Virus record (IMG/VR): IMGVR_UViG_3300017917_002434 | Coordinates: 186,001 to 250,000 of that record | Direction: 5' to 3' (one strand) | Length of the DNA: 64,000 nucleotides | Shown: in pieces, positions 1 through 64,000 of the stretch | Position numbering within the stretch: position 1 is the first letter of the stretch | Layout: each line of letters opens with the position of its first letter | The notes under the pieces: generated by a model | The model's input: only the letters and a program-made list of their open reading frames with translations | What the model was told of the DNA's origin: nothing | Database searches by the model: none | Position numbers and translations under genes: made by a program

Positions 1-1
1 G

Positions 2-1342
2 ATAGATACCGGCGATATTGTAGTACGCGGTAATAGAATTACTACAACACTTTCAAACAGCGACCTTGAATTACGTGCTAACGGCACGGGGTCTGTAATA
101 ATTGACAACACAGATTTAATCGTAAACGGTGACCTAATAGTTACTACAGATGTACAATTAAACAACACACAGATTACCGGAACACTGACTCACAATGGTA
201 CTGCTAATCATACAGGAACTGTAAATCAAACTGGAGCATATAATTTAACCGGAAATATGAATATCACCGGTACTGCTCAATACAGCAATATTCGTGTAGA
301 AGGCAACGTTATTAGAACTACAGTACCAGGCAGCGATCTAACTTTCCAGGCCACGGGTGCCGGCATAATCACTGCTCCTTTCAATGACGTTGAGATAACA
401 CAGAATTTAACTGTATCGGGGGATGTAACTACTACTGATATAGTAGCTTCAAACTCAGTTACAGCACCGATTATCAACTTAGGTTCTATAACTATCAGCG
501 GTAACCTTATTACCACAAACACATCTAATACCAATTTAGAACTTAGAGCTAACGGCACCGGCGGAATAGAATTAGAGTCTATCATAGTCAATCAAAATCA
601 GATTACTACTCAAAATAACACAGATATTGTTATCGCTCCAAACGGCACAGGTATCGTTGATTTCCAGGGTACACAGGCCGTAAGATTGCCGAGAGGGACA
701 GTGGCAGAACGTCCAGTTGGTCAAGCTGGTCAATTGAGATATAACACTACCAGCAATTATTACGAAGGTTTCGACGGAACAAATTGGCGTAGATTAGACG
801 GTGTTTATGACCTAGATGAAAATACCTACATAACTCCAGAGACTACTCCCGGAGCCAATGATAACGTTATTAGTTTTTACATTAATGGTCTGAATCGTGC
901 TACCTTAAACGCTACAGGATTTTCTACAAGTAACGTAGATATAGGCAATATAAATATCACGGGTAATACGATTTCTACTACCAATACTGACGGGAACTTA
1001 ATATTGGCTCCGAACGGTACTGGTAGTACTGTTATTGGCGTTTTTGCCTTACGTAATAATACTATTACAAACACACAGAATGACGCTGTAACTTCTTTTA
1101 ACCAAACAGGTACCGGATACTTTAAAATTTCCGGAACCAACGGCTTCGTCCTTCCAAGAGGATCAGACGCAGAAAGAGGAGTGATTTTTGAAACAGGTAT
1201 GATGAGATACAATACCACAGATCAGCGTGTAGAAGTGTATGATGGCATAACTTGGGTTTCGGCAGCAGGTAGCACAGGAACTGGTATTACTTATAGCGAA
1301 GCAGAAGGATTAGCTATTACAACAGCATTAATTTTTGGATGA
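2..1342 (+). CDS. Tail fibre/baseplate-appendage structural protein, C-terminal part (5' end outside window)
   Basis: Frame of ORF 257..1342 is open back to position 2 (IDTGDIVVRGNRITTT...). Repeated 'I.GN.ITT..N.(D/N)L.L.(A/P)NGTG' units and two 'LPRG..AERP....G..RYNTT...E.(F/Y)DG..W' units typical of T4-like fibre proteins. Confidence 0.7.
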   Translation: MDTGDIVVRGNRITTTLSNSDLELRANGTGSVIIDNTDLIVNGDLIVTTDVQLNNTQITGTLTHNGTANHTGTVNQTGAYNLTGNMNITGTAQYSNIRVEGNVIRTTVPGSDLTFQATGAGIITAPFNDVEITQNLTVSGDVTTTDIVASNSVTAPIINLGSITISGNLITTNTSNTNLELRANGTGGIELESIIVNQNQITTQNNTDIVIAPNGTGIVDFQGTQAVRLPRGTVAERPVGQAGQLRYNTTSNYYEGFDGTNWRRLDGVYDLDENTYITPETTPGANDNVISFYINGLNRATLNATGFSTSNVDIGNINITGNTISTTNTDGNLILAPNGTGSTVIGVFALRNNTITNTQNDAVTSFNQTGTGYFKISGTNGFVLPRGSDAERGVIFETGMMRYNTTDQRVEVYDGITWVSAAGSTGTGITYSEAEGLAITTALIFG

Positions 1343-1350
1343 TAGATTAG

Positions 1351-1680
1351 ATGGCAACATTTTTTAGAAACAAAGTAGTTAAAGACCTAGGAATGATGTC
1401 TACCCATATGGTAGAAACTACTGCCGCCAGCCGAGTTACAGTTATCGGTCTAAGTATGACCAATCTAACAACAGCAGTCATCAAAGTCAGCATAACATTA
1501 ACAGACAATACTTCTACTACAGGTTATTTTATCAAAGATGTTACTATACCACCAAATCAAAGTTTACGAGTTATTAATGGTGGAGAGAAGTTAGTCATGG
1601 CAGAAAATAATTTATTAGCAGCTTTTGCCGATAGAGAAAATGCTGCCGATGTAATTGTAAGCTACGTCGAAATTATATAA
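1351..1680 (+). CDS. Small virion structural/adaptor protein (109 aa)
   Basis: Compact beta-rich ORF directly after a fibre gene; similar size and pattern to 13758..14078. Confidence 0.5.
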   Translation: MATFFRNKVVKDLGMMSTHMVETTAASRVTVIGLSMTNLTTAVIKVSITLTDNTSTTGYFIKDVTIPPNQSLRVINGGEKLVMAENNLLAAFADRENAADVIVSYVEII

Positions 1681-1689
1681 GGAATTGAT

Positions 1690-2049
1690 ATGACATATTA
1701 CATAGGTGATTTTAACGTAGAAGGTATTTTAGGTGTTGGAGTTCCTAGATATTTTTATGGATTAAGAAGAACAGCTGACGGAGAACTTTATTTGGGTAGA
1801 CTTGATCAGCTTGATCCAGAAGGTGTGTTAGAAATTAACCAGCCCGGAATACCAGAAGACAATTACAATGACTTTGAAGTCGGAACAGATTTTTTTGAAG
1901 GTATTGATGTTAACCACGATACCGTGTATAAAAACTTAAATTATCAGCAATATCGTTGGGATAACAGAAATTTATATTATTATATCGATGAAGACGGACA
2001 GTTAGTAGTAAGGATCAGTGAAGAATACCAGTATCCTACAGGAATTTAA
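1690..2049 (+). CDS. Hypothetical acidic protein (119 aa), probably structural
   Basis: AAGGA Shine-Dalgarno at ~1679-1683; tightly packed in the structural operon. Confidence 0.5.
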   Translation: MTYYIGDFNVEGILGVGVPRYFYGLRRTADGELYLGRLDQLDPEGVLEINQPGIPEDNYNDFEVGTDFFEGIDVNHDTVYKNLNYQQYRWDNRNLYYYIDEDGQLVVRISEEYQYPTGI

Positions 2050-2059
2050 GAGATAAATT

Positions 2060-5000
2060 ATGGCAGAATATAAGATCAGTAGATTAAAGTTTACCTGGAA
2101 AGGTGACTGGCAACCTAATTTTAATTATATCGTCGACGATATTGTAAGATTTGGTGGTAAAAGTTATGTCTGTATTGAAAGACACACATCATCTACCCAG
2201 AGTTTTTATGCTGATTTAAATTTTATTGATCAGACTACGATACCGGCTTCACCCGATCCTCGATGGGAATTGATGTTCGATGGCTATGAGTGGCGAGGCG
2301 ACTGGACTCCGTTTACTGTTTACAATGTAGGCGATATAGTCAAATACAAATCTATCTCTTATATCTGTATCAGTTCACATACTTCTAACACAGTAACTAT
2401 TGGTCTAGAAGGCGACCAGACACATTGGGTTTCTTATGCTAGGTCAGATGACTGGAAAGGCGATTGGCAACCTTCTACCACATATTCTGTCAGAGATGTC
2501 GTAAAATATAACGGTATAGTATACAGAGCAGTAGCTAGAAATATTTCCAGCGATGTAACTACAGGTCTAGAAGGAAACTTTGCTGACTGGGAAATAGTAA
2601 ATCCAGCACAACAATGGAGACAGGCCTGGACAACAAATAGAAGATATAGAAAAAACGACATCGTCAAATACGGCGGTATAGTCTATAGATGTATTACTGG
2701 GCATACGTCAGCATTAACTGCCGCTGAAGGTTTAGAAGACGACCAAGCAGCTTGGGAAATAGTTTACAAAAATATAGAATACAAAGGCGACTGGGTACCG
2801 GCAGTAATAGCACCAGTTACCCCGGGCGTTAGATATAAACTAAACGATGTAGTAAAGTTTGGTGGTGGAATATGGATCTGCGTCGACTATCATACTAGTA
2901 CAACAGAATTTGACCTCACAAAATGGCAGGTGTATGTACCTGGCTTCGAATTTGAAAATGAGTGGAATACTAATACTGTCTATCAAAGAGGCGATGTTGT
3001 TAGATATGGGGGTTACTCTTATGAGGCTTTGAATAATAGCATAGGTCAGAATCCTGCTACTTCAGCACAACAAAACGACGATAGTTCTATAGCATTCTGG
3101 AAATTATTAAACATAGGCTTTAGGGTCAGCGGAGAGTGGGCTAACAACACAGCATATTTTGTCGGTGATGTTGTAAGACGCAACGGACAATTTTATGTTG
3201 CTATCAAAGATGTTTTAACAGATCCTAACATAGATACAGTTGGTTGGGAATTAGTAATTCCTGGAGAAAAATATAGAAAAGAATGGGAATTAGATGAAAC
3301 TTATGCTATAGGCGATATCGTAGTTTTTGAAGATAACACCTATAGATGTCTAGTTAAACACTTAGCTTCAAACATTAATCTAAGACCGGACAATGATTAC
3401 GATAATAATATATGGACATTGTTAATCAGAGGCGAGCCAACAAACAGTCTGAGATATCAAGGCGATATAAAATTCTATGGAGAAACTGATGACGGTAGTA
3501 CCGTAGGTCAGACTAGATTACCTATCGGAATAACAGGACAGACACTACGGGTAGTTAATAATGCTCCATCATGGGAAACATTTAATATAGCACAAAAAGT
3601 GTACTATGTGAGCACCGAAGGCTTTGACGATCCTGACAATGGCACTAGTTTGAACAGTGCTTTTAGAACAGTAAAGTATGCCTGCGATTTCGCCATTGGC
3701 CCGGCTACTATTTTTGTTAAAGCAGGAGTGTACTCCGAAATACTACCGATGAAAGTGCCGAGAGATGTTGCTATCGTAGGCGAAGAATTAAGAAGCACCA
3801 TAATTGAACCTGCTGTTGGGTATGAACTTTCAGACATGTTCTATGTTAACAACGGTTGTGGTATTAGGAATATGACGCTAAGAGGTTTAAATGGAACTCT
3901 TACAGCAATTAATCAATATGGAACCAGAAGACCAACAGCCGGTGCGTATGTGTCGTTAGATCCAGGATCAGGACCTACAGACAGCTCTGTTTGGATCACT
4001 ACAAAATCTTGCTATGTACAAAACGTAACAACTTTTGGTAATGGTTGTGTAGGATTAAAAGTTGACGGTGCTTTACATGGCGGCGGCAATAAATCCATAG
4101 TAGCTAACGATTTTACACAGATTCTTTCAGATGGCATCGGAGCATGGGTTACTAACAACGGTCTTTCAGAACTTGTTTCAGTATTCTCATACTACGGTCA
4201 CATGGGATACTTGGCAGAAAACGGAGGTAAGATTCGTGCTACCAACGGTAACAGCTCTTATGGAACATATGGCTGCGTGGCTGAAGGTGTTGACGAAACT
4301 GAAACTCCTGCCGAAGGGTTCATCAATAACAGAACTTCTGAAGCGGTTATAGCATCAGCATTCTCAGGCGAAGCTAATGATGAAATTTTAAATCTCGAAT
4401 TCAGCAATGCTGGTGAAAATTATACTTCGGCGACTATGAGTTTCGTAGGTTCAGGAGCAGGAGCATCAGTTATCGTTGATGAGTTCCGAGACGGGGGCAT
4501 CTTTGAATGGAGGTTATTAGATCCGTTGCCTGGAGGATTTTTAGGCGGTGGCGGATTTCAGTCTACAGGAAACAATGCCCAGGCCGGTGACACAACGGGG
4601 ATTAATATCGCTTCAAACGACGAAGCATTGCCCGGAGATTACATAGGTGCTAGAATCATTATTACCAGCGGAACCGGTACAGGACAATACGGAATAGTTG
4701 CTTCTTATGATATTGTAACTAAGAGAATAGACGTAGCTAACGAATATGACGGAGCAGCAGGATGGACGCATGTTATTCCTGGTTATCCTCTAGCTCCATT
4801 GTTAGATACTACTTCAGTATATAGGATTGAGCCACGACCAATCACTGCTGCTCCTCTATACACTAACGATTCAATACCCGGAGATATAAGATATTTTACA
4901 GACGCTATCTATATTAAAGAGATAGGTCGATTAGTAGCGACCGGTCGACCAGCCGATGGAAGTGTAGGATCTATCTATATAGGTACTGATGAAACTAATA

Positions 5001-7702
5001 TTACTATATCTAATGCTGCTAATAACCCAGAAATTTATACATCAGTAGCATGGGACGGAACCAGCAGAATTGCTGCTGTAACCAATGCTACTTCTGCTAT
5101 TGTCGGTACTTGGAATACGGGGTCATCATCATTTACTTTTAATTCTATCGTAACTAATATTGGAGTTAATAATTGTACTAACATAGCCGGTGGCGGCGGC
5201 TCATTTGTAGCTACAGCACCTTCAACAACTGGTTCTGTAGCAGTATATACCTCATCGTGGATTTTAAGATCGACACCAGTATCAGCACCCTGGACTGCTG
5301 TAGCTTATGGAAAAAATAGATTTGTTATAATTTCTACCACAGGAAAAACAGCTATTAGTACCAACTCGGGCGTAACATGGACAGCAGGCTCAGACATACC
5401 TGCGTTCGGTGATTCAACACAGCCACAATGGACTGATATGTGCTACGGAAACAATAGATTTGTAGCCATATCATCCAATACCAATGCTGTAGCCTATAGC
5501 TTTGATGGTCTAACGTGGTACTTGTCGGCTCTGCCTTTCGATACGAACTGGAGAAGAATCAGTTATGATCAGGGATTATTTGTAGCTATTAGTACTTCTT
5601 TAACACAATATGCTGCTGTTTCGGACAGCGGCGGCTTCGCTTGGGAATTAGTAACTTTAGACGGAGGATCTCTAGGTAGAGATGCTCTAGCATTTGTTCC
5701 TAATACTACTACTAGAGGTCGATGGGTTTTGTTGTCTGTAGATGCTGGGACTGTTGACACATTTCAGTACGGTGCTACATTCAGATGTAGACCGGTTATC
5801 ACAGGCGGTAGAATACAATCGATGAAAATATGGGAACCAGGCAGCGGCTATACCGGACAGCCCGTGTTCACGCTCAGCGATCCAGTATCAACATCAAACC
5901 CCCAATACGAATTTAGAATTGGTAACGGTGTCCTAGCTAATCCTACCTTTATTAATAGAGGTATTGGATATAAAACATCTACTACAAGAGTAACAGTAAG
6001 TGGTGACGGATATGCTGATATCTACGAACTCGGTGGAGATATCATAGTTGACGGAGTTCCTAGGGTTGTTAGAACTGGTGCTAACTTTGAAATTAATGCT
6101 ATTAACTGGGAACCATCAGTACTTCCCATCTCTGGACCGTGGGGCGGAGTTACTGCTGGTACAGATAAATTCGTAGGAATTACATTTCAAGGAGTCGGAA
6201 CAACGCAGATAGTGTATTCAGCAGACGGAGAAGGTTGGACCAGTGCTACGATTCCGCAGCAGCGAGATTGGAGAGATATAAGATTTGGCAACGGCGTCTA
6301 CATCGCAGTAGCCTATGGTACTGTGTTTGCTAGAAGCACTAACGGGACTACTTGGTCTACAGTAACAGTTCCTAATGCCAATTGGTCTTCTGTAGATTAT
6401 CTAAATGGAAAATGGGTAGCTATTTCTAACGGTTCGGCAAACGCTCTGTATTCTGAGGACAACGGCCTAACATGGCAGACATCTTCACTGCCGGTCAGTG
6501 CTCAATGGATCAAAGTTAAGCACGGAGCTAATAATTTCATCGCTATCTCTAACAACAATGATAAGGCAGCAATATCCGTAGATGGTCAAGCATGGCTACT
6601 AAGAACTTTGCCGACGACAGCCCAGTGGTCGGATGTTGCCTACGGAAATAATCATGTGATATTGATCGCAAGAAATAGCAATCAGATAGCACTTTCCGAG
6701 GACGATGGAAACTCTTGGGACGCAGCATCCGCACCTTCAACAGACGATTGGGCACATATTATATTCGCCAATAGAAAGTTTGTTTTATTTTCGGGTACCG
6801 GATCAAAAATTTATTCATCTAGATTAGGTCTATCGTGGCTAGAAAGAGATTATCCGTTAAGTAATCCAACGGCAGCAGTAGCAGGATTGAACAAATATCT
6901 AGTTTTATCTGACAATGATGCTGCTGTAGCTTCAGACGGATCAGATAACAAAGTTTACAGAGTGTTAACAGTACAGATTTTAAGTGGTTCTATAGGAAAT
7001 TACAGATTAGCTATCAGAGTGGGTCCTGATTTCAACAGAACAACTAGTCCGGAACATAATGCTCCCATAGAGATTCGCGAAAAATACAGTCAAGTTCGAT
7101 TAACTGGACACGATTTCTTAGAGATAGGTACTGGTAATTTTACCCAAACAAATTATCCTACTACTAATCTTATTAATCTAGCACCAGAAAATGAAGTGTA
7201 TAATCGAGGTGGCGGTCGTGTATTCTATACATCAACAGACCAAGACGGTAATTTCCGAGTTGGTGAACTGTTTGCTGTTGAACAGGCTACTGGCGTAGTT
7301 ACAATTAGTGCTGATTATTTCGACCTCGGTGGATTATCAGAATTGAGATTAGGTGGTATACGTGTGGGCGGAACAGGAGTTGTTATCAGAGAGTTTTCTA
7401 CAGATGTTACATTTGCTGCTGATTCTAACAATGTAGTGCCTACACAGAGAGCTATTAAGTCCTATATAGAAAGACGTATTTCAGGTGGTGGATCAGAAGC
7501 AGCTACAGGTACATTGATCGCAGGTACAGTTAGAATAGGAGGACCGAATAATATCGGTAGTACTACTAATACCTACGTAAATTTACCTAGAAATATGAAT
7601 ATGAGAAAAGGGGCCTCGGGTATGATGCTGGCTATGAGCATGTTTTCGGACGCTTTTAACAGTAATCTAGACGGGCAAGAAGTTGGTAGGGATTTAGGTT
7701 AA
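2060..7702 (+). CDS. Giant tail fibre/spike protein (1880 aa): 8 N-terminal CBM5/12-like repeats, beta-helix-like region, BNR/beta-propeller-like repeats
   Basis: Eight 'W.G.W.....Y...D(I/V)V.(Y/F)GG..Y.C' repeats; 'YYVS..G.D...G.....AFRTVKYA' beta-helix start; many 'S.DG..W......W..(I/V).YG...F(V/I)A' units; paralogue of 7745..13744. Confidence 0.75.
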   Translation: MAEYKISRLKFTWKGDWQPNFNYIVDDIVRFGGKSYVCIERHTSSTQSFYADLNFIDQTTIPASPDPRWELMFDGYEWRGDWTPFTVYNVGDIVKYKSISYICISSHTSNTVTIGLEGDQTHWVSYARSDDWKGDWQPSTTYSVRDVVKYNGIVYRAVARNISSDVTTGLEGNFADWEIVNPAQQWRQAWTTNRRYRKNDIVKYGGIVYRCITGHTSALTAAEGLEDDQAAWEIVYKNIEYKGDWVPAVIAPVTPGVRYKLNDVVKFGGGIWICVDYHTSTTEFDLTKWQVYVPGFEFENEWNTNTVYQRGDVVRYGGYSYEALNNSIGQNPATSAQQNDDSSIAFWKLLNIGFRVSGEWANNTAYFVGDVVRRNGQFYVAIKDVLTDPNIDTVGWELVIPGEKYRKEWELDETYAIGDIVVFEDNTYRCLVKHLASNINLRPDNDYDNNIWTLLIRGEPTNSLRYQGDIKFYGETDDGSTVGQTRLPIGITGQTLRVVNNAPSWETFNIAQKVYYVSTEGFDDPDNGTSLNSAFRTVKYACDFAIGPATIFVKAGVYSEILPMKVPRDVAIVGEELRSTIIEPAVGYELSDMFYVNNGCGIRNMTLRGLNGTLTAINQYGTRRPTAGAYVSLDPGSGPTDSSVWITTKSCYVQNVTTFGNGCVGLKVDGALHGGGNKSIVANDFTQILSDGIGAWVTNNGLSELVSVFSYYGHMGYLAENGGKIRATNGNSSYGTYGCVAEGVDETETPAEGFINNRTSEAVIASAFSGEANDEILNLEFSNAGENYTSATMSFVGSGAGASVIVDEFRDGGIFEWRLLDPLPGGFLGGGGFQSTGNNAQAGDTTGINIASNDEALPGDYIGARIIITSGTGTGQYGIVASYDIVTKRIDVANEYDGAAGWTHVIPGYPLAPLLDTTSVYRIEPRPITAAPLYTNDSIPGDIRYFTDAIYIKEIGRLVATGRPADGSVGSIYIGTDETNITISNAANNPEIYTSVAWDGTSRIAAVTNATSAIVGTWNTGSSSFTFNSIVTNIGVNNCTNIAGGGGSFVATAPSTTGSVAVYTSSWILRSTPVSAPWTAVAYGKNRFVIISTTGKTAISTNSGVTWTAGSDIPAFGDSTQPQWTDMCYGNNRFVAISSNTNAVAYSFDGLTWYLSALPFDTNWRRISYDQGLFVAISTSLTQYAAVSDSGGFAWELVTLDGGSLGRDALAFVPNTTTRGRWVLLSVDAGTVDTFQYGATFRCRPVITGGRIQSMKIWEPGSGYTGQPVFTLSDPVSTSNPQYEFRIGNGVLANPTFINRGIGYKTSTTRVTVSGDGYADIYELGGDIIVDGVPRVVRTGANFEINAINWEPSVLPISGPWGGVTAGTDKFVGITFQGVGTTQIVYSADGEGWTSATIPQQRDWRDIRFGNGVYIAVAYGTVFARSTNGTTWSTVTVPNANWSSVDYLNGKWVAISNGSANALYSEDNGLTWQTSSLPVSAQWIKVKHGANNFIAISNNNDKAAISVDGQAWLLRTLPTTAQWSDVAYGNNHVILIARNSNQIALSEDDGNSWDAASAPSTDDWAHIIFANRKFVLFSGTGSKIYSSRLGLSWLERDYPLSNPTAAVAGLNKYLVLSDNDAAVASDGSDNKVYRVLTVQILSGSIGNYRLAIRVGPDFNRTTSPEHNAPIEIREKYSQVRLTGHDFLEIGTGNFTQTNYPTTNLINLAPENEVYNRGGGRVFYTSTDQDGNFRVGELFAVEQATGVVTISADYFDLGGLSELRLGGIRVGGTGVVIREFSTDVTFAADSNNVVPTQRAIKSYIERRISGGGSEAATGTLIAGTVRIGGPNNIGSTTNTYVNLPRNMNMRKGASGMMLAMSMFSDAFNSNLDGQEVGRDLG

Positions 7703-7714
7703 AAACATATTAGA

Positions 7715-7720
7715 TAAATA
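7715..7720 (+). promoter_or_regulatory. T4-type late promoter core (TAAATA)
   Basis: gaTAAATA in the intergenic gap, followed by GGAG SD and ATG 7745; the same motif recurs before most structural genes. Confidence 0.65.
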
Positions 7721-7744
7721 TGGTATCGAAGATCGGAGTAATCG

Positions 7745-10700
7745 ATGGCAGAGTTTAAATTAGGTAGAATTAGGTTTATATGGAAAGGCGAATGGGCCGC
7801 GGGTACCTCTTACCTTAAAGATGACGTAGTCAGAGTAAACGGTAAAGTTTATATCTGCGTTATCGGACATACGGCAGATTCAAATTTTTATGTAGATGCG
7901 AATAATGTTCCCGCACGTTGGAATCAAGCCAGCGATGGCCAATCTTGGAGAGGTGACTGGACTGTTGACACTGAATATTTTGTCAACGATATCGTTAAAT
8001 ATGGCGGACAGTTATACATCTGTTTAGTAGGACACACATCGTCTGCTAACATCAACGACGGATTAGAAGTTGATCTAGATCTTGGCGACAGTACACAGAC
8101 TAAGTGGGATCAATTTGCCGAAGGTTTTGATTGGAAAGGCGACTGGACTACCAGCACCAGATACAAATTAAACGACATAGTCAAATACGGCGGCAATACA
8201 TATCTATGTAATCTAGGACATATCTCTGCTCCTACCGCAGCCATGGGATTAGAAGGTCTAGATAGAGTAACATCAGGACAAAAAGCAGACATTGACAAAT
8301 GGGATCAGTTCTCTGAAGCATTTGACTGGAAAGGTCCATGGACACCATCTACTCGATATAAAATCAATGATGTAGTTTCCTTCGGCGGAACTACTTATGT
8401 ATGTAATGAAGGACATCCTGCTGCTGCGACATTCGCCTTAGGTCTTGAAGCAGATCAGGGTAAGTGGGATTATTTTAATCAAGGTATTGAATATCTCGGT
8501 GCTTGGGACGCAGACGCACAAAATTATAAAGTAAACGATCTAGTTAAAAACGGCAACGGCGTTTATATCTGTTTACAAAAGCATACTTCAAGCCTCTCAA
8601 GAACCTTCGAACAAGATGAAGATTCTGGTTATTGGGCACAATTCTTAGAAGGATTACAATTTGAAGATAGTTGGAACACGTCTACTATCTATCAACCTGG
8701 CGACATAGTTACCTATGGTGGGTATGCTTATGTTGCCACAACTAACCACAGTAACATCAAACCTACACAGGCAGTAACCGGAGCCCAGAACTGGGATCTA
8801 TTCACCACAGCATTTAAATTCCAACAAGACTGGTCAGGAGTCACCGCATATAAAGTCGGCGATGTTGTAAGGCTCAGCGGATATACCTATGTAGCTATCG
8901 CAGATAATACTAATTTCAAACCACCTAATCTAACATATTGGGAACAATTAAATCCTGGTATACGCTGGTTAGGTGCTTGGGCCAATGGTTACGGATATGT
9001 GTTAGGTGACGCTGTACGTTACGGACCTAACAGTTATATCTGCGTTCTAGCACACACATCTGCTACAGCAACAAATAGACCGGATGTAGACATCTCAGGA
9101 ACATTTTGGAATCTATTAGCTAACGGTCAAGAATCGTCCGTGTTAACAACACAAGGCGATATCGTTTACTACGGTGGTGCCGGGCCTACAAGATTACCTA
9201 TAGGTTCAGACGGACAGGTTCTTGTCGTTAACAATGCTGCAGCACCCGAATGGAAATATTGGGGTGAAGTAGATCAACTCTATTATGTGAGCTTAGAAGG
9301 TACAGACGAGCCAGCACCTACATACGGTATTACATTAGACAAACCATGGAGAACCGTAAGATACGCTGCTGACCAGATAGAAAAAGGCACTAGAAATCCA
9401 GAAGCTGCCTATCTGCTAGAAATTAATAGACAATTTGTACAGCGTGAAACAGTTCAGTGGATTAACTATCAGATTACCAACAACATCGCTCCTTTTGTTT
9501 CGAGTTTTTCTTATAATACAACCAAGTGTGAGCGTGATGTTGGATTAATCATTGACGCTTTATTATGGGATATCCGCCACGGCGGTAACGTAAGATCTAG
9601 ACAGGCTGCTGTTGAATACGTAACAAACGCCTCAACATTCTACGGTCTAGGACAAAAAGAAGAAACAGTAGCAGCGATTAATTATGCTGTTGATACATTG
9701 ATCAATACCTGTGTACTACTTAACACAGCACCGGCAACAAATTATCAAGTCACTAACAGCGTTCCAGTCAATGACAGAATCTTACAGATTATCAATACAA
9801 ATTATGTTGCTGAAGATTCATCCTTTACAGAAATTACTAATCTAAAAACACTAATCAACACAGCTATATCGGGCGGTGCGTTAGTGAATGTAGGAGCTGA
9901 AGTAAAACCTCAGAGAACTATATTAGTTAAGACTGGTGTATTCTTTGAAACACTACCAATCATTGTGCCTGTAGATACTGCGGTTGTTGGCGACGAATTA
10001 AGATCTACTAATATCAGACCGGCTACTAGCCAGATCGATCCAACAGATGTTCCTAAAAGTGTTGCTGCTCTAGTATGGTTAGCAAGCGTTCTAGAGGCGG
10101 TTGTTACAGGAGTTACATTTAGTAAAACTACCACAGGGTCAAATCCAAATACACTAACACAGAGTCAAACGAAACCATTCGCTGACAGCTCAGTGGGTAA
10201 TGTTGTGAATTTGGTAGTGCAGAATGCTTACACTTACATTACGGACACTCTGATAATAGGCGGCCCATCAGGTATTACGTTTGTAGGAACAAACACTCCG
10301 GTTAGTGATTATGATACTTACGCAGCAGTAAGACAACTAGAACTTAACAGAGAATTTATCGTAGCAGAAATTCATGCTTATATTGCTGATACATATCCCG
10401 CATACACATATTCTTTAGCGGCTTGTGCTCGAGATATTAATGAATATATAGATGCGGCAAAATATGATTTAATTTATCCTGGCAATTATAGAACGTTAAC
10501 AGCAGCAAAATGGTATGTTAACGGCGTTACTGGTTCAGTAACTGAAAACATGTTCCTAGTTCGAAACAGCACAGGCGTTAGAAATATGACTGTCCAAGGC
10601 CTAACAGGAACACTAACTGGACCAAATTCTTATGGTACATATAGACCAACAGCTGGTGCTTATGTTTCTTTAGATCCAGGCTGGGGCCCTAACGATCAGC

Positions 10701-13700
10701 GTGTTTGGATTACTACAAGATCGTGTTATGTACAGAACGTAACTACATTCGGTACTGCCTGTATTGGTGCTAAGATCGATGGTGATCTACATGCCGGCGG
10801 TAATAAATCTATCGTTGCCAACGACTTTACACAGGTCCTCTCAGACGGAATCGGTGTATGGTGTACTAATCTCGGAAGAACAGAACTTGTTTCTGTATTC
10901 TCATACTACGGACATATTGGTTATCTAGCAGAAGACGGCGGTAAGATACGTGCTACTAACGGTAACAGCTCCTACGGTACATTTGGTTGTGTTGCTGAAG
11001 GCGTTGATGCTACAGAAACACCTATCACAGGCATAGTCAATAACAGATACGAAGAAGCACTGATTACTAAGGTTTTAACTAATACACAACAAGTCCTTCG
11101 TGTTGAATATCAAAATGCTGGTATTGATTATACCGCAGGTACATTTACATTCAACGGTCCAGGTACGTCATTTACCACAGTCGGTGATGAAAGAAGAGAC
11201 GGCGGAATTTTTGAAGTAAGACTGTTAGATAATGATGACAGTTCCGGACAATTTGGAGGACTTGACTATCTAAGTTCAGAAAACGTAGCACAGGCAGGTA
11301 CAACTACATCGATCACCTTAGCCGCTACAGACGACCAAACCAGTACTGCCTATATCGGTATGCGTATCTATATTCAATCAGGTGCTGGCGTAGGACAATA
11401 CGGGTATATTAATACCTATAACGCAGGATCTAAAGTAGCTGGCGTGTTTAAAGAATCAACAGGTACCGCAGGTTGGGACCATGTCGTACCAGGAACTACA
11501 ATAGTATCTCCTGATCCTTCATCATTGTATATAATCGAACCAAGAGTTACAGTAGCAGCACCGACAGAAAGTTCACCTGCTGTTACAGGTGGTCCCGCAG
11601 GCGGATCCTCAGATGCGGTCTATGCTAACGTAAGACAGACATTTACAGGTCTGTCAGCATCGGGCGGATCAGGAACTGGAGCAACATTTAACGTAACTAG
11701 AAGCGGTGAAACTTATACTGTTACATTAAATCAAGCAGGACAAAATTATACGAACGGAAATACCTTAACTATTCTTGGCACAGCGGTAGGCGGTGCTACA
11801 CCAGCCAACGATATCAGGATCAAAGTAGAAACTGTTGATTCTACTCCCGGATTGGTTGTAGGAGAAATATTAACATTTAGACACGAAGGCAAAGGACGCG
11901 GCGGTAATTTCGTACTGCTTCCAGTCGCATCTAGCAACGTCGGTTATTTTTCTACCAACGGTACAAGTTGGTCAACATCTACATTGCCAGCGACTGCTGT
12001 TTGGACATCTTTAGCAACAGGCGATATTAGCAATGTATCATATGTGGTAGCACTGGGTTCTACAGGAACTACAACTGCTGCTTATAGTATTGATGGTGGA
12101 GCAACATGGACCGGATCAAACTTACCCCAGACTAGTGCTGTAACTTCTGTAGCTTTTGGCGGGGGTAGATTTGTTGCCGTAAGATCAGATTCTGCTACGC
12201 CCTTAGTATCTACAAATGGTACTACATGGGCTAACGGTGCTAATCCTCTCCCAGGAGCAACTAATTGGCAGAGTATTACCTACGGAAAAGGTAGATTCTT
12301 TGCTGTGGCCACAGGCGGTACAGCATCTGCTTACAGCCTAGATGGAATTACCTGGACTGCTGCCGCACTACCATCATCGTCAACATGGAACAGCATAGCA
12401 TTTGGAAATAATATATTTGTAGCATTATCTGTAGCAGGTGTGCTGGCTATAAGCAATAACGGGACCAGCTGGACCGCAGTTTCCGGAACCATAACCGCTG
12501 ACGAAGTTGGATACGGACAAGGAACATTTGTTGCTACCAGCAATGGTACCGCAGCAGCACACTGGGATTCACAAGACGGATTGACTTGGACTCAAGGAAC
12601 TGCGACATTTGCTGCCACAGGAAGACCGGTATTTGGTAATCCTAATAGATCTCCATTGTGGGTGATTCCTCTCTCAGCTGCTACTCCTCAAGCACTAGTT
12701 ACAGGTACTAGAGCCTATGTACGTTGTAGAATCGCTGATACTAAGATAGTAGAATTCAGGGTAGTTGAGCCAGGTAGCGGTTACAGTTCTGTAACACCGC
12801 CGACATTGACTATTACAGATCCTAACAATACCTACGAAGCACCGTATACTGTGCGTGTCGGTAACGGTGTATTAGCTAATCCAACATTTGTTACCAGGGG
12901 TGCCGATTGGGAAGTCGCTACAGGAACCGTAGTCGGTGACGGTTACGCAGATATTTTCCAGAATGGCAATTACGTAGACGTCAGAGATCTGTATTCTATA
13001 CCAGTACCAGGTTCAAACGTTGAATTTTCAACATTGCCTGGACAGTTTTACAAACTGGTTACTGTGACACAGTTACTAGGTACAGGGCCTTACACAGCTA
13101 GATTACAGGTAAGTCCTCCGATAGAGATTCCTGAAGCTATGCCGCACGAGGATACTTTTGAAATTAGGATCCGTTATTCACAGGTTCGACTAACTGGTCA
13201 TGATTTCTTAGATATAGGAACAGGCAATTTTACCAGCACTAACTATCCAAATTTACCTTTAATAGATCCGATACCCGCCAACGAAACAGTAGAAAGCAAC
13301 GGCGGTCGTGTGTTCTATACATCAACTGACCAAGATGGCAACTTCCGAGTTGGTGGGTTGTTTACAGTTGAACAAAGTACGGGTACTGCTACACTGAACG
13401 CAGATGCGTTTAATATCGCAGGCCTACAAGAGCTCAGTTTGGGCTCGGTAGAATTGGGCACAGGGGGTGCTACAATCACTGAATTCTCAACGGATCCGTT
13501 CTTTACACAGAATTCAGATTCAGTTATACCTACGCAGAGAGCTATTAAAGCCTACATCAGTTCACAAATTGGTTCAGGCTCTAGTACGTTGAACGTAAAT
13601 ACTCTCACAGCAGGTCAGATATTTGTAGCTAATGACTTCATTACTACTACCACAGGGGGCAGAATCAACGTTCTAGCTCCGATGAATTTCATAGGTGGTA

Positions 13701-13744
13701 TTAATGGAGTGCCGGTGGCTATGAACTTATTTTTACATAGTTAA
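7745..13744 (+). CDS. Giant tail fibre/spike protein (1999 aa), paralogue of 2060..7702 with two inserted CxRD helical domains
   Basis: Same 8 CBM-like repeats; shared blocks 'GGNKSIVANDFTQ', 'YSQVRLTGHDFL.IGTGNFT', 'GGRVFYTSTDQDGNFRVG', 'PTQRAIK'. Confidence 0.75.
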   Translation: MAEFKLGRIRFIWKGEWAAGTSYLKDDVVRVNGKVYICVIGHTADSNFYVDANNVPARWNQASDGQSWRGDWTVDTEYFVNDIVKYGGQLYICLVGHTSSANINDGLEVDLDLGDSTQTKWDQFAEGFDWKGDWTTSTRYKLNDIVKYGGNTYLCNLGHISAPTAAMGLEGLDRVTSGQKADIDKWDQFSEAFDWKGPWTPSTRYKINDVVSFGGTTYVCNEGHPAAATFALGLEADQGKWDYFNQGIEYLGAWDADAQNYKVNDLVKNGNGVYICLQKHTSSLSRTFEQDEDSGYWAQFLEGLQFEDSWNTSTIYQPGDIVTYGGYAYVATTNHSNIKPTQAVTGAQNWDLFTTAFKFQQDWSGVTAYKVGDVVRLSGYTYVAIADNTNFKPPNLTYWEQLNPGIRWLGAWANGYGYVLGDAVRYGPNSYICVLAHTSATATNRPDVDISGTFWNLLANGQESSVLTTQGDIVYYGGAGPTRLPIGSDGQVLVVNNAAAPEWKYWGEVDQLYYVSLEGTDEPAPTYGITLDKPWRTVRYAADQIEKGTRNPEAAYLLEINRQFVQRETVQWINYQITNNIAPFVSSFSYNTTKCERDVGLIIDALLWDIRHGGNVRSRQAAVEYVTNASTFYGLGQKEETVAAINYAVDTLINTCVLLNTAPATNYQVTNSVPVNDRILQIINTNYVAEDSSFTEITNLKTLINTAISGGALVNVGAEVKPQRTILVKTGVFFETLPIIVPVDTAVVGDELRSTNIRPATSQIDPTDVPKSVAALVWLASVLEAVVTGVTFSKTTTGSNPNTLTQSQTKPFADSSVGNVVNLVVQNAYTYITDTLIIGGPSGITFVGTNTPVSDYDTYAAVRQLELNREFIVAEIHAYIADTYPAYTYSLAACARDINEYIDAAKYDLIYPGNYRTLTAAKWYVNGVTGSVTENMFLVRNSTGVRNMTVQGLTGTLTGPNSYGTYRPTAGAYVSLDPGWGPNDQRVWITTRSCYVQNVTTFGTACIGAKIDGDLHAGGNKSIVANDFTQVLSDGIGVWCTNLGRTELVSVFSYYGHIGYLAEDGGKIRATNGNSSYGTFGCVAEGVDATETPITGIVNNRYEEALITKVLTNTQQVLRVEYQNAGIDYTAGTFTFNGPGTSFTTVGDERRDGGIFEVRLLDNDDSSGQFGGLDYLSSENVAQAGTTTSITLAATDDQTSTAYIGMRIYIQSGAGVGQYGYINTYNAGSKVAGVFKESTGTAGWDHVVPGTTIVSPDPSSLYIIEPRVTVAAPTESSPAVTGGPAGGSSDAVYANVRQTFTGLSASGGSGTGATFNVTRSGETYTVTLNQAGQNYTNGNTLTILGTAVGGATPANDIRIKVETVDSTPGLVVGEILTFRHEGKGRGGNFVLLPVASSNVGYFSTNGTSWSTSTLPATAVWTSLATGDISNVSYVVALGSTGTTTAAYSIDGGATWTGSNLPQTSAVTSVAFGGGRFVAVRSDSATPLVSTNGTTWANGANPLPGATNWQSITYGKGRFFAVATGGTASAYSLDGITWTAAALPSSSTWNSIAFGNNIFVALSVAGVLAISNNGTSWTAVSGTITADEVGYGQGTFVATSNGTAAAHWDSQDGLTWTQGTATFAATGRPVFGNPNRSPLWVIPLSAATPQALVTGTRAYVRCRIADTKIVEFRVVEPGSGYSSVTPPTLTITDPNNTYEAPYTVRVGNGVLANPTFVTRGADWEVATGTVVGDGYADIFQNGNYVDVRDLYSIPVPGSNVEFSTLPGQFYKLVTVTQLLGTGPYTARLQVSPPIEIPEAMPHEDTFEIRIRYSQVRLTGHDFLDIGTGNFTSTNYPNLPLIDPIPANETVESNGGRVFYTSTDQDGNFRVGGLFTVEQSTGTATLNADAFNIAGLQELSLGSVELGTGGATITEFSTDPFFTQNSDSVIPTQRAIKAYISSQIGSGSSTLNVNTLTAGQIFVANDFITTTTGGRINVLAPMNFIGGINGVPVAMNLFLHS

Positions 13745-13757
13745 TGGAGAATTTTAA

Positions 13758-14078
13758 ATGCCAACAGGAAGATTAGGGGCTAGTGATGTCGCAGCAGCTT
13801 CAAATACCACAGTTTACACTGTGCCCTCAGATACTTTTTCGGTAGTTACACTGTCGATCTGTAATAGAGGAAATCAAGCGGTTGCTGTCAGAGTAGCGGT
13901 TTCTGCGGCTGCAACGCCTACAGCAGCAGAATGGATCGAATATGACACAGAAGTATTAGGCAAGGGTGTTTTAGAACGTACAGGTATTGTTATGGACGCA
14001 GGTAGATTGCTAGTAGTATATTCTAGCGGTGCTAACGTCAGTGCAGTAGCGTTCGGTATAGAAACACCAACAGCATAA
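13758..14078 (+). CDS. Small virion structural/adaptor protein (106 aa)
   Basis: GGAG SD; 'TTVYTVP....VVTLSICNR...VRVA' pattern of small T4-like fibre-associated proteins. Confidence 0.55.
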   Translation: MPTGRLGASDVAAASNTTVYTVPSDTFSVVTLSICNRGNQAVAVRVAVSAAATPTAAEWIEYDTEVLGKGVLERTGIVMDAGRLLVVYSSGANVSAVAFGIETPTA

Positions 14079-14081
14079 ATA
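14076..14081 (+). promoter_or_regulatory. Late promoter core (TAAATA)
   Basis: caTAAATA overlapping the upstream stop codon; AGGGG SD then ATG 14102. Confidence 0.55.
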
Positions 14082-14101
14082 TACATTGACAGGGGATTTA
14101 C

Positions 14102-14434
14102 ATGGGACGATATATCACAACAACGGGCACAGCGAATAATGTTATTCGTGAAGTTTCTTCAGCCTTTAACGCTTCAGTCAATGATCGAATTTTAGCCAAC
14201 AGTTCGGGGGGTGCTTTTACTATCACTCTACCTAACATAGCTACATTATTGCTCAACGATACGATACAGATTATCGACATCGGTGGTGTAGCAGCAACAA
14301 ATAATATCACAGTTGCTAGAAATGGTTCTAAAATCCAAAACATCAACGACGATTTAACTATCGACGTTAATGGATCGATCATTACTCTAGTTTACACTGG
14401 CACGACCTATGGCTGGGTAGTAGCATCAGCTTAA
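14102..14434 (+). CDS. Stand-alone gp34-like proximal tail fibre repeat domain protein (110 aa)
   Basis: 'ANSSGGAFTITLP....NDTIQIIDIGG.AATNNITVARNGSKI....DLTI......TLVY.....GW' matches the repeat seen in T4 gp34-like fibres. Confidence 0.6.
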   Translation: MGRYITTTGTANNVIREVSSAFNASVNDRILANSSGGAFTITLPNIATLLLNDTIQIIDIGGVAATNNITVARNGSKIQNINDDLTIDVNGSIITLVYTGTTYGWVVASA

Positions 14435-14455
14435 TGAAACGACACAGGAAGGAAC

Positions 14456-15424
14456 ATGCCTACATCATTTAGAAATTTAGTACAGATCAAAGGAGATGCT
14501 GTTTACGCTACAGAAGAACATCTAGAGCGTGGCAGGATCTGGGTCTATACTCCAGGCAATAACTATACCAACTACCAGATATGTTGGCGTGCTCCGGCGA
14601 GAGGTACTGCCGTTATAGAAATATGGGGTGCCGGAGGATCCGGTGCTCGTATGTGCTGCTGCGGGGGCGGACTTCCTGGTAACGCAGGTGCTTATGCGAA
14701 AAGAACTATCAGAGTAGAACCAAATTGTTATATCTGCGGAGCAGTAGGATTTAGCTGCGGTAACGCAGATGCTATCTGTTTTAGAGGCTGCTCAGATCCA
14801 ACTGGTGTAACATGGACAGGTAACTGCGGTGCTTCGGGCTGTATGTGTGCCCAAGGTGGTGCCGGCGGACGTTCATTCTGTACTACAGGCACATCACTTT
14901 ATTGTTGTTTCGCAGCTAACGGCTATTGTGCTCGTGGACCGTACAATGATAACTGTGGTACGATCTGTAACTACTTTGGTGGAATATGGATCGCCTGTGC
15001 CTATGGCGGAGACATCAATCGCTGCGGCGGATTTAGTTGTACAGCATTTTTAGGCTGTCAAGGTCCTTGTATCTGTTCATATACATACCACGTAGCAACA
15101 CCACCGGGATATGTTTCCAAGTGCGGCGGAGTCGTAGTATTTGGAACAGAAAACAATAACGAATTTTCAAACTGGTCAGGGCAAGGTGCCCACCAGCATC
15201 AATCAGCACTGAACGCACAGTCTCGACAACCAACACACGGCGTCCCATGGTCGTATTGCTGGGGATTTGGTGGAGGCTGCGGCTGTTACGAGAACGAAGG
15301 ATGCTATCCTAGCGTTGGACCTGGATATCCAGGTACACCACCGAATCCGTGTCCTGAAGTCAGAGATCACGGACGCCGGGGCGGTCACGGTGCTATCAGA
15401 ATTAGATTTATAGAGGGACAATAA
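14456..15424 (+). CDS. Cys/Gly-rich fibre-associated protein, paralogue 1 (322 aa, 30 Cys)
   Basis: Gly-rich phage tail domain frame 'IEIWGAGGSG...GN.GAY.K.TI' ... 'GG.GAIRIRF' with a CCC motif; Cys counted by hand. Confidence 0.65.
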   Translation: MPTSFRNLVQIKGDAVYATEEHLERGRIWVYTPGNNYTNYQICWRAPARGTAVIEIWGAGGSGARMCCCGGGLPGNAGAYAKRTIRVEPNCYICGAVGFSCGNADAICFRGCSDPTGVTWTGNCGASGCMCAQGGAGGRSFCTTGTSLYCCFAANGYCARGPYNDNCGTICNYFGGIWIACAYGGDINRCGGFSCTAFLGCQGPCICSYTYHVATPPGYVSKCGGVVVFGTENNNEFSNWSGQGAHQHQSALNAQSRQPTHGVPWSYCWGFGGGCGCYENEGCYPSVGPGYPGTPPNPCPEVRDHGRRGGHGAIRIRFIEGQ

Positions 15425-15425
15425 G

Positions 15426-16421
15426 ATGCCAACATCATTTAAAGGTCTCGTTCAAGCAAAGTTGCCCTTTATCGCGTTTGAAGAAGAAAACTTAGAGCAA
15501 GGACGTATTTGGGCCTATACACACGGTAATGTTCGTACTAAGATGTGCGGTGAAGTGTGTTGGATCGCACCCGCTAACGGTGTGGCTACTATCGAGATCT
15601 GGGGTGCTGGCGGAAGTGGTGCTAAAATGTGCTGCTGTGGCGGCGGTATTCCGGGAAATCCAGGTGCGTATTCACGAAGAACTATATGTGTAGCTACAGG
15701 ATGTTTAATCACAGGGACTATTGGTTTTAGTTGCGGTAACTCGAACGATCTATGCTTCCGAGGCTGCTCCGAACCAACTGGAGTATGCTGGCGTTCGACT
15801 ACAACCAACGGCTGTATGTGTGCCCAAGGCGGTCGTGGAGGCACTACATATTGTTCTACAGGAACTTCCTTATATTGCTGTTTTACTGCTGCTGGTTTTT
15901 GTTCGACTGGTCCTTTTAATGCTAACTGCGGAATTATATGTAATTTTGGAACCGGTACTGCTTCATGCTGTGCTGAGGGGTTCGGTGGAGACGTTAATGT
16001 CCGAGGCGGATTCAGCCGTGCTACTTTCTTTGGTTGTACTCCTAGCTGTCCTTGTTCAACGATTTACCACGTGGCAACACCACCGGGTTATTATTCAGAC
16101 TGCGGTGCTGAAATAACATATACTAATGAGAGCGATAGTGGACATTCAAGCTGGAGTGGTATGGCGTTAAACGGATTCCTTTATGGACTTAACGTAGCAG
16201 GCCGCCAACCAGGACGAGGTGTTGACGCTGCTCACTCATGCTGGACCGGCGGTAGAACCTGCGGATGTTACGATGGACAAGGATGTATTCCTTTTGTTCC
16301 GCCAGGATTTCCAGGATTACCGGCGTTTCCTTGCCCAGATGTTCGAGATCATGCTTTCCGAGGTGGACACGGTGCTATCCGCATTCGATTCGTACAAGAC
16401 GGTACAGTAAGAGATTTATAA
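15426..16421 (+). CDS. Cys/Gly-rich fibre-associated protein, paralogue 2 (331 aa, 30 Cys)
   Basis: Same MPTSF start and WGAGGSGA.MCCCGGG, CFRGCS.PTGV, YHVA.P.G, CP.VRDH motifs. Confidence 0.65.
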   Translation: MPTSFKGLVQAKLPFIAFEEENLEQGRIWAYTHGNVRTKMCGEVCWIAPANGVATIEIWGAGGSGAKMCCCGGGIPGNPGAYSRRTICVATGCLITGTIGFSCGNSNDLCFRGCSEPTGVCWRSTTTNGCMCAQGGRGGTTYCSTGTSLYCCFTAAGFCSTGPFNANCGIICNFGTGTASCCAEGFGGDVNVRGGFSRATFFGCTPSCPCSTIYHVATPPGYYSDCGAEITYTNESDSGHSSWSGMALNGFLYGLNVAGRQPGRGVDAAHSCWTGGRTCGCYDGQGCIPFVPPGFPGLPAFPCPDVRDHAFRGGHGAIRIRFVQDGTVRDL

Positions 16422-16432
16422 GAGATAATATA

Positions 16433-17401
16433 ATGCCTACATCGTTTCAAAATTTAGTAAGATCTAGAACAACTGGTCGAGTAGAGGAAAACCTAGAAAC
16501 AGGTAGAATCTATGTGTTTACTCCCGGTACTATGTATACCAATTTCTGTAACGGATTTTGCTGGAATCCTCCGGCGACAGGAAGAGCAGTAATTGAGGTA
16601 TGGGGTGCTGGTGGGTCTGGAGCACAGATGTGCTGCTGCGGTGGAGGTACTCCAGGTAATGCAGGTGCGTATTCAAAGAAAACTATTTGTGTTAGCACCA
16701 ACGACTTTGTAAGAGGTAGTATTGGTAACAGTTGTGGTAATAGTTCTGCTTTATGTTTCCGTGGATGTTCAGATCCTACAGGAGTATGTTGGACTCAATG
16801 TGCTGCTACTCAAAACGGTTGTATCTGCTCTCAAGGCGGAGCAGGCGGCCGCGGTATGTGTTCCACAGGAACTTCATTGTTCTGTTGCTTTGTAAACCAA
16901 AGTCATTGCTTTACAGGACCATTTAACGATAACTGCGGCATTATCTGTAATTACTTCAACGGTATATGGATTGCCTGTGCGTTCGGCGGTGATGTCAACT
17001 GCTGCGGACACTTTAGTTGCTCAGTATTTTTCGGCTGTCAACCACAATGCCCATGTTGCTTCCAATATCACGTAGCTTCGCCGGCAGGATTTTATAGTTG
17101 TGGACCATACAACGTAGCAGCATTTGGTGCTGAGGACGATAATAGACACAGTAACTGGTCCGGTCAACCATTAATGCAAGAAACTAGTGCGTTCTCAGCA
17201 ATGCGTAGATCACCAACAGCAGGTATTCCGATGAATTATTGCTGGAGATCAGATAGAAAATGCGGATGCTACGAGATGCAGGGTTGTATACATTACGCAC
17301 CACCAGCAACGGGCGGATATCCAACAAGCCCATGTCCAGGTGTTCGCGATCATGCTGGTCGTGGAGGCTGGGGTGCTGTTAGAATTAGATTCTTTACATA
17401 A
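16433..17401 (+). CDS. Cys/Gly-rich fibre-associated protein, paralogue 3 (322 aa, 33 Cys)
   Basis: Start moved from 16265 to the ATG at 16433 because MPTSF matches the N-termini of both paralogues and removes the overlap. Confidence 0.65.
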   Translation: MPTSFQNLVRSRTTGRVEENLETGRIYVFTPGTMYTNFCNGFCWNPPATGRAVIEVWGAGGSGAQMCCCGGGTPGNAGAYSKKTICVSTNDFVRGSIGNSCGNSSALCFRGCSDPTGVCWTQCAATQNGCICSQGGAGGRGMCSTGTSLFCCFVNQSHCFTGPFNDNCGIICNYFNGIWIACAFGGDVNCCGHFSCSVFFGCQPQCPCCFQYHVASPAGFYSCGPYNVAAFGAEDDNRHSNWSGQPLMQETSAFSAMRRSPTAGIPMNYCWRSDRKCGCYEMQGCIHYAPPATGGYPTSPCPGVRDHAGRGGWGAVRIRFFT

Positions 17402-17404
17402 ATA
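17399..17404 (+). promoter_or_regulatory. Late promoter core (TAAATA)
   Basis: caTAAATA over the stop codon; GAGG SD before ATG 17421. Confidence 0.55.
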
Positions 17405-17420
17405 GTGTTAGAGGAAGATT

Positions 17421-18068
17421 ATGAGAAAAAATTTTACATTTTTATTACCAGATGAGCCATATAAAAATACCACAGCTCTAAACAAGGTACAGAATGCGGT
17501 CTATACTGGACCTCGTTATCTTGCTATCTGTGTTATCGATGCTACGGGTGAAATCAAGTATGTTGCTAGACGAGGCGAAAGTTTAGCTGAAATCAATTTC
17601 GAGTCGCTAGTTGATGATGACCCAGCAACAACATTTTATCTAATCGATGCCAGCGAACATCCATTTGCCGCAGCTTACTTGTTACATACTTATGAAACAG
17701 GCGATGTCCCTGATTATTCGGTAGATTTAGTCGATGCTGACGGCAACGAATGGAATTATACATATCATTACGACGACGGTACTGGTTCTATTGGACAATG
17801 TTTTTATGGACAGAGTCTAAAATACATTAACAATCAGTTCGTAGGACCAGAATACAGATTACACGCTATTACCAAAGAAAGTCTTATCCAAAATTATAAA
17901 AATATCGCTGTAGCGATCGAACAAAGTTTACAGGTTAATGACTATACAGATGCCGATCGCGAAGCTCTAACAGAGCATGTAGCATGGCTACGTGATCTAG
18001 AGAGAAGATACGCAGGTATCGATCATTGGAAAATTCCATTTCCAAATAATGTTCCAACAATGATTTAA
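17421..18068 (+). CDS. Hypothetical protein (215 aa), possible tail-fibre assembly chaperone
   Basis: Follows the Cys-rich trio; C-terminal 'EAL..H.AWLRDL....W..PFP' resembles the '(Y/W)RQ.LRDL...FP' end of phage tail assembly chaperones (weak). Confidence 0.4.
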   Translation: MRKNFTFLLPDEPYKNTTALNKVQNAVYTGPRYLAICVIDATGEIKYVARRGESLAEINFESLVDDDPATTFYLIDASEHPFAAAYLLHTYETGDVPDYSVDLVDADGNEWNYTYHYDDGTGSIGQCFYGQSLKYINNQFVGPEYRLHAITKESLIQNYKNIAVAIEQSLQVNDYTDADREALTEHVAWLRDLERRYAGIDHWKIPFPNNVPTMI

Positions 18069-18069
18069 A

Positions 18070-18148
18070 AAACTCTTGAACCAAGACTAGGTTCTGTGTT
18101 ATTATTGTAGTGATACATAGTAAGACAGAACCTATTTTCTTGGAGTTT
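18070..18148 (+). promoter_or_regulatory. Long hairpin covering the SD of the GT9 gene, with an overlapping sigma70-like promoter (TTGAAC 18076, TGn-TATTAT 18100)
   Basis: Arms ccaaga/tcttgg, taggttctgt/acagaaccta (10 bp perfect), ttatta/tagtaa, tgta/taca closing a GTGA loop; GGAG at 18142-18145 lies in the 3' arm. Confidence 0.6.
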
Positions 18149-18150
18149 AA

Positions 18151-19092
18151 ATGGAACAACGCTCTAAAGCATTTTTTCTAAACGGCGGAGCAGGCCGTAT
18201 GATTTGTGCTATCCCTGCTTTTGAAAAATACGAACAAGAGTCTGGCGATAAAGACTTTATTATCATCTGCGAAGGCGGAACAGATGTATTCAAAGGACAC
18301 CCGACCCTTGATGCTAGAACCTATGATATCTGGCACAAACACCTTTTTAAAGAAAAGATCAAAGATCGAGATATCGTAAGTCCGGAACCTTATCGCATCT
18401 GGGAATACTATAACCAGAAATGTTCTATAGCACAGGCGTTCGATATCGAAATTAACAGAAAAGGTATTCGGAGCCTTCCCAAACCTACATTAATCTTAAG
18501 CAAGGATGAATTGCTTACTGGTCGCAAACTTATCAACGATGTTAAAAAACAACTAAAAAAGAATAAAATAGTTATCTTCCAACCGTTTGGTAGAGGTATT
18601 CAAGTTATCGATGATACCCCTATAGATTCAACTAGCCGTAGTATTGAATTTAAAGATGTAAAGGCTTTAATCAAAAAATTACAAGAAAAAGATTTTGGTG
18701 TAGTTTTAATGAGTGAGTTTAAGATAGATTTTACTGATGAAAAATTCAAAGATGAAATCGCTATGCCAGAAAATGTAACTATGCGTCAGTGGGCCGCAAT
18801 TATCAAATATGCTGATCATTTTTTAGGCTGCGACAGTTTAGGGCAACATCTAGCATATTGTGTAGATAAACCTGCTACAGTGTTGTTCGGATCAACATAT
18901 CCTATTAATGTGTCGTATCCAGATTGTAAATCATTTACTATCCTAGACATGGGTGAAGATTTACGTGAATATAGTCCTATCAGAATTACCATGGATGAAC
19001 GCATTGATAGAAAACACGAACCTATAATGACAATGACTCCAGAAATACAAAATTACGTTGTAGAAGCCGTACAAGGGAAACATAAAAAATGA
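18151..19092 (+). CDS. Glycosyltransferase family 9 (ADP-heptose heptosyltransferase-like)
   Basis: N-terminal 'GGAGRMICAIPA' and C-terminal GT9 signature 'WAAIIKYADHFLGCDSLGQHLAYCVDKPATVLFGST.P' (cf. DSG..HLA.A...P...LFG.T). Confidence 0.7.
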   Translation: MEQRSKAFFLNGGAGRMICAIPAFEKYEQESGDKDFIIICEGGTDVFKGHPTLDARTYDIWHKHLFKEKIKDRDIVSPEPYRIWEYYNQKCSIAQAFDIEINRKGIRSLPKPTLILSKDELLTGRKLINDVKKQLKKNKIVIFQPFGRGIQVIDDTPIDSTSRSIEFKDVKALIKKLQEKDFGVVLMSEFKIDFTDEKFKDEIAMPENVTMRQWAAIIKYADHFLGCDSLGQHLAYCVDKPATVLFGSTYPINVSYPDCKSFTILDMGEDLREYSPIRITMDERIDRKHEPIMTMTPEIQNYVVEAVQGKHKK

Positions 19093-20897
19093 CAGAACCT
19101 AAACTTAATTCTGGCTGGATAGCAGCCATAGCACGTGGGCATAATGCCGGTGTGTGTCTTTTTAAGGATGGAGAAGTAGTATTTTCTATAGAAGAAGAAA
19201 GATTAACACGACAAAAATATGACGGCGGCCCTTTAGCATCGATGGTTAAAATTTTAGAGTACACAGATAAATTAGACTATCTAGTTATCGCACATACTCA
19301 AAAACTACAAGACACTGCCGGACGCATCGATTACAGCGGTGATGATATGTACACAGGTCTAGCTAGAAAACTAGGCCTAATTAGCAGAAAAGAAAATAAT
19401 TTCAACCATCCGCAGGTAGTTGATTTAAGTTTTATGCATCATAAGCTACATGCTGCCTGTGCTTTTTATCGATCAGGGTTTGACGATGCTGTCGCACTGA
19501 TTGTAGACGGTGCTGGGACATTCATCCAATTGATGTATGGCAACGAACCGTTATGGGTTTGGGAAATTGAATCTATCATCGACTGCGATTATCCGTCGCA
19601 GTTTACGACTCTTTATAAAAATTATGGTGCTCGTGAACCAATCGCTGGCACATACATGGACAAGTGCCCGTCGGATCAGTTCGGTGAAGCTGGAAAATTC
19701 CACGAAGCATGGCTTTCGGATAGAGCAGGTATAGTTAAAACCTACGAGGCTGTCACCGAATATTGTGGGTTCTCGGCTATCGAAGCAGGGAAAACCATGG
19801 GATTATTTCCCTATGGTAAACCTAACGATAAAATTCCTAAGTTGTTCGATTTTACTTCGAAGGTTCCGTTGTCTAATAGGAATCTAATCGTGCCTGCCTA
19901 TCCATCTTCTTCTATAGTTAACAGTGCTTTGTTTGACTATCTAGATGAAGTACCTGTAGAAGGTGAAGATGTTACTAAATTACAGAGTCGTAGAGACCTA
20001 GCCTACGCTTGCCAGACTCAAACACAAGAACAGGTAGTTCGTTTAATTCGTAAAGCAGTTGAAATAAGCGGAAAGAAGAATGTAGTAATCAGCGGAGGCT
20101 ACGGATTAAATTGTGTAGCAAATTATCATTATCTAGAACAGCTAAAAGATGAAGGCATCAAGATTTATGTTGAGCCTATCAGTAATGATGCTGGTACTGC
20201 TATGGGTGCTGGAATGATGTTCTGGAGAGCTTTGTCGGATAGCAGAGAAAAACAAAAATTGGATACTCTGTATCTAGGTCCTGAGTATACATATTCTGAT
20301 AGAGAAATCCAAGAAAAAGTTAATTATGCTGGCGGAGAAGTTGTAGATGCTACTAATAAAGATGTTGTAAAACTACTCCGTGAAAAGAACATTGTGACGA
20401 TCTTTCAAGGCCGTTCAGAAAATGGTCCACGTGCTCTAGGAAACCGTTCTGTGCTGTTTGACCCAACATTCGAAGACGGTAAAGATTTTGTCAATACTGT
20501 AAAACGTAGAGAGTATTTCCGCCCATTTGCCGGTAGTATTATACACGATCACGTACATGATTGGTTCGATCTCAGAGGCATGGACGAAACCCCCCATATG
20601 ATGTACGCTGTAAATTGTAAGCCCGGGGTAGCAGAAAAAATTCCTAGTATTATACATGTCGACGGCACATGTAGAATACAGAGTGTAAAACGTGATCAAA
20701 ATCCTCACTACTACGATCTTATCAAAGAATTCTACGATCAAACAGGAATTCCTATCATTTTTAACACCAGCTTTAATCTAGGCGGCGATCCACTAGTTGA
20801 AACGCTAGACGATGCTATCGAGACATTGGTTAAGAGTGATATCGAGTATCTGTTTTTACCTGAATACGGTAAGCTGATCAAGATCGCTAATAGCTAA
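19089..20897 (+). CDS. O-carbamoyltransferase, NodU/CmcH/TobZ family
   Basis: Motifs EEERLTRQK, HH..HA..AFY, VDGAG, GKTMGL.PYG, SGG..LNCVAN, DAGTA.GA, GRSE.GPRALGNRS, KRRE.FRPFA, HVDGTCR.Q, NTSFN; ATGA overlap with the GT9 stop. Confidence 0.93.
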   Translation: MTEPKLNSGWIAAIARGHNAGVCLFKDGEVVFSIEEERLTRQKYDGGPLASMVKILEYTDKLDYLVIAHTQKLQDTAGRIDYSGDDMYTGLARKLGLISRKENNFNHPQVVDLSFMHHKLHAACAFYRSGFDDAVALIVDGAGTFIQLMYGNEPLWVWEIESIIDCDYPSQFTTLYKNYGAREPIAGTYMDKCPSDQFGEAGKFHEAWLSDRAGIVKTYEAVTEYCGFSAIEAGKTMGLFPYGKPNDKIPKLFDFTSKVPLSNRNLIVPAYPSSSIVNSALFDYLDEVPVEGEDVTKLQSRRDLAYACQTQTQEQVVRLIRKAVEISGKKNVVISGGYGLNCVANYHYLEQLKDEGIKIYVEPISNDAGTAMGAGMMFWRALSDSREKQKLDTLYLGPEYTYSDREIQEKVNYAGGEVVDATNKDVVKLLREKNIVTIFQGRSENGPRALGNRSVLFDPTFEDGKDFVNTVKRREYFRPFAGSIIHDHVHDWFDLRGMDETPHMMYAVNCKPGVAEKIPSIIHVDGTCRIQSVKRDQNPHYYDLIKEFYDQTGIPIIFNTSFNLGGDPLVETLDDAIETLVKSDIEYLFLPEYGKLIKIANS

Positions 20898-20898
20898 T

Positions 20899-20923
20899 AA
20901 AACCCCCGTTTTAGGGGGTTTTT
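20899..20923 (+). terminator. Rho-independent terminator (possibly bidirectional)
   Basis: aaaaccccc-gtttta-gggggttttt immediately after the carbamoyltransferase stop. Confidence 0.8.
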
Positions 20924-20942
20924 AGTTTCTCCAAAAATCAGT

Positions 20943-20948
20943 TAAATA
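20943..20948 (+). promoter_or_regulatory. Late promoter core (TAAATA)
   Basis: gtTAAATA directly after the terminator and before ATG 20970. Confidence 0.6.
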
Positions 20949-20969
20949 TAAGATACAACGAGCGTAACT

Positions 20970-22544
20970 ATGACTGATTTTACCAAGTACTTTGGCAGTG
21001 GTGTAAAAAATACTCTGTTTCTTAAAAACGGAGTAAACTTCTTTAATAGAGGGCCATGGCGTCAAATCTTTGCCGACACAGAAATTGATCGCTGGTATGT
21101 GGGTGATTTTGCCGCAGCACAGTATATTATTTCTGTGGAATTCGATTCACAGAAAAAAGAAACAATGTCAATACTGGTGGTTGCTAGACCTGACCAAGCC
21201 AGCTATACGATATACGGGCGTGCCTCTATAGATGATCCATTGATTACTGTTTCGGCTACAGTCAATGACAGTTATCTCAGTCTAAAATTATCTCCAATAA
21301 TCGACGATTACGAAGGCGTTCGTGCGATCTATTTTGCTCAATACTTCGCTACATTGACTGATCTAGAAAGACCCACACCTTTAACTTATCTAGTAGATGA
21401 AGGAAATATAGGTGGCGGTGGTGGTGGCGGTGGACAAATACCCGACGGCGGAGGATCTGGAGGAAGCAATGCTAATCTCTCCGCTATAGATAGAACTTTA
21501 ACTCCTACTTCAGACGGAACATTTGATGTAGGTATTGCTTTAAAAAGATTCAGAGATCTCTATCTTAAAAATACAATAAATCTAGACGGTGCTGTAATTT
21601 CTAAAAACATAGGCGGTAGCATTGAGTTACCAGAAGGAACTACTGTTGGCGGAAATGAGTTAAAATCTTTTGGCACTATTTCTGTAGCAGGCGAAAACGA
21701 CGTTGACAGTATATCGTTAAATGATAATCTAACTTTGATAGCCGGCTCTGGCATGACTATCACTACAAATTCGTCAAATAGAAGTATCACACTTTCTAGT
21801 TCAGGTGGTGGCGGTGGAGGTGGGGGCGTATCGGCTAACGCTTTCGGAGTGATAAGTGTAGCAGGTCAATCAACTATCAGAGCCGACTCCGCCTCGGATA
21901 CTCTAACTTTTGTAGCAGGTTCAGGAATATCTATAACAACCAACGCAACCAGCGATAGAATTACTATTACCAACACAGGCGGATCTAGTGGTGGCGGTGG
22001 TGGTGGCGGAACTGCTACAGATATTATAGTATCTGAAGTTCTCGATGGCGTATATCCGATGGTGATCGCCGAAGGAACAGATCCTATATCCGGACAAAGT
22101 TTATACGCTAGCTCTGGAGTGACTTTAGAAGTCACGACCAGTACATTAAATGTTACAGCAACAACAGCTAAATGGGCTGACTTAGCAGAAAAATATTTGG
22201 CTGATCGTGCCTACGAACCAGGGACTGTACTAGAGTTCGGCGGAGACAAAGAAGTCACACTAGCAGAAGATTCTACACGTAGAGTAGCAGGAGTAGTTTC
22301 GACCAATCCAGCATTCGTAATGAATGAAAACCTCCAAGGTGAAACAGTAGTAAAATTAGCATTACAGGGTCGTGTTCCTTGTAAAGTCAGAGGAAAAATA
22401 CGCAAGGGAGACATGTTAGTAAGTGGAGGGGGTGGTTATGCCAGACCATGTAATGACCCAATGCTAGGTACGGTAATAGGAAAAGCTCTAGAAGATTTTG
22501 ACGAAGTGTCGGGAATCATAGAGGTTGTAGTTGGCAGATTATAA
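20970..22544 (+). CDS. Fibre/spike protein with poly-Gly linkers and C-terminal intramolecular-chaperone (peptidase G2-like) domain
   Basis: Three poly-Gly tracts; C-terminal 'ADLAEKY..D..YEPGTVL.FGG.KEVT...VAGVVSTNPA.VMN...LALQGRVPCKV.G.I.KGD.LV'. Confidence 0.65.
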   Translation: MTDFTKYFGSGVKNTLFLKNGVNFFNRGPWRQIFADTEIDRWYVGDFAAAQYIISVEFDSQKKETMSILVVARPDQASYTIYGRASIDDPLITVSATVNDSYLSLKLSPIIDDYEGVRAIYFAQYFATLTDLERPTPLTYLVDEGNIGGGGGGGGQIPDGGGSGGSNANLSAIDRTLTPTSDGTFDVGIALKRFRDLYLKNTINLDGAVISKNIGGSIELPEGTTVGGNELKSFGTISVAGENDVDSISLNDNLTLIAGSGMTITTNSSNRSITLSSSGGGGGGGGVSANAFGVISVAGQSTIRADSASDTLTFVAGSGISITTNATSDRITITNTGGSSGGGGGGGTATDIIVSEVLDGVYPMVIAEGTDPISGQSLYASSGVTLEVTTSTLNVTATTAKWADLAEKYLADRAYEPGTVLEFGGDKEVTLAEDSTRRVAGVVSTNPAFVMNENLQGETVVKLALQGRVPCKVRGKIRKGDMLVSGGGGYARPCNDPMLGTVIGKALEDFDEVSGIIEVVVGRL

Positions 22545-22550
22545 CACCAA

Positions 22551-22556
22551 TAAATA
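22551..22556 (+). promoter_or_regulatory. Late promoter core (TAAATA)
   Basis: aaTAAATA 9 nt before ATG 22566. Confidence 0.6.
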
Positions 22557-22565
22557 CTAGGTAAA

Positions 22566-23141
22566 ATGACAGTACAGACAAAACAATTTAGAACTGAATT
22601 TGGTTACAGAAGTCCGGGATTCCTCGTAGATCAGGAAGGCGATCTAACGGCATTATCTATAACTACCTCAAATGTCAATGCTACTACGATAAGCATAAGT
22701 GGTTCGGCAGTGATCGATACTAATCGATTAACAGAAACTATAAGAAATAGTAGTTTAGAAACACTAGGAACATTACAAAATTTAACAGTAAACGGTGACG
22801 TATTACTGAAAAAGAATAATATAAATCGGCTGACCCTGATAAATGGCAGATTAGTAATTAACAGTCTAGCCACAGGAGCAATAGATAATGTTGATATAGG
22901 TCAAACTACACCTGGTAAAGTAGATACCTATCAATTAAATGTGGTAGAAAATAACGGCGTAAATGGTGAATTAGTTGCCGATGGTGCTAACATATCGTTT
23001 GATGCTGCTACTATAACCGGTACTGTTACTTATATAGAAAATATTTCTATCAATGCGGTTCCTACATCAGGTCAACATGCCGCTCGTAAAGATTATGTAG
23101 ATAATTCAGTCATCGCTTTCGCGGTGGCATTTGGAGCCTAA
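22566..23141 (+). CDS. Short fibre-like structural protein (191 aa)
   Basis: 'SSLETLGTLQNLTVNG', 'G.IDNV.IG.TTP', 'PT..QHAARKDYVD' fibre motifs and hydrophobic C-terminal 'IAFAVAFGA'. Confidence 0.6.
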   Translation: MTVQTKQFRTEFGYRSPGFLVDQEGDLTALSITTSNVNATTISISGSAVIDTNRLTETIRNSSLETLGTLQNLTVNGDVLLKKNNINRLTLINGRLVINSLATGAIDNVDIGQTTPGKVDTYQLNVVENNGVNGELVADGANISFDAATITGTVTYIENISINAVPTSGQHAARKDYVDNSVIAFAVAFGA

Positions 23142-23150
23142 GGATAAAAG

Positions 23151-26100
23151 ATGGCAAAGAGAAAAATAGACAATTATACATTTAGACCGGGTATCAGTTA
23201 CCTGGGAAATCTGTATCCAGATGAATGGCAGAGCTTTTCTGATAACGTGCCGTTTATCAAAGCAGAACTAACAGCCTATTTAAACTATAGGATAGACATC
23301 GACACTGAGGTAAATCTGTATCCAAATGCTGTCCGTATTTTAGAAAACAATATTAATTTTATCAAAGAAGAAGCGACTGCTTGGATAGCTACACAGGTAG
23401 CAGGTAACTTTCCTGGATTTGTAGGTTATACTTACGATTCAGCCAAATGTAAAAGAGACATTGGATTTGTTTTAACCGCTTATATCCATGATGTTAGATA
23501 CGGAGGTAATGAAGACACTAGAACCATAGTCGGAAAATACTGGATCAACAATGAGCCACAGGTCGATGGGGATCGTCAGGCTGAGGTTAAAACTCACGAG
23601 TTTATCAGAGATCTTATAACAGATTACATTTTGCCTCTAGCTTCGTACACACCATTACAGCTTATCGCAACTAGATACACAACAGGACCAGCAGCCGAGG
23701 CCAACGCAGCAGCCCGTATAGATACCCTTTCAGCAATCACGACCACAGTAATCGCTAATGGCTTATCGTCGATGCCAGCGATATCTTATAAATCTGCTCC
23801 ATACGAAAATTATACATTTAATTCTGAAAAATGTCAGAGAGATCTTGGCTACGTACTAGATGCTTACTTACATGACTTGCGTTATGGCGGAAACGAACAG
23901 ACTCGACTCACGATACAAAAATACTACGACAACGGAGTACTACAAGTCGACGGCAGCGGCCAAGCTGAAGTTGAAGGTCATGAATTTGTAAGAGATCTTA
24001 TTATTAATAATATCATGCAGAATGAAGCCGGTACGATATTGTATCCTGAAGCTGTGAGATTATTAACGCTGAACAAGGCCTATTTACAAAATGAAATCTT
24101 AGGATGGATCGCTAATGAAGTCACTGAAGCTACTAAATGCGAAAGAGATATTGGATATCTTATCGATGGAGCACAATATGACATAGTACTAGGCACAAAT
24201 TACAATGCTTTATTTTTAGGCTTAGCAGAATTCAACTCTTTAGATAATGATTTTTTCGTTATCGACACTATACAAAGAACTAAAACAGCCATAGCAGCTC
24301 TACCTAATGTTGCTGCGAGTACCGCAGCAGTGGCTAGAAATAATGCTTTCTTCAATGAAGTAGTTGACATAATCCAGAATGGTAGAGGAAGTGCTAATGA
24401 ATTAGTGTTAGCCGAACCAAGTAATGCTACAGTCAGTAGGATCGCAGCTAAAAATCAACTTGTAGCCAATAAAAATTTCTTAGCCGCAGAAGTTAATGCG
24501 TGGGTAGCAGAGCAATATCCTACAGCTGATCATGATCCTGTAAAATGTTCTAGAGACGTTAAGTATGCTATCGATGCCTTATGCTACGATATCTTATATG
24601 GCGGAAACTCGGCTACTTACGATCAGGCTAGATTTTTCTTTTACGGTTTCTCTAGCGGAGCTCCAGGCATTGATCCTACTCATAGATTACAAACTGTAGC
24701 TGCCTATGTACATCTAAAACAAGTTATCGGTCAAGTGGTACAGAATCAAACGGTTACTAAGACCACAGGCAATACCTTAACACAGAATCAAACATTTCCA
24801 GCAGCCAGTTCGTCGGATGCTATTATCTGTCAAAATCTAGTACAGATCACAGCAGATGTTGTAGCAGCGACAACACAAACACAGGCAAATACGATTTTAT
24901 CCGGTATTGTAAGATCAGTTCCTAGCATCACATTCGCGACTTCTGCTTTACAGACAGCTTTTAATGCGATAACAACAGCTAAAACATCTGTGATAAATTC
25001 TGTTGTTGTTTTCAAAGGATATACCTATGATTCTGCCAAGTGTATCAGAGATTCTGGCTTTGTCATAGATGCCCTAATCTATGACTTAGAAAATAACGGT
25101 AACGAAGAATCAAGACGAATAGCCCAGAAATACTATATAGATGGAGTTTTTCAAGTTGACGGATCCCGTATTCCTGAAATAGCCAGCTATAGATTTTTAC
25201 AAGAAACGATCAAGAATTATATTTTTCCAAGAGTAAATGCTCCTGATTATCAGATTGTATATCCTCAGATATTAACAGCACCATCTGCTGAAGTAGGTGC
25301 CTACGCAAGAATTACTGAACTAACAGATGTGTTTATTAATTTTCTAAAAGATGGTCCTAGTAGTTTACCAGCACTGTCTCAGAGAACTGTTCCTTATCAA
25401 ACAGTAGAACAGCAGGTAGTTGACACTACCAAAGCCTACGATCCTGATGCTGGCACAGCTATTTTAGCACTTTCAAATGCTCTAGTTAACATCATAGAAC
25501 AAGGTCTCGGAGCATTGCCTGTTAAAGAAAGTGCTGGATATGGTTTGATCAAATTTCAGGGTGTTGTAAGATTAGAAGACCTTTTACTAATCACAAATAC
25601 TACAAAAAATGTAGTTATCTATAATTTCTCTAGCAATACTGCTGGCGGCGAAATTGTGCCAGAGTTTGACGGCGATGACGATTTCATAGCGTTCAAACAG
25701 GTTACAGATCGAGTTATTCATCTACGATTAAATGTTGATACATCGACTATGGATGAAACTGACGAGCTACAGATATTTGCTGAAGCCCCGGAAATGAAAG
25801 TTCGTCCGTACGATTTTGGTACAGATGCTATCGAACGTCATAGAGTTGCTTCGCCTCAGTCAATGCTTGACGCTGACTTCGAATATGGTCTACAACCAAC
25901 TAAGTGGCAGGCTATTGGTATCGCCAGAGGTTATCCATCAGTGTATGAAGTACCAGGATCAGATTTTGAAGTTGTGTCTATAACAACCGATGCGTCATTT
26001 CCTAACAACGGTGTAGGTGCTTCGACTATAACTGTAACCACAGCAGCACCGCACGGATTATCAGCTGGTACACCGGTTACAGTGGCTGGTCTTGACACAG

Positions 26101-29100
26101 CGATCTCTGGTATCAGTAGAGCAGAGGGAGCGTTTGTCTTAGTAACTATCCCGACTCCTACTACATTTACATATTTTGCCAAGTCTAGAGTAGGTACTAC
26201 CTCAGGAACCAGTTTAAAAACTACCTATACTCAGATTAGAAAAGGCGGATTTTACACAGGGGCATCCATAGGTTTACCGACTATCAACTTGTTATCTAAC
26301 GGGACATCGGGAACTTTTGTAACACAATTTGATACTCCGGCTGCGACATCTCGAATAGCTATCGCCAGCGGTAATATTCCAAGCGTAGGATCACCTATGA
26401 ATGCCGCAGTAGGTATCGGGTTTGGTTCTCAGGTCACTGCCGTAGTCGGTGCTGGGGGTGTCGTAGTGACTCCCACTGTGTTAGGGGACTATGCTCCAAC
26501 ACTATTAGGTCTTACTACTCTTACCGTAGCTAGTACCAGCGGTATAGTGATTGGTTTAGGTGCCAATGATCAGACTGGATCGTCGACGTTCGTTGAATCT
26601 ATAGTAGGAACTAATGTAACATTTACTAGACCTTTTTCCGGTGCTGTGATAGGAAATACCACTACCTATACAGAATTAACCGGAACCAACGAAATATCTA
26701 TCGGTTCAGCAGCAACATTCAATGTCGTTGGTAGCTCGGCAGGTTACATTTCTGTAGCCGTTAATTCAGGAGGCAGCGATTATCAAGTAGGAGATGTATT
26801 AAGAATAGTAGGAACTGATCTTACAGGAACAACGCCAGCTAACGATCTATTGATCAAAGTAGCTACAGTATCCGGTGGTGCTATTTTAACTGCCGACGTT
26901 ATTTCTGGAACTAGTGTAATGTCGTCACCTAACGAAACTATTAGCGGCATTAATAATAGTTCTTATACTGCTACTAGTCCAGACAGTACCATAGGTTCTG
27001 GAGCTACTTTTGACGTAACTAGAAACGGCACAGCTTTTACATCAGTAATCAATGCCGGTGGTACTGGATACGTCAAGGGAACAGAGTTTCTAATCTTAGG
27101 AACTGTATTTACAAATAACACTACTCCGGCTAACGATGTAGAAATCACAGTTACCCAGACCACAGCAACATTTACTGGTCTATTACAAGATGCGACTACA
27201 CTATCTGGTAGCTCGGCACAATTTAGTATAACTAGGATCGGTGCTACCTATACCAGTTTGGTAGTTTCATTCGCTGGTAGCGGTTATGCCCTAGGAGAGA
27301 TCGTTACGATCTACGGAACCCAACTAGGGGGCAACAATCCTTCAAACGATCTTCAGATCCAGGTTGACAACGTAGGCGGGGGCGGTGAAATTATCGCAGC
27401 GTCGCTGGTCAGCGGACTTGTAGCTAATGAAGATGCTCCTGGTGTAATTTCTCAGATATCTACCGCAGGTACAGGTGATAATAGAACAACTATTAATAAT
27501 GTCCCAGTTCTAATAGTTCCAGGATCAGGAATTAACTGTGAATTTTCTATAACTAGAACCGCCAGCGGTTATACAAACGTAGTAGTAACAGATGGAGGCA
27601 CTGCCTACCTACCAGGAAATAGAATTAGGATCCTAGGCAGCGACCTTGGGGGAGCAAACACAACTAATGATGCTATTGTTTCAGTGACTTCTGTTGACTC
27701 TATCACCGGAGCAATTACCGCAGCTACAGTAACTGGAACTGGTGTAGCAGGTATCAATTTACAGTTATATTCATCTGTGACTCTCAGCGAATTTACTACA
27801 GCTACTATAGCTTCGAGTACCAGCCTAGGCTTTGGTACCCTAGCGACTTTACAGATAATTTTTCAAGAGCCGCATGGTATACCACCCGGGGGATCATTTA
27901 TCGTTACTGTGAGTTCAGACAACGGATCTAACAATCATGCGTTAGCCAATGGATCTTTCTCTGCTACTCAGATACCTACAAGAAACACTATTACTTTCCA
28001 GGCTAGATCTCCGGGCGTTATCACAGGAGCACCTATTACCGGAGTCGTATACCCAAGACCGGACAGTTTCTTCACACATAGACCGTTTGACGGCGGTGTA
28101 CAACTAGGTACTGGCGGTCCACAACACGGTGTACAGGCTATACGACAGAGTAAAAAATATATTCGTTATCAATCTGGTAAAGGTGTAATGTATACAACGG
28201 GTGCTCTGTTTGCTCCAAGTTATGATGTATTGTCTATATTGGCAACAGATGTCGAAGTTGGAGCTACCATAGAAATCACCTTAGGTGATAATGATCACGG
28301 GTTACAGCGTGGTGCTGTGATTAGACTCAGCGGAGTCTTAACTGGAGGTTACGATGGCGATTATGAAGTAGATGAAATCGTCAGCGAACGTACATTTAGA
28401 ATAATCGCTACGAAGCGTGTAGGTTCTAGAAAACCGTCATTGAGCTTCAGCTGTCAAATTTCTACACTACGTTGGAAGGGTGCGGTAGTACGTGCCGGAG
28501 TGTTTGATGATCAAAATGGAATATTCTGGGAATATGACGGACAGACATTATGGGCCGTTCAGCGTACTTCTACTAAACAATTAGCAGGTACGATCTCAGT
28601 TAACGCTGGCTCAAACAGGATCACAGGACTGAACAGTAGATTTAGAGATCAATTAAAAGCCGGTGACGCTGTTACTATCAGAGGTATGACACACATCGTA
28701 ACTCACGTCGACAGCCAAACTTCGATGACTGTTAACCCAGATTATCGCGGCGTCAGCAATGTGTCAAACGCTAAGATGAGTTTAATTTCAGAAGTACGTG
28801 TACAACAACGAGATTTCAACAAAGATAGATTAGACGGAACAGGTCCTAGCGGATACGATCTAGATATTACCAAGATGCAGATGATCGGAATCCAATATTC
28901 ATGGTACGGTGCTGGTTTTATTGACTTCATGTTGCGAGGATCTGATGGAAATTATGTGTTCGCCCATAGAATGAGAAATTCGAATATCAATACCGAAGCT
29001 TATATGAGAACAGGTAACTTGCCTGTGAGATATGAAGTTTCAAACTACGGTGCGACCAGCAGATTAGTTGGAGACATTGGAAACACATCTACAGAGTTAA

Positions 29101-31232
29101 CTCTCGAAAGCATAGCAGGATTCCCTACTACGGGAATCGTTTATATCGATAACGAAATGATTTCGTACACTGGAGTTAATACCAGCCAGAACAAACTCAC
29201 AGGGTGTACTAGATCAGCACAGTTAGATCTATTCATTGCTGGTGCTAATAGAAATTTTACCGCAGGGGTAGCTGCTAATCACAGCAACGGTACAGGTGTA
29301 ATTTTAATGAATAACACTACAACACCTTTGATTAGCCACTGGGGTAGTGCGTTCTTGACCGACGGATTGTTTGATTTTGACCGTGGATACATTTTCAACT
29401 ATGCTTCTACCGGTCTAAGTGTAAGCACTGTTAAATCAACGGCTTTCCTAATTCGTCTAGCACCTAGTGTGTCAAACGCAGTTGTTGGAGATCTAGGCGA
29501 TAGAGAGCTCCTAAATAGAGCACAATTACTATTGAAAGAAATCGCAGTAACGTCAGACACAGGCTCGGGCGGTATTATTGTTGAGGGAGTATTAAATCCT
29601 CAGAATTATCCTTCTAATCCTAGCGACATTGTTTGGTCAGGTTTGTCCGGTGTTGCGGCCGGTGGTCAGCCTAGCTTCGCTCAGATAGCACCAGGAGGAT
29701 CTGTAAACTGGTCAGGCGGCGTAGCCCAACCAACAGCTACAGCCACAGCATTAAACACAGTTACCGCCAATATCACTGTACCAAATAAAACAGCATTCAA
29801 TAGACCTGCTGGTACATCATTCGTCTATGTTACACAGACTAGCTGGAATACATCAGGATCCCAGAGTGGTTTCGCTATAGCAGCTTCAGATACTAAATTC
29901 CAGTCTGGTACAACAATTTCATCCGTAGCTTCGAGTCCTAGTCCAGTAGCCACGACATTAGGAATATTAACTTCTAGTATGTCTACATTCTTTAGAAGTA
30001 TATCGGGTAATAGTATCAGCGGTAACGGTATTACTGCCACATTGAACTTTAACAACCAAGGATACGTACCGTTTCCAGTAAATTCGAGAATAACTGTTAG
30101 TGGTTTCAGTGCTTATAATGGAACTTATATCGTAACTGGAGCAGGAAATAACTTTGTACAGTTTGCCTCTACGTCGACTAACTTCCAAACAAACGGAACA
30201 GTCCAGACTGCTTACGTCGCTGGGCAGACAACATTGAACATAACAGAAGCTAGTTGGAATAACATGACTAGCCCTGTAACACAGACAGGATTTGGCGTAA
30301 CATCTTCATTTCCGGCAGGAACAACTGTCACTGGAGTTACATCGATACAAGGAACATCGCCGAACAGATACTATACCGTGACATTCAGTCAGGGTCTTAC
30401 TTCTGATTTACCGTTATCATCTACGACTATCAATACCAGTTTTGGTGGAGCAAGAACAAGCACAAATAACCTATTCTTTACCGCAGCTAGTTGGACAGCA
30501 TTACCAGTAGATGTTCCGGTTAACGGCACACTGACTAATGATCCTACCAAATTTACTGGCGGAACTATTATCAACTCTATCAGCGGCCTACAGACATTTG
30601 GCGGTACTGGATACTATTCTGTATCATTTAGTAACAACTGTATAGGAACATTAGCAGGCGGAACAACTGTCACATTTGATACTATACCTTATTTTACTCT
30701 GTTCTTGAGTAGAACTTCGGCACAGGCTGTTAATGCTAATGCCACTATAACTATGTCATTGGCACAAAACTCTGCTGTCACCAACTTTGTGTATTTTACA
30801 CAGGCCAGTTGGGAAACTCTAGTTTCGACCTATTCAGCAGGTGCCGGTACAGAAGTAGCAGATACAAAATTTGCTGCGGGTACTCGTGTTGCTACTGTGA
30901 GTACTCTAAGAACGTTTGGTGGTTCTGGATATTATGTAGTAACATTTACCCAGACGTCTAATGCTGTTGTGGCTGGCGGAAACACTATTACATTTAGATT
31001 TGGACAACCTCCATATGCGTTACCGGGCGAACAGGTATTCTCATTCATCAGTTTACCAGGAAGTTCGGACAGTCTTAACCTAGAGGACCTCAAAGAATTA
31101 ACCAATACTACCTTGGGTGGTAGAGGTACATTCCCTAACGGTCCTGACGTTTTGGCTATCAACATCTTCAAAGTATCTGGAGCAGCAGTTAACGCTAACG
31201 TAATTCTACGTTGGTCCGAAGCACAAGCCTAA
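23151..31232 (+). CDS. Giant virion structural protein (2693 aa) with five N-terminal CxRD helical repeats and Thr/Gly/Ser-rich beta repeats
   Basis: AAGGA SD; 'LLLITNTTKN..IYNF', 'DADFEYGLQPTKW', 'RYQSGKG', 'IQYSWYGAGFIDF' blocks typical of large T4-like virion proteins; repeated 'GG..Y..G..(I/L).I.G..LGG....ND'. Confidence 0.7.
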   Translation: MAKRKIDNYTFRPGISYLGNLYPDEWQSFSDNVPFIKAELTAYLNYRIDIDTEVNLYPNAVRILENNINFIKEEATAWIATQVAGNFPGFVGYTYDSAKCKRDIGFVLTAYIHDVRYGGNEDTRTIVGKYWINNEPQVDGDRQAEVKTHEFIRDLITDYILPLASYTPLQLIATRYTTGPAAEANAAARIDTLSAITTTVIANGLSSMPAISYKSAPYENYTFNSEKCQRDLGYVLDAYLHDLRYGGNEQTRLTIQKYYDNGVLQVDGSGQAEVEGHEFVRDLIINNIMQNEAGTILYPEAVRLLTLNKAYLQNEILGWIANEVTEATKCERDIGYLIDGAQYDIVLGTNYNALFLGLAEFNSLDNDFFVIDTIQRTKTAIAALPNVAASTAAVARNNAFFNEVVDIIQNGRGSANELVLAEPSNATVSRIAAKNQLVANKNFLAAEVNAWVAEQYPTADHDPVKCSRDVKYAIDALCYDILYGGNSATYDQARFFFYGFSSGAPGIDPTHRLQTVAAYVHLKQVIGQVVQNQTVTKTTGNTLTQNQTFPAASSSDAIICQNLVQITADVVAATTQTQANTILSGIVRSVPSITFATSALQTAFNAITTAKTSVINSVVVFKGYTYDSAKCIRDSGFVIDALIYDLENNGNEESRRIAQKYYIDGVFQVDGSRIPEIASYRFLQETIKNYIFPRVNAPDYQIVYPQILTAPSAEVGAYARITELTDVFINFLKDGPSSLPALSQRTVPYQTVEQQVVDTTKAYDPDAGTAILALSNALVNIIEQGLGALPVKESAGYGLIKFQGVVRLEDLLLITNTTKNVVIYNFSSNTAGGEIVPEFDGDDDFIAFKQVTDRVIHLRLNVDTSTMDETDELQIFAEAPEMKVRPYDFGTDAIERHRVASPQSMLDADFEYGLQPTKWQAIGIARGYPSVYEVPGSDFEVVSITTDASFPNNGVGASTITVTTAAPHGLSAGTPVTVAGLDTAISGISRAEGAFVLVTIPTPTTFTYFAKSRVGTTSGTSLKTTYTQIRKGGFYTGASIGLPTINLLSNGTSGTFVTQFDTPAATSRIAIASGNIPSVGSPMNAAVGIGFGSQVTAVVGAGGVVVTPTVLGDYAPTLLGLTTLTVASTSGIVIGLGANDQTGSSTFVESIVGTNVTFTRPFSGAVIGNTTTYTELTGTNEISIGSAATFNVVGSSAGYISVAVNSGGSDYQVGDVLRIVGTDLTGTTPANDLLIKVATVSGGAILTADVISGTSVMSSPNETISGINNSSYTATSPDSTIGSGATFDVTRNGTAFTSVINAGGTGYVKGTEFLILGTVFTNNTTPANDVEITVTQTTATFTGLLQDATTLSGSSAQFSITRIGATYTSLVVSFAGSGYALGEIVTIYGTQLGGNNPSNDLQIQVDNVGGGGEIIAASLVSGLVANEDAPGVISQISTAGTGDNRTTINNVPVLIVPGSGINCEFSITRTASGYTNVVVTDGGTAYLPGNRIRILGSDLGGANTTNDAIVSVTSVDSITGAITAATVTGTGVAGINLQLYSSVTLSEFTTATIASSTSLGFGTLATLQIIFQEPHGIPPGGSFIVTVSSDNGSNNHALANGSFSATQIPTRNTITFQARSPGVITGAPITGVVYPRPDSFFTHRPFDGGVQLGTGGPQHGVQAIRQSKKYIRYQSGKGVMYTTGALFAPSYDVLSILATDVEVGATIEITLGDNDHGLQRGAVIRLSGVLTGGYDGDYEVDEIVSERTFRIIATKRVGSRKPSLSFSCQISTLRWKGAVVRAGVFDDQNGIFWEYDGQTLWAVQRTSTKQLAGTISVNAGSNRITGLNSRFRDQLKAGDAVTIRGMTHIVTHVDSQTSMTVNPDYRGVSNVSNAKMSLISEVRVQQRDFNKDRLDGTGPSGYDLDITKMQMIGIQYSWYGAGFIDFMLRGSDGNYVFAHRMRNSNINTEAYMRTGNLPVRYEVSNYGATSRLVGDIGNTSTELTLESIAGFPTTGIVYIDNEMISYTGVNTSQNKLTGCTRSAQLDLFIAGANRNFTAGVAANHSNGTGVILMNNTTTPLISHWGSAFLTDGLFDFDRGYIFNYASTGLSVSTVKSTAFLIRLAPSVSNAVVGDLGDRELLNRAQLLLKEIAVTSDTGSGGIIVEGVLNPQNYPSNPSDIVWSGLSGVAAGGQPSFAQIAPGGSVNWSGGVAQPTATATALNTVTANITVPNKTAFNRPAGTSFVYVTQTSWNTSGSQSGFAIAASDTKFQSGTTISSVASSPSPVATTLGILTSSMSTFFRSISGNSISGNGITATLNFNNQGYVPFPVNSRITVSGFSAYNGTYIVTGAGNNFVQFASTSTNFQTNGTVQTAYVAGQTTLNITEASWNNMTSPVTQTGFGVTSSFPAGTTVTGVTSIQGTSPNRYYTVTFSQGLTSDLPLSSTTINTSFGGARTSTNNLFFTAASWTALPVDVPVNGTLTNDPTKFTGGTIINSISGLQTFGGTGYYSVSFSNNCIGTLAGGTTVTFDTIPYFTLFLSRTSAQAVNANATITMSLAQNSAVTNFVYFTQASWETLVSTYSAGAGTEVADTKFAAGTRVATVSTLRTFGGSGYYVVTFTQTSNAVVAGGNTITFRFGQPPYALPGEQVFSFISLPGSSDSLNLEDLKELTNTTLGGRGTFPNGPDVLAINIFKVSGAAVNANVILRWSEAQA

Positions 31233-31236
31233 AAGG

Positions 31237-31264
31237 TTGACAATCAGACTTTTTGCTGTATAAT
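31237..31264 (+). promoter_or_regulatory. sigma70 consensus (early) promoter of the heptose operon
   Basis: TTGACA (31237-31242), 16 nt, TATAAT (31259-31264); predicted +1 at about 31271, the ATG. Confidence 0.8.
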
Positions 31265-31270
31265 TACAGC

Positions 31271-31666
31271 ATGAGTCTGATTTTTGTTAACGGTTCTTTT
31301 GATATACTTCATCCAGGACACATCGAACTGCTAAACTATGCCAAAAGTTTAGGATCTCATCTCATGGTTGCCATAGATTCGGACGCTAGAATTACTAGTT
31401 TAAAAGGACCGACTCGGCCTATTAACAATCAACGTTATAGAGCGTTCATGTTAAAAAATCTTAGAGCAGTGGACGAAGTAGTAATTTTTGATTCTGACCA
31501 AGAATTAATAAACTTGATCGCTGCCTGTGATATAATGGTAAAAGGCAGCGACTATATGGGTAAACCTATCGTAGGCGAAGAAGTCTGCGATGAAATTATA
31601 TTTTTTGATAGATTATATGACTATTCAACAACAAAAATCATTCAAGATATTGTTAATCGGAGATGA
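31271..31666 (+). CDS. hldC: D-glycero-beta-D-manno-heptose 1-phosphate adenylyltransferase (RfaE domain II)
   Basis: 'NGSFDILHPGH' (HxGH), 'DSD..I..LKG..RPIN', 'VKGSDY', 'YSTT.II'; start moved to ATG 31271. Confidence 0.85.
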   Translation: MSLIFVNGSFDILHPGHIELLNYAKSLGSHLMVAIDSDARITSLKGPTRPINNQRYRAFMLKNLRAVDEVVIFDSDQELINLIAACDIMVKGSDYMGKPIVGEEVCDEIIFFDRLYDYSTTKIIQDIVNRR

Positions 31667-32366
31667 TTGTTCTGATGTGTATCAATATGGCACAGTTGAA
31701 AGGTTAAGTCCCGAAGCACCCGTGCCGGTATTTGTTCCTACCCACAAAGAAACACGGCCTGGAATGGCCGGTAATGTATCTAAGAATCTCGAAGCACTAG
31801 GGTGTGAAGTAAATTATATTCATGCTAAAACATCCACTAAAACGAGACTGATAGATAAACGCAGTAATCAACATATTGCTAGGATAGATAATGACGAAAT
31901 GTCTGAACCTATATCGTTCGAAACTGAAATACCTAAAATTTACGATGCTATTGTCGTCAGCGACTACAACAAAGGCACAGTCACATATGAACTCATCGAA
32001 GAGTTAATTGATACTAAAATTCCTGTGTTTATCGACACTAAAAAAATTGATCTAGAAAGATTCCAGGGCAGCTGGGTGAAAATTAACGCTGCTGAGTATA
32101 GACTAATTAAAAGTGAATGTACAGGATTGATCGTAACACTAGGTGAGGACGGTGCTCGAGTTATTCATCATGATATTCACTACCCAGCACCTAAAGTAGA
32201 AATCAGCGATGTCTGTGGTGCCGGAGATACATTTTTGGCTGCTCTAGCTTATAGATATTGCGAAACAAAAGACATCGACGAAGCTGTTAAGTTTGCTATC
32301 AAAGCAGCCAGTATCACAGTCCAGCATCTAGGTAATTACGCACCAACATTAGAGGAAATAAAATGA
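31617..32366 (+). CDS. hldA: D-glycero-D-manno-heptose 7-phosphate kinase (RfaE domain I, PfkB family)
   Basis: 'IGD...D.Y.YG.V.RLSPEAPVPV', 'G.AGNV..NL.ALG', 'VSDYNKG', 'DVCGAGDTF'. Confidence 0.85.
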   Translation: MTIQQQKSFKILLIGDDCSDVYQYGTVERLSPEAPVPVFVPTHKETRPGMAGNVSKNLEALGCEVNYIHAKTSTKTRLIDKRSNQHIARIDNDEMSEPISFETEIPKIYDAIVVSDYNKGTVTYELIEELIDTKIPVFIDTKKIDLERFQGSWVKINAAEYRLIKSECTGLIVTLGEDGARVIHHDIHYPAPKVEISDVCGAGDTFLAALAYRYCETKDIDEAVKFAIKAASITVQHLGNYAPTLEEIK

Positions 32367-32743
32367 CAGAAAGACTTACAGGAAAAGTAGATAAAGGATG
32401 GGGCTTTGAAATTATATGGGCTACCAACGATCACTATTGCGGAAAAATTTTAGTATTCGAAAAGGCAGGAAATAAGTTTTCTATGCACTTCCATAAAACC
32501 AAAGATGAAACTTGGTTTGTTAATTCTGGCAAATTTAAATTACGTTGGATAGATACTAAAGATGCTAAAATCTATGAACAAGAATTAAATGAAGGCGATA
32601 CTTGGCATAATCCTCCTTTACAACCTCATCAATTAGAAGCCATGACAGATGGTGCTATGGTGTTTGAAGTCAGCACAGCAGATTCTATAGAGGATAATTA
32701 TCGATTAGTACCCGGAGACAGTCAAAAGAAAGCAGAACAATGA
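32363..32743 (+). CDS. Cupin-fold sugar isomerase-like protein
   Basis: 'KGWG.E', 'SMHFH..KDETW.V..G', 'P..PH.L.A', 'EVST.D...DNYR' cupin metal motifs; translationally coupled on both sides. Confidence 0.75.
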   Translation: MTERLTGKVDKGWGFEIIWATNDHYCGKILVFEKAGNKFSMHFHKTKDETWFVNSGKFKLRWIDTKDAKIYEQELNEGDTWHNPPLQPHQLEAMTDGAMVFEVSTADSIEDNYRLVPGDSQKKAEQ

Positions 32744-33228
32744 ACATATATCTAGACATGGACGATGTTGTAGCTGATTGGTTTGGCTACGCTAGAGAGT
32801 ATCTCAATGAGCCACTGTTCAAAGATGGTGACATATTGCCCGAAGCTACTTGGCAAAAATTAAAAAATGATCAGCGTATGTATAGTAAACTTCCTGTTAA
32901 AAAGGGAGCATATGATTTAGTCAACTGGTGTAGAAATTATAGAGATACAAAAAACGCAGGACTTTATTTTCTCAGTGCTATCCCCAAAGGCAATGATATG
33001 CCCTGGGCACCTCAAGATAAAGTTTTTTGGGCACATGAATATTTTCCTGACATCCCTGTATTTTTAGGTCCATATAGTTTTGATAAGTGGGTTAGATGTT
33101 CTCCTGGAGATATCCTAATAGATGATCGTAGATCAAATTGTGAAGATTGGGAACGTGCCGGGGGCCTATCACACATATACCGCTCTTGGCCGGAATGTAA
33201 ACTTTGGTTAGAGGACATTCTAAAATGA
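32740..33228 (+). CDS. HAD-superfamily phosphatase, 5'(3')-deoxyribonucleotidase-like
   Basis: 'IYLDMDDVVADW' (DxD motif I), 'FLSA', 'K..W', 'ILIDDR..N...W..AGG'. Confidence 0.75.
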   Translation: MNIYLDMDDVVADWFGYAREYLNEPLFKDGDILPEATWQKLKNDQRMYSKLPVKKGAYDLVNWCRNYRDTKNAGLYFLSAIPKGNDMPWAPQDKVFWAHEYFPDIPVFLGPYSFDKWVRCSPGDILIDDRRSNCEDWERAGGLSHIYRSWPECKLWLEDILK

Positions 33229-34115
33229 TCATAGTAACTGGTGGTGCCGGCTTCATTGGTTCTAATATTATAAAAGGTCTAAATGATAGATCTATTTCAA
33301 ATATTATTGTTGTTGATGATATTAATCCCGATAAAGAAAAAAATCTAGAAGATTTAAAATTTTCAGATATACTTTCCCCTCAAGATTTCTACGGCATCTG
33401 GAATCACTGGCACATCGTTGATGCGGTATTTCACGAAGGTGCTATATCATCTACCACAGAAAAAGATCAAAATAAGATAGATCAGTATAATCTTCAACCC
33501 GGTTATTGGCTAGTAGAGCAGGCTGCTAGAAACAATTTTTTATTATCTTATGCTAGCTCTGCTTCAGTCTACGGTGACAGCAATACCTTTAAAGAAAAAC
33601 AGCCACTAAATCCTCAATCGCTTTATGCTACTAGTAAAATGCTGTTAGATCAATATGTCTATAGCACATTATTAGATTATCCTGATACTAGAATACAGGG
33701 TTGGAGATATTTCAACGTCTATGGAAAAAATGAAATTCACAAAAAAGATCAAGCGAGCCCGATAACGAAATTTAGTCAGCAGGCCAAAAATACAGGAAAA
33801 ATAAAAGTTTTTAAAGGCAGCGAAAATTTTCAGCGAGATTTTATCTGTGTCAGCGACATAGCCGATATTAAAATAAAATCATTAGACAAGAACTTTAATG
33901 GAATTTTTAATCTCGGTACAGGAAAAGCAATATCGTTTTTAGAAGTGGCTGAACTGATCAAAGAAAGATATTCGGCGACTATTGAAGAAGTAGAGTTTCC
34001 TCAAGAGCTTATCAATCAATACCAAAAATATACCTGTTCGGATAATACAGAATTATTGAAGGTGATAGGAAATTATGATTTTACGTCTATTAGATCTTTT
34101 CTTTCAACGACATAA
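33225..34115 (+). CDS. hldD: ADP-L-glycero-D-manno-heptose 6-epimerase
   Basis: 'MIIVTGGAGFIGSNI', 'FHEGAISSTTE', 'YASSASVYG', YxxxK (YATSK), 'RYFNVYG..E.HK', 'RDFI.V.D', 'YQKYT'; GAGGA SD before ATG 33225. Confidence 0.85.
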   Translation: MIIVTGGAGFIGSNIIKGLNDRSISNIIVVDDINPDKEKNLEDLKFSDILSPQDFYGIWNHWHIVDAVFHEGAISSTTEKDQNKIDQYNLQPGYWLVEQAARNNFLLSYASSASVYGDSNTFKEKQPLNPQSLYATSKMLLDQYVYSTLLDYPDTRIQGWRYFNVYGKNEIHKKDQASPITKFSQQAKNTGKIKVFKGSENFQRDFICVSDIADIKIKSLDKNFNGIFNLGTGKAISFLEVAELIKERYSATIEEVEFPQELINQYQKYTCSDNTELLKVIGNYDFTSIRSFLSTT

Positions 34116-34347
34116 TTTTCTTTTCTATCTCTAATCTAATATTTTTTAGTCTAGTTCTTTCTTCAGTCTGTCTCGTAAGATTAGAGATCATGTCGATCGA
34201 TTCTACAGCAGCATCTAGATTTTTCGCCTGAGACTTAAATCTCTTATAGAGTTTTTCTAACTCTGTATCTTTAGTTTCTTCGATGAGTTTTTCGTAACGT
34301 CGGCAGTCTTCGATAAAATTTTTACTTTTAGTAATAGATAGTTTCAT
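34090..34347 (-). CDS. Hypothetical coiled-coil protein (85 aa)
   Basis: Charged helical ORF coupled to the upstream minus-strand gene. Confidence 0.5.
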   Translation of the reverse strand: MKLSITKSKNFIEDCRRYEKLIEETKDTELEKLYKRFKSQAKNLDAAVESIDMISNLTRQTEERTRLKNIRLEIEKKIMSLKEKI

Positions 34348-34730
34348 AATGAACTTCCCATTAATAATATTGTGTCGATTTTAGTTTTGATTATTTTATT
34401 AGTTAATGTAGTTTTTAAACCCGTGTGTACACCTTTAGGCAAAACGTCGATCATTGACCAACAAAAAGTTTGATTATTTGACGGGACAAATTCTTGATCT
34501 ACTAAGCAGATGTAAGTAGAAAATTCAAATCCGCTGTCTTGACTAAGATATAATTCTACCGGAACTAACCTAGCATCTTTACCATAGTATTCGTAGATGA
34601 TAGCTTGAGCGTCTTCTACTACAGATTTATCTCTAACAAAGCTAGGAACTGTCCATTTGAGATCTTCTAGTATCATTAAGATTCTAGAAGTTTTTTTTGA
34701 TATAAACAGGATTCCGGCATGTTTCTGCAT
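34344..34730 (-). CDS. Hypothetical protein, possibly degenerate Nudix fold
   Basis: 'AGILF......RIL', 'F.F.TY.C.V..EF.P', 'W.....LPK.(V/L)H.GL' recall phage Nudix proteins but the GX5EX7REUXEE box is missing; start set at MQKHAG, 5 nt after TATATA. Confidence 0.4.
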   Translation of the reverse strand: MQKHAGILFISKKTSRILMILEDLKWTVPSFVRDKSVVEDAQAIIYEYYGKDARLVPVELYLSQDSGFEFSTYICLVDQEFVPSNNQTFCWSMIDVLPKGVHTGLKTTLTNKIIKTKIDTILLMGSSL

Positions 34731-34741
34731 GCCTTTATATA

Positions 34742-36172
34742 TCATCCTTCTAAATCAAAGCTCCAATATCCGGCTGTGTATTCGCCTTCGAAAGATTTAA
34801 GCCATTGGCCGTCTTCCCATTTATATTGGATGCCAGTTTTGAGATTTTTGATATAGTATGGTTGAGAAATTTCAACTGACGGATCAAAGATCACAGTCCA
34901 GTCGGTACCGTTCCATTCTACGATAGAATTAGCGACTGCTACAAAATCTGAATCATCGGAATTTTTCCAAGCATCTGCTCCGTCCGAATTAGCCACCGAA
35001 CCAATATCTTCTAATATAAGATATTTCATACCTACTAATAATCCTGTTGTGGGATCAAATGTTTGAGGATTGATAATAGCATTGATGACTAAATCAGTCT
35101 GCGGCTCAGAATCAGAATCAAAGTCTACTACTAAAAATTGACTGTCTACTTCGTTGATACTAAATGTGCCTACGAGTTCGTAACCACTAGGTTGTAAAAA
35201 TCTAATACGACTAATTCCGGGTCTGTATTTTCCATACTGAGGAATAATTTTATTCCAATCAATCGCCCCAGCGGTTTTCTTAGGTATATCTAGTCCGCTT
35301 TCTACTATAGCCTCGTTGACATCTAAGGCACTGACATAGTAAGAACCAGTCTCAACACCTGTAACTGTCTTAGAAGACAACAGTAATACTCCGAAATTTC
35401 CCGGTGTAGTAATAATAGATGTTGATTTTATGTCTTTATTATCAACTGGACTATTAAACGCTAATTCTGCTAGAGGTTTTAACTGCCCATCATCATCAAA
35501 CATATTCATGATAATGTTCTGTACCACACCAAGTTTCTTAACCTTAACTGGAGGACTGATATAAATCGGCATCTCAAAATCAAGAGAACAGATGTCTATA
35601 TCAACTTCTGTGCCTTGAGGTATAGATCGAGATGTAAAATTTGAAGCGGTTAGTTCGACTACACTTAGGCTGGTCCAATCGATATAATTATCTGTAGTTT
35701 GTACCTCTAGACTGGGGTTGAATAATACTAGTATTTGCTCTAGTAATTGTAATTTTTGATCTGTGTTAGAACTCCAGATGTCTGCCCGCATACTTAATTT
35801 AAAAGGTGTAGGCATTAGTCGTTCAACAGTATAGCCGCCCCCCTGGGTGTTGTTGTATATTGGCTCGCCGGTCTCGTCATCAAAGGATTCATACGATCTT
35901 CCTCGAATACTGACCTTACTAACATAACTAGCATCGGCTAGTCTATTTCTATCTAATTCTATTCCTGTGATATAACACGCGATCTTTGGAACACTAGGCA
36001 GTTTATTTTCTGAATTTTCTCTGATGATCTGTGCTACTTGCTTGGTAAGATCGCCATAGGCAACAGGGACTTGTTTCAGAGATCCGTCGCCGGCTTGGTA
36101 CTTAAAACCAATGAAGATTCTCATAAACTGAGTTACATATCTTCGTATCTGTCCATCATAGAAAAAATCCAT
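34742..36172 (-). CDS. gp15: Tail sheath stabiliser/terminator (T4 gp15-like) with C-terminal extension
   Basis: 'FFYDGQIRRY..QF.R.F', 'VPV.YG', 'MP.P..L....DIW..N.DQKLQ.LEQILVLFNP'. Confidence 0.7.
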   Translation of the reverse strand: MDFFYDGQIRRYVTQFMRIFIGFKYQAGDGSLKQVPVAYGDLTKQVAQIIRENSENKLPSVPKIACYITGIELDRNRLADASYVSKVSIRGRSYESFDDETGEPIYNNTQGGGYTVERLMPTPFKLSMRADIWSSNTDQKLQLLEQILVLFNPSLEVQTTDNYIDWTSLSVVELTASNFTSRSIPQGTEVDIDICSLDFEMPIYISPPVKVKKLGVVQNIIMNMFDDDGQLKPLAELAFNSPVDNKDIKSTSIITTPGNFGVLLLSSKTVTGVETGSYYVSALDVNEAIVESGLDIPKKTAGAIDWNKIIPQYGKYRPGISRIRFLQPSGYELVGTFSINEVDSQFLVVDFDSDSEPQTDLVINAIINPQTFDPTTGLLVGMKYLILEDIGSVANSDGADAWKNSDDSDFVAVANSIVEWNGTDWTVIFDPSVEISQPYYIKNLKTGIQYKWEDGQWLKSFEGEYTAGYWSFDLEG

Positions 36173-37386
36173 TATTCGTCCGCCTTAGGTCTCAATGCTT
36201 TGCTCAAGCTCTGTTTTTCTTTTACTAGCTTGCCGTCTATCATACGCTCATTGGTATTATTAATGAACGTACCTTTCTGATTTTGTCTTGTTTCTCTACC
36301 TTCAAATCTTTCTCCAGATTCGGTATCCGTAGTTCCGAGATTGCTCATTGTCATTCTTACATTGTCTTCGTACTTGACCCATCTACGTCCATTAAATCTA
36401 AATAATCTCTTAGGGAAATAATCTGTTCGTAGACAGAACTGTCCTTCGACAGGATTTCCAGGAAATGTAATACCACTGGTAAATGGAGCACCGTTAGGAG
36501 TAACGCCATCTTCATGATAGTTTTGATAACCATCTTTAGTCGGTGTTGCTATGATAACGCTGGCATCAATTCCAGATCCGTCATTACTGGCTTCTATTTC
36601 GCCAGCATCGGTAGTAACTAATTTAACATTGCCTTGTTCATCAAGCGGCACAGTATAATACATAGTAGTGTCATAACCGCTCTTAGGAGAGTCTGATTCT
36701 GCTTGATCCAGAACTGCTTCAGTGATACGCATTTCTGTTTCATAGGTACTCATGATATCACGCAATGTTGTGTTAGTATCTTCGCCGGTGTCATCGGCTA
36801 GACCATCTAAGATTTGTTTAAATTCTTGACTGTCAACTAATGGCGTACATTTTGCTCTATAAAGATGAGGATACCATGTAGCTGAAAAACCTTCTGCGGC
36901 ACGATTAACTTCTTCTATAACATAAAATCTTTTTAGGGCAAATTTTAAATCATTAAGTGCGTGATAATCTTTGAGGTGAGGCAATTCGATAACATCACCC
37001 GCCAGCAATTTTCTACCAAGTTTTTCCACAGTATCGTTAATATGAAACGTTATGAAAATAGTATCGTTTTGTAAAAATAATCCAAACTGTGTTAGATTAA
37101 AATCTAAATCTGTTATATTGTATACACCTCTTAAAACATAAACATCGGGGTCGTATTTTCTATCTCGATTTTCTAAAAATAACAAATCTTGTATCTGTAG
37201 CTCGGGAATTCCGCCAGTATACACGGGTGTTGTTGGTGTGCTAGCACCGGGCAACGGATCGCCGGGTCCTATATATTTGTGAACCAATACATCAACACCG
37301 CCGACTTGAAACATTTCCCAGACGGTTTTGTCGATAAATTTGTAATCATTGCCCTTTTCTGGGCGATAAAGCGAAAGTCTTGGCAT
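36172..37386 (-). CDS. gp14: Neck protein (T4 gp14-like)
   Basis: 'IQDLLFLENRDRKY', 'L.QFGLFL..D..FITFH', 'GDV.ELPH', 'FYV.E.V'; adjacent to gp15-like and divergent from gp13-like; start set at MPRLSLY. Confidence 0.6.
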   Translation of the reverse strand: MPRLSLYRPEKGNDYKFIDKTVWEMFQVGGVDVLVHKYIGPGDPLPGASTPTTPVYTGGIPELQIQDLLFLENRDRKYDPDVYVLRGVYNITDLDFNLTQFGLFLQNDTIFITFHINDTVEKLGRKLLAGDVIELPHLKDYHALNDLKFALKRFYVIEEVNRAAEGFSATWYPHLYRAKCTPLVDSQEFKQILDGLADDTGEDTNTTLRDIMSTYETEMRITEAVLDQAESDSPKSGYDTTMYYTVPLDEQGNVKLVTTDAGEIEASNDGSGIDASVIIATPTKDGYQNYHEDGVTPNGAPFTSGITFPGNPVEGQFCLRTDYFPKRLFRFNGRRWVKYEDNVRMTMSNLGTTDTESGERFEGRETRQNQKGTFINNTNERMIDGKLVKEKQSLSKALRPKADE

Positions 37387-37393
37387 AGTCATA

Positions 37394-37414
37394 TATTTAC
37401 CGCTACGATAAATA
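37394..37414. promoter_or_regulatory. Back-to-back divergent late promoters
   Basis: TATTTA 37394-37399 (minus strand) and TAAATA 37409-37414 (plus strand) within a 33-bp gap. Confidence 0.75.
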
Positions 37415-37419
37415 CTAGC

Positions 37420-38184
37420 ATGAGCCAACTTGACCAAGAAAAACAGAAAGTATTCGACTACTGCCGTTTGATGCTGGGCGACGGTATGATCGACGTAGAA
37501 TTAGACCCACAACACTACGAAACAGCGTTACAGCGTAGTCTAGGAGTTTTTCGCCAACGTGGTGATAATTCTGTAGAAGAAAGTTTCGCATTTTTGACTT
37601 TACAAGAAAATCAAAATGTTTATACACTACCAGACGAAATTCAAGTAGTTAGGGAAATATATCGTCGAAGTATTGGATCTAGATCGGGTGGTGGAAACGG
37701 CGGTACAGTGTTTGAACCGTTTAACTTGGCCTATACAAACACTTATCTGTTAAGCTCGACTAATATGGGCGGATTACTAACCTATGAATTATTCGCAGGA
37801 TATCAGGAACGTGTGGGTAAGATGTTTGGTAGCTTCATTCAATTTACTTGGCATGCTCAAAGTCGTAAATTAACTATACATCAGCGACCTAGAACAAACG
37901 AAGAAATTATGCTTTGGTGTTATAATACACGACCGGATGTTGCTATTTTAGTCGATACTTACGCCGGTCAGTGGATCAAAGATTATACATTAGCCAACTG
38001 TAAAATAATGCTCGGCCAAGCTCGTGAAAAATTTGCCAGTATTGCTGGTCCTCAGGGCGGCACAGCACTCAACGGTGCTAGCATGAAAGCAGAAGGTCAA
38101 GCAGACATCGATAGGCTTACAGCAGAATTGGTTAATTATGTTCCAGGACACGCTAACGCCAGTTATACATTTGTTGTGGGATAA
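37420..38184 (+). CDS. gp13: Neck protein (T4 gp13-like)
   Basis: 'Y..L.LG...IDVELD..H', 'WIKDY.LA..K..LG.AR.KF..I.GP.GG..LNG..(M/L)..E'; start moved to ATG 37420. Confidence 0.75.
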   Translation: MSQLDQEKQKVFDYCRLMLGDGMIDVELDPQHYETALQRSLGVFRQRGDNSVEESFAFLTLQENQNVYTLPDEIQVVREIYRRSIGSRSGGGNGGTVFEPFNLAYTNTYLLSSTNMGGLLTYELFAGYQERVGKMFGSFIQFTWHAQSRKLTIHQRPRTNEEIMLWCYNTRPDVAILVDTYAGQWIKDYTLANCKIMLGQAREKFASIAGPQGGTALNGASMKAEGQADIDRLTAELVNYVPGHANASYTFVVG

Positions 38185-38186
38185 TT

Positions 38187-38528
38187 ATGCGAGCTAGCGA
38201 ATTTATATTTGAGAGTGACGAAGAATTCTATACCGAAACTGCTAAAATGGTTTGGGGAGTAGGAAAGAAAACTGCTCGGGGCGGTAAAGCTAAATTAAAA
38301 TTTCGCTGCTCAACAGGTCCGAGAAAAAGTCGGCAAGTAAGTCATCCTAGTAAATGCGGTCAGCCTATGGATGTAGCAAAAGCTCAAAAAATGAAAACCA
38401 CCCGTGCCCGTACAAAAACACAGGCGGCTCGTAGAACAGACCGTACCAAGTCGATCAATACTGCTAGTGTATTAGCTAATAAGCTAAACAATCCCGGTAA
38501 GCCAAAAACACCAAAACCTTATTATTAA
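38187..38528 (+). CDS. Small basic protein with capsid-targeting-like N-terminus
   Basis: MRASEFIFE then a Lys/Arg-rich body with 2 Cys. Confidence 0.5.
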   Translation: MRASEFIFESDEEFYTETAKMVWGVGKKTARGGKAKLKFRCSTGPRKSRQVSHPSKCGQPMDVAKAQKMKTTRARTKTQAARRTDRTKSINTASVLANKLNNPGKPKTPKPYY

Positions 38529-38531
38529 CGT

Positions 38532-38560
38532 TTGACAATTTAAATATTCTATTGTATAAT
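38532..38560 (+). promoter_or_regulatory. sigma70 consensus (early) promoter
   Basis: TTGACA (38532-38537), 17 nt, TATAAT (38555-38560); GGAGG SD at 38570. Confidence 0.85.
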
Positions 38561-38579
38561 AACCTTAATGGAGGATATT

Positions 38580-39239
38580 ATGATCATAGGTATTTGCGGT
38601 TTTATTGGCAGCGGCAAAGACACCGTCGCTGACTATCTTGTAAACTTTCACGAATTTCGCAGAGAGAGTTTTGCCAACACCCTTAAAGATGCTGTAGCAG
38701 CCGTATTTGGTTGGGATCGTACTATGCTAGAAGGCCGTACCAAGGAAGCCCGAGAATGGCGAGAGCAAGTCGACCCTTGGTGGGCAGAACGTCTCGATAT
38801 GCCTACGCTTACCCCGCGATGGATTCTACAATACTGGGGTACGGAAGTCTGCCGTAAAAATTTCCATGATGACATCTGGATCGCTTCATTAGAAAATAAA
38901 CTCCGCAACTCTAAGGACAATGTCGTGATTTCAGATTGCCGATTTCCTAACGAGATACAGAGTATTCGTAATGCCGGAGGCATTGTAGTTCGTGTGATCC
39001 GCGGTGATGAGCCTGAGTGGTATAACGATGCTGTAGCAGTTAATCGAGGACCTAAACACCTACGCTGGGCACTGAGTAAAGAAAGATTGAATCAATTTAA
39101 AATCCATGCGTCCGAAACAGCATGGGTAGGTACTAAATTTGATGCTGTATTGGATAATAATGGAAGTATCAGTGACTTGTTTGAAAAGATTGAAGAACTG
39201 GTTAAAAATCAGCGACAAGATCTCCCTGTTTCCATTTAA
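38580..39239 (+). CDS. gp1: Deoxynucleoside monophosphate kinase (T4 gp1-like)
   Basis: 'IIGICGFIGSGKDT.A' P-loop, 'SFA..LKD', 'TPR..LQ.WGTE..R', 'VISDCRFPNE', 'H.SE'. Confidence 0.9.
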   Translation: MIIGICGFIGSGKDTVADYLVNFHEFRRESFANTLKDAVAAVFGWDRTMLEGRTKEAREWREQVDPWWAERLDMPTLTPRWILQYWGTEVCRKNFHDDIWIASLENKLRNSKDNVVISDCRFPNEIQSIRNAGGIVVRVIRGDEPEWYNDAVAVNRGPKHLRWALSKERLNQFKIHASETAWVGTKFDAVLDNNGSISDLFEKIEELVKNQRQDLPVSI

Positions 39240-39537
39240 TACCCTCTTTAGCTAATACACGCTGACAGTTAGCACACACTGTTTTAAGATTAGCTACTTT
39301 ACAGTTATTAAGATCTTCATCAACATGATATACTGCGAATACCTCGGGATGCAGTGATTTAAAACCGCATCGATCGCAAGAAGTTTTCTTTCTATAACCT
39401 GCCCTATACCATCTAGGTATTCCGTGATATTTTCCGTGCTTTAAGCATATCTCACAGAGAGATCTGTAATATATCTTTTTTCCTTTTCGATAGTTTATAG
39501 CAGCCGGTCTTTGTCCGCATTTACATAGGGGTCTCAT
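39202..39537 (-). CDS. Zn-finger HNH-endonuclease-like protein (111 aa)
   Basis: CxC...CxxC, then CxxC..'VYHVDEDLNN...NLKTVCANC'; start set 5 nt after minus-strand TAAATA (39543-39548). Confidence 0.65.
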   Translation of the reverse strand: MRPLCKCGQRPAAINYRKGKKIYYRSLCEICLKHGKYHGIPRWYRAGYRKKTSCDRCGFKSLHPEVFAVYHVDEDLNNCKVANLKTVCANCQRVLAKEGIKWKQGDLVADF

Positions 39538-39613
39538 ATATCTATTTAAGAAAATTGGACCTTTTCTGCCCCTTTTCCTATGGTTTAAACGCTGTGTTTT
39601 TTGGTTAGCCGAA

Positions 39614-39619
39614 TAAATA
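39614..39619 (+). promoter_or_regulatory. Late promoter core (TAAATA) for tail sheath
   Basis: gaaTAAATA; AGGAG SD before ATG 39654; divergent partner at 39543-39548. Confidence 0.7.
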
Positions 39620-39653
39620 TTATACAAGATTCAAACCATCAGGAGATAACGGA

Positions 39654-42600
39654 ATGGCACTTAATTCACCAGGTGTAGAGGTTACAGTAATCGATGAGAG
39701 TTTTTATACCCCAGCTGAAAGCAGCACAACTCCATTGATCGTAATTGCTACCACAGAAAATAAAGCAAATGCTAGCGGAACAGGTACCGCACAGGGTACA
39801 CTAGCGACTAACGCAGGTAAAGTTTACAGGGTTTCAAGTCAGAGAGAACTCGTTGATTTCTTTGGCGTACCATCATTTAAGAGAACTATTTCGGGTTCTC
39901 CGCTACACGGCGACGAAAGAAACGAATACGGTTTACAAGCAGCCTACAGTTTCTTAGGTGCTGCTAATTCTGCTTATGTAGTTAGAGCAGCAGTAAATCT
40001 CGACGACCTAACTGCGAAATCAGAAATTCCTGGTTCTGAAGCAACTAGCGGTCAATGGTGGTTAGACACTCAAAGTACTAACTGGGGTATTTTTGAGTGG
40101 GACTCTGCTCCTGCTAATTTATCAGGACAGAAATTCAATAACAAAGTGCCCGTTGTTATCACAGCAGAAGATACAGAAAGTCTCAGCGGTAATGAACCAG
40201 CTACTGGTGTAGGCCGTGTAGGAGATTACGCTATAGTAACAGCGTCTGATGTTATTAGAATCTATTACAAAGGCAAAGATTATACAACAGTAGGTGAACC
40301 AGTTTCTTGGGAACTGTTAGGTACTAAAGAATGGCGTAAATTTTGGCCAGCATTTACAGCAGAAATCGACGGCCACTCAGCTAAAGTAAGTTCGTCTACA
40401 TTCATTATCAATGGTGTACAGATCAACGTGCCAGCCTACACAACTGTTAGCGGAATGGTAACATTGATCAATAACGCATTAGTTCAAGGTGTTAGAGCAG
40501 CTAATGTAAATGGTTTTGTAACCCTATATATTACTGATACTACAGACGACATGGTAGGTGATTCCACAGGTAGTAACGCTCTTGTGTTACAAGATGGTTC
40601 GGCCACTGTATTGAGTTTGTTTGGTGTTGCTGCTGGAACATATTACGGACCAGAATTAACTATGGCTCCGCACACTCAAGTTCCTCAGTGGAAATCAAAC
40701 GCTGCTATTTCAAGACCAAGCGGTTCTATCTGGGTTAAAACAACTGATCCTAACCTAGGAGCACGTTGGAGAGTAAAACGCTGGAACAGCAGTTCTAAAT
40801 CATGGTTAGAAGTAGCTGCTCCATTAGCTGCTAATGCCCAAGGTGCTATTTTCGGTGTTAACAAAACAGGTGGTGGTGCCGGTATTGACAAAGACACAGT
40901 TTATGTTCAGTACAATTACACCGAAGATACAGGTTACGATAATACTCCACAAACAGCAAGTTTTAAAATTTTTGTAAGAAAGAATAAAGGAGTAACTTCA
41001 GCAACATCTGACGTTATCGGAGCAGGAACATTTAGCGGCTCTTACACATTTAGTATGAGAGAAAGCCTAGTTAATAGTGCTAGTCTATCAAGTCCTATTT
41101 CAATATCATTTACAGCAGCAGGAACTGGTGCTGACGCAAATACACTCCGTACAGCAATCAACAATGCTGGATTCGTTAATGTCGAAGCTACTGTATTAGA
41201 CGGTAAAATTACTATTACACACAAACTAGGCGGAGAGATTAGAATTGTAGACGGTAACGATTTATTCACCGATGCCGGTTTTGTTGAATTTGATGTAACA
41301 GACTCTACAGGAACTCCGAACTTTTACGGTTCTCCGAGTGTCAGCAGCGATTTTGACTATGTAATCAGTAACTATATGCCAATGTCTGGAACATCTACAG
41401 GATATGTAGCATCACCAGATGCTCCATTGAATGATCCAGCTGACGGTCAAAGATGGTTTAACAGTCTGATCGATCAAGCCGACATTATGATCCATAATGG
41501 TTCAGCATGGGTTGGTTACAGATACAGTGGTTCTGGTGGTATCGCTACTACAGCATCACCAGTATACGCCAACGGTACAGATCCTCTAGGTCCTATTGTT
41601 AACAGCACTAGACCTTTGCTACAAAGCGATGGAACTGCTCTAGTAACTGGCGACCTATGGATTGATTCTAGTGATTTAGAAAACTATCCAGTCATTTACA
41701 GATACCAAGACGGTTTAACTGATCAAGTAGCTAATAACTGGGTGCTGATCGATAAGAGTGATAGCACATCAGAAGATGGTATTGTGTTTGCTGATGCTCG
41801 TTGGGATCTAAACGGAGAGTCTAAAGATCCTGCGACGATCGTAGAATTGCTATCTAGTGATTTTGTTGATTACGATGCTCCAGATCCGGACTTATATCCA
41901 AGAGGCATCCTACTATTCAATACTCGCAGAAGCGGTTTCAATATCAAGAGATATGTAAGAAATCATGTTGATACATCAGCAGATAATCTACGCTACGGTG
42001 ACGAATCGATGATAGATTACGAACCAGCACGTTGGGTTTCTGATTCTGGTTCAGCGTTTGGAAGAAAAGCACAACGACAAGTTGTTGTTACTGCGTTGAA
42101 AGGATTGTTAAATTCTAATACTGAAATCCGTGAGGACGAAGTACGTAATTTCAATCTAATATCTACTCCTGGATATCCAGAAGTTCTACAAGAAATGATT
42201 GCGTTGAACATAGACAGAGGCACTACAGCATTTGTTGTCGCAGACGCACCATTTAGATTATTACCAGACACTAATTCATTGAATAACTGGGGTAAAAATC
42301 TTGCTAATGCTGCCGATAATGGCGATGTAGGATTAAGAAGCTCAGACCCTTATGCTGGCATATTCTATCCAGCAGGGTTAACCAGCGATAACAACGGAAA
42401 CACTATCATGGTTCCACCAAGTCATATGATGCTTAGAACTATAGCATTAAATGATCAAGTGTCATATCCATGGTTCGCTCCAGCTGGAATTAGAAGAGGT
42501 GGTATTAATAATGCTACGGCGGTCGGTTACTTAGAAAGCAAAACCGGAACATTTAAACCAGTATCATTGACCGAAGGGCAGCGTGATACAATGGCTAACA

Positions 42601-43013
42601 TTAAGGTTAATCCTTTAACATTCTTTAATGGTGTTGGACTTGTAAATTACGGTCAGAAAACTCTAGCTTCGGGTTCATCGGCTTTAGATAGAATTAATGT
42701 ATCACGTTTAGTAATCTACCTACGTAGTCAGTTGAGTAAACTTGCTAAACCTTATGTTTTCGAGCCAAATGATAAGTTAACTAGAGATGAGATTAGACAA
42801 GCCGTTGAAAGCCTGTTGTTAGAGCTTGTAGGTCTACGTGCTATCTATGATTACGCTGTTGTATGTGATGAAACAAACAATACTCCAGCAAGAATCGATC
42901 GCAACGAACTATATGTAGACATCGCAATAGAACCAGTAAAAGCTATTGAATTTATCTACATCCCGTTGAGATTGAAAAATACAGGGGAGATAGCGGCATC
43001 GAGAGCAGCATAA
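39654..43013 (+). CDS. gp18: Tail sheath protein (1119 aa)
   Basis: 'SPGVEVTVIDES', 'PWFAPAG.RRG', 'VNP......G...YGQKT', 'LDRINV.RL', 'FEPND..TR', 'CDETNNTP.RIDRNEL.VDI.IEP.K.IEFIYI'. Confidence 0.95.
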   Translation: MALNSPGVEVTVIDESFYTPAESSTTPLIVIATTENKANASGTGTAQGTLATNAGKVYRVSSQRELVDFFGVPSFKRTISGSPLHGDERNEYGLQAAYSFLGAANSAYVVRAAVNLDDLTAKSEIPGSEATSGQWWLDTQSTNWGIFEWDSAPANLSGQKFNNKVPVVITAEDTESLSGNEPATGVGRVGDYAIVTASDVIRIYYKGKDYTTVGEPVSWELLGTKEWRKFWPAFTAEIDGHSAKVSSSTFIINGVQINVPAYTTVSGMVTLINNALVQGVRAANVNGFVTLYITDTTDDMVGDSTGSNALVLQDGSATVLSLFGVAAGTYYGPELTMAPHTQVPQWKSNAAISRPSGSIWVKTTDPNLGARWRVKRWNSSSKSWLEVAAPLAANAQGAIFGVNKTGGGAGIDKDTVYVQYNYTEDTGYDNTPQTASFKIFVRKNKGVTSATSDVIGAGTFSGSYTFSMRESLVNSASLSSPISISFTAAGTGADANTLRTAINNAGFVNVEATVLDGKITITHKLGGEIRIVDGNDLFTDAGFVEFDVTDSTGTPNFYGSPSVSSDFDYVISNYMPMSGTSTGYVASPDAPLNDPADGQRWFNSLIDQADIMIHNGSAWVGYRYSGSGGIATTASPVYANGTDPLGPIVNSTRPLLQSDGTALVTGDLWIDSSDLENYPVIYRYQDGLTDQVANNWVLIDKSDSTSEDGIVFADARWDLNGESKDPATIVELLSSDFVDYDAPDPDLYPRGILLFNTRRSGFNIKRYVRNHVDTSADNLRYGDESMIDYEPARWVSDSGSAFGRKAQRQVVVTALKGLLNSNTEIREDEVRNFNLISTPGYPEVLQEMIALNIDRGTTAFVVADAPFRLLPDTNSLNNWGKNLANAADNGDVGLRSSDPYAGIFYPAGLTSDNNGNTIMVPPSHMMLRTIALNDQVSYPWFAPAGIRRGGINNATAVGYLESKTGTFKPVSLTEGQRDTMANIKVNPLTFFNGVGLVNYGQKTLASGSSALDRINVSRLVIYLRSQLSKLAKPYVFEPNDKLTRDEIRQAVESLLLELVGLRAIYDYAVVCDETNNTPARIDRNELYVDIAIEPVKAIEFIYIPLRLKNTGEIAASRAA

Positions 43014-43014
43014 T

Positions 43015-43040
43015 TTGATGGGGGAGAAATCCCCTATCAA
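43015..43040 (+). terminator. Stem-loop after sheath gene (terminator or stability hairpin)
   Basis: ttgatggggga-gaaa-tcccctatcaa; no long U tract. Confidence 0.55.
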
Positions 43041-43047
43041 CAAATGA

Positions 43048-43053
43048 TAAATA
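43048..43053 (+). promoter_or_regulatory. Late promoter core (TAAATA) for tail tube
   Basis: gaTAAATA; GGAG SD; ATG 43075. Confidence 0.7.
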
Positions 43054-43074
43054 ACAATACCGGAGCATAAGAAT

Positions 43075-43704
43075 ATGGCAATTTCAACACTATCAAAATT
43101 AACAGTACCTTTAGCAACAGACGCTTCGTCTAGTGCTCAGGGTTTGTTAATGCCCAAGCTAAAGTATAGATTTAGGGTAGTCTTACAAGGCTTCGGGGCA
43201 AACGGAACAGTAGCAACCGAATTAACAAAACAAGTAAACGATATTACTCGCCCTAAAGTAAACTTTGAAGAAATAGAACTTCCAGTTTACAACTCAAGAG
43301 TGTATCTAGCAGGTAGACATAACTGGGAACCAGTAACATTAAATGTAAGAGATGATGCTACAGGGTCTATACAACGTCTTTGCGGCGAGCAAATCCAGAA
43401 ACAATTTGACTTTTTTGAACAGTCAGGAGCAGCGTCAGCCCAAGATTATAAGTTTGTTACTTTAATCGAAGTATTAGATGGCGGTAACGGAGCCCAAACA
43501 CCAAACGTTCTAGAAACTTTTGAATTGTATGGTTGTTTTGTACAGAACATCGACTACGGCGATTTAAATTACACATCAAACGAACCAGCAATGATCGCAT
43601 TGTCTATTCGTTATGATAACGCAATCCAGTACAAAGGCGGCGGCGTTGACGGTATCGGTAGAAATATTGGTGCTAGAACAGTCGGTACTTTGGCGACAGG
43701 TTAA
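43075..43704 (+). CDS. gp19: Tail tube protein
   Basis: Follows the sheath; 'PKLKYRFRV', 'YNS.VYLAG.H.W', 'E.FELYGCF....DYGDL.Y', 'I.YDNA'. Confidence 0.85.
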   Translation: MAISTLSKLTVPLATDASSSAQGLLMPKLKYRFRVVLQGFGANGTVATELTKQVNDITRPKVNFEEIELPVYNSRVYLAGRHNWEPVTLNVRDDATGSIQRLCGEQIQKQFDFFEQSGAASAQDYKFVTLIEVLDGGNGAQTPNVLETFELYGCFVQNIDYGDLNYTSNEPAMIALSIRYDNAIQYKGGGVDGIGRNIGARTVGTLATG

Positions 43705-43722
43705 TAGCCGAAAAAATAAATC

Positions 43723-43748
43723 AAGCCCGGAATTCCCGGGCTTTTTTT
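43723..43748 (+). terminator. Rho-independent terminator
   Basis: aagcccgg-aattc-ccgggc-ttttttt. Confidence 0.85.
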
Positions 43749-43764
43749 ATCACTAAATAATATT

Positions 43765-44889
43765 ATGTCAGACAAATTCACTAGATTTTTAAAGGGAGTA
43801 GGTCAAGGTATTACCAATCCTAAAGGTAACCTAGGCGATGCTCGTCACGCGGCTCGATTGTATATAGACAATCAGTATACAAGAGCACCGAGAACAAAAT
43901 TTTTATATCATGTACAATTTAATATAAATCGTCCAGCAGTTCTCTCTGCGAATTTTTTAAAGCTTCATCAAAAAACGATTGATATGATGGTTAAACAGGC
44001 AGACTTGCCTAAGATAACATTAGAACACGAAATAAAAAATCAATATAATAGAAAAAAAGTTATCTACAAAGATATAAAATATGAAGGTCTTAATATTGTA
44101 TTTCACGATGACAACCTCGGTGTGATTAACGCTCTCTGGGCACAATACCTATCGTGGTATTCCAATGAAAGATTATTGCCTCCCACATTCTGGACTCAGA
44201 CAAATGGCCCCTACTCTCCCTTAGATGGGACTCAATCCGGAGACGAAAGAATTGCGATAACCGGAGCAGCGGCCGGAGCAGATGATCCTCAATCCGGAAC
44301 TGTTCGATACGGACTAGATGTGCCAAAAAAGGCGTTCGTAAGACCGTTTTTTGATTCGATAACCATCTATACATTGAGCAGGAAAAAATTTAATTCTTAT
44401 ACATTGATTAATCCGCATATAACTAGTTGGAATCATGGAAACGTAGATCAAGCTTCTAATAACGGAACCATCGAAGCAACTATGAACATAGTCTATGAAA
44501 CTGTGCTATACGGCACCGGCAGCATCGTTAAAGGAACCTCGGCTACAGCGGCATTACCGAGACAGTTTACTGATCTGTATTACGATAAAACACCTAGCCC
44601 ATTGACTATACAGGGCGGACAGCTCACTAGTCTTTTTGGCCCGGGCGGTTTGCTTAACGCAGGATCGAGTATCATCGAGGATGCTCCATTAATATACGGA
44701 GTAGGTAATGTTCAAGGGGATATTACAGGCTCGTCTGGTCTTGAACAGGCCATTAAAGCAATTAATCTTTACAAGAGTTTAGCATCATTACGGCCCGAAA
44801 ATCTCATAGCTGAAGCCACTAATATTATTTTAACTCCGGGTGCTGTCGGTAATGCTGTAAGCGGAATCCCCGGAGTCCGCTTCAAATAA
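43765..44889 (+). CDS. Tail-tube-fold baseplate/tube initiator protein (gp48/gp54-like)
   Basis: 'P..KFLYHV.F', 'VK..DLPK......KNQYNRK', 'I.FHDDN', 'Y.LINP.ITSW.H'; TAAATA-N5-ATG start. Confidence 0.55.
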   Translation: MSDKFTRFLKGVGQGITNPKGNLGDARHAARLYIDNQYTRAPRTKFLYHVQFNINRPAVLSANFLKLHQKTIDMMVKQADLPKITLEHEIKNQYNRKKVIYKDIKYEGLNIVFHDDNLGVINALWAQYLSWYSNERLLPPTFWTQTNGPYSPLDGTQSGDERIAITGAAAGADDPQSGTVRYGLDVPKKAFVRPFFDSITIYTLSRKKFNSYTLINPHITSWNHGNVDQASNNGTIEATMNIVYETVLYGTGSIVKGTSATAALPRQFTDLYYDKTPSPLTIQGGQLTSLFGPGGLLNAGSSIIEDAPLIYGVGNVQGDITGSSGLEQAIKAINLYKSLASLRPENLIAEATNIILTPGAVGNAVSGIPGVRFK

Positions 44890-44904
44890 ATTTAAAATCA
44901 ACAT

Positions 44905-45282
44905 ATGGATAAAGTTTTAACAAATCTACCGCAAAGCGAATCGATCGATAGTGCTAATCGTACTAAGACGTATCTTAATAACTTTGGTAACAACGGAGAA
45001 GAATACCTTAGTGCCGAAGTAGATGCTACTATAGGATTCTTAACTAATAAGGGATTTGGTATCGAAGCTGCTTCAGTTACAGCGATCGTTCTTCTACAAC
45101 AGGCTAAAAGGGACGGCTTTCCTGTTTTTAAATTACTAGAAACATTACAATCATTAAATCAACTAGAACTCTCAGGTCTAGTGGCAGAAATATTAAATCT
45201 TAATCGTAGCCAAACTTCTAGATTAGGATTTCGAACAGCTATATCTGCTAATCAAATCAAACTTAGAAATATCAGAGCATAA
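44905..45282 (+). CDS. Hypothetical protein (125 aa)
   Basis: Packed ORF in the late cluster; stop overlaps the next start. Confidence 0.5.
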   Translation: MDKVLTNLPQSESIDSANRTKTYLNNFGNNGEEYLSAEVDATIGFLTNKGFGIEAASVTAIVLLQQAKRDGFPVFKLLETLQSLNQLELSGLVAEILNLNRSQTSRLGFRTAISANQIKLRNIRA

Positions 45283-45722
45283 TGGTACGGTTCGCCCAGG
45301 GAAAATTCGAGATGAAGAATCCCGACAAATACATCGGGAAAAAAACACCACTGGCACGTAGTTCATGGGAGTTTGTTTTCATGCGTATGTTAGACGAACA
45401 CCCGGGAGTTGAGAAATGGGCGAGCGAAAGTATACAGATTCCTTATAGAGATCCACTAACAGGCAAATATACAATATATGTGCCTGATTTTTTTATCGTG
45501 TACAACGATAAGGGTGGAAAAAAACATGCCGAGGTCGTTGAAGTAAAACCGAGCAATCATATGTTCTTAGAAAAAGTAGGAAAAAGTAGATACAATCAAG
45601 AGCAGTATGTAAAAAACATGGCTAAGTGGGAAGCGGCAAACGCTTGGTGTAAACAACAGGGTATAAAGTTTAGAGTAGTCAACGAAGACGATATTTTCCA
45701 CAAAGGCTCAAAACGCAGATAA
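45282..45722 (+). CDS. gp4: Head completion nuclease (T4 gp4-like, TnsA-type PD-(D/E)xK)
   Basis: 'G.F..KNP.KYIG', 'RSSWE..FM', 'W.SE...IPY..P', 'Y.PDF', 'VEVKP', 'N.AKW.AA..WC', 'F.V..E'. Confidence 0.85.
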   Translation: MVRFAQGKFEMKNPDKYIGKKTPLARSSWEFVFMRMLDEHPGVEKWASESIQIPYRDPLTGKYTIYVPDFFIVYNDKGGKKHAEVVEVKPSNHMFLEKVGKSRYNQEQYVKNMAKWEAANAWCKQQGIKFRVVNEDDIFHKGSKRR

Positions 45723-45729
45723 GTATAGT

Positions 45730-46212
45730 ATGACGAAAAAACTTGAAGAACTATTCAATTTAGAGGATACTAGGAACGTAGAAGTTAAGGTTCCTGTAAT
45801 CGAAGAATCTAAGGATGAAGTACGGGATCTAGAACGTAGTTATAGGGAAGTCGATGCTATAGCTGGACAATTACCGGCTATCGCAGATCTAGAAAATCTC
45901 GGAGAAAACGAACTTGATGCGTTAGCAAAAAAAGCCGAAGAAGCCTATGATGATCTCATGGATTTAGGCATGAATGTAGAAGTACGATACAGCGGAAGAA
46001 TTTTTGAAGTAGCAGGAACTATGCTTAAAAATGCCATAGATGCTAAATCTGCTAAAATTGACAAAAAGCTCAAAGCTATAGATGCTAAATTGAAAAAATT
46101 AAAAATTGACAAAGATGCTGGCGACGAGGATCCTAATAGTATGCTTAACGGGCAGGCCTTTGTCATAACCGATCGCAACGAGTTATTGAAAAAACTCCAA
46201 GGAAAGGAATAA
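45730..46212 (+). CDS. Terminase small subunit (gp16-like)
   Basis: Helical 'A...YDDLMDLG.....R...R.FEVA..ML..A' and C-terminal 'DRNELLK'; lies upstream of TerL. Confidence 0.55.
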   Translation: MTKKLEELFNLEDTRNVEVKVPVIEESKDEVRDLERSYREVDAIAGQLPAIADLENLGENELDALAKKAEEAYDDLMDLGMNVEVRYSGRIFEVAGTMLKNAIDAKSAKIDKKLKAIDAKLKKLKIDKDAGDEDPNSMLNGQAFVITDRNELLKKLQGKE

Positions 46213-46220
46213 ATACTGAT

Positions 46221-46784
46221 ATGAAAACACTAAAAGATTACCTAGCTGAGAGTAAAAAAACCTACGGATTTCGCATCAAAGTAGCAGGTCCCTTGCCAGA
46301 AGGCTTTGAAGATAGAGCCAAAGCAAAAATGGGCAAATACGGCTGCGGCAAATTTGAAAAGGTTGCTACTACTCCTATCCAAAAAACTGCTCTAGAGTTC
46401 CTAGACCTATCAAACATTGAAGTTACTGTTTTTGAGTGTGAGTGTTCATACCCAGTAACACCACAGCAGGTACAGGTAGATATCCATGAGTCTACTGGTA
46501 TTTCTAATACTCATCTAAGAGTTAGAAATGTTAATGATCCATTTGAACAAGCAGAACCCCTAGGCGATCCTAGTGGAAAAGCATTGTTAAATGACAGCGA
46601 ATTAAAAGATGCTGAAAAAATCAAACACAAAGAAAATTTTGGAAATGAATTTACAGCATCGTTCTTGAAAGATATTGCTAAAGTCAGCAAAGAAAGAACA
46701 AAAGAATCAAATCAGGGCGAATATAAGATGCCCAAAACACCTAAACAAGATAAAGCAGGCATGAAAAGTGCCTTGGGGAGTTAA
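46221..46784 (+). CDS. Hypothetical protein with capsid-targeting-like N-terminus (187 aa)
   Basis: MKTLKDYLAE|SKK; TAAATA-N5-ATG start. Confidence 0.5.
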   Translation: MKTLKDYLAESKKTYGFRIKVAGPLPEGFEDRAKAKMGKYGCGKFEKVATTPIQKTALEFLDLSNIEVTVFECECSYPVTPQQVQVDIHESTGISNTHLRVRNVNDPFEQAEPLGDPSGKALLNDSELKDAEKIKHKENFGNEFTASFLKDIAKVSKERTKESNQGEYKMPKTPKQDKAGMKSALGS

Positions 46785-46785
46785 T

Positions 46786-47328
46786 ATGGATTTTAAAGCT
46801 ATACTAGAAAAGATGGCCGAACTAGATGCTAGTAAGGTATCAGAGGAGTGTGGCATGCCCATGACATCCTCAGCACCAAACACAGCACCACCGTCGATGA
46901 GTATTAATCTTAATGCTCAGGGACTAGATAATATTCAATCGTTAATGCAATTGATTAACAAAGTCAATCCTAGCATGTCAACACCGATGGGAGGAAACAG
47001 TTCCGAGCCCACATTGCCGATGGTCAAACCTGAGCCTTCGATGGCATCTTTAAGAGACAAACTCTTACCTAAAGAGCCGCCAAAATTAGCAGATAACGAC
47101 ATCGATCCAATGGATAACATGGATCGCGAAGAGGAATCATTTGCTAACGCACCAGACGGAGCATCAGAGCCCGAAATCAAACCTATGAGTGCTGCGGTAC
47201 CAAATGGGGACGACTTACATCGTAAGAAACGACAATTCCCTGCTACACAGCCCGGTGATAATCCAATGGCTGTAGAAAATATCAAAGCACAACTAGAAGC
47301 TCTGTTAGCAGAAATTAAATCTAAATAA
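46786..47328 (+). CDS. Hypothetical low-complexity Pro/Met/acidic protein, possible head core protein
   Basis: Start moved to MDFKAILEKM after a GGGGAG SD; helical ends with a disordered-looking middle. Confidence 0.45.
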   Translation: MDFKAILEKMAELDASKVSEECGMPMTSSAPNTAPPSMSINLNAQGLDNIQSLMQLINKVNPSMSTPMGGNSSEPTLPMVKPEPSMASLRDKLLPKEPPKLADNDIDPMDNMDREEESFANAPDGASEPEIKPMSAAVPNGDDLHRKKRQFPATQPGDNPMAVENIKAQLEALLAEIKSK

Positions 47329-47343
47329 TTTCGCAGTTAAACC

Positions 47344-47371
47344 AAATAGGCTCTTCGGAGCCTATTTTTTT
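47344..47371 (+). terminator. Rho-independent terminator with cUUCGg loop
   Basis: aaataggctc-ttcg-gagcctattttttt. Confidence 0.9.
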
Positions 47372-47385
47372 CATTAAATAGTTGT

Positions 47386-48972
47386 ATGGCAAAGTCATTA
47401 GATGGTAATCTCATCAAGAAAGCACATGCCCAGACCAAATATACTTTAGAAGAAGTAAAGCATCTGGAAGCATGTATGGATCCTGTAACAGGACCTTTGT
47501 ATTTCTGTAGGAATTTTTTAAAGATCCAACATCCTGTTCGTGGAAGTATTCCATTTGAACCTTACGAATATCAAGAAAGATTAATACAGGCCTATCACGA
47601 AAACAAGCAGTGTATTGCTATGTTACCTCGTCAGATGGGTAAGACAACCTGTGCCACAGGTTATCTATTATGGTATACAATGTTTGTACCAGAAGCACAG
47701 GTTCTGATCGCTGCTCACAAATATGAGGGTGCTCAGGATATTATGAATCGTTATCGCTATGGTTATGAAAATCTGCCTGACTTTATACGTGCTGGTGTTT
47801 ATAGTTATAATAGGAATACAATCGAGTATGATAATGGTGCTCGTATCCAAGCAACCACAACCACTGAAAACACCGGTCGTGGTAAATCGCTATCCTTAAT
47901 TTACTGTGACGAGTTTGCGTTCGTACAGCCGCCAGAGAAAGCCAAGGAGTTCTGGACTGCCTTATCACCGACATTGTCTACAGGCGGTAAGTGTATTATT
48001 ACATCAACACCAAACTCAGACGAAGATCAGTTTGCTCTTATCTGGACAGAAGCTAACAAAAAGTTTGACGAGTTTGGCAACGAACAAAAACTAGGTACCA
48101 ACGGATTCTACAGTTATTTCGCACACTGGGCAGAGCATCCAGATCGTGATGAAGAGTGGGCTAAGGTAGAACGTGCCAAGATCGGTGAAGAGCGTTTCCG
48201 CCGTGAGTTTGACTGCGAGTTCTTGATCTTTGACGAAACATTAATCAACGCAGTAAAACTAGCCGAACTCAAAGGTAGCGAACCTGTAATGACTATGGGT
48301 CAGACACGTTGGTATAAAGAAATAAATCCGCAGGCCACATATCTCATAGCACTAGATCCTAGCTTGGGCACAGGCGGCGACTATGCTGCCATAGAAGTTT
48401 TTGAGATGCCTGCTATGGAGCAGGTAGCAGAATGGCGACACAATCTAACACCTATACAAAGTCAAGTAAAACATATGAGAGAAATATTAAAATATATTTC
48501 TGAACGATCGATGGAATTAGGTGGACAGCCCCAGATTTATTATTCTGTAGAAAATAATTCGTTAGGCGAAGCAGCATTGATCGTCATTAATGATATAGGC
48601 GAAGAGAATTTTCCTGGACTATTTTTAAGTGAACCTATACGCAAAGGACATGTGCGTAAGTTCCGCAAAGGATTTAACACAACACACAGGACTAAAGTAA
48701 CTGCCTGTAGTCAACTTAAAAATATGCTAGAAACCTATAAGATGAAAATACATAGTAAGCCTCTGATTTCTGAGCTAAAAACATTCGTAGCACACGGTGT
48801 GGGTTTTGGTGCTAAAACAGGAGAACACGACGATCTAGTTTCGTCCACTCTGTTAATCATACGTATGGCTGGTATCTTAGCAGATTGGGATCCGCACATA
48901 TATGAAAAAATGACAGAACGACTGTCTGAAGAACAGTTACCCATGCCCATTTATGTAAGTTCTATATATTAA
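47386..48972 (+). CDS. gp17: Terminase large subunit (T4 gp17-like)
   Basis: 'F..Y.YQ', Walker A 'PRQMGKTT', 'GRG.S..L.Y.DEFAF', 'IITSTPN', nuclease 'ALDPS.G.GGDY', 'HDDLV'. Confidence 0.95.
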   Translation: MAKSLDGNLIKKAHAQTKYTLEEVKHLEACMDPVTGPLYFCRNFLKIQHPVRGSIPFEPYEYQERLIQAYHENKQCIAMLPRQMGKTTCATGYLLWYTMFVPEAQVLIAAHKYEGAQDIMNRYRYGYENLPDFIRAGVYSYNRNTIEYDNGARIQATTTTENTGRGKSLSLIYCDEFAFVQPPEKAKEFWTALSPTLSTGGKCIITSTPNSDEDQFALIWTEANKKFDEFGNEQKLGTNGFYSYFAHWAEHPDRDEEWAKVERAKIGEERFRREFDCEFLIFDETLINAVKLAELKGSEPVMTMGQTRWYKEINPQATYLIALDPSLGTGGDYAAIEVFEMPAMEQVAEWRHNLTPIQSQVKHMREILKYISERSMELGGQPQIYYSVENNSLGEAALIVINDIGEENFPGLFLSEPIRKGHVRKFRKGFNTTHRTKVTACSQLKNMLETYKMKIHSKPLISELKTFVAHGVGFGAKTGEHDDLVSSTLLIIRMAGILADWDPHIYEKMTERLSEEQLPMPIYVSSIY

Positions 48973-48985
48973 GATAAATATAAAC

Positions 48986-50728
48986 ATGGAAGATAATATC
49001 AAAAGTGTAAGCACTGACCTTTTTTACAAGATTAGAAGCCGATTTTCAGGCCTAAAATTAGGATCTGAATTAGGCGAAATTACCATCAACCCAGAAGAAG
49101 CTGTATTCTTTGATTTTGATTACATGGAAGGACAAAATCCTGTCGGACATGTAAGCATCAGTCTAGCTGAGCCTGGAAACATGAAAGTCTACTATAGTAC
49201 AGGTATTACTGAAAATATGGATGCTGTACAGAAAGATACATGGTATGATTTTTTAAGAGGACTTAGAGAATTTGCCAAAAGACGATTAATGAGTTTTGAT
49301 ACACGAGATATTACTAAGGATAATTTAGATCAAAGAGACTTTAGTTTCTTGAGTCAATACGCAAATAATACACCTGTCGGAGAGGGAGTTATGAAAGAAG
49401 GAATGTACGGTACTGCTAAAACCAGTTACCAAAAATTAGAAAACACAAGATTGATCATCAAACACGATCAACAGGTAGATGAAACTAGCCCGGGTGCTCG
49501 AACCAGACACATCAATGCTATGTTCATAGAAAACGGCCAAGGTGAGCGATTTAAATATCCGTTCATTCATTTAGCAGGTGCTCGTGCTATGCAGAGGCAT
49601 GTACAGGAAGGCGGTTTGCCCTACGACGATATTGGCAAACACATCATTGGTATCAGTGAAAAAATCGCACATCTAAAGAATTTTGGAAATTACGTAGTAC
49701 GAAATGATCTCATGAACTCCGAAACTAATGAGATCGTCGGTCGTGCTCATGAAACACTAGATAGTCTAAGAGAAACAATTAAAAAATTAGCCAAGAAAAG
49801 TCATTATGAACAATTTAAGGCACAGTTCCAGGCAGAACAGGTAACAGAGGTACCAGAAGAGTTCATCGAAGATCTAACTAATAAATTTACAGTAAAGAAT
49901 TTCAAAGAAGATATCAAGGCCGCATTCCCTATCATTTATAGCCTAATGCAGACCAAAGAAGATATACATTATGACGACATAGTCGCGATGACTCAACCAA
50001 CTAACGAAGAAGTAGAACTCGACCTCGAAAGCGTAGAAGAATTTGATGATCCATTTTCAAAATTTGAAGATTGGGCTATGAACTTAGGCGAAGATAATGC
50101 TATCACTAGTCAAGACGAAGAAGAAAAAGCAGCAGCAGTAGAAAAATTACAGGCTCTGGTAGGCGAACATTTTCCCGCAGGTGTTGATGGTCAAAACGCC
50201 ATCAGCAGCTTAAAAGGCATAATCGACGATCCCGAACTAGCACGTGAAATCAAAGATGCTGCTAAAGAAGACGCAGACACTTGCGTTCGACCTTTAGTAT
50301 ATCAATGGCTAGAAAATAATGCTCCAGACGTAGTGGACGAATTAGATTTTGGTGACATGGATATGCCAGACGAACCTCAATATGATGACGAAGGCGGAGA
50401 CACAGATGATTCTTACGCTCTAGCATCGGCAGGTCACGGATCTGATGAGGACTATGGAGACTTTGGCAACGAATACGAAGGAATCGATCCCCAAGAACAA
50501 AAAATAAATGTGCAAGAAGTTGCTGAATTTATGTTTACAGGCTATGATCCAATCAAAAAAACATTTCCTAAAGGCCCAGAAGGTATGATCACTATGGTAG
50601 GCAAAAAATTTGGACCAAAGGCCGAATCCGCAGCACGTGAATTAGTGATGCGTATGGCACCTAACCAAAATACACAAGTACCACAGGTAAATGAATTATC
50701 AAGAATCAAAGAATTATCTGGACTATAA
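48986..50728 (+). CDS. Hypothetical protein (580 aa) with very acidic C-terminal third
   Basis: TAAATA-N5-ATG late start; ends 'ELSRIKELSGL'; no recognised catalytic motif. Confidence 0.55.
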   Translation: MEDNIKSVSTDLFYKIRSRFSGLKLGSELGEITINPEEAVFFDFDYMEGQNPVGHVSISLAEPGNMKVYYSTGITENMDAVQKDTWYDFLRGLREFAKRRLMSFDTRDITKDNLDQRDFSFLSQYANNTPVGEGVMKEGMYGTAKTSYQKLENTRLIIKHDQQVDETSPGARTRHINAMFIENGQGERFKYPFIHLAGARAMQRHVQEGGLPYDDIGKHIIGISEKIAHLKNFGNYVVRNDLMNSETNEIVGRAHETLDSLRETIKKLAKKSHYEQFKAQFQAEQVTEVPEEFIEDLTNKFTVKNFKEDIKAAFPIIYSLMQTKEDIHYDDIVAMTQPTNEEVELDLESVEEFDDPFSKFEDWAMNLGEDNAITSQDEEEKAAAVEKLQALVGEHFPAGVDGQNAISSLKGIIDDPELAREIKDAAKEDADTCVRPLVYQWLENNAPDVVDELDFGDMDMPDEPQYDDEGGDTDDSYALASAGHGSDEDYGDFGNEYEGIDPQEQKINVQEVAEFMFTGYDPIKKTFPKGPEGMITMVGKKFGPKAESAARELVMRMAPNQNTQVPQVNELSRIKELSGL

Positions 50729-50747
50729 TAACTTATAACTCGAGATT

Positions 50748-50766
50748 GGGCACTTAGGTGCCCTTT
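50748..50766 (+). terminator. Rho-independent terminator
   Basis: gggcac-ttag-gtgccc-ttt. Confidence 0.7.
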
Positions 50767-50873
50767 CTCTTGATCAATATTACCATTTCACGTTTACCAA
50801 CCATCGGTTGTCGGCGTTAATATATACAGTTGTCGACGAATCTCGACAACAAAAATAAAATGGAGATTTTCAT

Positions 50874-51056
50874 ATGAAATCAGTAGTAACTTTATTCGCT
50901 ACACTCTTCGCAGTTTCTGCTTTTGCCCAAGCACCTGCAGCTCCTGCTAAGAAAGAAGAAGCAAAGCCTGCTGCCGCAGCACCTGCTAAGAAAGAAGAAG
51001 CAAAGCCAGCAGCACCAGCTAAGAAAGAAGAAAAGAAAGACGCAGCCAAGAAGTAA
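50874..51056 (+). CDS. Small secreted Ala/Lys/Pro/Glu-rich peptide (60 aa) with Sec signal peptide
   Basis: GGAG SD; MK + hydrophobic core + AFA|Q cleavage motif; three PAKKEE repeats; own terminator. Confidence 0.75.
   Translation: MKSVVTLFATLFAVSAFAQAPAAPAKKEEAKPAAAAPAKKEEAKPAAPAKKEEKKDAAKK
50943..51031 (+). repeat. Three copies of cc(t/a)gctaagaaagaagaa (PAKKEE) within the small peptide gene
   Basis: Read directly from the sequence. Confidence 0.85.
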
Positions 51057-51064
51057 TTGGTCCG

Positions 51065-51097
51065 AAGAAAGGGTTCTGTAATAGAACCTTTTCTTTT
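51065..51097 (+). terminator. Rho-independent terminator
   Basis: aagaaagggttct-gtaat-agaaccttttctttt. Confidence 0.75.
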
Positions 51098-51130
51098 GGC
51101 GAAAAAAAATATTGTAAACATCTTGTTTTT

Positions 51131-51204
51131 TATAAATAAATCACGCATAATAACAATATGCGTAAGGCATACATTTTAAGGCATATTAAAGGAGGCAATT
51201 TAAA
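51131..51204 (+). promoter_or_regulatory. Perfect T4 late promoter (TATAAATA) and structured/repetitive gp32 leader
   Basis: TATAAATA 51131-51138; hairpin acgcata/tatgcgt 51143-51163; AGGCA at 51165, 51179, 51193; GGAGG SD. Confidence 0.65.
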
Positions 51205-52173
51205 ATGGCAACATTAGCAGAAATCCGTGCGAAACTTCAAGAAGCACAAGCAGGCCAAGGCGGCAAATCAAGCGGCGGCGACAACGCAATCTATCCACAC
51301 TGGAACATGGCAGAAGGTAAAGAAGCAACTATTCGTTTCTTGCCCGACGGTGATTCTAACAACACTTTCTTCTGGATTGAACGAGCAATGATTAAATTGC
51401 CGTTTGCTGGAATCAAAGGTGACACATCAAGTAAACCTGTACAAGTACAAGTTCCTTGTATGGAAATGTGGAATGAAACCTGTCCTATCCTAAGCGAAGT
51501 GCGTGGTTGGTTCAAAGATAAATCACTAGAAGACATGGGTCGTAAGTATTGGAAGAAGCGTTCTTACATCTTCCAAGGCTTCGTTGTTAAGAATCCTATC
51601 GCAGAAGATACAACTCCAGAAAACCCAATTCGCCGATTTATCATCGGTCCTCAAATCTATCAAATCATTAAGAGTGCGTTGATGGATCCTGAGCTAAATG
51701 AACTACCAACTGATTTCAACCACGGTGTTGATTTCCGTATTGCTAAAACTAGCAAAGGTGGTTATGCTGACTACAGCACATCAAAGTGGAGCCGTGTTGA
51801 ACGTGCCCTTAGCGATGAAGAACGTGCGGCAGTCGAAGCACAAGGTCTGTTTAACTTAAAAGACTTCTTACCAAAGAAACCCACAGAAGTAGAACTCAAA
51901 GTCATTAAAGAGATGTTTGAAGCATCTGTCGACGGAGAAGCCTACGATATGGAACGTTGGGGTCAGTACTTCAAACCAGCAGGACTCGGTCAAGCAACAG
52001 GTGATCCAGTAGCACGTCGTTCAGACGATGTACCGGCAGGTGAAGACGATGAGCCGGCAGTAGCCGCTCCGGCCCCTAAGGCAGAGGCAGCACCAGCAAC
52101 AGCAGCCGCAGGTGCTAACAACAGTAGAGCACAAGACATCCTAGCGATGATCCGCTCACGTCAAGGCCAATAA
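51205..52173 (+). CDS. gp32: Single-stranded DNA-binding protein (T4 gp32-like)
   Basis: 'IRFLPD', 'C......CPI', 'YWKKRSYI.QG.V', 'G.DF.I.K..KGGYADY.TS.W', acidic/Ala-rich tail. Confidence 0.85.
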   Translation: MATLAEIRAKLQEAQAGQGGKSSGGDNAIYPHWNMAEGKEATIRFLPDGDSNNTFFWIERAMIKLPFAGIKGDTSSKPVQVQVPCMEMWNETCPILSEVRGWFKDKSLEDMGRKYWKKRSYIFQGFVVKNPIAEDTTPENPIRRFIIGPQIYQIIKSALMDPELNELPTDFNHGVDFRIAKTSKGGYADYSTSKWSRVERALSDEERAAVEAQGLFNLKDFLPKKPTEVELKVIKEMFEASVDGEAYDMERWGQYFKPAGLGQATGDPVARRSDDVPAGEDDEPAVAAPAPKAEAAPATAAAGANNSRAQDILAMIRSRQGQ

Positions 52174-52180
52174 AGCGACA

Positions 52181-52200
52181 GGAGGGGGTAATTCCCCTCC
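52181..52200 (+). terminator. GC-rich stem-loop between gp32 and uvsX
   Basis: ggaggggg-taat-tcccctcc; weak U tract. Confidence 0.55.
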
Positions 52201-52228
52201 ATTCCATTTCTGTGAGGATTGAATAATA

Positions 52229-53308
52229 ATGACAAAAGCATTTGATATTAGTAAATTTAGAAAAAGCCTCACCAAGAGTATTGAAGGTCTTGGTATAGGT
52301 TTTAATGACCCAACTGACTGGGTCTCAACAGGCAATTATGCCTTGAATTATTTGATCAGTGGAGATTTCAAAAAAGGAGTTCCACTAGGAAAAGTGACTG
52401 TGTTCGCAGGCGAATCAGGAGCGGGCAAATCTTATATCTGTTCCGGTAATATGATCAAACATGCTCAAGAACAAGGCATCTACGTAGTATTAGTAGATAG
52501 CGAAAACGCACTAGATCAAGCATGGTTAGAAGCACTAGGTGTAGATACATCAGAAGAAAAACTTCTTAAACTCAATATGGCAATGATTGATGATGTTGCT
52601 AAGACTATTGTTGAGTTTATGAAAGAATACAAAGCTATGCCGGAAGAAACCCGTCCTAAAGTTTTGTTTGTACTTGACTCCCTAGGCATGTTGCTTACTC
52701 CTACAGACGTTAACCAGTTTGAAGCAGGCGATTTGAAAGGTGACATGGGTCGTAAACCCAAGGCATTGACGGCACTTGTTCGTAATTGTGTAAACATGTT
52801 TGGTAGTTATAATGTTGGCCTAGTAGCAACTAATCACACATACGCTTCACAAGATATGTTTGATCCGGATGATAAGATCTCAGGCGGACAGGGCTTTATC
52901 TACGCATCGTCAATCGTTGTTGCTATGAAAAAACTCAAGCTCAAAGAAGACGAAGATGGCAACAAGATTTCAGAAGTCAAAGGTATTCGTGCTGCTTGTA
53001 AGATCATGAAAACTCGCTACGCTAAACCTTTTGAATCAGTACAAGTTAAAATTCCTTATGAAACAGGTATGAATCCATATAGTGGACTGGTCGACCTGTT
53101 CGAAGGAAAGTCTTTGTTAAAGAAAGACGGCAATAGGTTGAGTTTTGTAACCGTCGACGGCGAGATTCTGAAATTCTATCGCAAAGAGTGGGAACGTAAC
53201 GAAGGTGGGTGTTTAGATAAAATTATGGAAGAAGTTTCTAAAGGTACGGTAAAATTAGATTCTGAGATAACTAATAATGTTGAACCCCAACCGGAGACTG
53301 TAGAATGA
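52229..53308 (+). CDS. uvsX: RecA-like recombinase
   Basis: 'STGNYALN.LISG', Walker A 'GESGAGKS', 'DSENA', 'DSLGML', 'NHTY', 'SGG.G..YASS'. Confidence 0.93.
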   Translation: MTKAFDISKFRKSLTKSIEGLGIGFNDPTDWVSTGNYALNYLISGDFKKGVPLGKVTVFAGESGAGKSYICSGNMIKHAQEQGIYVVLVDSENALDQAWLEALGVDTSEEKLLKLNMAMIDDVAKTIVEFMKEYKAMPEETRPKVLFVLDSLGMLLTPTDVNQFEAGDLKGDMGRKPKALTALVRNCVNMFGSYNVGLVATNHTYASQDMFDPDDKISGGQGFIYASSIVVAMKKLKLKEDEDGNKISEVKGIRAACKIMKTRYAKPFESVQVKIPYETGMNPYSGLVDLFEGKSLLKKDGNRLSFVTVDGEILKFYRKEWERNEGGCLDKIMEEVSKGTVKLDSEITNNVEPQPETVE

Positions 53309-53550
53309 AAGAAGATATGATTGCCGATCTTTGGCACGTGATGAGCGAGCACATCCCAGAGAAACAGAAAAAGGATGTAGCATTTGATTTTGTAAATGTC
53401 CTCCTGGACTACGGCATCAAGGAATCAGTGTTAAGCAGCATGCAAGGCATTGATCCTCATCTAGATGAAGCCATTGAATATTCCTTAGATTCTGAAGACG
53501 AAGCAGAATACGAGGAGTATGACAACGATTATAATGAGGACGATGAGTGA
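53305..53550 (+). CDS. Small acidic hypothetical protein (81 aa)
   Basis: Coupled between uvsX and uvsY; D/E-rich tail. Confidence 0.6.
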   Translation: MKEDMIADLWHVMSEHIPEKQKKDVAFDFVNVLLDYGIKESVLSSMQGIDPHLDEAIEYSLDSEDEAEYEEYDNDYNEDDE

Positions 53551-54002
53551 GTTGGTACGACAAAGTCAGTAAAGATATTTCTTATATTCCAGATGCGGCA
53601 CAATTCTATGAAAACGAATTACAGGCTGCTAAACTAGAATGTAAGATTTTTGGAAATATTGAAAAAGTATCAGCATCAATGCCGGGTATAGTCGAGAATC
53701 GTTTTAATCAACTACAAGAGATTGAAGCGATTCTCGAGTACCTTAATATCGAACTGAGACGTTTAAAAAGCCAACATTTTCGTAAGTATCTAGAAAATTA
53801 TCAGCGTAGCCTAAGTTCAAGAGACTGCGAAAAGTTTGTTGATGGTGAAGCAGATGTTGTTGATTTTGAAAAGATCATCAACGAGTTTGCCTTACTTAGA
53901 AACAAATGGTTAGGTGTTATCAAAGCACTGGATCAGAAACAGTGGCAATTGACTAACATCGTTAAATTACGTGTAGCAGGCATGGAAGACGCCTCTCTTT
54001 AA
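53547..54002 (+). CDS. uvsY: Recombination mediator protein
   Basis: About 150 aa helical protein after uvsX; 'Y...LS.RD.EK.VDGE.D', 'K.LD.K.WQL.NIVKLR.AG'; GTG start. Confidence 0.7.
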   Translation: MSWYDKVSKDISYIPDAAQFYENELQAAKLECKIFGNIEKVSASMPGIVENRFNQLQEIEAILEYLNIELRRLKSQHFRKYLENYQRSLSSRDCEKFVDGEADVVDFEKIINEFALLRNKWLGVIKALDQKQWQLTNIVKLRVAGMEDASL

Positions 54003-54634
54003 TAAGACACCATTCCCCATTTATTTTTCTTAGCACCGGCGTAATGGTCAGCGTAAGCACCAAAGGTCTTTTTTACCGGATTCCATTCTCTGGTATCTAA
54101 TCCCACATATCGCAGATTGTGATCATTAAATAATTTGTTCAATAGGCCTTGTCCTTGAAAATCATATTCATGTTCTAAATATTTGCCTACTGATTTTTTA
54201 GTCTTTTCTATGACATACTTTGGCAAATACATAAATCCAGCGTTGAAATAATATTCTCTAGGTACTCCGAGTATCGCTGCTAACCCTTCTACAGATTTTC
54301 CAGGATCGGTAACAGCGTAAAATTGATCTCCACACATTTCGAAAAGATTAGGGGCATTGTCTTTAATAATATAATCAGAATCGAAATAGATGATCTGATC
54401 ATAATTTTCAAAATCGTAGAACTTTAATTTCTGATAGTCTATGTGTTTACCTGCGGCAGGTTTATAGTCGTTAGGATCAGTGACCATATAGTAATCAGCA
54501 CCACAGCGATTAGCATATCTTCTAGCGTTACGTTCACTGATAGCATACATTTCTTGATGAAATGAATATGTTGTTAGCCTATCTGTCTGTACGTAATTGG
54601 GAATATTGATCTGAAATATAATTCTTTTAGGCAT
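53999..54634 (-). CDS. GT-A glycosyltransferase (GT8-like)
   Basis: 'YDQIIYFDSD' DxD, 'YFNAGFM', 'Q..LN', 'HYAG..K'. Confidence 0.7.
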   Translation of the reverse strand: MPKRIIFQINIPNYVQTDRLTTYSFHQEMYAISERNARRYANRCGADYYMVTDPNDYKPAAGKHIDYQKLKFYDFENYDQIIYFDSDYIIKDNAPNLFEMCGDQFYAVTDPGKSVEGLAAILGVPREYYFNAGFMYLPKYVIEKTKKSVGKYLEHEYDFQGQGLLNKLFNDHNLRYVGLDTREWNPVKKTFGAYADHYAGAKKNKWGMVSY

Positions 54635-54655
54635 CTTAAATCCGTTTTAAAACGT

Positions 54656-54673
54656 TATTTAGTTAGATAAATA
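54656..54673. promoter_or_regulatory. Divergent late promoter pair
   Basis: TATTTA 54656-54661 (minus) and TAAATA 54668-54673 (plus). Confidence 0.65.
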
Positions 54674-54694
54674 CTCAGTTAATTAGAGGTTAGA

Positions 54695-55342
54695 ATGAAG
54701 AGTCTAAGAGATAAAATTTCAGATCCGCGATATGATAACGAATTTAGTCAAGTGTTGTTATCTGCCGAGCACCATTTTTATAATTTACATAAAGCTCATA
54801 ACGGAAATTGGCATATGGGGTGGGGAGCATATCTATTCGATGGACGTACCTACGAATACTGTATAGATATGTACGACAAACAAAAGTTATTATATGAAGT
54901 AGCAAAAAATAACAAGTCAGTCCTTGAGATAGGAACGTATGTCGGTCATTCATTATTATTAATGCTTCTTGCTAATCCAAAATTAAGAGCTACTTGTATT
55001 GATATCTCAGATGAGTTCGCTGGTCCGTCTGTCGAATATTTAAGAAAATCTTTTCCTGAAGCAGATATTGAATTCATTCATAAATCTAGTTTAGACGCTC
55101 TTCCTCTGATAGACAAAAAATACGATATGTTCCATATCGATGGCACACATAAAAATAAAATTATTACCATAGAGTTTCATCAGTGTATAGAAAAAAGAAG
55201 TTCAAATATTGTTGATGTTGTTTTTGACGATATATATTCTTGTCAAAAATTATTAGATCAAATCAAAGAAAATATGAATGTATTGGAATCGTCAATTCCC
55301 GGATGTACATTTTCAAACGGATATTTTAAGTTAAAGGTATAA
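54695..55342 (+). CDS. Class I SAM-dependent methyltransferase (Methyltransf_24-like)
   Basis: 'VLEIGTYVGHS', 'CID', 'YDMFHIDGTH', 'VFDD'. Confidence 0.8.
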   Translation: MKSLRDKISDPRYDNEFSQVLLSAEHHFYNLHKAHNGNWHMGWGAYLFDGRTYEYCIDMYDKQKLLYEVAKNNKSVLEIGTYVGHSLLLMLLANPKLRATCIDISDEFAGPSVEYLRKSFPEADIEFIHKSSLDALPLIDKKYDMFHIDGTHKNKIITIEFHQCIEKRSSNIVDVVFDDIYSCQKLLDQIKENMNVLESSIPGCTFSNGYFKLKV

Positions 55343-55345
55343 AGT

Positions 55346-56245
55346 ATGAAATCTTTAGTTACAGGCGGAGCTGGATTCATTGGCTCACACATAGTCGATA
55401 GATTAATTCAATTAGGACACGAAGTAGTCGTAATTGACAACGAAACATCGCAGGTTCATGATAATTTTTATTATAACGATAAGGCACAGTATCATAAGCT
55501 CGATATCGTAGATTACGAGAATACAAGAAAATTATACGAAGATGTAGATTATGTTTTTCATTGTGCGGCAGAATCTCGTATACAACCTACAATTTTAAAT
55601 CCACTAGGTGCCATTAAAACCAATACACTAGGAACAGGAACTGTGCTACAGTGTGCTAGAGAAGCCGGCGTGAAGAAAGTTATGTACAGTTCTACATCAT
55701 CTGGATACGGATTAAAAAATGAACCTCCATTAAGAGAAGACATGCCAGATGATTGTCTTAATCCTTATTCTGTATCAAAAGTGTCTGGCGAAAAACTTTG
55801 TTCGATGTATACTCGATTATTTGGTGTTAAAACAGTGATTTTTAGATACTTTAATGTCTACGGACCGAGAGAGCCCTTGAGAGGTCCTTATGCTCCTGTT
55901 GTTGGTCTTTTTATTAGACAGCATCGAGCAGGAGAAGCATTGACTATCGTTCCTGATGGAACACAGCGTAGGGACTTTACACATGTAGATGATGTTGTAG
56001 AAGCTAATATACTAGCCATGTCTAAAGACGACCACGATCATTACGGCGAAGTTTTTAATGTAGGTACAGGAACGAATCATTCTGTATTAGAACTAGCGGC
56101 TATGATATCAGAAAATACAAAAATGATCGAACCTAGGCTAGGCGAAGCATATATCACTTTAGCAGACAATTCAAAATTGCGAAATGTGTTTGGATGGAAA
56201 CCTACAAAAGATTTAGAAAGTTATGTCAAAGAACTGAAAAAATGA
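55346..56245 (+). CDS. NAD-dependent nucleotide-sugar epimerase/dehydratase (GalE-like)
   Basis: 'VTGGAGFIGSH', 'YSSTSS.YG', 'NPYSVSK', 'RYFNVYGP', 'RDFTHV.DVV.AN'. Confidence 0.9.
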   Translation: MKSLVTGGAGFIGSHIVDRLIQLGHEVVVIDNETSQVHDNFYYNDKAQYHKLDIVDYENTRKLYEDVDYVFHCAAESRIQPTILNPLGAIKTNTLGTGTVLQCAREAGVKKVMYSSTSSGYGLKNEPPLREDMPDDCLNPYSVSKVSGEKLCSMYTRLFGVKTVIFRYFNVYGPREPLRGPYAPVVGLFIRQHRAGEALTIVPDGTQRRDFTHVDDVVEANILAMSKDDHDHYGEVFNVGTGTNHSVLELAAMISENTKMIEPRLGEAYITLADNSKLRNVFGWKPTKDLESYVKELKK

Positions 56246-56823
56246 AGAAAAACAAATATGTGATCGACGAAGCAGCACCACATTTAGGCGGAAATTTGCT
56301 CTTCGGTGATGCTAATACATGGGCACCATTGGCCTGGGAATATATTTTAGAAAATTTTGATATAAAGTCCATGACAGATCTTGGATCAGGATTAGGACAC
56401 GCTGCTAAATGGTTTACAGACAAATCTATTGTTGTAACAGCAGTCGATGGGCTGTCTTACAATGTAGACAATGCCATATTACCAACAGTGCTTCATGATT
56501 TAACTGTTGGTCCATATACTAACGCAGTTGATCTAGTTTACTGTGTAGAAGTAGTAGAACACATAGAAGAAAAATATTTAGATAATCTGTTAACTTCATT
56601 AACTCAAGGTTCGTATCTTTTTATGACACATGCTGTGCCCGGTCAAGATGGATATCACCATGTTAATTGTAGAGACAGTGATTATTGGATCAATCACTTG
56701 CTAGACAGAAATTTTATATTACTAGATGAAGCTTCGGAAAAAATTAGATCTCTAGCAGCAGAAAATAATGCTATACATATTTCAAGAAACGGAATGATTT
56801 TTAAAAAATTATTGTCTGTGTAA
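56242..56823 (+). CDS. Class I SAM-dependent methyltransferase
   Basis: 'DLGSGLG', 'AVDG', 'DLVYCVEVVEHIEE', 'PGQ.G.HHVN'; start moved to ATG 56242 (ATGA coupling). Confidence 0.75.
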   Translation: MKKNKYVIDEAAPHLGGNLLFGDANTWAPLAWEYILENFDIKSMTDLGSGLGHAAKWFTDKSIVVTAVDGLSYNVDNAILPTVLHDLTVGPYTNAVDLVYCVEVVEHIEEKYLDNLLTSLTQGSYLFMTHAVPGQDGYHHVNCRDSDYWINHLLDRNFILLDEASEKIRSLAAENNAIHISRNGMIFKKLLSV

Positions 56824-57579
56824 TTTATTAATTTCTTTTACAGACTCTAGTAATCTCTGAGGCGTACCTATATCGAGTCCGTGTTCTACGATAGCAGCGA
56901 CGTCTTTAGGAAAACAAGCACCGCCATAACCAAACTGTCCGTCGGGGCCCGGGACATCCCAATGACTATTTCCTAGTCTAGTATCATTTTTAGCTATCTC
57001 TTTTATTTCTTTCCAGTCTACTCCTACGGCCTTAGCTAGATGAAACAGATCGTTCATAAACGTAACCTTAGTTGCCATAAAAGCATTAGCCATATATTTG
57101 AAAAGACTGGCCGAGGCAATGTCTGTGATATGATAGTGTTTGGCCTGTATCGTGCTAGATGAAATTATTTGTTTTGCTCTCTCGCAAAATCGAGGATTGC
57201 CACCTATCAACACCCATGTTGATGTTTCGTAATCTTCGGTAGCATTAGCCGCTGTAAGAAATTCGGGAGCATGTACTAGGTTTGGATATTGATCTTGTAA
57301 TCTTAGATATACCCCTGGAGGAACTGTGCTTTTACATATAATAACACCGTCGTATCCTTCTAATTCTTTTAACACAGATTTTACATACGAATCATCACAA
57401 TGCCCATCTTCCAACATTGGCGTTGGTACGCAGATGTATACAGCATCGCAACTTTTAATATCTTTTATAGTTGCTGATTGATCTCCCAATTTAGGATCTC
57501 TAGCAATAAAATGTTGATATCTGTGAGTATGGGCCACAGCTGAACCTACATACCCTAATCCAAAAATTCCTATTTTCAT
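56809..57579 (-). CDS. ugd: UDP-glucose/GDP-mannose 6-dehydrogenase, short form lacking the C-terminal domain
   Basis: 'GLGYVG', 'ICVPTP', 'KSTVPPG', 'PEFL', 'KY.AN.F.A.KV.F.N', catalytic 'GYGGACFPKD'. Confidence 0.85.
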   Translation of the reverse strand: MKIGIFGLGYVGSAVAHTHRYQHFIARDPKLGDQSATIKDIKSCDAVYICVPTPMLEDGHCDDSYVKSVLKELEGYDGVIICKSTVPPGVYLRLQDQYPNLVHAPEFLTAANATEDYETSTWVLIGGNPRFCERAKQIISSSTIQAKHYHITDIASASLFKYMANAFMATKVTFMNDLFHLAKAVGVDWKEIKEIAKNDTRLGNSHWDVPGPDGQFGYGGACFPKDVAAIVEHGLDIGTPQRLLESVKEINKLHRQ

Positions 57580-57601
57580 CAAGTCCTCTCTAACCACAGT
57601 T

Positions 57602-57631
57602 TATTTAGTGGGTATATTATTCAAATAAATA
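57602..57631. promoter_or_regulatory. Divergent late promoter pair
   Basis: TATTTA 57602-57607 (minus) and TAAATA 57626-57631 (plus, 5 nt before ATG 57637). Confidence 0.65.
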
Positions 57632-57636
57632 GAAAC

Positions 57637-58404
57637 ATGAAAATTGTTTTAGTTACTGGTGGGTTTGATCCGATTCATTCCGGACACATAAGTTATTTTA
57701 AGTCGGCACGTACCTTAGGCGATATGCTCATAGTCGGATTAAATTCTGATGATTGGTTAGAGCGTAAAAAAGGTCGTGCGTTTATGCCGTGGAATGAAAG
57801 ATTGTGTATTATCAATAATCTTTCAATGGTAGACGAAGTTTACACATTCGATGACGAAGATGGTTCTGCTAAACATTTTATTCAGCAGGTCCGAGCTCAT
57901 TACCCTGATGCTGAATTGATATTTGCCAACGGCGGCGATCGCACAGCAAAAAATATTCCCGAAATGGATGTTCAAGATTCTAATCTACGTTTCGAATTCG
58001 GTGTCGGCGGAGAAGATAAAAAGAACTCTAGCAGCTGGATCTTACAAGAGTGGAAGGCTCCAAAAACAGAAAGACCCTGGGGATATTATAGGGTATTACA
58101 CGAAGTTACTGGATGTAAAGTAAAAGAGCTAACAGTGAATCCTGGACAGAGTCTAAGTCTACAAAGACATAAAGATAGAACAGAAATATGGTTAGTAGCC
58201 AAAGGTCAATGTATGGTAGAACATTATGGTCATGCTATACAATCTGATGCGTATCTTGTTCAAACCCCCTTACATACTCACAGCGAATATCATGTCAGTA
58301 GAACTGCCTGGCATAGATTGTTTAATCCATATAACGAACCTTGTCAGATAGTTGAAATTCAATACGGCGATCGCTGTGTTGAGGAGGACATAGAAAGAAA
58401 ATGA
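57637..58404 (+). CDS. HxGH nucleotidyltransferase (TagD/RfaE-II-like) fused to a mannose-6-phosphate-isomerase-like cupin
   Basis: 'TGGFDPIHSGH', 'GLNSD.WL.RKKG..FM', 'FANGGDR', 'K.NSSS'; then 'RPWG.Y.VL', 'V.PGQSLSLQRH..R.E.W', 'EIQYG..C.E.DIER'. Confidence 0.85.
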   Translation: MKIVLVTGGFDPIHSGHISYFKSARTLGDMLIVGLNSDDWLERKKGRAFMPWNERLCIINNLSMVDEVYTFDDEDGSAKHFIQQVRAHYPDAELIFANGGDRTAKNIPEMDVQDSNLRFEFGVGGEDKKNSSSWILQEWKAPKTERPWGYYRVLHEVTGCKVKELTVNPGQSLSLQRHKDRTEIWLVAKGQCMVEHYGHAIQSDAYLVQTPLHTHSEYHVSRTAWHRLFNPYNEPCQIVEIQYGDRCVEEDIERK

Positions 58405-59096
58405 AAGATATAATACCTATCTTTGTAGGTTACGATCCTAGAGAAGCGATCGCATATCATACCTGTGTAAACAGTATTATTAGAAATTCCAGCCGCCCTG
58501 TAAGCATTATTCCCGTGGCACTTAATCTGTTCAAAGACTATACTGAAACACATACCGATGGCAGCAATCACTTTATCTATACCAGATTTCTTGTGCCATA
58601 TCTGATGAGCTGGACTGGTCATGCTATATTCATTGACGGTGATATGATCGTTAGAGGAGACATAGCAGAGCTTTGGGACCTACGTGAAATGGGCAAGGAT
58701 GTTCAAGTTGTAAAGCACGATTACAAAACAAAAATGCCTGTAAAATATTTAGGAGCAAAAAATGAAGACTATCCTAGAAAAAATTGGTCTAGTGTTATTC
58801 TGTGGAATTGTAATAGTTTTCCTAACCGGAAACTTACTCCCGAGTTCGTCCAGCGAGCCACAGGTGCCGAGCTCCACCGCTTCTCGTGGCTAGAAGAAGA
58901 CCGCATCGGAGAATTACCTAAGGAGTGGAACTGGCTAGACGTAGAATACGATTACAACCCCGACGCTAAATTAGTTCACTATACTTTAGGCACACCGTGT
59001 TTCCATGAATTTGCCACACAGGGAAATTTTGCTAATGAATGGCATAGAGAGCGAGTATTAACTGAACACTGCCAACAACATGATATTCTTAAGTAA
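58401..59096 (+). CDS. GT-A glycosyltransferase (GT8-related)
   Basis: 'IFVGYDPRE', 'F.YTRFLVPYL', 'FIDGDM', 'YPRKNWSS..LWNC', 'HYT.G.P'. Confidence 0.75.
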   Translation: MKDIIPIFVGYDPREAIAYHTCVNSIIRNSSRPVSIIPVALNLFKDYTETHTDGSNHFIYTRFLVPYLMSWTGHAIFIDGDMIVRGDIAELWDLREMGKDVQVVKHDYKTKMPVKYLGAKNEDYPRKNWSSVILWNCNSFPNRKLTPEFVQRATGAELHRFSWLEEDRIGELPKEWNWLDVEYDYNPDAKLVHYTLGTPCFHEFATQGNFANEWHRERVLTEHCQQHDILK

Positions 59097-59865
59097 GAAC
59101 GGTCAAGACGAATACATCAATCAATTCTGTAGAGCATCTAAAGGAACTCTAGTTAACACAGACAATTTTGATTATAATAGTAGTAACGAACCTATCGTAT
59201 TGAGAGGTATTCTCAAAGACAAGATAATGAAAAACTGTTGGAGGGATCAACGTGATTTTTATTACGTAGATACTGGTTATTTTGGAAATGAGAAAACTAA
59301 ATCTAATCCTAATGGTTGGAAACTATGGCATAGGATAGTCAAAAATAATCTACAACACGGAGAAATTATTCCTAGACCAGCAGATAGATTTCTTCGATTT
59401 AATAAAAAATTTCAACCGTGGAAAAAGACCGGAACTAAAATTCTCATAGCTGCTCCTGATGAAAAACCTTGTAAATTCTACGGTATCGATAAAGAGCAGT
59501 GGGTTAACGAAACCGTTAACACAATCAAACAATTTACAGATCGGCCTGTGGTAGTAAGAGAACGAGCTAAATTAAGAATTGATAGGATTAGCACCGACAC
59601 TTTAGAGCAGGCATTGAATAATGATGTATTTGCATTAGTTACATTTAACAGTGTCGCTGCTGTTGAGAGTATTTTTCACGGTATACCAGTTTTTACACTA
59701 GCACCGTGTAATGCTGCTAGTCCAGTAAGTTTACAGGACCTCAGCCATATAGAAAAACCGTATTACCCGGACAGCGATAAATTATTTGCGTGGGGCTGTC
59801 ATCTGGCCTACGGACAATTTAGTTTTACCGAAATGAGAGACGGATCAGTTTGGAACATTATATGA
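59080..59865 (+). CDS. Putative glycosyltransferase, capsule-synthesis (KpsC/KpsS)-like C-terminus
   Basis: 'Y.DTGYF', 'TDRP.VVR', 'LVTFNS.AA.ES..HGIPVF'; paralogous to 60520..61449. Confidence 0.5.
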   Translation: MIFLSKNGQDEYINQFCRASKGTLVNTDNFDYNSSNEPIVLRGILKDKIMKNCWRDQRDFYYVDTGYFGNEKTKSNPNGWKLWHRIVKNNLQHGEIIPRPADRFLRFNKKFQPWKKTGTKILIAAPDEKPCKFYGIDKEQWVNETVNTIKQFTDRPVVVRERAKLRIDRISTDTLEQALNNDVFALVTFNSVAAVESIFHGIPVFTLAPCNAASPVSLQDLSHIEKPYYPDSDKLFAWGCHLAYGQFSFTEMRDGSVWNII

Positions 59866-60533
59866 ATCTACACTTTATAACAAGCATATCAAAAGATTAT
59901 TGGTTTAATACAGCTAAAAAATGTATTAGTACATGGGACTTACCAGGAAAAGTTACAATATTTGTTGAACAACGAGAAGGCGATATGAGTTGGACTTCTG
60001 AATTACCGTTTCCTTTTCAATTAGTTTATGCCCCCGATCTTAAAGTAGATAGATTTACAACAACTAGCAAAATTGCTAAATTTTGGGGTAAATCATGTGC
60101 CCAGATACAGGCTGTTAGAGAACGCGGAACCGATGAAAGAGTTATATGGATCGACGCCGACGTGGAACAAATAGCTCCGGTAACAGCAGATCTTTTTAAT
60201 TTTGAATTTGTAGAACCTCTAGCCATGTTAAACAGCGGCGATCATGAAGATTGTTGGGAAACCGGTGTTGTTATCTTTAATCAACAGTTCGATAAACTGA
60301 ATTTAATCATGAAACGATACGAAAGTGCTTGGAATAACGAAGAGATTTTATGTAGTCTGTGGAAACCATATGATGCTCAGGTGTTGGGGTACATTGCCGA
60401 GGATCGCGGATATAAAAATCTCTGTAAACAGCCTTGCTCAAATGCCGATGCCTTAAAAAACAGTCATCTCGCAGATTATTTTACTCACTGGATCAATAAA
60501 GAAAACAAAGCAAAACTAAATGAACAAGATTAA
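59862..60533 (+). CDS. Putative GT-A glycosyltransferase
   Basis: 'KF..K..AQ', 'VIWIDAD', 'ETG...FN', 'YDAQV'; related to the ORF at 63339. Confidence 0.55.
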   Translation: MNLHFITSISKDYWFNTAKKCISTWDLPGKVTIFVEQREGDMSWTSELPFPFQLVYAPDLKVDRFTTTSKIAKFWGKSCAQIQAVRERGTDERVIWIDADVEQIAPVTADLFNFEFVEPLAMLNSGDHEDCWETGVVIFNQQFDKLNLIMKRYESAWNNEEILCSLWKPYDAQVLGYIAEDRGYKNLCKQPCSNADALKNSHLADYFTHWINKENKAKLNEQD

Positions 60534-61449
60534 GGTTGTTGGTTATCTTTCAGGAATTCCGCCAGGCGTTAAAAATCAACACAAACGCGATATCATCTTA
60601 CGATTTATAGAAGGCGTTCAGAAATCTGGTGACGACGGAGTTCTAAACAACAATAGAACAATCATTCCGGCCGACATTGCTTTTATCCAAGGTTGGGTAC
60701 ACGAAGGTAGCGGCGATTCTCCTCATCTGATGGTTAGAAAACAAGTAGTCCAACATCAAAAAATTTCAAGAAAACACACGTTAGTAGTAGACAGTAATTT
60801 GTTTAATTATGTTGACGGAAATCAAAATAAATCTTATCTAAGATATAGTTTCGACGGAGTTTTTCCCACTACCGCAAATTATTTTTGGGACAACGTCGAT
60901 CCTTCTAGGTGGATACAGATCAGCAGAGATCAAAATATATCTCTTAAAGACTGGAGAACCAAAGGCAATCATATTTTAATCTGTACCCAGAGACCAGGCG
61001 GTTGGAGCATGAAAGGATTAGATGTTAATCAATGGTTAAACATGACTATAGGTGAGCTAAAGAAATACACAGACCGACCTATCGTTGTTAGATCACATCC
61101 AGGTGCTAAGGGATCTAAGGAAAGTGTGTCAGTAAACAATCGTCAAGGATTGTATACTGTTAGCAATAATCAGTTTATACGAGATGATTTTAAAAATGCC
61201 CATGCTGTAATAACTTACAACAGTTCTCCAGGGGTAGCTGCGGCTATTGAAGGAATACCGGTATTTGTTACCGATCCTAATCCTCGAATTAGTCAAGCCT
61301 ACGAAGTAAGCAATCATAGATTAGAGTTAATAGAATCACCTAACACACCAGATCGACAAGCATGGGTTGAGAAACTATCTATGAGTCACTGGAATTTAGA
61401 AGAAGCTAGATCAGGTCAGGCCTGGAATCACATCAAGCAGTACATTTAG
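60520..61449 (+). CDS. Putative glycosyltransferase, capsule-synthesis (KpsC/KpsS)-like
   Basis: 'ILICTQ', 'TDRPIVVRSHP', 'VITYNSSPGV.AAIEGIPVF'. Confidence 0.55.
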   Translation: MNKIKVVGYLSGIPPGVKNQHKRDIILRFIEGVQKSGDDGVLNNNRTIIPADIAFIQGWVHEGSGDSPHLMVRKQVVQHQKISRKHTLVVDSNLFNYVDGNQNKSYLRYSFDGVFPTTANYFWDNVDPSRWIQISRDQNISLKDWRTKGNHILICTQRPGGWSMKGLDVNQWLNMTIGELKKYTDRPIVVRSHPGAKGSKESVSVNNRQGLYTVSNNQFIRDDFKNAHAVITYNSSPGVAAAIEGIPVFVTDPNPRISQAYEVSNHRLELIESPNTPDRQAWVEKLSMSHWNLEEARSGQAWNHIKQYI

Positions 61450-61984
61450 ATAGCCAATAAACAGCTACCTTACTTTTACTGCTTTTTCTATATGATGTTT
61501 TTATAAAAGTACCCCAGGTGTCTAATACTTCTTGATGAGACCAATCATCTTTAACGTGAACTTCGAAGGGATTTCCTTCGACAGCATCTTGAGGATAGTG
61601 AACTACCGGAATACTGATTATAACTGTCTTACTGATGTTGAGCAGATGGTCAACAACCTCTAGAGCTTCGTCTTTAGTCATATGCTCTAACACATCTCCA
61701 GCTATAGCAACGTCAATATTTCGAAAAGATTTCCAATCAATTTTTCTAACATCTTCATTTATTACTTTAGAATACTTTGATCTAAGATTAAATTTTTCTA
61801 TATATGGTTTCCATGCTTCGATAGCGATCCATTCGACATTTTTAGCTATGCCGGCATCAGTAATCAATCGATAATACGTACCACTGCCGGCTCCGATATC
61901 TAGTATCCGACTGATATTGTTTTGATTTTCTTTAAACCAAAACAGAATCTGATCTTTGCCTGCCGAGTTGCTACTTCCGCTCAT
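61433..61984 (-). CDS. Class I SAM-dependent methyltransferase
   Basis: 'ILDIGAGSGTY', 'AIEAW', 'GDVLEHM'. Confidence 0.8.
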   Translation of the reverse strand: MSGSSNSAGKDQILFWFKENQNNISRILDIGAGSGTYYRLITDAGIAKNVEWIAIEAWKPYIEKFNLRSKYSKVINEDVRKIDWKSFRNIDVAIAGDVLEHMTKDEALEVVDHLLNISKTVIISIPVVHYPQDAVEGNPFEVHVKDDWSHQEVLDTWGTFIKTSYRKSSKSKVAVYWLSKCTA

Positions 61985-62669
61985 CTTTGTTCCATATATG
62001 TGTTCGTATCAATGAAGATTTGCCGCCTGTAGGGTCTCTATCCTCAGCTTTTCCCATCATGTAACTATGTATTTGTATTTTTATCAAATGTTGATTAATA
62101 GCATTATCAGCCGGCATATATGTATGCTTATATTCATCGATTAAAATTTTAGCAGCATGAGGTTTTATAAGATATCCAGCATTACCGGGCATCGATGATT
62201 GGTAGTATGGGGCTGCTTCGGGCTCGCCCTGGGGATCTAACAAATATTGCCAATATTTTCTCATCTTTTTTTCGTGACTAGAAGCCACAGATAGTACATC
62301 ATCCCACTCAACCGGAATAAATCTTCGAATTATTCTTGCGTCGTCCTCCCATACAAATATAGGTTCGTTTATTTCATGACATTTTTGCCATAATCTGTAA
62401 TGACTGGAAAAACAACCTATTTCTCCGGGAGTATTGTGCTCAGGTCTATCTCGATACTCATCAGAAAATATAGTCGATGGACCGTATTTCATGCCCCAGG
62501 GGTGATATTTCTTGCCTTCTTTAATAAATCTTTCTTTAGTTTCGTCACCGTAGGACCCTTCGAACAATTCAACCGGCATATTAAAATTTTCCAGCTGGGA
62601 TTTTAGTGTAAGTGCTGAATCTAAACTACTTTTTATTTTAGAAAGATGGATAATGTAAGATTTATACAT
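61971..62669 (-). CDS. Glycosyltransferase family 25
   Basis: 'YIIHL', 'GEIGCFSSHYRLW', 'EDDA', 'GYLIKP.AA..L', 'PAD'. Confidence 0.8.
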   Translation of the reverse strand: MYKSYIIHLSKIKSSLDSALTLKSQLENFNMPVELFEGSYGDETKERFIKEGKKYHPWGMKYGPSTIFSDEYRDRPEHNTPGEIGCFSSHYRLWQKCHEINEPIFVWEDDARIIRRFIPVEWDDVLSVASSHEKKMRKYWQYLLDPQGEPEAAPYYQSSMPGNAGYLIKPHAAKILIDEYKHTYMPADNAINQHLIKIQIHSYMMGKAEDRDPTGGKSSLIRTHIWNKDERK

Positions 62670-63342
62670 TGGAAAACTTCTCTAAATTTTTAGTAAGACT
62701 AAATTTTCTAAGATTTTTCATGTTAAAAAATTTATGTAATCTTACGACAGGCACATTTGTGATTTTTATGTCAATTATCGCAGTACCTATATGTTTATCT
62801 GTAGGTAGTGCTCCACGTTCGTGAGCAAAATTTATTAATTTTTTAGCACCAACAGGTTTTATCAAATATCCATATGCTCCTCTGAGGTATCCGCCTGCTT
62901 TATCGAAATCGTTTGGAACTACATCTTGGCATTTTATAGGAATAGTCAAACTTTTTTCAACTTTTTCATTGTAATCTTCGCTAAACTGATCATAAGGATC
63001 TAAATTTAGTACCTCTGTGAAATGTTGTTCAATATCCTCTGGTAATTTTCTTATAAAAATTCCGTCGTGTTCTAAAATCAAAAATGTTTCCTCTTGTTCT
63101 GAGCATTTTTTCCATAATTCATAGTGGCTTAGGAAGCATCCCTTAACCCCGGGCAACTTTTCTATCTTATCTTGTAGAAAATTTTTGATACCGTACTGAT
63201 CAAATTTATATTGATCCTTTATGCCATCGCTGCCTATCCAGCCTCTGAGGTCTATACCGAACTTTTCTGCCTCTGCTACTGCTTCCTGAGCAAATTTTAC
63301 GCTCATCTCAATCTGATTTTGAAAAATTACAAAGCACTTCAT
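62662..63342 (-). CDS. Glycosyltransferase family 25
   Basis: 'GVKGCFLSHYELW', 'ILEHDG', 'GAYGYLIKP.GAKKL', 'PTD'. Confidence 0.8.
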   Translation of the reverse strand: MKCFVIFQNQIEMSVKFAQEAVAEAEKFGIDLRGWIGSDGIKDQYKFDQYGIKNFLQDKIEKLPGVKGCFLSHYELWKKCSEQEETFLILEHDGIFIRKLPEDIEQHFTEVLNLDPYDQFSEDYNEKVEKSLTIPIKCQDVVPNDFDKAGGYLRGAYGYLIKPVGAKKLINFAHERGALPTDKHIGTAIIDIKITNVPVVRLHKFFNMKNLRKFSLTKNLEKFSNV

Positions 63343-63998
63343 TGCCAGTATGACTCTTTCCTCACCACTCTGAGATCTTTTTTCAAACTTTTACCTTTGT
63401 CCTTACGCTCACCTTTGAGATGATCTAGATATGCTCCCCATTCACAATTAATCAGCGGGTGTCCTTCACCTCTTATTAGTCCTTTGCTCCAATTTAACTG
63501 TTTCAAAAATGGAAATCTTTTACGGACTTCGTCGAATACATAACTGTCGTGCCACTCTTCTAATAAAAATATACCTGTCTCGGCACGATCGTACATGCGT
63601 TTAAATTCTCTGATAAAATTTTTGGTCATTTCTGAACGTAGATTTAGAGAATATAAACCACATTCGGAAAATTTGTTGTCTCTACCTAAATAGCAAAGGT
63701 CCATGTCCATAGGAATTAGATCTCTGATTTTGTCCATCGTGATAGGACTGTGACAAACCATGTCGGCATCCATCCATATTAATACATCAGCATCGCAATT
63801 TTCGGCACAATGAAAAATACTGTAAACTTTATGAGCAAATCTTACCGCATCCCACTTGAAAGGCTTGTGGCTGTCTTTTCTGTGGGCTAATCTTGGTATA
63901 CCTGATATGTCTCCGTTGGCATGAGGAACACCTTTCCATTTGTCTTTGAATGATTTTAAATCAGGAACACCAGTGTCTAAGTCTGTTAGAGTTATCCT
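63339..63998 (-). CDS. Putative GT-A glycosyltransferase, 5' end outside window
   Basis: Frame open to the window edge (...FKWDAVRFAHKVYSIFHC...VLIWMDAD...ECG...EWHDSYVF...HLKG.RK). Confidence 0.65.
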   Translation of the reverse strand, partial: RITLTDLDTGVPDLKSFKDKWKGVPHANGDISGIPRLAHRKDSHKPFKWDAVRFAHKVYSIFHCAENCDADVLIWMDADMVCHSPITMDKIRDLIPMDMDLCYLGRDNKFSECGLYSLNLRSEMTKNFIREFKRMYDRAETGIFLLEEWHDSYVFDEVRKRFPFLKQLNWSKGLIRGEGHPLINCEWGAYLDHLKGERKDKGKSLKKDLRVVRKESYWQ

Positions 63999-64000
63999 TG

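What the first reader, a model, noticed from the sequence alone, without database searches (positions are those of the whole stretch)
9386..10532. The same CxRD domain is inserted twice into one fibre paralogue and absent from the other
Seen: in the 1880-aa protein 'RTVKYA-CDFAIGP-ATIFVKAG...GEELRSTIIEPA-VGYELS-DMFYV' is contiguous, while the 1999-aa paralogue has roughly 170-180 aa inserts at both points (about 9386-9910 and 10025-10530), each holding one motif (KCERDVGLIIDALLWDIRHGGN at 9527; ACARDINEYIDAAKYDLIYPGN at 10424). Inference: the domain is a self-contained mobile module that plugs into surface loops of unrelated virion proteins (7 copies in 2 proteins here).
Basis: seen in the sequence. 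Interest (0 to 1): 0.62.

Follow-up and report, generated by a model that had tools for sequence, protein, structure and literature searches.

The report
Phycobiliprotein-like modules inside phage fibre proteins
The helical domain inserted twice into one giant tail-fibre-like protein of this freshwater jumbo phage is a relative of cyanobacterial light-harvesting phycobiliproteins that still has their pigment-attachment site, which gives a testable lead on why some cyanophages bind their hosts only in the light.

Summary
The 1999-aa protein (7745-13744) has two inserts, aa 544-722 (nt 9374-9910) and aa 761-930 (nt 10025-10534). Its 1880-aa paralogue (2060-7702) has only 4 and 2 residues at those points. 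Each insert holds one CxRD module, homologous over 70-166 aa (E 1e-7 to 4e-16) to five N-terminal modules of the 2693-aa protein.

A profile of 61 copies hits C-phycocyanin alpha chains in the PDB (E 1.6e-5), with its Cys on the bilin-attachment Cys84. AlphaFold models (pLDDT 92.6) match only phycobiliproteins at the top (Z 12.5-14.6). Across 2276 copies, Cys is kept in 96%, Arg in 94% and Asp in 99%.

Insert 2 is a circular permutant, joined to the scaffold at the F-G loop. In relatives it grows into arrays of up to 7 motifs.

All four combinations of filled and empty sites occur among 240 homologues, but changes are rare and old. The module is modular rather than actively mobile.

Among cultured phages it occurs only in cyanophages. 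It is present in S-PM2, P-HM1 and P-HM2, which need light to adsorb, and absent from P-SSM2 and P-SSP7, which do not.

Bilin binding is inferred, not shown.

The parts
2060..7702 (+). Insert-free paralogue P0001 (1880 aa): N-terminal CBM_5_12 repeats, a cap motif, a beta-rich core, and C-terminal repeats that gave only sub-threshold beta-propeller Pfam hits
   Evidence: CBM_5_12 E 7e-48; phrog_9851 'tail fiber protein' E 2e-201; no module found
3689..3820 (+). The two empty sites in P0001: aa 544-547 (FAIG, site 1) and aa 586-587 (VG, site 2), flanking the conserved 38-aa segment
7745..13744 (+). Insert-bearing paralogue P0002 (1999 aa), about 40% identical to P0001 outside the inserts
   Evidence: phrog_9851 E 5e-207
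9374..9910 (+). Insert 1 (aa 544-722): phycobiliprotein-like globin-fold module in native helix order (A/B-E-F-G-H), with Cys 52 aa from its start
   Evidence: pLDDT 92.6; phycobiliproteins Z 12.5-14.6
9527..9538 (+). Cys595-Glu-Arg-Asp of insert 1, equivalent to Cys84-x-Arg86-Asp87 of phycobiliproteins
9911..10024 (+). Scaffold segment between the inserts (aa 723-760), four predicted short beta-strands, conserved in both paralogues
10025..10534 (+). Insert 2 (aa 761-930): the same module circularly permuted (G-H, linker, A/B-E-F), joined to the scaffold at the F-G loop. This is the site that expands into tandem arrays in relatives
   Evidence: (aa 4-168 colinear with P0003 507-666, E 4e-13)
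10424..10435 (+). Cys894-Ala-Arg-Asp of insert 2
23151..31232 (+). P0003 (2693 aa), a virion structural protein unrelated to the fibre paralogues outside the modules
   Evidence: (phrog_5838 E 1e-235)
23283..25370 (+). N-terminal tandem array of five modules in P0003 (Cys at aa 100, 228, 330, 466 and 631; nt 23448, 23832, 24138, 24546 and 25041)

Best explanation
SHOWN
- The 'CxRD domain' is an all-helical module of about 130-180 aa with the globin-like fold of phycobiliproteins (PBPs). It lacks their N-terminal X-Y hairpin.
- It keeps the PBP chromophore site: Lys-Cys-x-Arg-Asp-x-Gly-Tyr at the start of helix E.
- In P0002 one copy sits in native order between the cap helix and the first beta-strands of the beta-rich core (site 1). 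A second, circularly permuted copy sits one 38-aa rung later (site 2).
- Site 2 is a permissive spot. In relatives it holds 1 to 7 or more motifs, and in one clade an unrelated beta-rich insert.
- Every site-2 array starts with a G-H half-module and ends with an A/B-E-F half-module.
- The paralogue pair is old and syntenic in related freshwater jumbo phages.

INFERRED
- The native N and C termini of the module lie close together, which would allow both loop insertion and permutation.
- The two end halves of a site-2 array fold together and bring the array's ends back to the scaffold.
- Arrays grew by tandem duplication.
- Rare switches of site state arose by recombination between the adjacent paralogues.

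MOST LIKELY FUNCTION (inferred, not shown)
The near-universal retention of Cys, Arg and Asp at only about 25% overall identity suggests the module still binds a linear tetrapyrrole. The bilin would be attached through the Cys in the infected cyanobacterial cell, either by host lyases or autocatalytically as in ApcE (from my own knowledge). This would put chromophores on fibre and baseplate proteins. A light-triggered change in these modules could be what makes adsorption of some cyanomyoviruses light-dependent.

My estimates: homology to PBPs about 0.85-0.9; bilin binding about 0.45; a role in light-gated adsorption about 0.2.
For: Identity of the module:
- A profile of 61 copies against PDB sequences gave 35 hits, 34 of them phycobiliproteins. 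The best is CpcA 8iml_A at E 1.6e-5. The module Cys aligns with the bilin Cys, and the preceding helix aligns with PBP helix B.
- Pfam PF00502 passes its gathering cut-off in homologue P0116 (25.1 against 22.2 bits, profile positions 66-129). It is the only Pfam family hit repeatedly by single copies (5 of 61).
- The AF2 model of insert 1 has pLDDT 92.6. All 50 top Foldseek PDB hits are PBPs, with TM 0.41-0.6.
- In a VIA search of 48,161 chains the top 8 are PBPs, including the ApcE bilin domain (Z 10.5-12.5). Other globins follow at Z 6-10.
- In the larger model the match reaches Z 14.6 over 137 aa at rmsd 2.7.

Conservation: in 2276 HMM-detected copies Cys is 96%, Arg+2 94% and Asp+3 99%.

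Permutation and arrays.

Modularity.

Synteny.

Link to cyanophages:
- tblastn hits among 50,697 phage records are all to cyanophages, apart from one record whose name begins 'Marine'.
- The four nearest cultured jumbo phages, all on heterotrophic hosts, have none.
- S-PM2 has 9 copies; P-HM1 and P-HM2 have 4 each; P-SSM2 and P-SSP7 have 0.
- According to PMC6628666, P-HM1 and P-HM2 do not adsorb in the dark while P-SSM2 and P-SSP7 do. S-PM2 adsorption needs light but not host photosynthesis.
- cpeT lies 1.4-1.8 kb upstream of the module-bearing giant gene in S-PM2 and S-RIM32.
Against: - No chromophore has been observed, and the structure models carry no ligand.
- The window's own copies do not reach Pfam's PF00502 threshold. 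The best copy in the genome scores 14.4 bits.
- The 270-kb record (76% complete) has no bilin reductase, haem oxygenase, CpeT, CpeS or HEAT_PBS lyase, no psbA and no hli. Its host is unknown, and its core genes resemble PA5oct-like phages of heterotrophs.
- P-SSM2 is known to carry bilin-synthesis genes (PMC2984593) yet has no module.
- The module has its own near-invariant residues (Asp+14 99%, Asp+9 79%, Asn+20 82%, Tyr-5 83%). By my recollection of phycobiliprotein sequences these are not PBP features. They may point to a structural salt-bridge network or to different chemistry.
- Some clades replace Cys with Thr, Tyr or Ala.
- The match with light-dependent adsorption rests on about four independent phages.
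- For helical folds, Z of 12-14 alone can reflect a common arrangement (tool note).
Confidence: 0.45

Rival explanations
1. Pigment-free structural module. The fold came from a phycobiliprotein but no longer binds pigment. It serves as a rigid spacer, strut or decoration on fibres and baseplates, as Ig-like domains do on other phages. Cys, Arg and Asp are kept because they take part in an internal polar network with the module-specific Asp+9, Asp+14, Asn+20 and Tyr-5.
For: - The module-specific invariant residues, absent from phycobiliproteins as I recall their sequences, lie on the same helix.
- There are up to 37 copies in one protein, which is typical of structural repeats.
- This genome has no bilin or lyase genes.
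- Site 2 also accepts an unrelated beta-rich insert, so whatever sits there is dispensable for the scaffold.
- I know of no report of coloured virions (own knowledge), and nothing turned up in the literature.
Against: A single unpaired Cys kept in 96% of 2276 copies at about 25% identity is hard to explain by packing alone. When it is lost it is replaced by dissimilar residues (Phe, Thr, Tyr, Ser). The conserved block K-C-x-R-D-x-G-Y is exactly the PBP chromophore site.
Confidence: 0.33
2. The module binds something other than a bilin through the conserved Cys/Arg/Asp face. Candidates are a host surface component (making it a receptor-binding module), a metal ion, or another cofactor.
For: The module sits in proteins annotated as tail fibre or baseplate. 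It has extra invariant acidic residues. Globin folds bind varied ligands: the next-best structural matches are haem sensors, RsbR, and the photocobilins, which by my recollection bind bilin and B12.
Against: Sequence similarity is specifically to PBPs rather than to other globin families. No other ligand-binding motif was recognised in Pfam or NCBIfam.
Confidence: 0.12
3. The resemblance to phycobiliproteins is convergent or generic. On this view it is an unrelated helical bundle in which a CxRD motif arose independently.
For: - Foldseek E-values are modest (0.05-0.7).
- Helical folds often give Z around 13 (tool notes).
- The sequence match covers only the front half of the module.
- The window's copies miss Pfam's threshold.
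Against: Three independent lines agree:
- Profile to PDB sequence: E 1.6e-5, with 34 of 35 hits being PBPs.
- Pfam's gathering threshold is passed in one homologue.
- The structural rankings are filled with PBPs covering the whole domain, 145 aligned residues at rmsd 3.3.

The shared positions also go beyond CxRD: K-1, G+5, Y+6, Y+13, G+18 and G+19.
Confidence: 0.07
4. On direction only: both inserts are ancestral to the fibre family, and P0001-type proteins lost them cleanly. On this view nothing was 'inserted' into P0002.
For: On the midpoint-rooted FastTree of the insert-free core, the insert-free clade (n=120, support 100) is nested within insert-bearing lineages. Site 1 is nearly constant in size, about 175 aa, in all bearers.
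Against: The root is not fixed by an outgroup. Rooting on the long branch to the insert-free clade makes the two groups reciprocal sisters. The cyanophage profile phrog_9851 runs straight across site 1, as in P0001. Lineages with only site 2 or only site 1 filled are nested inside the insert-free clade, which looks like later gains.
Confidence: 0.4

Closest known systems
Phycobiliprotein alpha/beta subunits (Pfam PF00502; C-phycocyanin CpcA, phycoerythrin, allophycocyanin)
   Same: Globin-like helix arrangement over the whole module (Z 12.5-14.6). The profile-level sequence match puts the module Cys on bilin Cys84, with Lys-1, Arg+2, Asp+3, Gly+5 and Tyr+6 shared, and helix B aligned.
   Different: - No X-Y hairpin: the alignment starts near PBP residue 31.
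- It is not a free subunit of about 17 kDa but a module inside proteins of 1,000-6,400 aa, in 1 to 37 copies.
- It has its own invariant Asp+14, Asp+9 and Asn+20.
- It also occurs circularly permuted.
- It is found in phage virion proteins, not in phycobilisomes.
- No chromophore has been shown.
Bilin-binding (PB) domain of the phycobilisome core-membrane linker ApcE
   Same: A PBP-type domain embedded in a large multidomain polypeptide. It is among the top structural matches (4xxi_A Z 11.7, and the ApcE chains 7eyd_19, 7sc7_BD and 9wg7_N2 at Z 10.7-11.6). ApcE attaches its bilin without a lyase (own knowledge), which is a precedent for lyase-free loading.
   Different: ApcE has one PB domain followed by linker repeats and belongs to the host antenna. 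Here the modules are repeated and sit in fibre or baseplate proteins. No sequence-level hit to ApcE was obtained.
Giant virion proteins of T4-like cyanomyoviruses (P-HM2 gp7 'baseplate wedge', S-PM2 and S-RIM32 'short tail fiber protein'; phrog_4527, 5342, 701, 18802, 3442)
   Same: They carry the same module: S-PM2 has 9 copies and P-HM1 and P-HM2 have 4 each.
   Different: Different scaffolds and a different phage lineage. The window's core genes are PA5oct-like, not T4-like. In the records I looked at, the module is not annotated.
Accessory Ig-like, FN3 and BIG2 domains on phage structural proteins
   Same: It behaves like them: a self-contained module found in variable copy number in otherwise unrelated virion proteins, gained and lost among close relatives.
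   Different: An all-alpha globin fold rather than a beta-sandwich. It carries a conserved cofactor-type site. It is inserted in loops and can be permuted.
Non-haem globin-fold sensor domains (photocobilin bilin/B12 photoreceptors, globin-coupled sensors, RsbR N-domain)
   Same: They are the next-best structural matches (Z 8-10.4; Atlas TM 0.54 to a B12-binding/GGDEF cluster). By my recollection, photocobilins show that a bilin-binding globin fold can act as a light sensor.
   Different: No sequence similarity was detected, and no output domain is attached here.

Membership tests
Phycobiliprotein family (PF00502, globin-like clan) | Globin-like all-alpha fold (helices A, B, E, F, G, H) | tested here: met
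   AF2 model of insert 1: pLDDT 92.6, six main helices. All 50 top Foldseek hits are PBPs. VIA gives Z 12.5 (145 aa, rmsd 3.3) and up to 14.6.
Phycobiliprotein family (PF00502, globin-like clan) | Significant match to the family's sequence profile (Pfam gathering score 22.2 bits) | tested here: inconclusive
   The window copies give no hit even at E<=10. The best copy in the genome scores 14.4 bits. Homologue P0116 passes with 25.1 bits. Five of 61 copies hit at E<=1. A profile of 61 copies hits CpcA chains at E 1.6e-5.
Phycobiliprotein family (PF00502, globin-like clan) | Cys84-x-Arg86-Asp87 chromophore site at the start of helix E | tested here: met
   The HMM alignment puts the module Cys on the CpcA bilin Cys. 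Cys is 96%, Arg 94% and Asp 99% in 2276 copies. All 7 window copies have C-x-R-D.
Phycobiliprotein family (PF00502, globin-like clan) | N-terminal X-Y helix hairpin that builds the alpha-beta monomer | tested here: not met
   Structural alignments of the single module start at PBP residues 30-50. The module has no equivalent N-terminal hairpin.
Phycobiliprotein family (PF00502, globin-like clan) | Covalently bound linear tetrapyrrole | not testable with these tools
   This needs spectroscopy or mass spectrometry of virions or of recombinant modules.
Phycobiliprotein family (PF00502, globin-like clan) | Assembly into (alpha-beta)3 discs and phycobilisome rods | not testable with these tools
   Unlikely, given the missing X-Y hairpin and the location inside fibre proteins. 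Not tested.
Right-handed beta-helix fibre or tailspike scaffold (DUF1565-type N-terminal cap) | Cap motif (YYVS..G.D...G......T...A) followed by parallel beta-helix rungs | tested here: inconclusive
   The cap motif and short strands are present in both paralogues, and homologue P0130 has a precomputed PF07602 hit. However, model residues 505-622 have pLDDT below 50, and there is no Pfam or PDB sequence hit for the core.
Actively mobile genetic element (intein, homing-endonuclease cassette, transposon-borne domain) | DNA-level signatures: flanking repeats, an endonuclease, or recent near-identical copies | tested here: not met
   There is only a 14-nt chance repeat at the borders. Copies within the window are 20-40% identical. 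Site states change 2-5 times over 240 proteins.

The most novel reading that the evidence does not exclude
These modules are working chromophore domains. They would be loaded with a bilin on the conserved Cys inside the infected cyanobacterium and so turn fibre and baseplate proteins into virion-borne light sensors. A light-driven change in the bilin-globin modules would release or activate the fibres, so the phage adsorbs only when the host is photosynthesising. That would explain the light-dependent, photosynthesis-independent adsorption of S-PM2, P-HM1 and P-HM2. It would also give cyanophage bilin genes (cpeT, pebS, pcyA, ho1) a substrate of the phage's own.
Probability: 0.2. Interest if true: 0.95.

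Novelty: new variant of a known kind. Interest (0 to 1): 0.8.

Why it matters
Phycobiliproteins are known as antenna subunits of cyanobacteria, red algae and cryptophytes. A large, unannotated branch of that fold inside phage fibre and baseplate proteins would be a new setting for it. The branch has at least 1,623 cluster representatives among 1.84 billion proteins, with up to 37 copies per protein, and the pigment-attachment site is intact.

It also turns two open questions into bench experiments:
- What makes adsorption of some cyanomyoviruses depend on light but not on host photosynthesis? PMC6628666 suggests a light-sensitive host receptor and/or phage tail fibres.
- Why do phages of Prochlorococcus, which lacks standard phycobilisomes, carry bilin-synthesis genes? 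PMC2984593 calls this unclear.

Even if the modules carry no pigment, two things remain useful. The natural circular permutation at a loop-insertion site, and the way arrays appear to be closed by two half-modules, are an instructive case of domain grafting. The module profile also gives an annotation for thousands of giant 'hypothetical' virion proteins.

Tried and rejected
- Direct Pfam and NCBIfam scans of the three proteins and of single window copies found only CBM_5_12, with no family for the module.
- Single-sequence phmmer against the PDB found nothing. Only the 61-copy profile worked.
- Megablast of the gene against phage genomes found no match.
- The ESM Atlas search by language-model features gave no usable hit. 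The Atlas search by shape gave only a photocobilin-like cluster at TM 0.54.
- An HMM of the back half of insert 1 (helices G-H) gave no significant match in the other copies. The permutation therefore rests on three things: the match of the insert-2 N-terminus to P0003 507-565 (E 1e-8), the colinear 166-aa alignment, and the geometry across the family.
- Single-sequence phmmer could not map the ends of site-2 arrays, because it picked internal modules. I replaced it with distances from the Cys positions.
- There are no meaningful direct or inverted repeats at the insert borders.
- Bilin reductase, haem oxygenase, CpeT, CpeS, HEAT_PBS, psbA/psbD and hli were all absent from the 270-kb record, which is 76% complete.
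- Host inference from bacterial genomes gave only two loci, on 335-kb and 153-kb contigs of a Neomarinimicrobiota MAG. These are probably mis-binned phage contigs.
- Cluster names of NCBI-sourced homologues all read 'hypothetical protein'.
- Literature searches for a phycobiliprotein-like domain in phages found nothing. Jia et al. 2010 is not held in the library.
- I did not use read laying or complex prediction. No claim here depends on them.
Full report
**Setting.** The window is positions 186001-250000 of a 269,730-bp linear IMG/VR virus record that CheckV rates 76% complete. It covers the structural region of a large myovirus. The tail sheath is at 39654-43013 and the large terminase at 47386-48972. 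For both, the nearest cultured relatives are PA5oct-, Atu_ph07-, Phosso- and SCTP-2-like jumbo phages at 45-53% identity, except SCTP-2's sheath at about 33%. The sequence comes from a pond metagenome, and close relatives occur in freshwater metagenomes from 12 studies. There is no near-identical phage genome in GenBank.

**Checking the observation.** P0001 (2060-7702, 1880 aa) and P0002 (7745-13744, 1999 aa) are paralogues, about 40% identical, with 7-8 CBM_5_12 repeats at the N-terminus. Both match phrog_9851 'tail fiber protein' at E about 1e-200.
- The alignment shows two clean inserts in P0002: aa 544-722 (nt 9374-9910) and aa 761-930 (nt 10025-10534). P0001 has 4 and 2 residues at those points.
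- Each insert has one C-x-R-D, at nt 9527 and 10424. P0003 has five and P0001 has none.
- The similarity goes well beyond the motif. BLASTP alignments of 70-166 aa give E 2e-7 to 4e-16, and an HMM of the front half of insert 1 finds all seven copies.
- Across the whole record there are 11 copies in three proteins. The third is a 2841-aa protein at record positions 51943-60468.

**What the module is.** Pfam, NCBIfam and single-sequence PDB searches were blank. A model of P0002 aa 495-1116, built on 48 homologues, showed both inserts as confident all-helical domains with pLDDT above 90. Its best PDB matches were phycobiliproteins. I then tested this in four ways.
1. A profile of 61 diverse module copies searched against all PDB sequences returned 35 hits, 34 of them phycobiliproteins. 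The best was CpcA 8iml_A at E 1.6e-5, and 16 distinct sequences scored below 0.01. The alignment places the module Cys on the phycocyanobilin-binding Cys. Lys-1, Arg+2, Asp+3, Gly+5 and Tyr+6 are identical, and the preceding helix aligns with PBP helix B.
2. Pfam's Phycobilisome family (PF00502) passes its curated threshold in homologue P0116 (25.1 against 22.2 bits). It is the only family hit by more than two single copies (5 of 61).
3. Insert 1 modelled alone (72 sequences) gave pLDDT 92.6 and pTM 0.88. All 50 top Foldseek hits are phycobiliproteins.
4. An exhaustive VIA search of 48,161 chains ranks eight phycobiliproteins first. These include phycoerythrin beta (Z 12.5, 145 aa, rmsd 3.3), a far-red allophycocyanin (Z 12.5) and the ApcE bilin-binding domain (Z 11.7). 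Other globin-fold proteins follow at Z 6-10. In the larger model, Z reaches 14.6.

The alignments start near PBP residue 31, so the X-Y hairpin that builds the alpha-beta monomer is missing.

CxRD is, from established knowledge of phycobiliproteins, the Cys84-x-Arg86-Asp87 site. There the Cys forms the thioether to the bilin, Asp87 bonds the pyrrole nitrogens and Arg86 binds a propionate.

In a census that did not pre-select on the motif (2276 HMM hits in 423 proteins), Cys is kept in 96% of copies, Arg in 94% and Asp in 99%. The module also has its own near-invariant Asp+14 (99%), Asn+20 (82%), Tyr-5 (83%) and Asp+9 (79%).

**Anatomy of the two inserts.** Insert 1 has the native helix order (A/B, E with the Cys, F, G, H). 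The Cys is 52 aa from its start and 125 aa from its end, and this holds in 118 homologues.

Insert 2 is in a different register. Its first helix aligns with the segment that follows the fourth module of P0003 (46% identity over 63 aa, E 1e-8). The whole insert is colinear with P0003 507-666, which runs from the back half of one module into the front half of the next. Its Cys lies about 132 aa from the start and exactly 37 aa from the end in all 46 single-copy cases. The lengths add up as a circular permutation cut in the F-G loop:
- 85 aa (helix G to the end) plus 51 aa (start to Cys) is about 136 aa.
- 37 aa corresponds to helices E and F.

I infer that the module's native termini lie close together. 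That would explain why it tolerates both loop insertion and permutation. I could not check this in 3D, because the tools do not return model coordinates.

**Variation among relatives.** The two paralogue families are large, with more than 3,400 and more than 4,100 hits. I classified 240 proteins by three conserved anchor segments.

| Site 1 | Site 2 | Proteins |
|---|---|---|
| empty | empty | 107 |
| filled | one module | 48 |
| filled | array | 72 |
| empty | filled | 9 |
| filled | empty | 4 |

- Site 1 is nearly constant, at about 175 aa with one module.
- Site 2 ranges from 160 to 1,561 aa with up to 7 motifs.
- Site-2 arrays still begin about 132 aa before their first Cys, and most end 37-57 aa after the last one. 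This suggests the two end halves form one module that closes the loop.
- One clade carries an unrelated beta-rich 169-aa insert at site 2. Another has Thr in place of Cys at site 1.

On a FastTree of the insert-free core, the site-1 state changes twice, site-2 presence five times and the site-2 size class 17 times. The insert-free proteins form one clade (n=120, support 100). Under a midpoint root that clade is nested among insert-bearing forms, so the direction of change is open.

The adjacent pair of insert-free and insert-bearing genes, and the downstream genes up to the P0003 homologue, are syntenic in a 363,943-bp contig whose insert-bearing protein P0013 is 69% identical to P0002 over the searched region. 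Many other contigs seem to carry both paralogues. There are no DNA repeats at the insert borders.

The module is therefore a modular, evolutionarily shuffled unit. It is not an active mobile element.

**Distribution.**
- In 1.84 billion cluster representatives the profile finds 1,623 proteins at E<=1e-3 and 693 at E<=1e-30. One 6,382-aa protein has 37 copies.
- Among 50,697 cultured-phage records, tblastn with either insert hits only Synechococcus or Prochlorococcus phages and 'Cyanophage' records, plus one record whose name begins 'Marine' (159 and 69 records). The hits lie in genes annotated gp7 baseplate wedge, short tail fibre or structural protein.
- By profile, S-PM2 has 9 copies in two giant ORFs and P-HM1 and P-HM2 have 4 each. 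P-SSM2, P-SSP7 and the four nearest jumbo phages of heterotrophs have none.
- The window's phage shares other accessory genes with cyanomyoviruses. The gene at 18151-19092 has 23 of its 24 phage hits in cyanophage or marine-sample records, at about 52% identity. Its homologue in a related contig carries a Glyco_transf_9 Pfam hit.
- The 270 kb available contain no psbA, hli, bilin-synthesis or lyase genes. The host is unknown. A freshwater cyanobacterium is plausible but not shown.

**How it most likely works.** The following are shown:
- a PBP-type globin module with the chromophore triad;
- two graft points at the start of the beta-rich core;
- a permuted second copy;
- expansion at site 2.

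The function is inferred. The conservation pattern argues that the Cys/Arg/Asp site is still used, and the simplest use is the ancestral one, binding a bilin. Virions assemble in a cytoplasm rich in bilins and lyases, and the ApcE domain shows that a PBP fold can load itself (own knowledge).

Published work supplies a phenotype waiting for a mechanism. P-HM1 and P-HM2 do not adsorb in the dark, whereas P-SSM2 and P-SSP7 do. [quoted passage not shown] Module presence matches that phenotype in all five phages. These are only about four independent cases, so this is a lead and not a result.

In S-PM2 and S-RIM32 the cpeT gene lies 1.4-1.8 kb upstream of the module-bearing giant gene. This could simply be conserved synteny.

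Several points count against the idea. P-SSM2 has bilin genes but no modules. This genome has no bilin genes. The module-specific acidic residues could instead form a structural network.

My estimates are: homology about 0.85-0.9, bilin binding about 0.45, light gating about 0.2.

**Novelty.** Six full-text searches for any description of a phycobiliprotein-like domain in phage proteins found nothing, and reading one candidate preprint for such terms also found nothing. The module is unannotated in the isolate records I inspected. I file it as a new variant of a known kind: the phycobiliprotein/globin fold in a new setting, with a natural circular permutant.

Noticed in passing
outside the window: record positions 51943-60468 (+) of the same 269,730-bp virus record: A third giant protein (2841 aa) carries four more modules, with Cys at aa 784, 927, 1176 and 1320. 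It has a similar 'YVSPRGID...TIQKA' cap motif near aa 210, so the same kind of graft may recur on another scaffold.
   Followed up: partly
homologues P0206, P0214, P0235, P0237 (site 2): At exactly the site-2 position these insert-free-clade proteins carry an unrelated, beta-rich insert of 169 aa with no CxRD. The site accepts different cargo.
   Followed up: partly
window 14456-17401 (+): Three consecutive paralogous genes (322, 331 and 378 aa; all phrog_4205, function unknown) follow the fibre pair. The same trio of 320-332 aa is present in the syntenic 363,943-bp contig. The third ORF as listed overlaps the second by 157 nt, so its start is probably later.
   Followed up: no
window 18151-20897 (+): A gene whose homologue in a related contig has a Glyco_transf_9 Pfam hit (phrog_8954, E 2e-136) and a Nol-like carbamoyltransferase sit inside the virion-gene block. 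The former's phage homologues are almost only in cyanomyoviruses (about 52% identity), unlike the PA5oct-like core genes.
   Followed up: partly
L002 (S-PM2 NC_006820, 165928-177267) and L013 (S-RIM32 NC_031235): cpeT (annotated 'CpeT-like antenna protein') lies 1.4-1.8 kb upstream of the module-bearing giant 'short tail fiber' gene in two cyanomyovirus genera, in the block gp5 - small ORFs - cpeT - tRNAs - 2OG-Fe(II) oxygenase - giant gene.
   Followed up: partly
L002 (S-PM2 NC_006820, record 168556-170625): The RefSeq record places 15 tRNA features inside the coordinates of the 3792-aa open frame, which has no stops and holds module matches at 169063-169410 and 169894-170271. The tRNA coordinates look misplaced.
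   Followed up: no
window 2060-3500 and 7745-9200 (+); C-terminal halves of both paralogues: Both fibre paralogues start with 7-8 CBM_5_12 carbohydrate-binding repeats. Further on they carry repeats that gave only sub-threshold Pfam hits to beta-propeller families. P0001 appears to have an extra block of these around aa 1350-1640 that P0002 lacks.
   Followed up: no
L006 and L007 (PBPT01000016.1, 335,231 bp; PBPT01000082.1, 153,204 bp): Two large contigs binned into a 'Candidatus Neomarinimicrobiota' MAG from the Red Sea encode insert-1-type modules (31-32% identity). They are probably jumbo-phage contigs binned by mistake.
   Followed up: no

What the first reader, a model, noticed from the sequence alone, without database searches (positions are those of the whole stretch)
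14456..17401. Three tandem, equal-length Cys-packed paralogues: candidate heterotrimeric metal- or disulfide-rich fibre tip
Seen: 322/331/322 aa proteins with 30/30/33 Cys, identical MPTSF starts, shared MCCCGGG, SCGN...CFRGCS, C.C.QGG, CC, C..IC, YHVA, C.CY...GC and CP.VRDH motifs on a Gly-rich tail domain scaffold; preceded by a gp34-like repeat protein and followed by a chaperone-like ORF and the GT9/carbamoyltransferase pair. Known: phage fibres are trimers and assemble in a reducing cytoplasm. Inference: exactly three diverged copies may form one heterotrimer (about 90 thiols) holding Zn/Fe or cross-linking after lysis, or be alternative adhesins; they are also the nearest candidate substrates for the adjacent modifying enzymes.
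Basis: partly seen in the sequence, partly recalled or inferred. Interest (0 to 1): 0.72.

Follow-up and report, generated by a model that had tools for sequence, protein, structure and literature searches.

The report
Cysteine-packed triple tail-fibre tip genes
Three neighbouring, cysteine-packed genes of a large freshwater phage encode the receptor-binding tips of a tail fibre (the fold solved in cyanophage Pam3), and the same uncharacterised three-gene cassette, always beside sugar- and carbamoyl-transferring enzymes, also sits in cultured ocean cyanophages where it could now be tested.

Summary
Three tandem paralogues lie at 14456-15424, 15426-16421 and 16433-17401. They are 322/331/322 aa, carry 30/30/33 Cys and are 57-61% identical. 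Their Cys content is 9-10%, against 1% for the genome.

A confident AlphaFold model matches the TNF-like plus glycine-rich-domain tail fibre gp24 of cyanophage Pam3 (Z 15.3). It also matches the Bxb1 tail tip and the ALK/LTK glycine-rich domain. So these are distal fibre or adhesin subunits of a known fold, in a Cys-rich form with no Pfam or NCBIfam model.

About 24 Cys columns are at least 85% conserved in 343 relatives.

One cassette recurs in 70+ metagenomic phage loci and in cultured cyanophages S-CAM1/3, S-SSM7 and P-SSM2. Its order is fibre, 106-aa ORF, 110-aa ORF, Cys-rich copies, 215-aa chaperone-like ORF, GT9-like transferase, carbamoyltransferase.

Copy number is usually 3, sometimes 2 or 1, never more. 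Copies keep position-specific clades and 1-nt spacers. An A+B+C trimer is predicted with ipSAE 0.89 (best control 0.02), but this cannot separate a heterotrimer from three homotrimers.

Whether the thiols form disulfides or bind metal is unresolved. Even and odd Cys counts are equally common, and Cys co-loss between columns is weak.

Verdict: a new variant of a known kind, of moderately high interest.

The parts
7745..13744 (+). 1999-aa fibre or shaft protein with six N-terminal CBM_5_12-type repeats. It is the large structural protein directly upstream of the cassette.
   Evidence: Pfam CBM_5_12 E 4e-40, 6 stretches. A homologue sits upstream of the cassette in most loci. The equivalent gene is annotated 'tail fiber protein' in S-CAM3, S-SSM7 and P-SSM2.
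13758..14078 (+). 106-aa conserved small protein, a candidate fibre adaptor.
   Evidence: PHROG phrog_11338 'tail fiber protein' E 5e-11. Present before the Cys-rich genes in every 2- or 3-copy locus. Homologous to S-CAM3 gp160 (E 6e-29). P-SSM2 has a 106-aa ORF at the same position.
14102..14434 (+). 110-aa conserved small protein, a candidate fibre adaptor or connector.
   Evidence: Matches internal parts of large tail or tail-fibre PHROGs (phrog_4302, 9648, 972). Syntenic in all 2- or 3-copy loci. Homologous to S-CAM3 gp159 (E 4e-23).
14456..15424 (+). Copy A: 322 aa, 30 Cys. TNF-like plus glycine-rich-domain fibre-tip subunit.
   Evidence: AF2 model pLDDT 86.7, pTM 0.86. Pam3 gp24 Z 15.3. 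Position-1 clade in the tree.
15426..16421 (+). Copy B: 331 aa, 30 Cys. Paralogue, 1 nt after A.
   Evidence: Position-2 clade. Exact short pieces occur in a metatranscriptome assembly.
16433..17401 (+). Copy C: 322 aa, 33 Cys. Paralogue, 11 nt after B. The true start is 16433, not the ORF ATG at 16265.
   Evidence: Position-3 clade.
17421..18068 (+). 215-aa candidate tail-fibre assembly chaperone, with an N-terminal beta domain, a C-terminal helical hairpin and a conserved DHWKIPFP end.
   Evidence: AF2 pLDDT 96.3. AFDB clusters named 'Phage tail assembly chaperone-like domain' at E 1e-6, TM 0.65/0.53. Always directly after the Cys-rich genes. Weak homology to S-CAM3 gp155. No match to a solved structure.
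18151..19092 (+). GT9-like (heptosyltransferase-like) glycosyltransferase.
   Evidence: Pfam Glyco_transf_9 E 8e-5, 22.4 bits against cut-off 22. Weak NCBIfam heptosyltransferase III and RfaQ hits. E 1e-109 to S-CAM3 gp154 and S-SSM7_120.
19089..20897 (+). NodU/CmcH-type carbamoyltransferase, overlapping the GT9-like gene by 4 nt.
   Evidence: Pfam Carbam_trans_C E 1e-56 and Carbam_trans_N E 1e-27. 62% identical to S-SSM7 and 50% to S-CAM3 carbamoyltransferases.
20899..20922 (+). Terminator-like GC hairpin with a T run, 2 nt after the carbamoyltransferase stop. Probable end of the transcription unit.
   Evidence: Best-scoring terminator-like site in 7000-24000 (9 pairs, 5 GC). This is a consensus match only.
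31253..34115 (+). Five sugar-nucleotide genes: cytidylyl/adenylyltransferase-like, PfkB kinase, cupin, NT5C/HAD-like phosphatase, NAD epimerase. Together they resemble an ADP-heptose-type pathway and could supply the donor for the GT9-like enzyme.
   Evidence: Pfam hits. The equivalent genes lie next to the carbamoyltransferase in P-SSM2, S-CAM3 and S-SSM7.

Best explanation
A, B and C are the distal, receptor-binding subunits of a tail fibre.

Each has three parts:
- a short N-terminal amphipathic helix (M-P/A-T/S-L/F-x-x-L-L/V), inferred to dock and bundle the chains;
- a TNF-like beta-sandwich;
- a glycine-rich domain of the kind solved in cyanophage Pam3 gp24, the Bxb1 tail tip and the ALK/LTK ectodomain.

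The chains assemble into a trimer with help from the 215-aa protein encoded just downstream, which would be a Tfa/gp25-type chaperone. The trimer is then mounted on the long CBM5/12-repeat fibre through the two small conserved proteins encoded just upstream.

I favour one A:B:C heterotrimer per fibre tip (about 0.45) over three separate homotrimers (about 0.40).

The roughly 24 conserved Cys per chain lie in or next to the glycine-rich strands (CCCGGG, SCGN, CxCxQGG, GGGCGC). I think they most likely staple the tightly packed lattice and the trimer interface as disulfides once the virion is in oxic water (about 0.5). A metal-thiolate role is the alternative (about 0.25).

The cassette is co-transcribed with a GT9-like transferase and a carbamoyltransferase, which may decorate the fibre.

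Shown: the genes, Cys conservation, fold, synteny, copy-number distribution and the predicted trimer. Inferred: virion location, heterotrimer, thiol chemistry, chaperone role and glycosylation.
For: Fold:
- The AF2 model of A has pLDDT 86.7 and pTM 0.86.
[quoted passage not shown] It gives Z 12.0 to the Bxb1 tail tip and 7.5-10.5 to ALK/LTK glycine-rich domains. The next unrelated hit is at 4.5.
- Foldseek agrees in PDB, AFDB and BFVD: 'Glycine-rich domain-containing', 'minor tail', 'tail fiber', and S-CAM3 at TM 0.62-0.65.
- 2 of 69 relatives hit Pfam PF21722 Gly_rich_2.

Precedent. Pam3 gp24 is an N-terminal helix plus TNF-like plus glycine-rich homotrimer that needs the downstream chaperone gp25 at 3:3 (PMC9608196). 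Pam3 virions carry functional disulfides that tie fibres to the baseplate, and DTT releases them (PMC9942802).

Context. Flanking proteins hit tail-fibre PHROGs. The order fibre-106-110-[Cys-rich x2-3]-215-GT9-CarbT is conserved in every 2- or 3-copy locus and in S-CAM3, S-SSM7 and P-SSM2.

Trimer. Complex prediction of A+B+C scored ipSAE 0.89 in three runs, with best control 0.02. That mark was reached by 58 of 80 solved complexes and 2 of 110 mismatched pairs.

Heterotrimer hints:
- Copy number is 3 in 60 of 79 loci, 2 in 14, 1 in 5, and never above 3.
- Copies form position-specific clades with conserved order.
- The median spacer between copies is 1 nt (n=134).
- There is one chaperone gene and one adaptor pair for all copies.
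- The predicted interface regions (residues 14-42 and 208-293) are where the paralogues differ most. The three paralogues share a consensus residue in 38% of interface columns against 66% elsewhere.

Cys. About 24 columns are at least 85% Cys in 343 sequences. There are five weak co-loss pairs: 91-180, 181-205, 43-112, 101-195, 41-190.
Against: - No virion proteomics covers these proteins. Published cyanophage virion proteomes are for S-SM1, S-PM2 and Syn9, and Syn9 has no match to the family profile.
- Every phage fibre characterised so far is, to my knowledge, a homotrimer.
- One-copy lineages show that a single gene suffices. P-SSM2 has two copies separated by the chaperone-like gene.
- The complex predictor also scores close cousins of a true partner highly, so ABC versus AAA/BBB/CCC is untested.
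- Only one strict position-specific (type-II) column was found.
- Cys counts are even in 176 and odd in 167 sequences, and pair covariation is weak (maximum phi 0.55). That is not what a fully paired intramolecular disulfide protein would show.
- No Erv1 (PF04777) or thioredoxin (PF00085) family gene was found in the held 270 kb. The Erv1 search also found nothing in any control genome, so only the thioredoxin result is informative.
- The 215-aa protein has no match to any solved chaperone.
- The window proteins themselves do not reach any Pfam or NCBIfam model.
Confidence: 0.5

Rival explanations
1. Three alternative adhesins. A, B and C each form their own homotrimer of the same Pam3-like fold. 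The three homotrimers share a docking helix and cap different fibres, or different baseplate sites, on one virion. This would give one phage three receptor specificities.
For: The solved relative Pam3 gp24 is a homotrimer. One-copy lineages exist. P-SSM2 has two copies separated by the chaperone-like gene. Jumbo myoviruses commonly carry several fibre types (my own knowledge). The paralogues have diverged to 57-61% identity, with variable regions and, in some lineages, insertions in only one copy. The in-silico trimer does not discriminate.
Against: No locus among 79 has more than three copies. Order and position-specific clades are retained over deep divergence, which is unusual for freely shuffling host-range genes. 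The 1-nt spacers suggest equimolar synthesis. There is a single chaperone and a single adaptor pair. With near-identical N-terminal helices, chains made together would be expected to mix unless something prevented it (inference).
Confidence: 0.4
2. Metal-thiolate fibre tip. The conserved Cys (CCC, CC, CxC, CxxxC) coordinate Zn, Fe or Cu ions, possibly on the three-fold axis. The metal would stabilise the tip or serve in host recognition. This is analogous to the His-bound Fe and Zn of T4 gp37 and gp12.
For: The motifs are metallothionein-like (CxC, CC) and not paired. There is no even-number bias in Cys counts (176 against 167) and pair covariation is weak. Folding takes place in a reducing cytoplasm, and no thioredoxin-family gene was found in the held 270 kb (the Erv1 search also found nothing in any control genome, so it shows nothing). 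Conserved Cys 275 and 283, and the equivalents of Cys 268 in B and C, fall in the predicted trimer interface. Metal ions on fibre axes are known in T4 (my own knowledge).
Against: There are no CxxC motifs typical of Zn-ribbon or Fe-S sites (sequence). The protein has a defined beta/polyglycine fold with many aromatic residues, unlike metallothioneins. Nothing here measures metal. Pam3 shows that cyanophage virions do use disulfides. Variable Cys positions are replaced mainly by polar surface-type residues, which suggests many are exposed and not in clusters.
Confidence: 0.25
3. The cassette is not a virion part. The Cys-rich proteins and the sugar and carbamoyl enzymes would act inside or on the infected cell, for example by remodelling the cell surface to block superinfection, as proposed for cyanophage 'LPS genes'.
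For: Sullivan et al. 2010 treat the heptose and carbamoyl genes as LPS genes of unknown role. There is no proteomic proof of virion location.
Against: The fold matches fibre-tip proteins solved in virions. The genes sit between tail-fibre genes on both sides, with tail-fibre PHROG hits for the flanking small ORFs. There is no signal-peptide-like N-terminus; instead there is a conserved amphipathic helix.
Confidence: 0.05

Closest known systems
Cyanophage Pam3 tail fibre gp24 with chaperone gp25 (PDB 7YPX, 7YFW; PMC9608196, PMC9942802)
   Same: TNF-like beta-sandwich followed by a glycine-rich domain (Z 15.3, 193 residues, rmsd 3.2, 19% identity). An N-terminal helix. A trimer. A chaperone-like gene directly downstream. 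Cysteine and disulfide chemistry matters in that virion too.
   Different: Pam3 has one gene, a homotrimer, and a long two-helix N-terminal domain. Only Cys28 of Pam3 gp24 is reported in a disulfide, the link from fibre to wedge. Here there are up to three paralogues, a helix of only about 10 residues, about 24 conserved Cys per chain embedded in the glycine-rich motifs, two extra adaptor ORFs, and linked GT9-like and carbamoyltransferase genes. The 215-aa ORF shows no detectable structural match to gp25.
Pfam PF21722 Gly_rich_2 / 'glycine-rich domain-containing' phage tail proteins, including the mycobacteriophage Bxb1 tail-tip chains (PDB 9D93 Qa/Qb)
   Same: The same domain superfamily by fold (Z 12.0 to 9D93_Qb; many AFDB and BFVD hits). 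2 of 69 relatives reach the Pfam model.
   Different: The usual members carry the domain at the C-terminus of a longer fibre or minor tail protein. Here the domain is a stand-alone protein of about 320 aa in which runs such as GGGGGGG have become CCCGGG. The window proteins do not hit the Pfam model.
ALK/LTK extracellular TNF-like plus glycine-rich (TG/GRD) domain
   Same: The same two-part fold (Z 7.5-10.5).
   Different: An animal receptor ectodomain that binds a cytokine. There is no functional relation. It is useful only as the structural archetype of the polyglycine-II lattice.
C1q A/B/C and other TNF-fold heterotrimers (lymphotoxin alpha1beta2). Analogy only, from my own knowledge.
   Same: Three tandemly encoded paralogues with a TNF-like head that could assemble 1:1:1. 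Copy number is capped at the oligomer order.
   Different: No homology is claimed, and the heterotrimer here is unproven.
T2/S16-type gp38 adhesin (polyglycine-II sandwich at the tip of gp37)
   Same: A small separate protein with glycine-rich motifs that caps a long fibre and binds the receptor. The Pam3 authors note the structural resemblance.
   Different: gp38 is a monomer with a different middle domain. It did not appear among the listed Foldseek or VIA matches. It is not Cys-rich.

Membership tests
TNF-like + glycine-rich-domain phage fibre tips (Pam3 gp24 type; Pfam PF21722 Gly_rich_2) | Two-part fold: a TNF-like beta-sandwich carrying a lattice of extended glycine-rich strands | tested here: met
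   AF2 model pLDDT 86.7. Z 15.3 to 7YPX_A over residues 25-322, against chain residues 77-278. Z 12.0 to 9D93_Qb. Z 7.5-10.5 to ALK/LTK. The next hit is at 4.5. Foldseek E 9e-6.
TNF-like + glycine-rich-domain phage fibre tips (Pam3 gp24 type; Pfam PF21722 Gly_rich_2) | Sequence match to the Pfam Gly_rich_2 profile | tested here: inconclusive
   A, B and C have no Pfam hit at E<=0.1. 2 of 69 family members hit PF21722, best E 1.4e-5. ESM Atlas neighbour clusters carry PF21722 in 32-47% of members.
TNF-like + glycine-rich-domain phage fibre tips (Pam3 gp24 type; Pfam PF21722 Gly_rich_2) | Glycine-rich motifs of the GGGGxGG type | tested here: met
   GAGGSG, CCCGGG, QGGAGG, GGGCGC and RGGHG are present in all three copies. 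G58, G61 and G309 are invariant in 69 relatives. The motifs are partly replaced by Cys, which is the variant feature.
TNF-like + glycine-rich-domain phage fibre tips (Pam3 gp24 type; Pfam PF21722 Gly_rich_2) | Trimeric assembly | tested here: inconclusive
   The predicted A+B+C trimer scores ipSAE 0.89 against a best control of 0.02 (58 of 80 solved complexes and 2 of 110 mismatched pairs reach the mark). This is a prediction only, and homotrimers were not compared.
TNF-like + glycine-rich-domain phage fibre tips (Pam3 gp24 type; Pfam PF21722 Gly_rich_2) | Part of the virion, at the distal end of a fibre | not testable with these tools
   Only context is available: tail-fibre PHROG hits for the flanking ORFs and fibre genes on both sides. 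Published virion proteomes do not cover phages with the cassette.
Tfa / Pam3 gp25-type tail-fibre assembly chaperone (for the 215-aa ORF) | Encoded directly downstream of the fibre gene; an N-terminal beta domain that binds the fibre plus a C-terminal helical trimerisation domain | tested here: inconclusive
   The position is conserved in all 2- or 3-copy loci. The model (pLDDT 96.3) has a beta domain followed by helices 152-172 and 177-191. AFDB clusters named 'Phage tail assembly chaperone-like domain' match at E 1e-6. No solved chaperone matches. Only 1 of 41 relatives hits Caudo_TAP, weakly at E 0.005.
Metallothionein-like metal-thiolate proteins | Cys in CxC/CC/CxxC clusters that bind metal, few aromatic residues, no stable fold without metal | tested here: not met
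   CxC, CC and CCC motifs are present, but the protein has a confident beta/polyglycine fold and many Trp, Tyr and Phe residues. Metal binding itself cannot be tested here. Failing membership does not exclude a metal site.
Glycosyltransferase family 9 (heptosyltransferases), for 18151-19092 | Match to PF01075 above the gathering score | tested here: inconclusive
   22.4 bits against a cut-off of 22, covering only the C-terminal part. NCBIfam heptosyltransferase III and RfaQ hits are far below their cut-offs. ADP-heptose-type genes lie nearby.

The most novel reading that the evidence does not exclude
The three genes encode an obligate 1:1:1 heterotrimeric receptor-binding tip. To my knowledge this would be the first heterotrimeric phage tail fibre, and a viral analogue of C1q. 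Its polyglycine lattice would be stapled by dozens of disulfides or a metal-thiolate cluster. It would also be the true substrate of the co-transcribed GT9-like and carbamoyltransferase enzymes. In that case the long-puzzling 'LPS gene clusters' of P-SSM2/S-SSM7-type cyanophages would be virion-glycosylation genes, not host-surface genes.
Probability: 0.15. Interest if true: 0.85.

Novelty: new variant of a known kind. Interest (0 to 1): 0.64.

Why it matters
Receptor-binding tips decide which cells a phage can kill. This family is widespread in freshwater and marine phages: 481 proteins in the 90%-identity cluster search and 174 clusters at 50% identity. It occurs in cultured Synechococcus and Prochlorococcus phages, yet it is annotated only as 'hypothetical protein' and has no Pfam or NCBIfam model.

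It combines three features that are unusual for a fibre:
- up to three conserved tandem paralogues, possibly forming a heterotrimer;
- about 24 conserved cysteines per 320-aa chain, in proteins that fold in a reducing cytoplasm;
- an invariant genetic link to a chaperone-like gene, a GT9-like transferase, a carbamoyltransferase and ADP-heptose-type genes.

The third feature gives a concrete, testable role for the 'LPS genes' whose function in cyanophages has been open since 2005-2010. Because S-CAM1, S-CAM3, S-SSM7 and P-SSM2 are in culture, virion mass spectrometry, DTT sensitivity and cryo-EM could settle the questions directly.

The cassette is also shared between a PA5oct-like jumbo backbone and the Kyanoviridae. 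That is a clear case of host-recognition module exchange, and it hints that this uncultured freshwater jumbo phage may infect picocyanobacteria.

Tried and rejected
- tblastn of A and B against 50,697 phage records gave no match. This turned out to be a sensitivity or low-complexity-filter problem. The carbamoyltransferase led to S-CAM3 and S-SSM7, and tblastn with S-CAM3 gp156 then found the cultured relatives.
- Pfam, NCBIfam and a PDB sequence profile found nothing for the window proteins.
- A search for strict position-specific (type-II) residues as a heterotrimer signature found only one column, A-position 270 with G/T/R. This gives no statistical support.
- Concerted evolution of the N-terminal helix within genomes is only marginal (identity ratio 1.07 against 0.85-0.96 elsewhere).
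- Cys covariation to map disulfide pairs gave only five weak candidate pairs.
- I had no access to model coordinates, so Cys-Cys distances could not be measured.
- Searches of the held 270 kb for Erv1-type oxidase, thioredoxin and psbA were all negative. The genome is about 76% complete, and the Erv1 control matched nowhere, so these negatives are weak.
- The T4 late-promoter motif TATAAATA is not enriched.
- The 215-aa ORF gave no convincing match against solved structures.
I removed those rows and did not send them elsewhere.
- RNA-library contigs gave only short pieces of B and C. That is weak evidence of transcription, because DNA carry-over cannot be excluded.

Full report
1. The observation

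The three ORFs exist as described.
- A: 14456-15424, 322 aa, 30 Cys, 58 Gly.
- B: 15426-16421, 331 aa, 30 Cys.
- C: 16433-17401, 322 aa, 33 Cys.

They are 57-61% identical to one another. The mechanical ORF for C starts at an upstream ATG (16265) that overlaps B. The real start is at 16433, 11 nt after the stop of B. A and B are 1 nt apart.

The window is bases 186001-250000 of a 269,730-bp IMG/VR virus record that CheckV puts at 76% complete. Across 255 ORFs of that record the Cys fraction is 0.98%. These proteins are at 9.3-10% and are the most Cys-rich in the genome.

2. How widespread the family is

A word-indexed search of 5.8 billion proteins found 481 relatives. An exhaustive HMMER search of 1.84 billion cluster representatives found 174 clusters at 50% identity. 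Full-length members are stand-alone proteins of about 310-360 aa with no name. Neither Pfam nor NCBIfam has a model that the window proteins reach. PHROGs places them in phrog_4205, 'unknown function'.

In 343 distinct full-length relatives, about 24 alignment columns are at least 85% Cys. In A numbering these are 43, 67-69, 101, 108, 112, 129, 131, 142, 150, 151, 158, 167, 171, 195, 201, 205, 207, 268, 275, 277, 283 and 299. About 16 further columns are Cys in 10-70% of sequences. At those variable columns the alternatives are mostly polar or charged residues (T, S, R, N, Q, D), which suggests exposed positions.

3. What they are

An AlphaFold2 model of A, built on a 69-sequence alignment, is confident (pLDDT 86.7, pTM 0.86). 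Matches to solved structures:

| Target | Score |
|---|---|
| Cyanophage Pam3 fibre (7YPX, 7YFW) | Foldseek best PDB match, E 9e-6; VIA-align Z 15.3 over 193 residues, rmsd 3.2 |
| Mycobacteriophage Bxb1 tail tip | Z 12.0 |
| ALK/LTK 'TG'/GRD ectodomain | Z 7.5-10.5 |
| Next unrelated hit | Z 4.5 |

[quoted passage not shown] AFDB and BFVD hits are named 'glycine-rich domain-containing protein', 'minor tail protein' and 'tail fiber'. The best viral hit is an uncharacterised S-CAM3 protein at TM 0.62-0.65. Two of the 69 relatives reach Pfam PF21722 Gly_rich_2.

The proteins therefore belong, by fold, to the TNF-like plus glycine-rich-domain class of phage fibre tips. What is new is the Cys load. 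Typical glycine runs appear here as CCCGGG, SCGN, CxCxQGG and GGGCGC.

The Pam3 papers give the functional template. [quoted passage not shown] It forms a homotrimer and needs the downstream chaperone gp25 at a 3:3 ratio (PMC9608196). Pam3 fibres are tied to the baseplate by disulfides that DTT breaks (PMC9942802).

4. The cassette

I fetched 79 IMG/VR loci and scanned them with an HMM of the three copies and with the neighbouring window proteins.

Every locus with two or three copies has the same order: large fibre protein, 106-aa ORF, 110-aa ORF, Cys-rich copies, 215-aa ORF, GT9-like gene, carbamoyltransferase, 524-aa protein, 191-aa protein, 2693-aa protein.

The two small upstream ORFs hit tail-fibre PHROGs. 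A strong terminator-like hairpin sits 2 nt after the carbamoyltransferase stop, at 20899-20922, so the genes are probably one transcription unit.

The carbamoyltransferase led to cultured cyanomyoviruses: 62% identity to S-SSM7 and 50% to S-CAM3. Their annotated records show the same cassette:

| Phage | Cassette |
|---|---|
| S-CAM3 | gp160 (106 aa), gp159 (108 aa), gp158/157/156 (329/302/300 aa; 36/35/24 Cys), gp155, gp154 (GT9-like), gp153 (carbamoyltransferase) |
| S-SSM7 | three genes of about 262 aa with 28-30 Cys |
| P-SSM2 | two genes of about 355 aa with 36 Cys each, separated by the 225-aa chaperone-like gene, then the GT9-like gene, carbamoyltransferase and heptose genes |

S-CAM1, Sf-FS3 and S-SSM6a also have relatives. 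The family profile hits S-CAM3 three times and P-SSM2 once (the 355-aa ORF PSSM2_306). It does not hit Syn9.

The backbone of the window's phage is different. Its terminase is closest to the jumbo phages PA5oct, Phosso and Atu_ph07, at 48-53% identity. So the cassette is a module shared across unrelated myovirus lineages.

5. Copy number and orthology

Of the 79 loci, 60 have three copies, 14 have two and 5 have one. None has more than three.

A maximum-likelihood tree of 157 distinct copies shows position-specific clades. The label 'first of three' needs only 2 changes on the tree, against 38.5 in shuffles. The triplication is therefore old and its order is retained. One deep lineage has its own arrangement, so orthology is not perfectly simple.

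Spacers between copies have a median of 1 nt (n=134).

The one-copy loci lack the 215-aa ORF, the GT9-like gene and the carbamoyltransferase, but keep a 106-aa-like ORF upstream.

Copy number is not fixed at three, but neither does it vary freely.

6. Trimer

It scored ipSAE 0.89 in all three runs, and the best control scored 0.02. That mark was reached by 58 of 80 solved complexes and 2 of 110 mismatched pairs, and those counts hold only roughly because I supplied my own alignments.

The interface uses residues 14-42, about 208-293 and the last strand. It includes conserved Cys 275 and 283 of A, and their equivalents in C. These interface regions are where the paralogues differ most. The three share a consensus residue in 38% of interface columns against 66% elsewhere, and the within-genome to between-genome identity ratio is 0.85-0.87 against 0.95-0.96 elsewhere.

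The tool warns that close cousins of a true partner also score well. The result therefore supports 'these chains trimerise', not 'they must be a heterotrimer'. Only one strict position-specific column was found.

I weigh the evidence as follows.
- For a heterotrimer: the cap at three, retained order, tight coupling, a single chaperone and a single adaptor pair.
- Against: the prior that known fibres are homotrimers, and the existence of one- and two-copy lineages.
- My estimate: heterotrimer about 0.45, three homotrimers about 0.40.

7. The cysteines

Nothing here measures thiol state.
- Arguments for disulfides: the Pam3 precedent; Cys sit in or beside the extended glycine-rich strands, which pack about 5 Å apart in Pam3, a spacing that suits cross-strand disulfides (inference); and there are five weak co-loss pairs.
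- Arguments against a fully paired scheme: 176 sequences have an even Cys count and 167 an odd one; the maximum phi is 0.55; and no thioredoxin-family gene was found in the held part of the genome (the Erv1 search also found nothing in any control genome and is uninformative).
- Arguments for metal: CxC, CC and CCC motifs; the parity result; and interface Cys that could meet on the three-fold axis.
- Arguments against metal: no CxxC motifs, and a defined, aromatic-rich fold.
- My estimate: disulfides about 0.5, metal about 0.25, the remainder mixed or neither.

8. The 215-aa ORF

Its model is very confident (pLDDT 96.3). It has an N-terminal beta domain and a C-terminal helical hairpin, the same two-module plan as Pam3 gp25 and TfaMu.

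AFDB clusters named 'Phage tail assembly chaperone-like domain' match at E 1e-6. No solved structure matches. Only one relative weakly hits Caudo_TAP.

'Chaperone' is therefore a reasonable inference that has not been shown.

9. Modifying enzymes

The GT9-like hit is marginal. However, five sugar-nucleotide genes lie at 31253-34115: an adenylyl/cytidylyltransferase-like gene, a PfkB kinase, a cupin, an NT5C-like phosphatase and an epimerase. Their counterparts directly follow the carbamoyltransferase in P-SSM2, S-CAM3 and S-SSM7.

Sullivan et al. 2010 called these 'LPS genes' of unknown function. Their invariant linkage to the fibre-tip genes in two unrelated phage backbones suggests that the fibre, not the host LPS, may be the substrate. 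That is an inference, and it is testable by mass spectrometry of virions.

10. Ecology and expression

Near-identical sequence occurs in pond, freshwater, aquaculture and lagoon metagenomes from at least nine studies. Two metatranscriptome assemblies hold short pieces of B and C, exact or with one mismatch. That is weak evidence of transcription.

11. Verdict

The fibre-tip reading is well supported. The heterotrimer is plausible but open, and the thiol chemistry is open.

This is a new variant of a known kind (glycine-rich-domain fibre tips). The family is uncharacterised, widespread, and accessible in cultured cyanophages.

Noticed in passing
window 31253-34115: Five consecutive sugar-nucleotide genes: cytidylyl/adenylyltransferase-like, PfkB kinase, cupin (annotated 'cysteine dioxygenase' in cyanophage records), NT5C/HAD-like phosphatase and NAD epimerase. 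Together they resemble an ADP-heptose pathway. The same set directly follows the carbamoyltransferase in P-SSM2, S-CAM3 and S-SSM7, where it has been called an 'LPS gene cluster' of unknown role.
   Followed up: partly
window 2060-7702 and 7745-13744: Both giant proteins (1880 and 1999 aa) start with six CBM_5_12-type carbohydrate-binding repeats (E 7e-48 and 4e-40). No test of gp34 homology was made.
   Followed up: partly
window 47386-48972 versus 14456-20897: The backbone and the fibre cassette have different affinities. The terminase is closest to the jumbo phages PA5oct, Phosso and Atu_ph07 (48-53%). The fibre-tip cassette and the carbamoyltransferase are closest to Synechococcus and Prochlorococcus myoviruses (up to 62%). 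This points to module exchange and hints that this uncultured freshwater jumbo phage (about 355 kb expected) might infect picocyanobacteria. No psbA was found in the held 270 kb.
   Followed up: partly
L031-L082 group, middle copy (e.g. L033:8755-9990); L074:12027-13496: In one deep lineage only the middle copy carries an insertion of about 80 aa (394-416 aa in total). In L074 only the third copy is enlarged (490 aa). An insertion in one of the three chains would make an asymmetric tip if the chains form a heterotrimer.
   Followed up: no
window 20970-22544: A 524-aa protein with runs of 7-9 Gly (GGGGGGG) between repeat blocks, and a C-terminal 120 aa that matches tail-fibre PHROGs (phrog_6427, phrog_19602). 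It has no Pfam hit and may be another fibre component with a C-terminal assembly domain.
   Followed up: no
window 39202-39627 (- strand): A 141-aa ORF with 9 Cys (6.4%), the next most Cys-rich ORF in the genome after the three fibre-tip genes. It lies between tail genes. I did not check whether it is a real gene.
   Followed up: no
window 20899-20922: A strong terminator-like hairpin (AAAACCCCC...GGGGGTTTT) 2 nt after the carbamoyltransferase stop. It suggests that the fibre-tip genes, the chaperone-like ORF, the GT9-like gene and the carbamoyltransferase end as one transcript.
   Followed up: partly
window 16265-16432: The upstream in-frame ATG gives a 378-aa ORF for copy C that overlaps copy B by 157 nt. 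Automatic gene callers may therefore mis-start this gene. Homologues all start at the MPTSF-type Met.
   Followed up: yes

What the first reader, a model, noticed from the sequence alone, without database searches (positions are those of the whole stretch)
18151..34115. Phage-encoded heptose synthesis, transfer and carbamoylation system spread around the tail-fibre genes
Seen: a GT9 gene translationally coupled to a NodU/CmcH carbamoyltransferase (18151-20897) inside the fibre region, and an HldC-HldA-cupin-HAD-HldD operon (31271-34115) right after the largest fibre gene; both units have sigma70-type promoters, unlike their TAAATA-driven neighbours. Known: GT9 enzymes use ADP-L-glycero-D-manno-heptose on LPS (WaaC/WaaF); the related TibC/AAH enzymes heptosylate Ser residues of proteins; Pseudomonas LPS core heptose carries a 7-O-carbamoyl group attributed to a carbamoyltransferase in the core locus. 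Inference: the phage makes its own ADP-heptose and installs (carbamoyl-)heptose either on its Ser/Thr-rich fibres (virion glyco-armour or LPS mimicry) or on host LPS core (receptor masking, superinfection exclusion).
Basis: partly seen in the sequence, partly recalled or inferred. Interest (0 to 1): 0.88.

Follow-up and report, generated by a model that had tools for sequence, protein, structure and literature searches.

The report
Phage heptose-making and heptose-transfer genes
A large uncultured aquatic phage carries genes to make activated heptose sugar, a phage-only enzyme to transfer it and an enzyme to carbamoylate it, set among its tail-fibre genes; the gene set has been known in marine cyanophages since 2005, but what it decorates has never been tested.

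Summary
The genes are real and lie at the stated coordinates. A GT9-fold glycosyltransferase (18151-19092) overlaps a TobZ/NodU-type O-carbamoyltransferase (19089-20897) by 4 nt. Behind the giant fibre gene sits an operon of HldC, HldA, a metal cupin, a HAD phosphatase and HldD (31271-34115), driven by a perfect TTGACA-16-TATAAT promoter.

The same genes form one contiguous block in the cyanophages P-SSM2, S-CAM1 and S-SSM7. There they have been called "LPS genes" since 2005 and never tested.

New here:
- The backbone resembles Pseudomonas PA5oct jumbo phages, not cyanomyoviruses.
- The transferase family is confined to phages.
- The transferase-carbamoyltransferase pair is almost always adjacent, and is tied in both directions to cysteine/glycine-rich proteins of the fibre module.
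- The cupin is a core pathway gene resembling mannose-6-phosphate isomerases, so it may replace GmhA.
- The cyanophage "phosphoheptose isomerase" is really a HAD phosphatase.
- A covarying hairpin precedes the transferase gene.
- A second glycan cluster (GT8 x2, GT25 x2, methyltransferases) lies at 54-63 kb.

Homology supports the chemistry: ADP-heptose synthesis, transfer, then carbamoylation. The acceptor is unresolved. Synteny favours virion proteins over host envelope or DNA. This is a new member of a known but unexplained kind of cluster.

The parts
13758..14434 (+). Two small fibre-like proteins (106 and 110 aa) that open the conserved accessory module
   Evidence: PHROG tail-fibre families. 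Homologues in the same position in P-SSM2 and S-CAM1. Among cyanophage isolates, p106 occurs only in GT-bearing ones.
14456..17401 (+). Three paralogous cysteine/glycine-rich proteins of about 322-331 aa with about 30 Cys each (14456-15424, 15426-16421, 16433-17401). They are candidate structural proteins and candidate acceptors.
   Evidence: Sequences and alignment. phrog_4205, function unknown. No Pfam, NCBIfam or PDB match. Present upstream of the GT in 73/82 GT-anchored loci. 61/64 loci anchored on these proteins carry the GT downstream.
17421..18068 (+). 215-aa acidic protein of unknown function, always directly upstream of the GT. A late-type ATAAATA motif lies 23 nt before its start.
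   Evidence: Present in 76/82 loci. Weak homologues are PSSM2_305 and S-CAM1_108. Motif.
18081..18143 (+). Conserved hairpin in the p215-GT spacer. The outer helix is CCAAGA/TCTTGG and touches the Shine-Dalgarno GGAG (18142-18145). The inner stem is 18088-18097 paired with 18125-18134. A T-rich run follows.
   Evidence: RNAalifold on 17 divergent loci gives a 9-bp stem in which all 9 pairs show compensatory double changes, and the loop motif ATATATA-T is conserved. No Rfam family matches.
18151..19092 (+). Phage-specific GT9-fold glycosyltransferase, the putative heptosyltransferase
   Evidence: Pfam GT9 22.4 bits. phrog_8954 2e-136. AF2 pLDDT 96; Foldseek top hits are 3tov, TibC, WaaF and WaaC. 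The donor motif G-C-D228-S-x-G-Q-H233 aligns to WaaF/WaaC.
19089..20897 (+). O-carbamoyltransferase of the NodU/CmcH/TobZ family, overlapping the GT by 4 nt
   Evidence: Carbam_trans_C 191 bits and Carbam_trans_N 97 bits. PDB matches: 7xb6 7e-59, GdmN, NovN, TobZ. Adjacent to the GT in 79/82 viral loci and 15/15 MAG loci.
20899..20922 (+). Intrinsic terminator closing the GT-carbamoyltransferase unit
   Evidence: 9-bp stem with 5 GC pairs plus a T-run; sequence.
20970..31232 (+). Three fibre genes (524, 191 and 2693 aa) inserted between the GT-carbamoyltransferase pair and the hld operon
   Evidence: PHROG tail-fibre hits for the 524-aa protein. Late TAAATA motifs precede 20970 and 22566. In P-SSM2, S-CAM1 and L022 the two sugar units are contiguous.
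31237..31264 (+). Consensus sigma70-type promoter TTGACA-16-TATAAT. The ATG at 31271 lies where transcription should start, giving a leaderless-type start.
   Evidence: 12/12 match, unique in 17-35 kb. The -35 is kept in L137, L130 and L095; the -10 is identical in L137 and L130 but shifted in L095.
31271..31666 (+). HldC-like heptose-1-phosphate adenylyltransferase
   Evidence: TIGR02199 is the best family at 120 bits, below its 181 cutoff. phrog_7878.
31590..32366 (+). HldA-like heptose-7-phosphate kinase (PfkB family). The true start is probably the ATG at 31617.
   Evidence: TIGR02198 is the best family at 157 bits, below its 345 cutoff. The GAGDTF catalytic motif is invariant.
32363..32743 (+). 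Metal-binding cupin, a core gene of the module and a candidate sedoheptulose-7-phosphate isomerase (GmhA analogue)
   Evidence: Present in 75/83 HldA-anchored loci. H42, H44, E49 and H89 are invariant. hhalign E=6.8e-5 to the PMI-type cupin of 57637-58404. Sugar-isomerase cupins are among its PDB matches.
32740..33228 (+). HAD phosphatase of the NT5C type, a candidate GmhB analogue
   Evidence: DxD motif. The PDB profile matches 5'(3')-deoxyribonucleotidases at 3.5e-8. Never co-occurs with the mini-HAD of T4-GC306 (15 against 11 loci, none with both); where the comparison is clear it fills the same slot between cupin and HldD.
33204..34115 (+). HldD, ADP-glycero-manno-heptose 6-epimerase. The likely start is the ATG at 33225.
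   Evidence: TIGR02197 268.9 bits against a 274.6 cutoff. 42% identity to E. coli RfaD, E=1e-65.
53999..63342 (.). Second glycan-gene cluster: GT8 x2, GT25 x2, three to four methyltransferases, an SDR epimerase/dehydratase, a UDP-glucose dehydrogenase fragment and an HldC-like + PMI-cupin fusion
   Evidence: Pfam, NCBIfam, called genes.

Best explanation
The phage encodes a self-contained pathway for a nucleotide-activated heptose. The proposed steps are: the cupin isomerises sedoheptulose-7-phosphate, HldA phosphorylates C1, the HAD removes the 7-phosphate, HldC adenylylates, and HldD epimerises C6. The operon is switched on from an early, host-type promoter. A phage-specific GT9-fold transferase then moves the heptose onto an acceptor, and the translationally coupled O-carbamoyltransferase carbamoylates a hydroxyl of the product, using carbamoyl phosphate and ATP as TobZ does. 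The most likely acceptor is a virion protein of the same accessory module: one of the cysteine/glycine-rich paralogues or a tail fibre. On that reading the system makes a carbamoyl-heptose coat on the host-recognition apparatus. Shown here: gene identities by homology, the fold of the GT, and the synteny and co-occurrence statistics. Inferred: the roles of the cupin and the HAD, the donor sugar of the GT, the substrate of the carbamoyltransferase, and above all the acceptor.
For: Pathway. HldC, HldA and HldD each have the heptose family as best match, and HldD is 42% identical to E. coli RfaD. HldC, HldA, cupin and HldD travel together in 81, 83, 75 and 67 of 83 loci. The cupin keeps its metal ligands and aligns to a PMI-type cupin that is fused to an HldC-like domain elsewhere in the window. 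Two unrelated HADs never co-occur, and in close relatives of the window they swap in the same slot.
Transferase. The model has pLDDT 96 and its 22 best PDB matches are all GT9 (29 of the top 31). It has the GT9 donor motif. GT9 is the only Pfam sugar-transferase family hit, in 25/60 family members. All 7 cyanophage isolate species with the GT also have HldA.
Carbamoyltransferase. Both domains score well above cutoff and TobZ, GdmN and NovN are homologues. It is adjacent to the GT in 79/82 and 15/15 loci.
Acceptor. The GT-carbamoyltransferase pair is locked to p215 and the Cys/Gly-rich paralogues in both directions (76/82 and 73/82; 61/64). The same order is found in P-SSM2, S-CAM1 and S-SSM7. 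Distant GT homologues in 78-kb Vibrio phages sit between a 1952-aa hypothetical protein and a 1643-aa tail protein, with no carbamoyltransferase or hld genes. The family is phage-restricted. Marine Synechococcus LPS has neither heptose nor Kdo (PMC4515613). TibC shows that GT9-fold enzymes can heptosylate proteins (established knowledge).
Against: No direct evidence of any glycan on any virion exists. Virion proteomes are available only for cyanophages that lack the module (PMC3037559). Synteny inside a hypervariable 'host recognition cluster' may reflect an insertion hotspot rather than function (PMC7029224). GT9, GT8 and GT25 are classical LPS/LOS-core families. The hld operon has an early-type promoter, and the second glycan cluster lies among replication genes, which suits host remodelling just as well. 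The heptose-family HMM scores for HldC and HldA are below the curated cutoffs. The window's HAD resembles deoxyribonucleotidases, and 57/83 loci show no HAD. The catalytic base of the GT could not be aligned. The host of this phage is unknown and may itself have heptose in its LPS.
Confidence: 0.4

Rival explanations
1. Host envelope remodelling. The phage-made heptose, together with the GT8/GT25 products, is added to host LPS/LOS or another envelope glycan during infection. This would mask receptors and block superinfection or grazer recognition. It is the reading given in the literature.
For: GT9, GT8 and GT25 are LPS/LOS-core families. The hld operon has an early sigma70-type promoter. Pseudomonas LPS core carries 7-O-carbamoyl-heptose (established knowledge). 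This interpretation is published for cyanophages and pelagimyophages (PMC1079782, PMC3037559, PMC7029224, PMC12801897).
Against: The GT family is absent from bacterial isolate genomes. Only 15 loci were found in 185,579 species, all on phage-like MAG contigs. It is therefore not a captured host LPS gene. Marine Synechococcus, the host genus of several carriers, has no heptose or Kdo in its LPS (PMC4515613), so the canonical acceptor is missing. The GT-carbamoyltransferase pair is embedded on the same strand in a late structural block and tied to structural-looking genes. No flippase, ligase or polymerase was seen in the window or 10 kb beyond it.
Confidence: 0.3
2. DNA hypermodification. Heptose, possibly carbamoylated, is attached to hydroxymethylated bases of the phage genome to evade restriction.
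For: A phage gene cluster with a HAD-kinase, a cytidylyltransferase-like enzyme and a GT-B enzyme puts one or two heptoses on 5hmC, and such clusters can neighbour structural genes (bioRxiv 10.1101/2023.12.21.572611). 2OG-Fe(II) oxygenases sit beside the cluster in P-SSM2 and S-SSM7.
Against: The DNA glycosyltransferases in that study resemble T4 beta-GT, and no beta-GT structure is among the top 50 matches of this GT. No hydroxymethylase, C5-methyltransferase or TET-type enzyme was seen in the ORFs scanned in the window. A T4 gp42 query hit 1504 phage records, yet cyanophages are not among the ten commonest organisms (fewer than 31 records each), although the terminase search found 378 'Synechococcus' and 61 'Cyanophage' records.
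Confidence: 0.07
3. The heptose is built into a soluble or secreted small glycoside (natural-product-like), or the genes are drifting cargo without function ('stuffer DNA').
For: NodU/TobZ-type carbamoyltransferases are typical tailoring enzymes of natural products. S-SSM7 has a tryptophan halogenase, extra oxygenases and a methyltransferase in the cluster. The 'stuffer' idea was raised in PMC3037559.
Against: The reading frames are intact. Catalytic motifs are invariant across hundreds of divergent copies. Gene order is tightly conserved and a covarying regulatory hairpin is present. All this argues for selection on a defined function. No scaffold-forming enzyme for an aglycone was found.
Confidence: 0.1

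Closest known systems
'LPS gene' clusters of large cyanomyoviruses: P-SSM2 genes 302-313, S-SSM7 114-133, S-CAM1 103-115 (T4-GC 302-308)
   Same: The genes and most of their order are the same: small fibre-like proteins, Cys-rich paralogues, a p215-like protein, GT, carbamoyltransferase, HldC, HldA, a HAD, the cupin and the epimerase, all inside the tail-fibre region. Protein identity is 37-54%.
   Different: Here the cluster is split by three fibre genes, and the hld part has its own consensus promoter. An NT5C-type HAD replaces the mini-HAD. HldD is on the same strand. The backbone is PA5oct-like, not Kyanoviridae.
LPS inner-core heptosyltransferases WaaC/WaaF (CAZy GT9), with the core-locus carbamoyltransferase of Pseudomonas
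   Same: GT-B fold, the donor-binding D-S/T-G-x-x-H motif, dependence on an ADP-heptose pathway, and the pairing of heptose with O-carbamoylation.
   Different: Sequence identity is only about 10-12%, and sequence similarity is confined to about 50 residues. The family is phage-only. There is no evidence for a Kdo-lipid A acceptor. The catalytic Asp could not be aligned.
Autotransporter heptosyltransferases TibC/AAH
   Same: A GT9-type fold with TM-scores equal to those for WaaF (0.62-0.65). They use ADP-heptose to O-glycosylate a large repetitive surface adhesin encoded next door. This is the best functional analogy for fibre glycosylation.
   Different: No conserved cysteine cluster for an iron site (no Cys among conserved columns). 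The phage protein is about 90 residues shorter. No autotransporter is present. TibC has no carbamoyltransferase partner.
Phage DNA sugar-hypermodification clusters (Pyle et al.) and mycobacteriophage virion glycosylation (Freeman et al. 2023)
   Same: Phage-encoded sugar activation plus a transferase acting on a phage component. Heptose on DNA has been shown, and glycans on capsid and tail-tube proteins have been shown.
   Different: The DNA systems use beta-GT-like enzymes and need a 5hmC source. The mycobacteriophage systems use other GT families and other sugars. Neither has a carbamoyltransferase.

Membership tests
CAZy GT9 / Pfam PF01075 heptosyltransferases | GT-B two-Rossmann fold closest to solved GT9 structures | tested here: met
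   AF2 model pLDDT 96, pTM 0.93. The 22 best Foldseek PDB matches are all GT9 (29 of the top 31): 3tov TM 0.66, TibC 0.62-0.65, WaaF 0.61, WaaC about 0.5.
CAZy GT9 / Pfam PF01075 heptosyltransferases | Score at or above the Pfam gathering threshold | tested here: inconclusive
   22.4 bits against a cutoff of 22, covering the C-terminal domain only. 25 of 60 diverse family members match GT9, and no other glycosyltransferase family matches.
CAZy GT9 / Pfam PF01075 heptosyltransferases | Donor-site motif (G-x-D-S/T-G-x-x-H-L/I-A) that binds ADP-heptose | tested here: met
   G226-C-D228-S-L-G-Q-H233 is invariant or nearly so and aligns to the WaaF and WaaC motif.
CAZy GT9 / Pfam PF01075 heptosyltransferases | N-terminal catalytic aspartate (WaaC Asp13) | tested here: inconclusive
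   An insignificant HMMER alignment puts the near-invariant R16 at that position. hhalign does not align the N-terminal domain at all.
CAZy GT9 / Pfam PF01075 heptosyltransferases | [quoted passage not shown] | not testable with these tools
   Only indirect evidence: every GT-bearing isolate also encodes HldA.
Autotransporter heptosyltransferases (TibC/AAH) | Conserved cysteine cluster binding iron, with dodecameric assembly | tested here: not met
   No cysteine is among the invariant or near-invariant columns of the 60-member family alignment. Oligomeric state was not tested.
Autotransporter heptosyltransferases (TibC/AAH) | Encoded next to its autotransporter substrate | tested here: not met
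   The neighbours are fibre and Cys/Gly-rich phage proteins, and no autotransporter domain is present. The analogy of a large adhesin next door does hold.
[quoted passage not shown] | HldD epimerase | tested here: met
   42% identity to E. coli RfaD over 284 aa, E=1e-65. TIGR02197 268.9 bits against a 274.6 cutoff.
[quoted passage not shown] | HldA kinase and HldC adenylyltransferase | tested here: inconclusive
   The heptose-specific models are the best matches by a wide margin, but both score below the equivalog cutoffs (157 of 345 and 120 of 181). The kinase active-site motif is intact.
[quoted passage not shown] | GmhA (SIS-domain sedoheptulose-7-P isomerase) | tested here: not met
   No SIS domain is found in the operon or the window. 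A PMI-like metal cupin is the candidate replacement.
[quoted passage not shown] | GmhB (HAD heptose-1,7-bisphosphate phosphatase) | tested here: inconclusive
   A HAD with the DxD motif is present, but it is closest to 5'(3')-deoxyribonucleotidases. Never found together with an EcbF/BcbF-type capsule phosphatase, which takes its slot in close relatives.
NodU/CmcH/TobZ O-carbamoyltransferases | Kae1-like N-terminal domain plus YrdC-like C-terminal domain, both above Pfam cutoffs | tested here: met
   PF02543 97.5 bits (cutoff 24) and PF16861 191.3 bits (cutoff 27). Homology to 7xb6, GdmN, NovN and TobZ.
Phage DNA sugar-hypermodification clusters | A 5hmC/5hmU source (ThyA-like hydroxymethylase, or C5-methyltransferase plus TET-like oxygenase) and a beta-GT-like DNA glycosyltransferase | tested here: inconclusive
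   None was seen among the scanned ORFs of the 64-kb window or in 10 kb beyond it. No beta-GT is in the top 50 fold matches. The other roughly 195 kb of the genome could not be read.

The most novel reading that the evidence does not exclude
A phage-only branch of the GT9 fold, always paired with an O-carbamoyltransferase, decorates cysteine/glycine-rich virion proteins or tail fibres with carbamoyl-heptose. This would be the first heptose-based virion glycosylation system in phages. It would be fed by a pathway in which a PMI-like cupin replaces GmhA non-orthologously and either of two unrelated HADs replaces GmhB.
Probability: 0.3. Interest if true: 0.75.

Novelty: new member of a known kind. 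Interest (0 to 1): 0.55.

Why it matters
"LPS" or "cell-wall modification" genes have been a recognised but untested feature of large marine phage genomes for twenty years. They account for much of the extra genome size of the larger cyanophages P-SSM2 and S-SSM7. They are usually explained, without data, as changing the host surface.

Three findings turn that vague annotation into a concrete question that cultured phages (P-SSM2, S-CAM1, S-SSM7) and E. coli heptose mutants can answer. The transferase is a phage-restricted family. It is tied to structural genes. The pathway may contain non-orthologous replacements for GmhA and GmhB.

If the target is the virion, it would add a new sugar chemistry to phage host recognition in the ocean. 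If the target is the host or the DNA, the same experiments would show that instead.

Tried and rejected
- Near-identical DNA in isolated phages: none.
- I first took the window for a cyanomyovirus. The tail-sheath stabiliser and terminase are closest to Pseudomonas PA5oct-like jumbo phages, so I dropped that.
- Sequence profiles of the GT against PDB gave nothing with the shallow alignment and only weak WaaF/WaaC matches with the deep one. The first AF2 model, from 26 close sequences, was poor (pLDDT 66) and was replaced.
- tblastn of the Cys-rich protein and p215 against isolates found nothing, probably because of low-complexity filtering and divergence. Local BLAST recovered the homologues.
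- The P-SSM2 expression paper has no data for these genes. Virion proteomes exist only for phages without the module.
- Collagen-like repeats as targets for GT25-type enzymes: none in the fibres.
- Searches of Pfam, NCBIfam and PDB for the Cys-rich proteins gave nothing.
- I tried to place a dCMP hydroxymethylase on the window's contig through a collection scan. This was uninformative because only the 80 best T4-like hits are returned. Walking the 270-kb contig was not affordable at 10 kb per look-up.
- Rfam has no family for the hairpin.
- The genome-contig scan with the widest alignment failed for lack of conserved stretches and was repeated with a narrower one.

Full report
**What is there.**
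- ORF 18151-19092 (313 aa) reaches the Pfam GT9 model only at threshold (22.4 bits against 22). It belongs to phrog_8954, "unknown function".
- It overlaps by 4 nt ORF 19089-20897 (602 aa). This protein has both carbamoyltransferase domains far above cutoff. Its homologues with solved structures are the O-carbamoyltransferases 7xb6, GdmN, NovN and TobZ.
- A clean terminator follows (20899-20922). Then come late-type TAAATA motifs and three fibre genes, the last of 2693 aa.
- Twenty-one bases after that gene's stop codon the second unit begins: HldC-like, HldA-like, a 126-aa cupin, a 162-aa HAD and HldD.
- In NCBIfam the heptose-specific models are the best hits for HldC, HldA and HldD. HldD comes within 6 bits of the equivalog cutoff and is 42% identical to E. 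coli RfaD.

**Promoters.**
The hld unit is preceded by TTGACA-16-TATAAT (31237-31264). This is the only 12/12 match in the 18 kb scanned, and its -35 hexamer is kept in relatives. The -10 is identical in the two closest relatives and shifted in the third. The ATG at 31271 sits where transcription should start, so a leaderless-type message is likely; this is an inference.

What is conserved across distant relatives is a hairpin in the p215-GT spacer. RNAalifold on 17 loci gives a 9-bp stem in which every pair shows compensatory double changes. The loop keeps the motif ATATATA-T. A T-run and the ribosome-binding site follow. No Rfam family matches. The hairpin could be a terminator that separates the GT from the upstream late gene, a processing site, or a promoter-bearing element. 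I did not resolve which.

**Which phage.**
There is no near-identical isolate. The window comes from a 269,730-bp IMG/VR contig. The sugar genes are most similar to those of cyanomyoviruses, at 37-54% identity. The backbone is different: the tail-sheath stabiliser and the large terminase are closest to Pseudomonas PA5oct-like jumbo phages, with the terminase at 53%. The host is therefore unknown.

**It is a known cluster.**
In P-SSM2, S-CAM1 and S-SSM7 the same genes lie together in the tail-fibre region, in this order:
- small fibre-like proteins
- two to five cysteine-rich proteins
- a p215-like protein
- the GT, annotated "hypothetical"
- the carbamoyltransferase
- HldC and HldA
- a "phosphoheptose isomerase"
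- the cupin and the epimerase

Sullivan et al. called these "LPS genes" in 2005. In 2010 they noted that four of them co-occur in three phages and asked whether they work or are "stuffer DNA" (PMC1079782, PMC3037559). Later papers list heptose genes, or "cell wall synthesis and modification" genes, in cyanophages and pelagimyophages. All read them, without experiments, as altering the host surface (PMC7378029, PMC7029224, PMC12801897). I found no paper proposing or testing heptosylation of phage particles.

**The transferase.**
A model built from 26 close sequences was poor. With 60 diverse family members the model reached pLDDT 96.
- Its 22 best PDB matches are all GT9 structures, as are 29 of the top 31; the other two are plant NDH-PSI chains. 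TM-scores are 0.66 for Veillonella 3tov, 0.62-0.65 for TibC, 0.61 for WaaF and about 0.5 for WaaC. The next fold class lies two to three orders of magnitude lower in E-value.
- At sequence level only the donor-site motif aligns: G-C-D228-S-x-G-Q-H233 against the WaaF/WaaC motif.
- The N-terminal acceptor domain does not align, so the catalytic base is unassigned.
- No cysteine is conserved in the family, so a TibC-type iron site is not present.
- The family is small, with 477 clusters at 50% identity among 1.8 billion representatives.
- It is confined to phages. A scan of one genome for each of 185,579 species found 15 loci. All are on MAG contigs assigned to mutually incongruent taxa, from archaea to Bacteroidota. 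All 15 have the carbamoyltransferase next door, and some have the Cys-rich or hld genes.

**Synteny.**
Among 82 loci anchored on the GT:
- the carbamoyltransferase is adjacent in 79
- p215 is upstream in 76
- the Cys/Gly-rich paralogues are upstream in 73

In the reverse test, 61 of 64 loci anchored on the Cys-rich protein, with room downstream, carry the GT. Among cyanophage isolates the small protein p106 occurs only in GT-bearing ones.

A distant GT homologue (26% identity) in 78-kb Vibrio phages lies between a 1952-aa hypothetical protein and a 1643-aa tail protein. Those phages have no carbamoyltransferase and no phage-encoded hld genes.

All seven cyanophage isolate species with the GT also have HldA. 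Five species have HldA without this GT.

**The pathway.**
Among 83 loci anchored on HldA, HldC is present in 81, the cupin in 75 and HldD in 67. A HAD is present in only 26.
- The cupin keeps the classical metal ligands H42, H44, E49 and H89.
- It aligns (hhalign E=6.8e-5) to the PMI-type cupin of a fusion protein at 57637-58404. The N-terminal half of that fusion is HldC-like.
- Converting sedoheptulose-7-phosphate to D-glycero-D-manno-heptose-7-phosphate is the seven-carbon analogue of the PMI reaction.
- No SIS-domain GmhA is present.

From these points I infer that the cupin is the pathway's isomerase. Dioxygenase-type cupins match it equally well, so this is a hypothesis.

The window's HAD is closest to 5'(3')-deoxyribonucleotidases. 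In the close relative L130 the slot between cupin and HldD is filled instead by a roughly 100-aa protein, the one annotated "phosphoheptose isomerase" in cyanophages. That protein has the DxDxT, T, K and DD motifs of HAD phosphatases. It matches the EcbF/BcbF capsule phosphatase family and PDB entry 9iqw. The two HADs never co-occur: 15 loci have one, 11 have the other and none has both. Both are therefore plausible GmhB analogues, and the "isomerase" annotation is wrong.

**A wider sugar toolkit.**
At 53999-63342 the window has two GT8 genes, two GT25 genes, three or four methyltransferases, an SDR epimerase/dehydratase, a UDP-glucose dehydrogenase fragment and the HldC-PMI fusion. Beyond the window lie a helicase, a second carbamoyltransferase N-domain gene and a radical-SAM gene. 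No flippase, ligase or polymerase appears there. The phage could thus build an oligosaccharide, not just add one heptose.

**What it most likely does.**
The chemistry is well supported by homology and co-occurrence: nucleotide-heptose synthesis, transfer by a GT9-fold enzyme, then O-carbamoylation.

The acceptor is the open point. I favour a virion protein of the same module, at about 0.4, for these reasons:
- the two-way synteny
- the phage-only distribution of the GT
- the independent placement of distant homologues between giant virion-type genes
- the lack of heptose and Kdo in the LPS of marine Synechococcus, the host genus of several carriers (PMC4515613)
- the TibC precedent for protein heptosylation

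Host envelope remodelling remains a strong rival, at about 0.3. Its support is the LPS-type GT families, the early-type hld promoter, and the second cluster's position among replication genes.

DNA heptosylation has a real precedent (bioRxiv 10.1101/2023.12.21.572611). That system uses beta-GT-like enzymes and needs a 5hmC source. Neither is seen here, though most of the genome could not be read.

**Verdict.**
This is a new member, in a new phage lineage and with a rearranged layout, of a gene cluster that has long been known and remains functionally unexplained. Its value lies in making that old question testable.

Noticed in passing
window 53999-63342: A second glycan-gene cluster: GT8 x2, GT25 x2, three to four methyltransferases, an SDR epimerase/dehydratase and a truncated UDP-glucose dehydrogenase. 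It lies next to UvsX and helicase genes, and GC content is lower there (0.35-0.38).
   Followed up: partly
window 57637-58404: A fusion protein with an HldC-like nucleotidyltransferase at the N-terminus and a PMI-type cupin at the C-terminus. This 'Rosetta-stone' fusion links the two kinds of protein that are separate genes in the hld operon.
   Followed up: partly
window 18081-18143 and the same spacer in L007-L062: A covarying hairpin with a conserved ATATATA-T loop and a T-run lies directly upstream of the GT ribosome-binding site. It has no Rfam family. It could be a terminator, a processing site or a promoter-bearing element.
   Followed up: partly
window 14456-17401: Three tandem paralogues of about 322-331 aa with about 30 cysteines and 13-18% glycine, carrying the motif WGAGGSG-x-MCCCGGG-x-PGN. 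They match nothing in Pfam, NCBIfam or PDB. The third ORF probably starts at 16433, not 16265.
   Followed up: partly
L001 13027-13371 (P-SSM2 gene 311) and L130 5067-5366: The cyanophage gene annotated 'phosphoheptose isomerase' (T4-GC 306) is a minimal HAD phosphatase of the EcbF/BcbF type. In related phages it replaces the window's NT5C-like HAD in the same slot.
   Followed up: yes
window 34742-36172 and 47386-48972: The tail-sheath stabiliser and large terminase are closest to Pseudomonas PA5oct-like jumbo phages (34% and 53%), although the sugar genes are closest to cyanomyoviruses. This suggests module exchange between phage families.
   Followed up: partly
window 45282-45722: A TnsA-like endonuclease domain gene sits between the tail-tube and terminase genes, possibly a homing-type mobile element.
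   Followed up: no
L267 1-1558 (contig about 257.8-259.3 kb, beyond the window): A second, short carbamoyltransferase N-domain gene (308 aa) lies next to a radical-SAM gene.
   Followed up: no
L252-L266: GT-carbamoyltransferase loci occur in MAGs labelled Methanobacteriota, Woesearchaeota, Actinomycetota, Chitinophagales and others. These are most likely phage contigs binned into cellular genomes.
   Followed up: partly
window 31259-31273: The ATG of HldC lies 6 nt after the -10 hexamer and has no Shine-Dalgarno sequence, which implies a leaderless message. The short gap between the -10 region and the ATG is kept in L095.
   Followed up: partly
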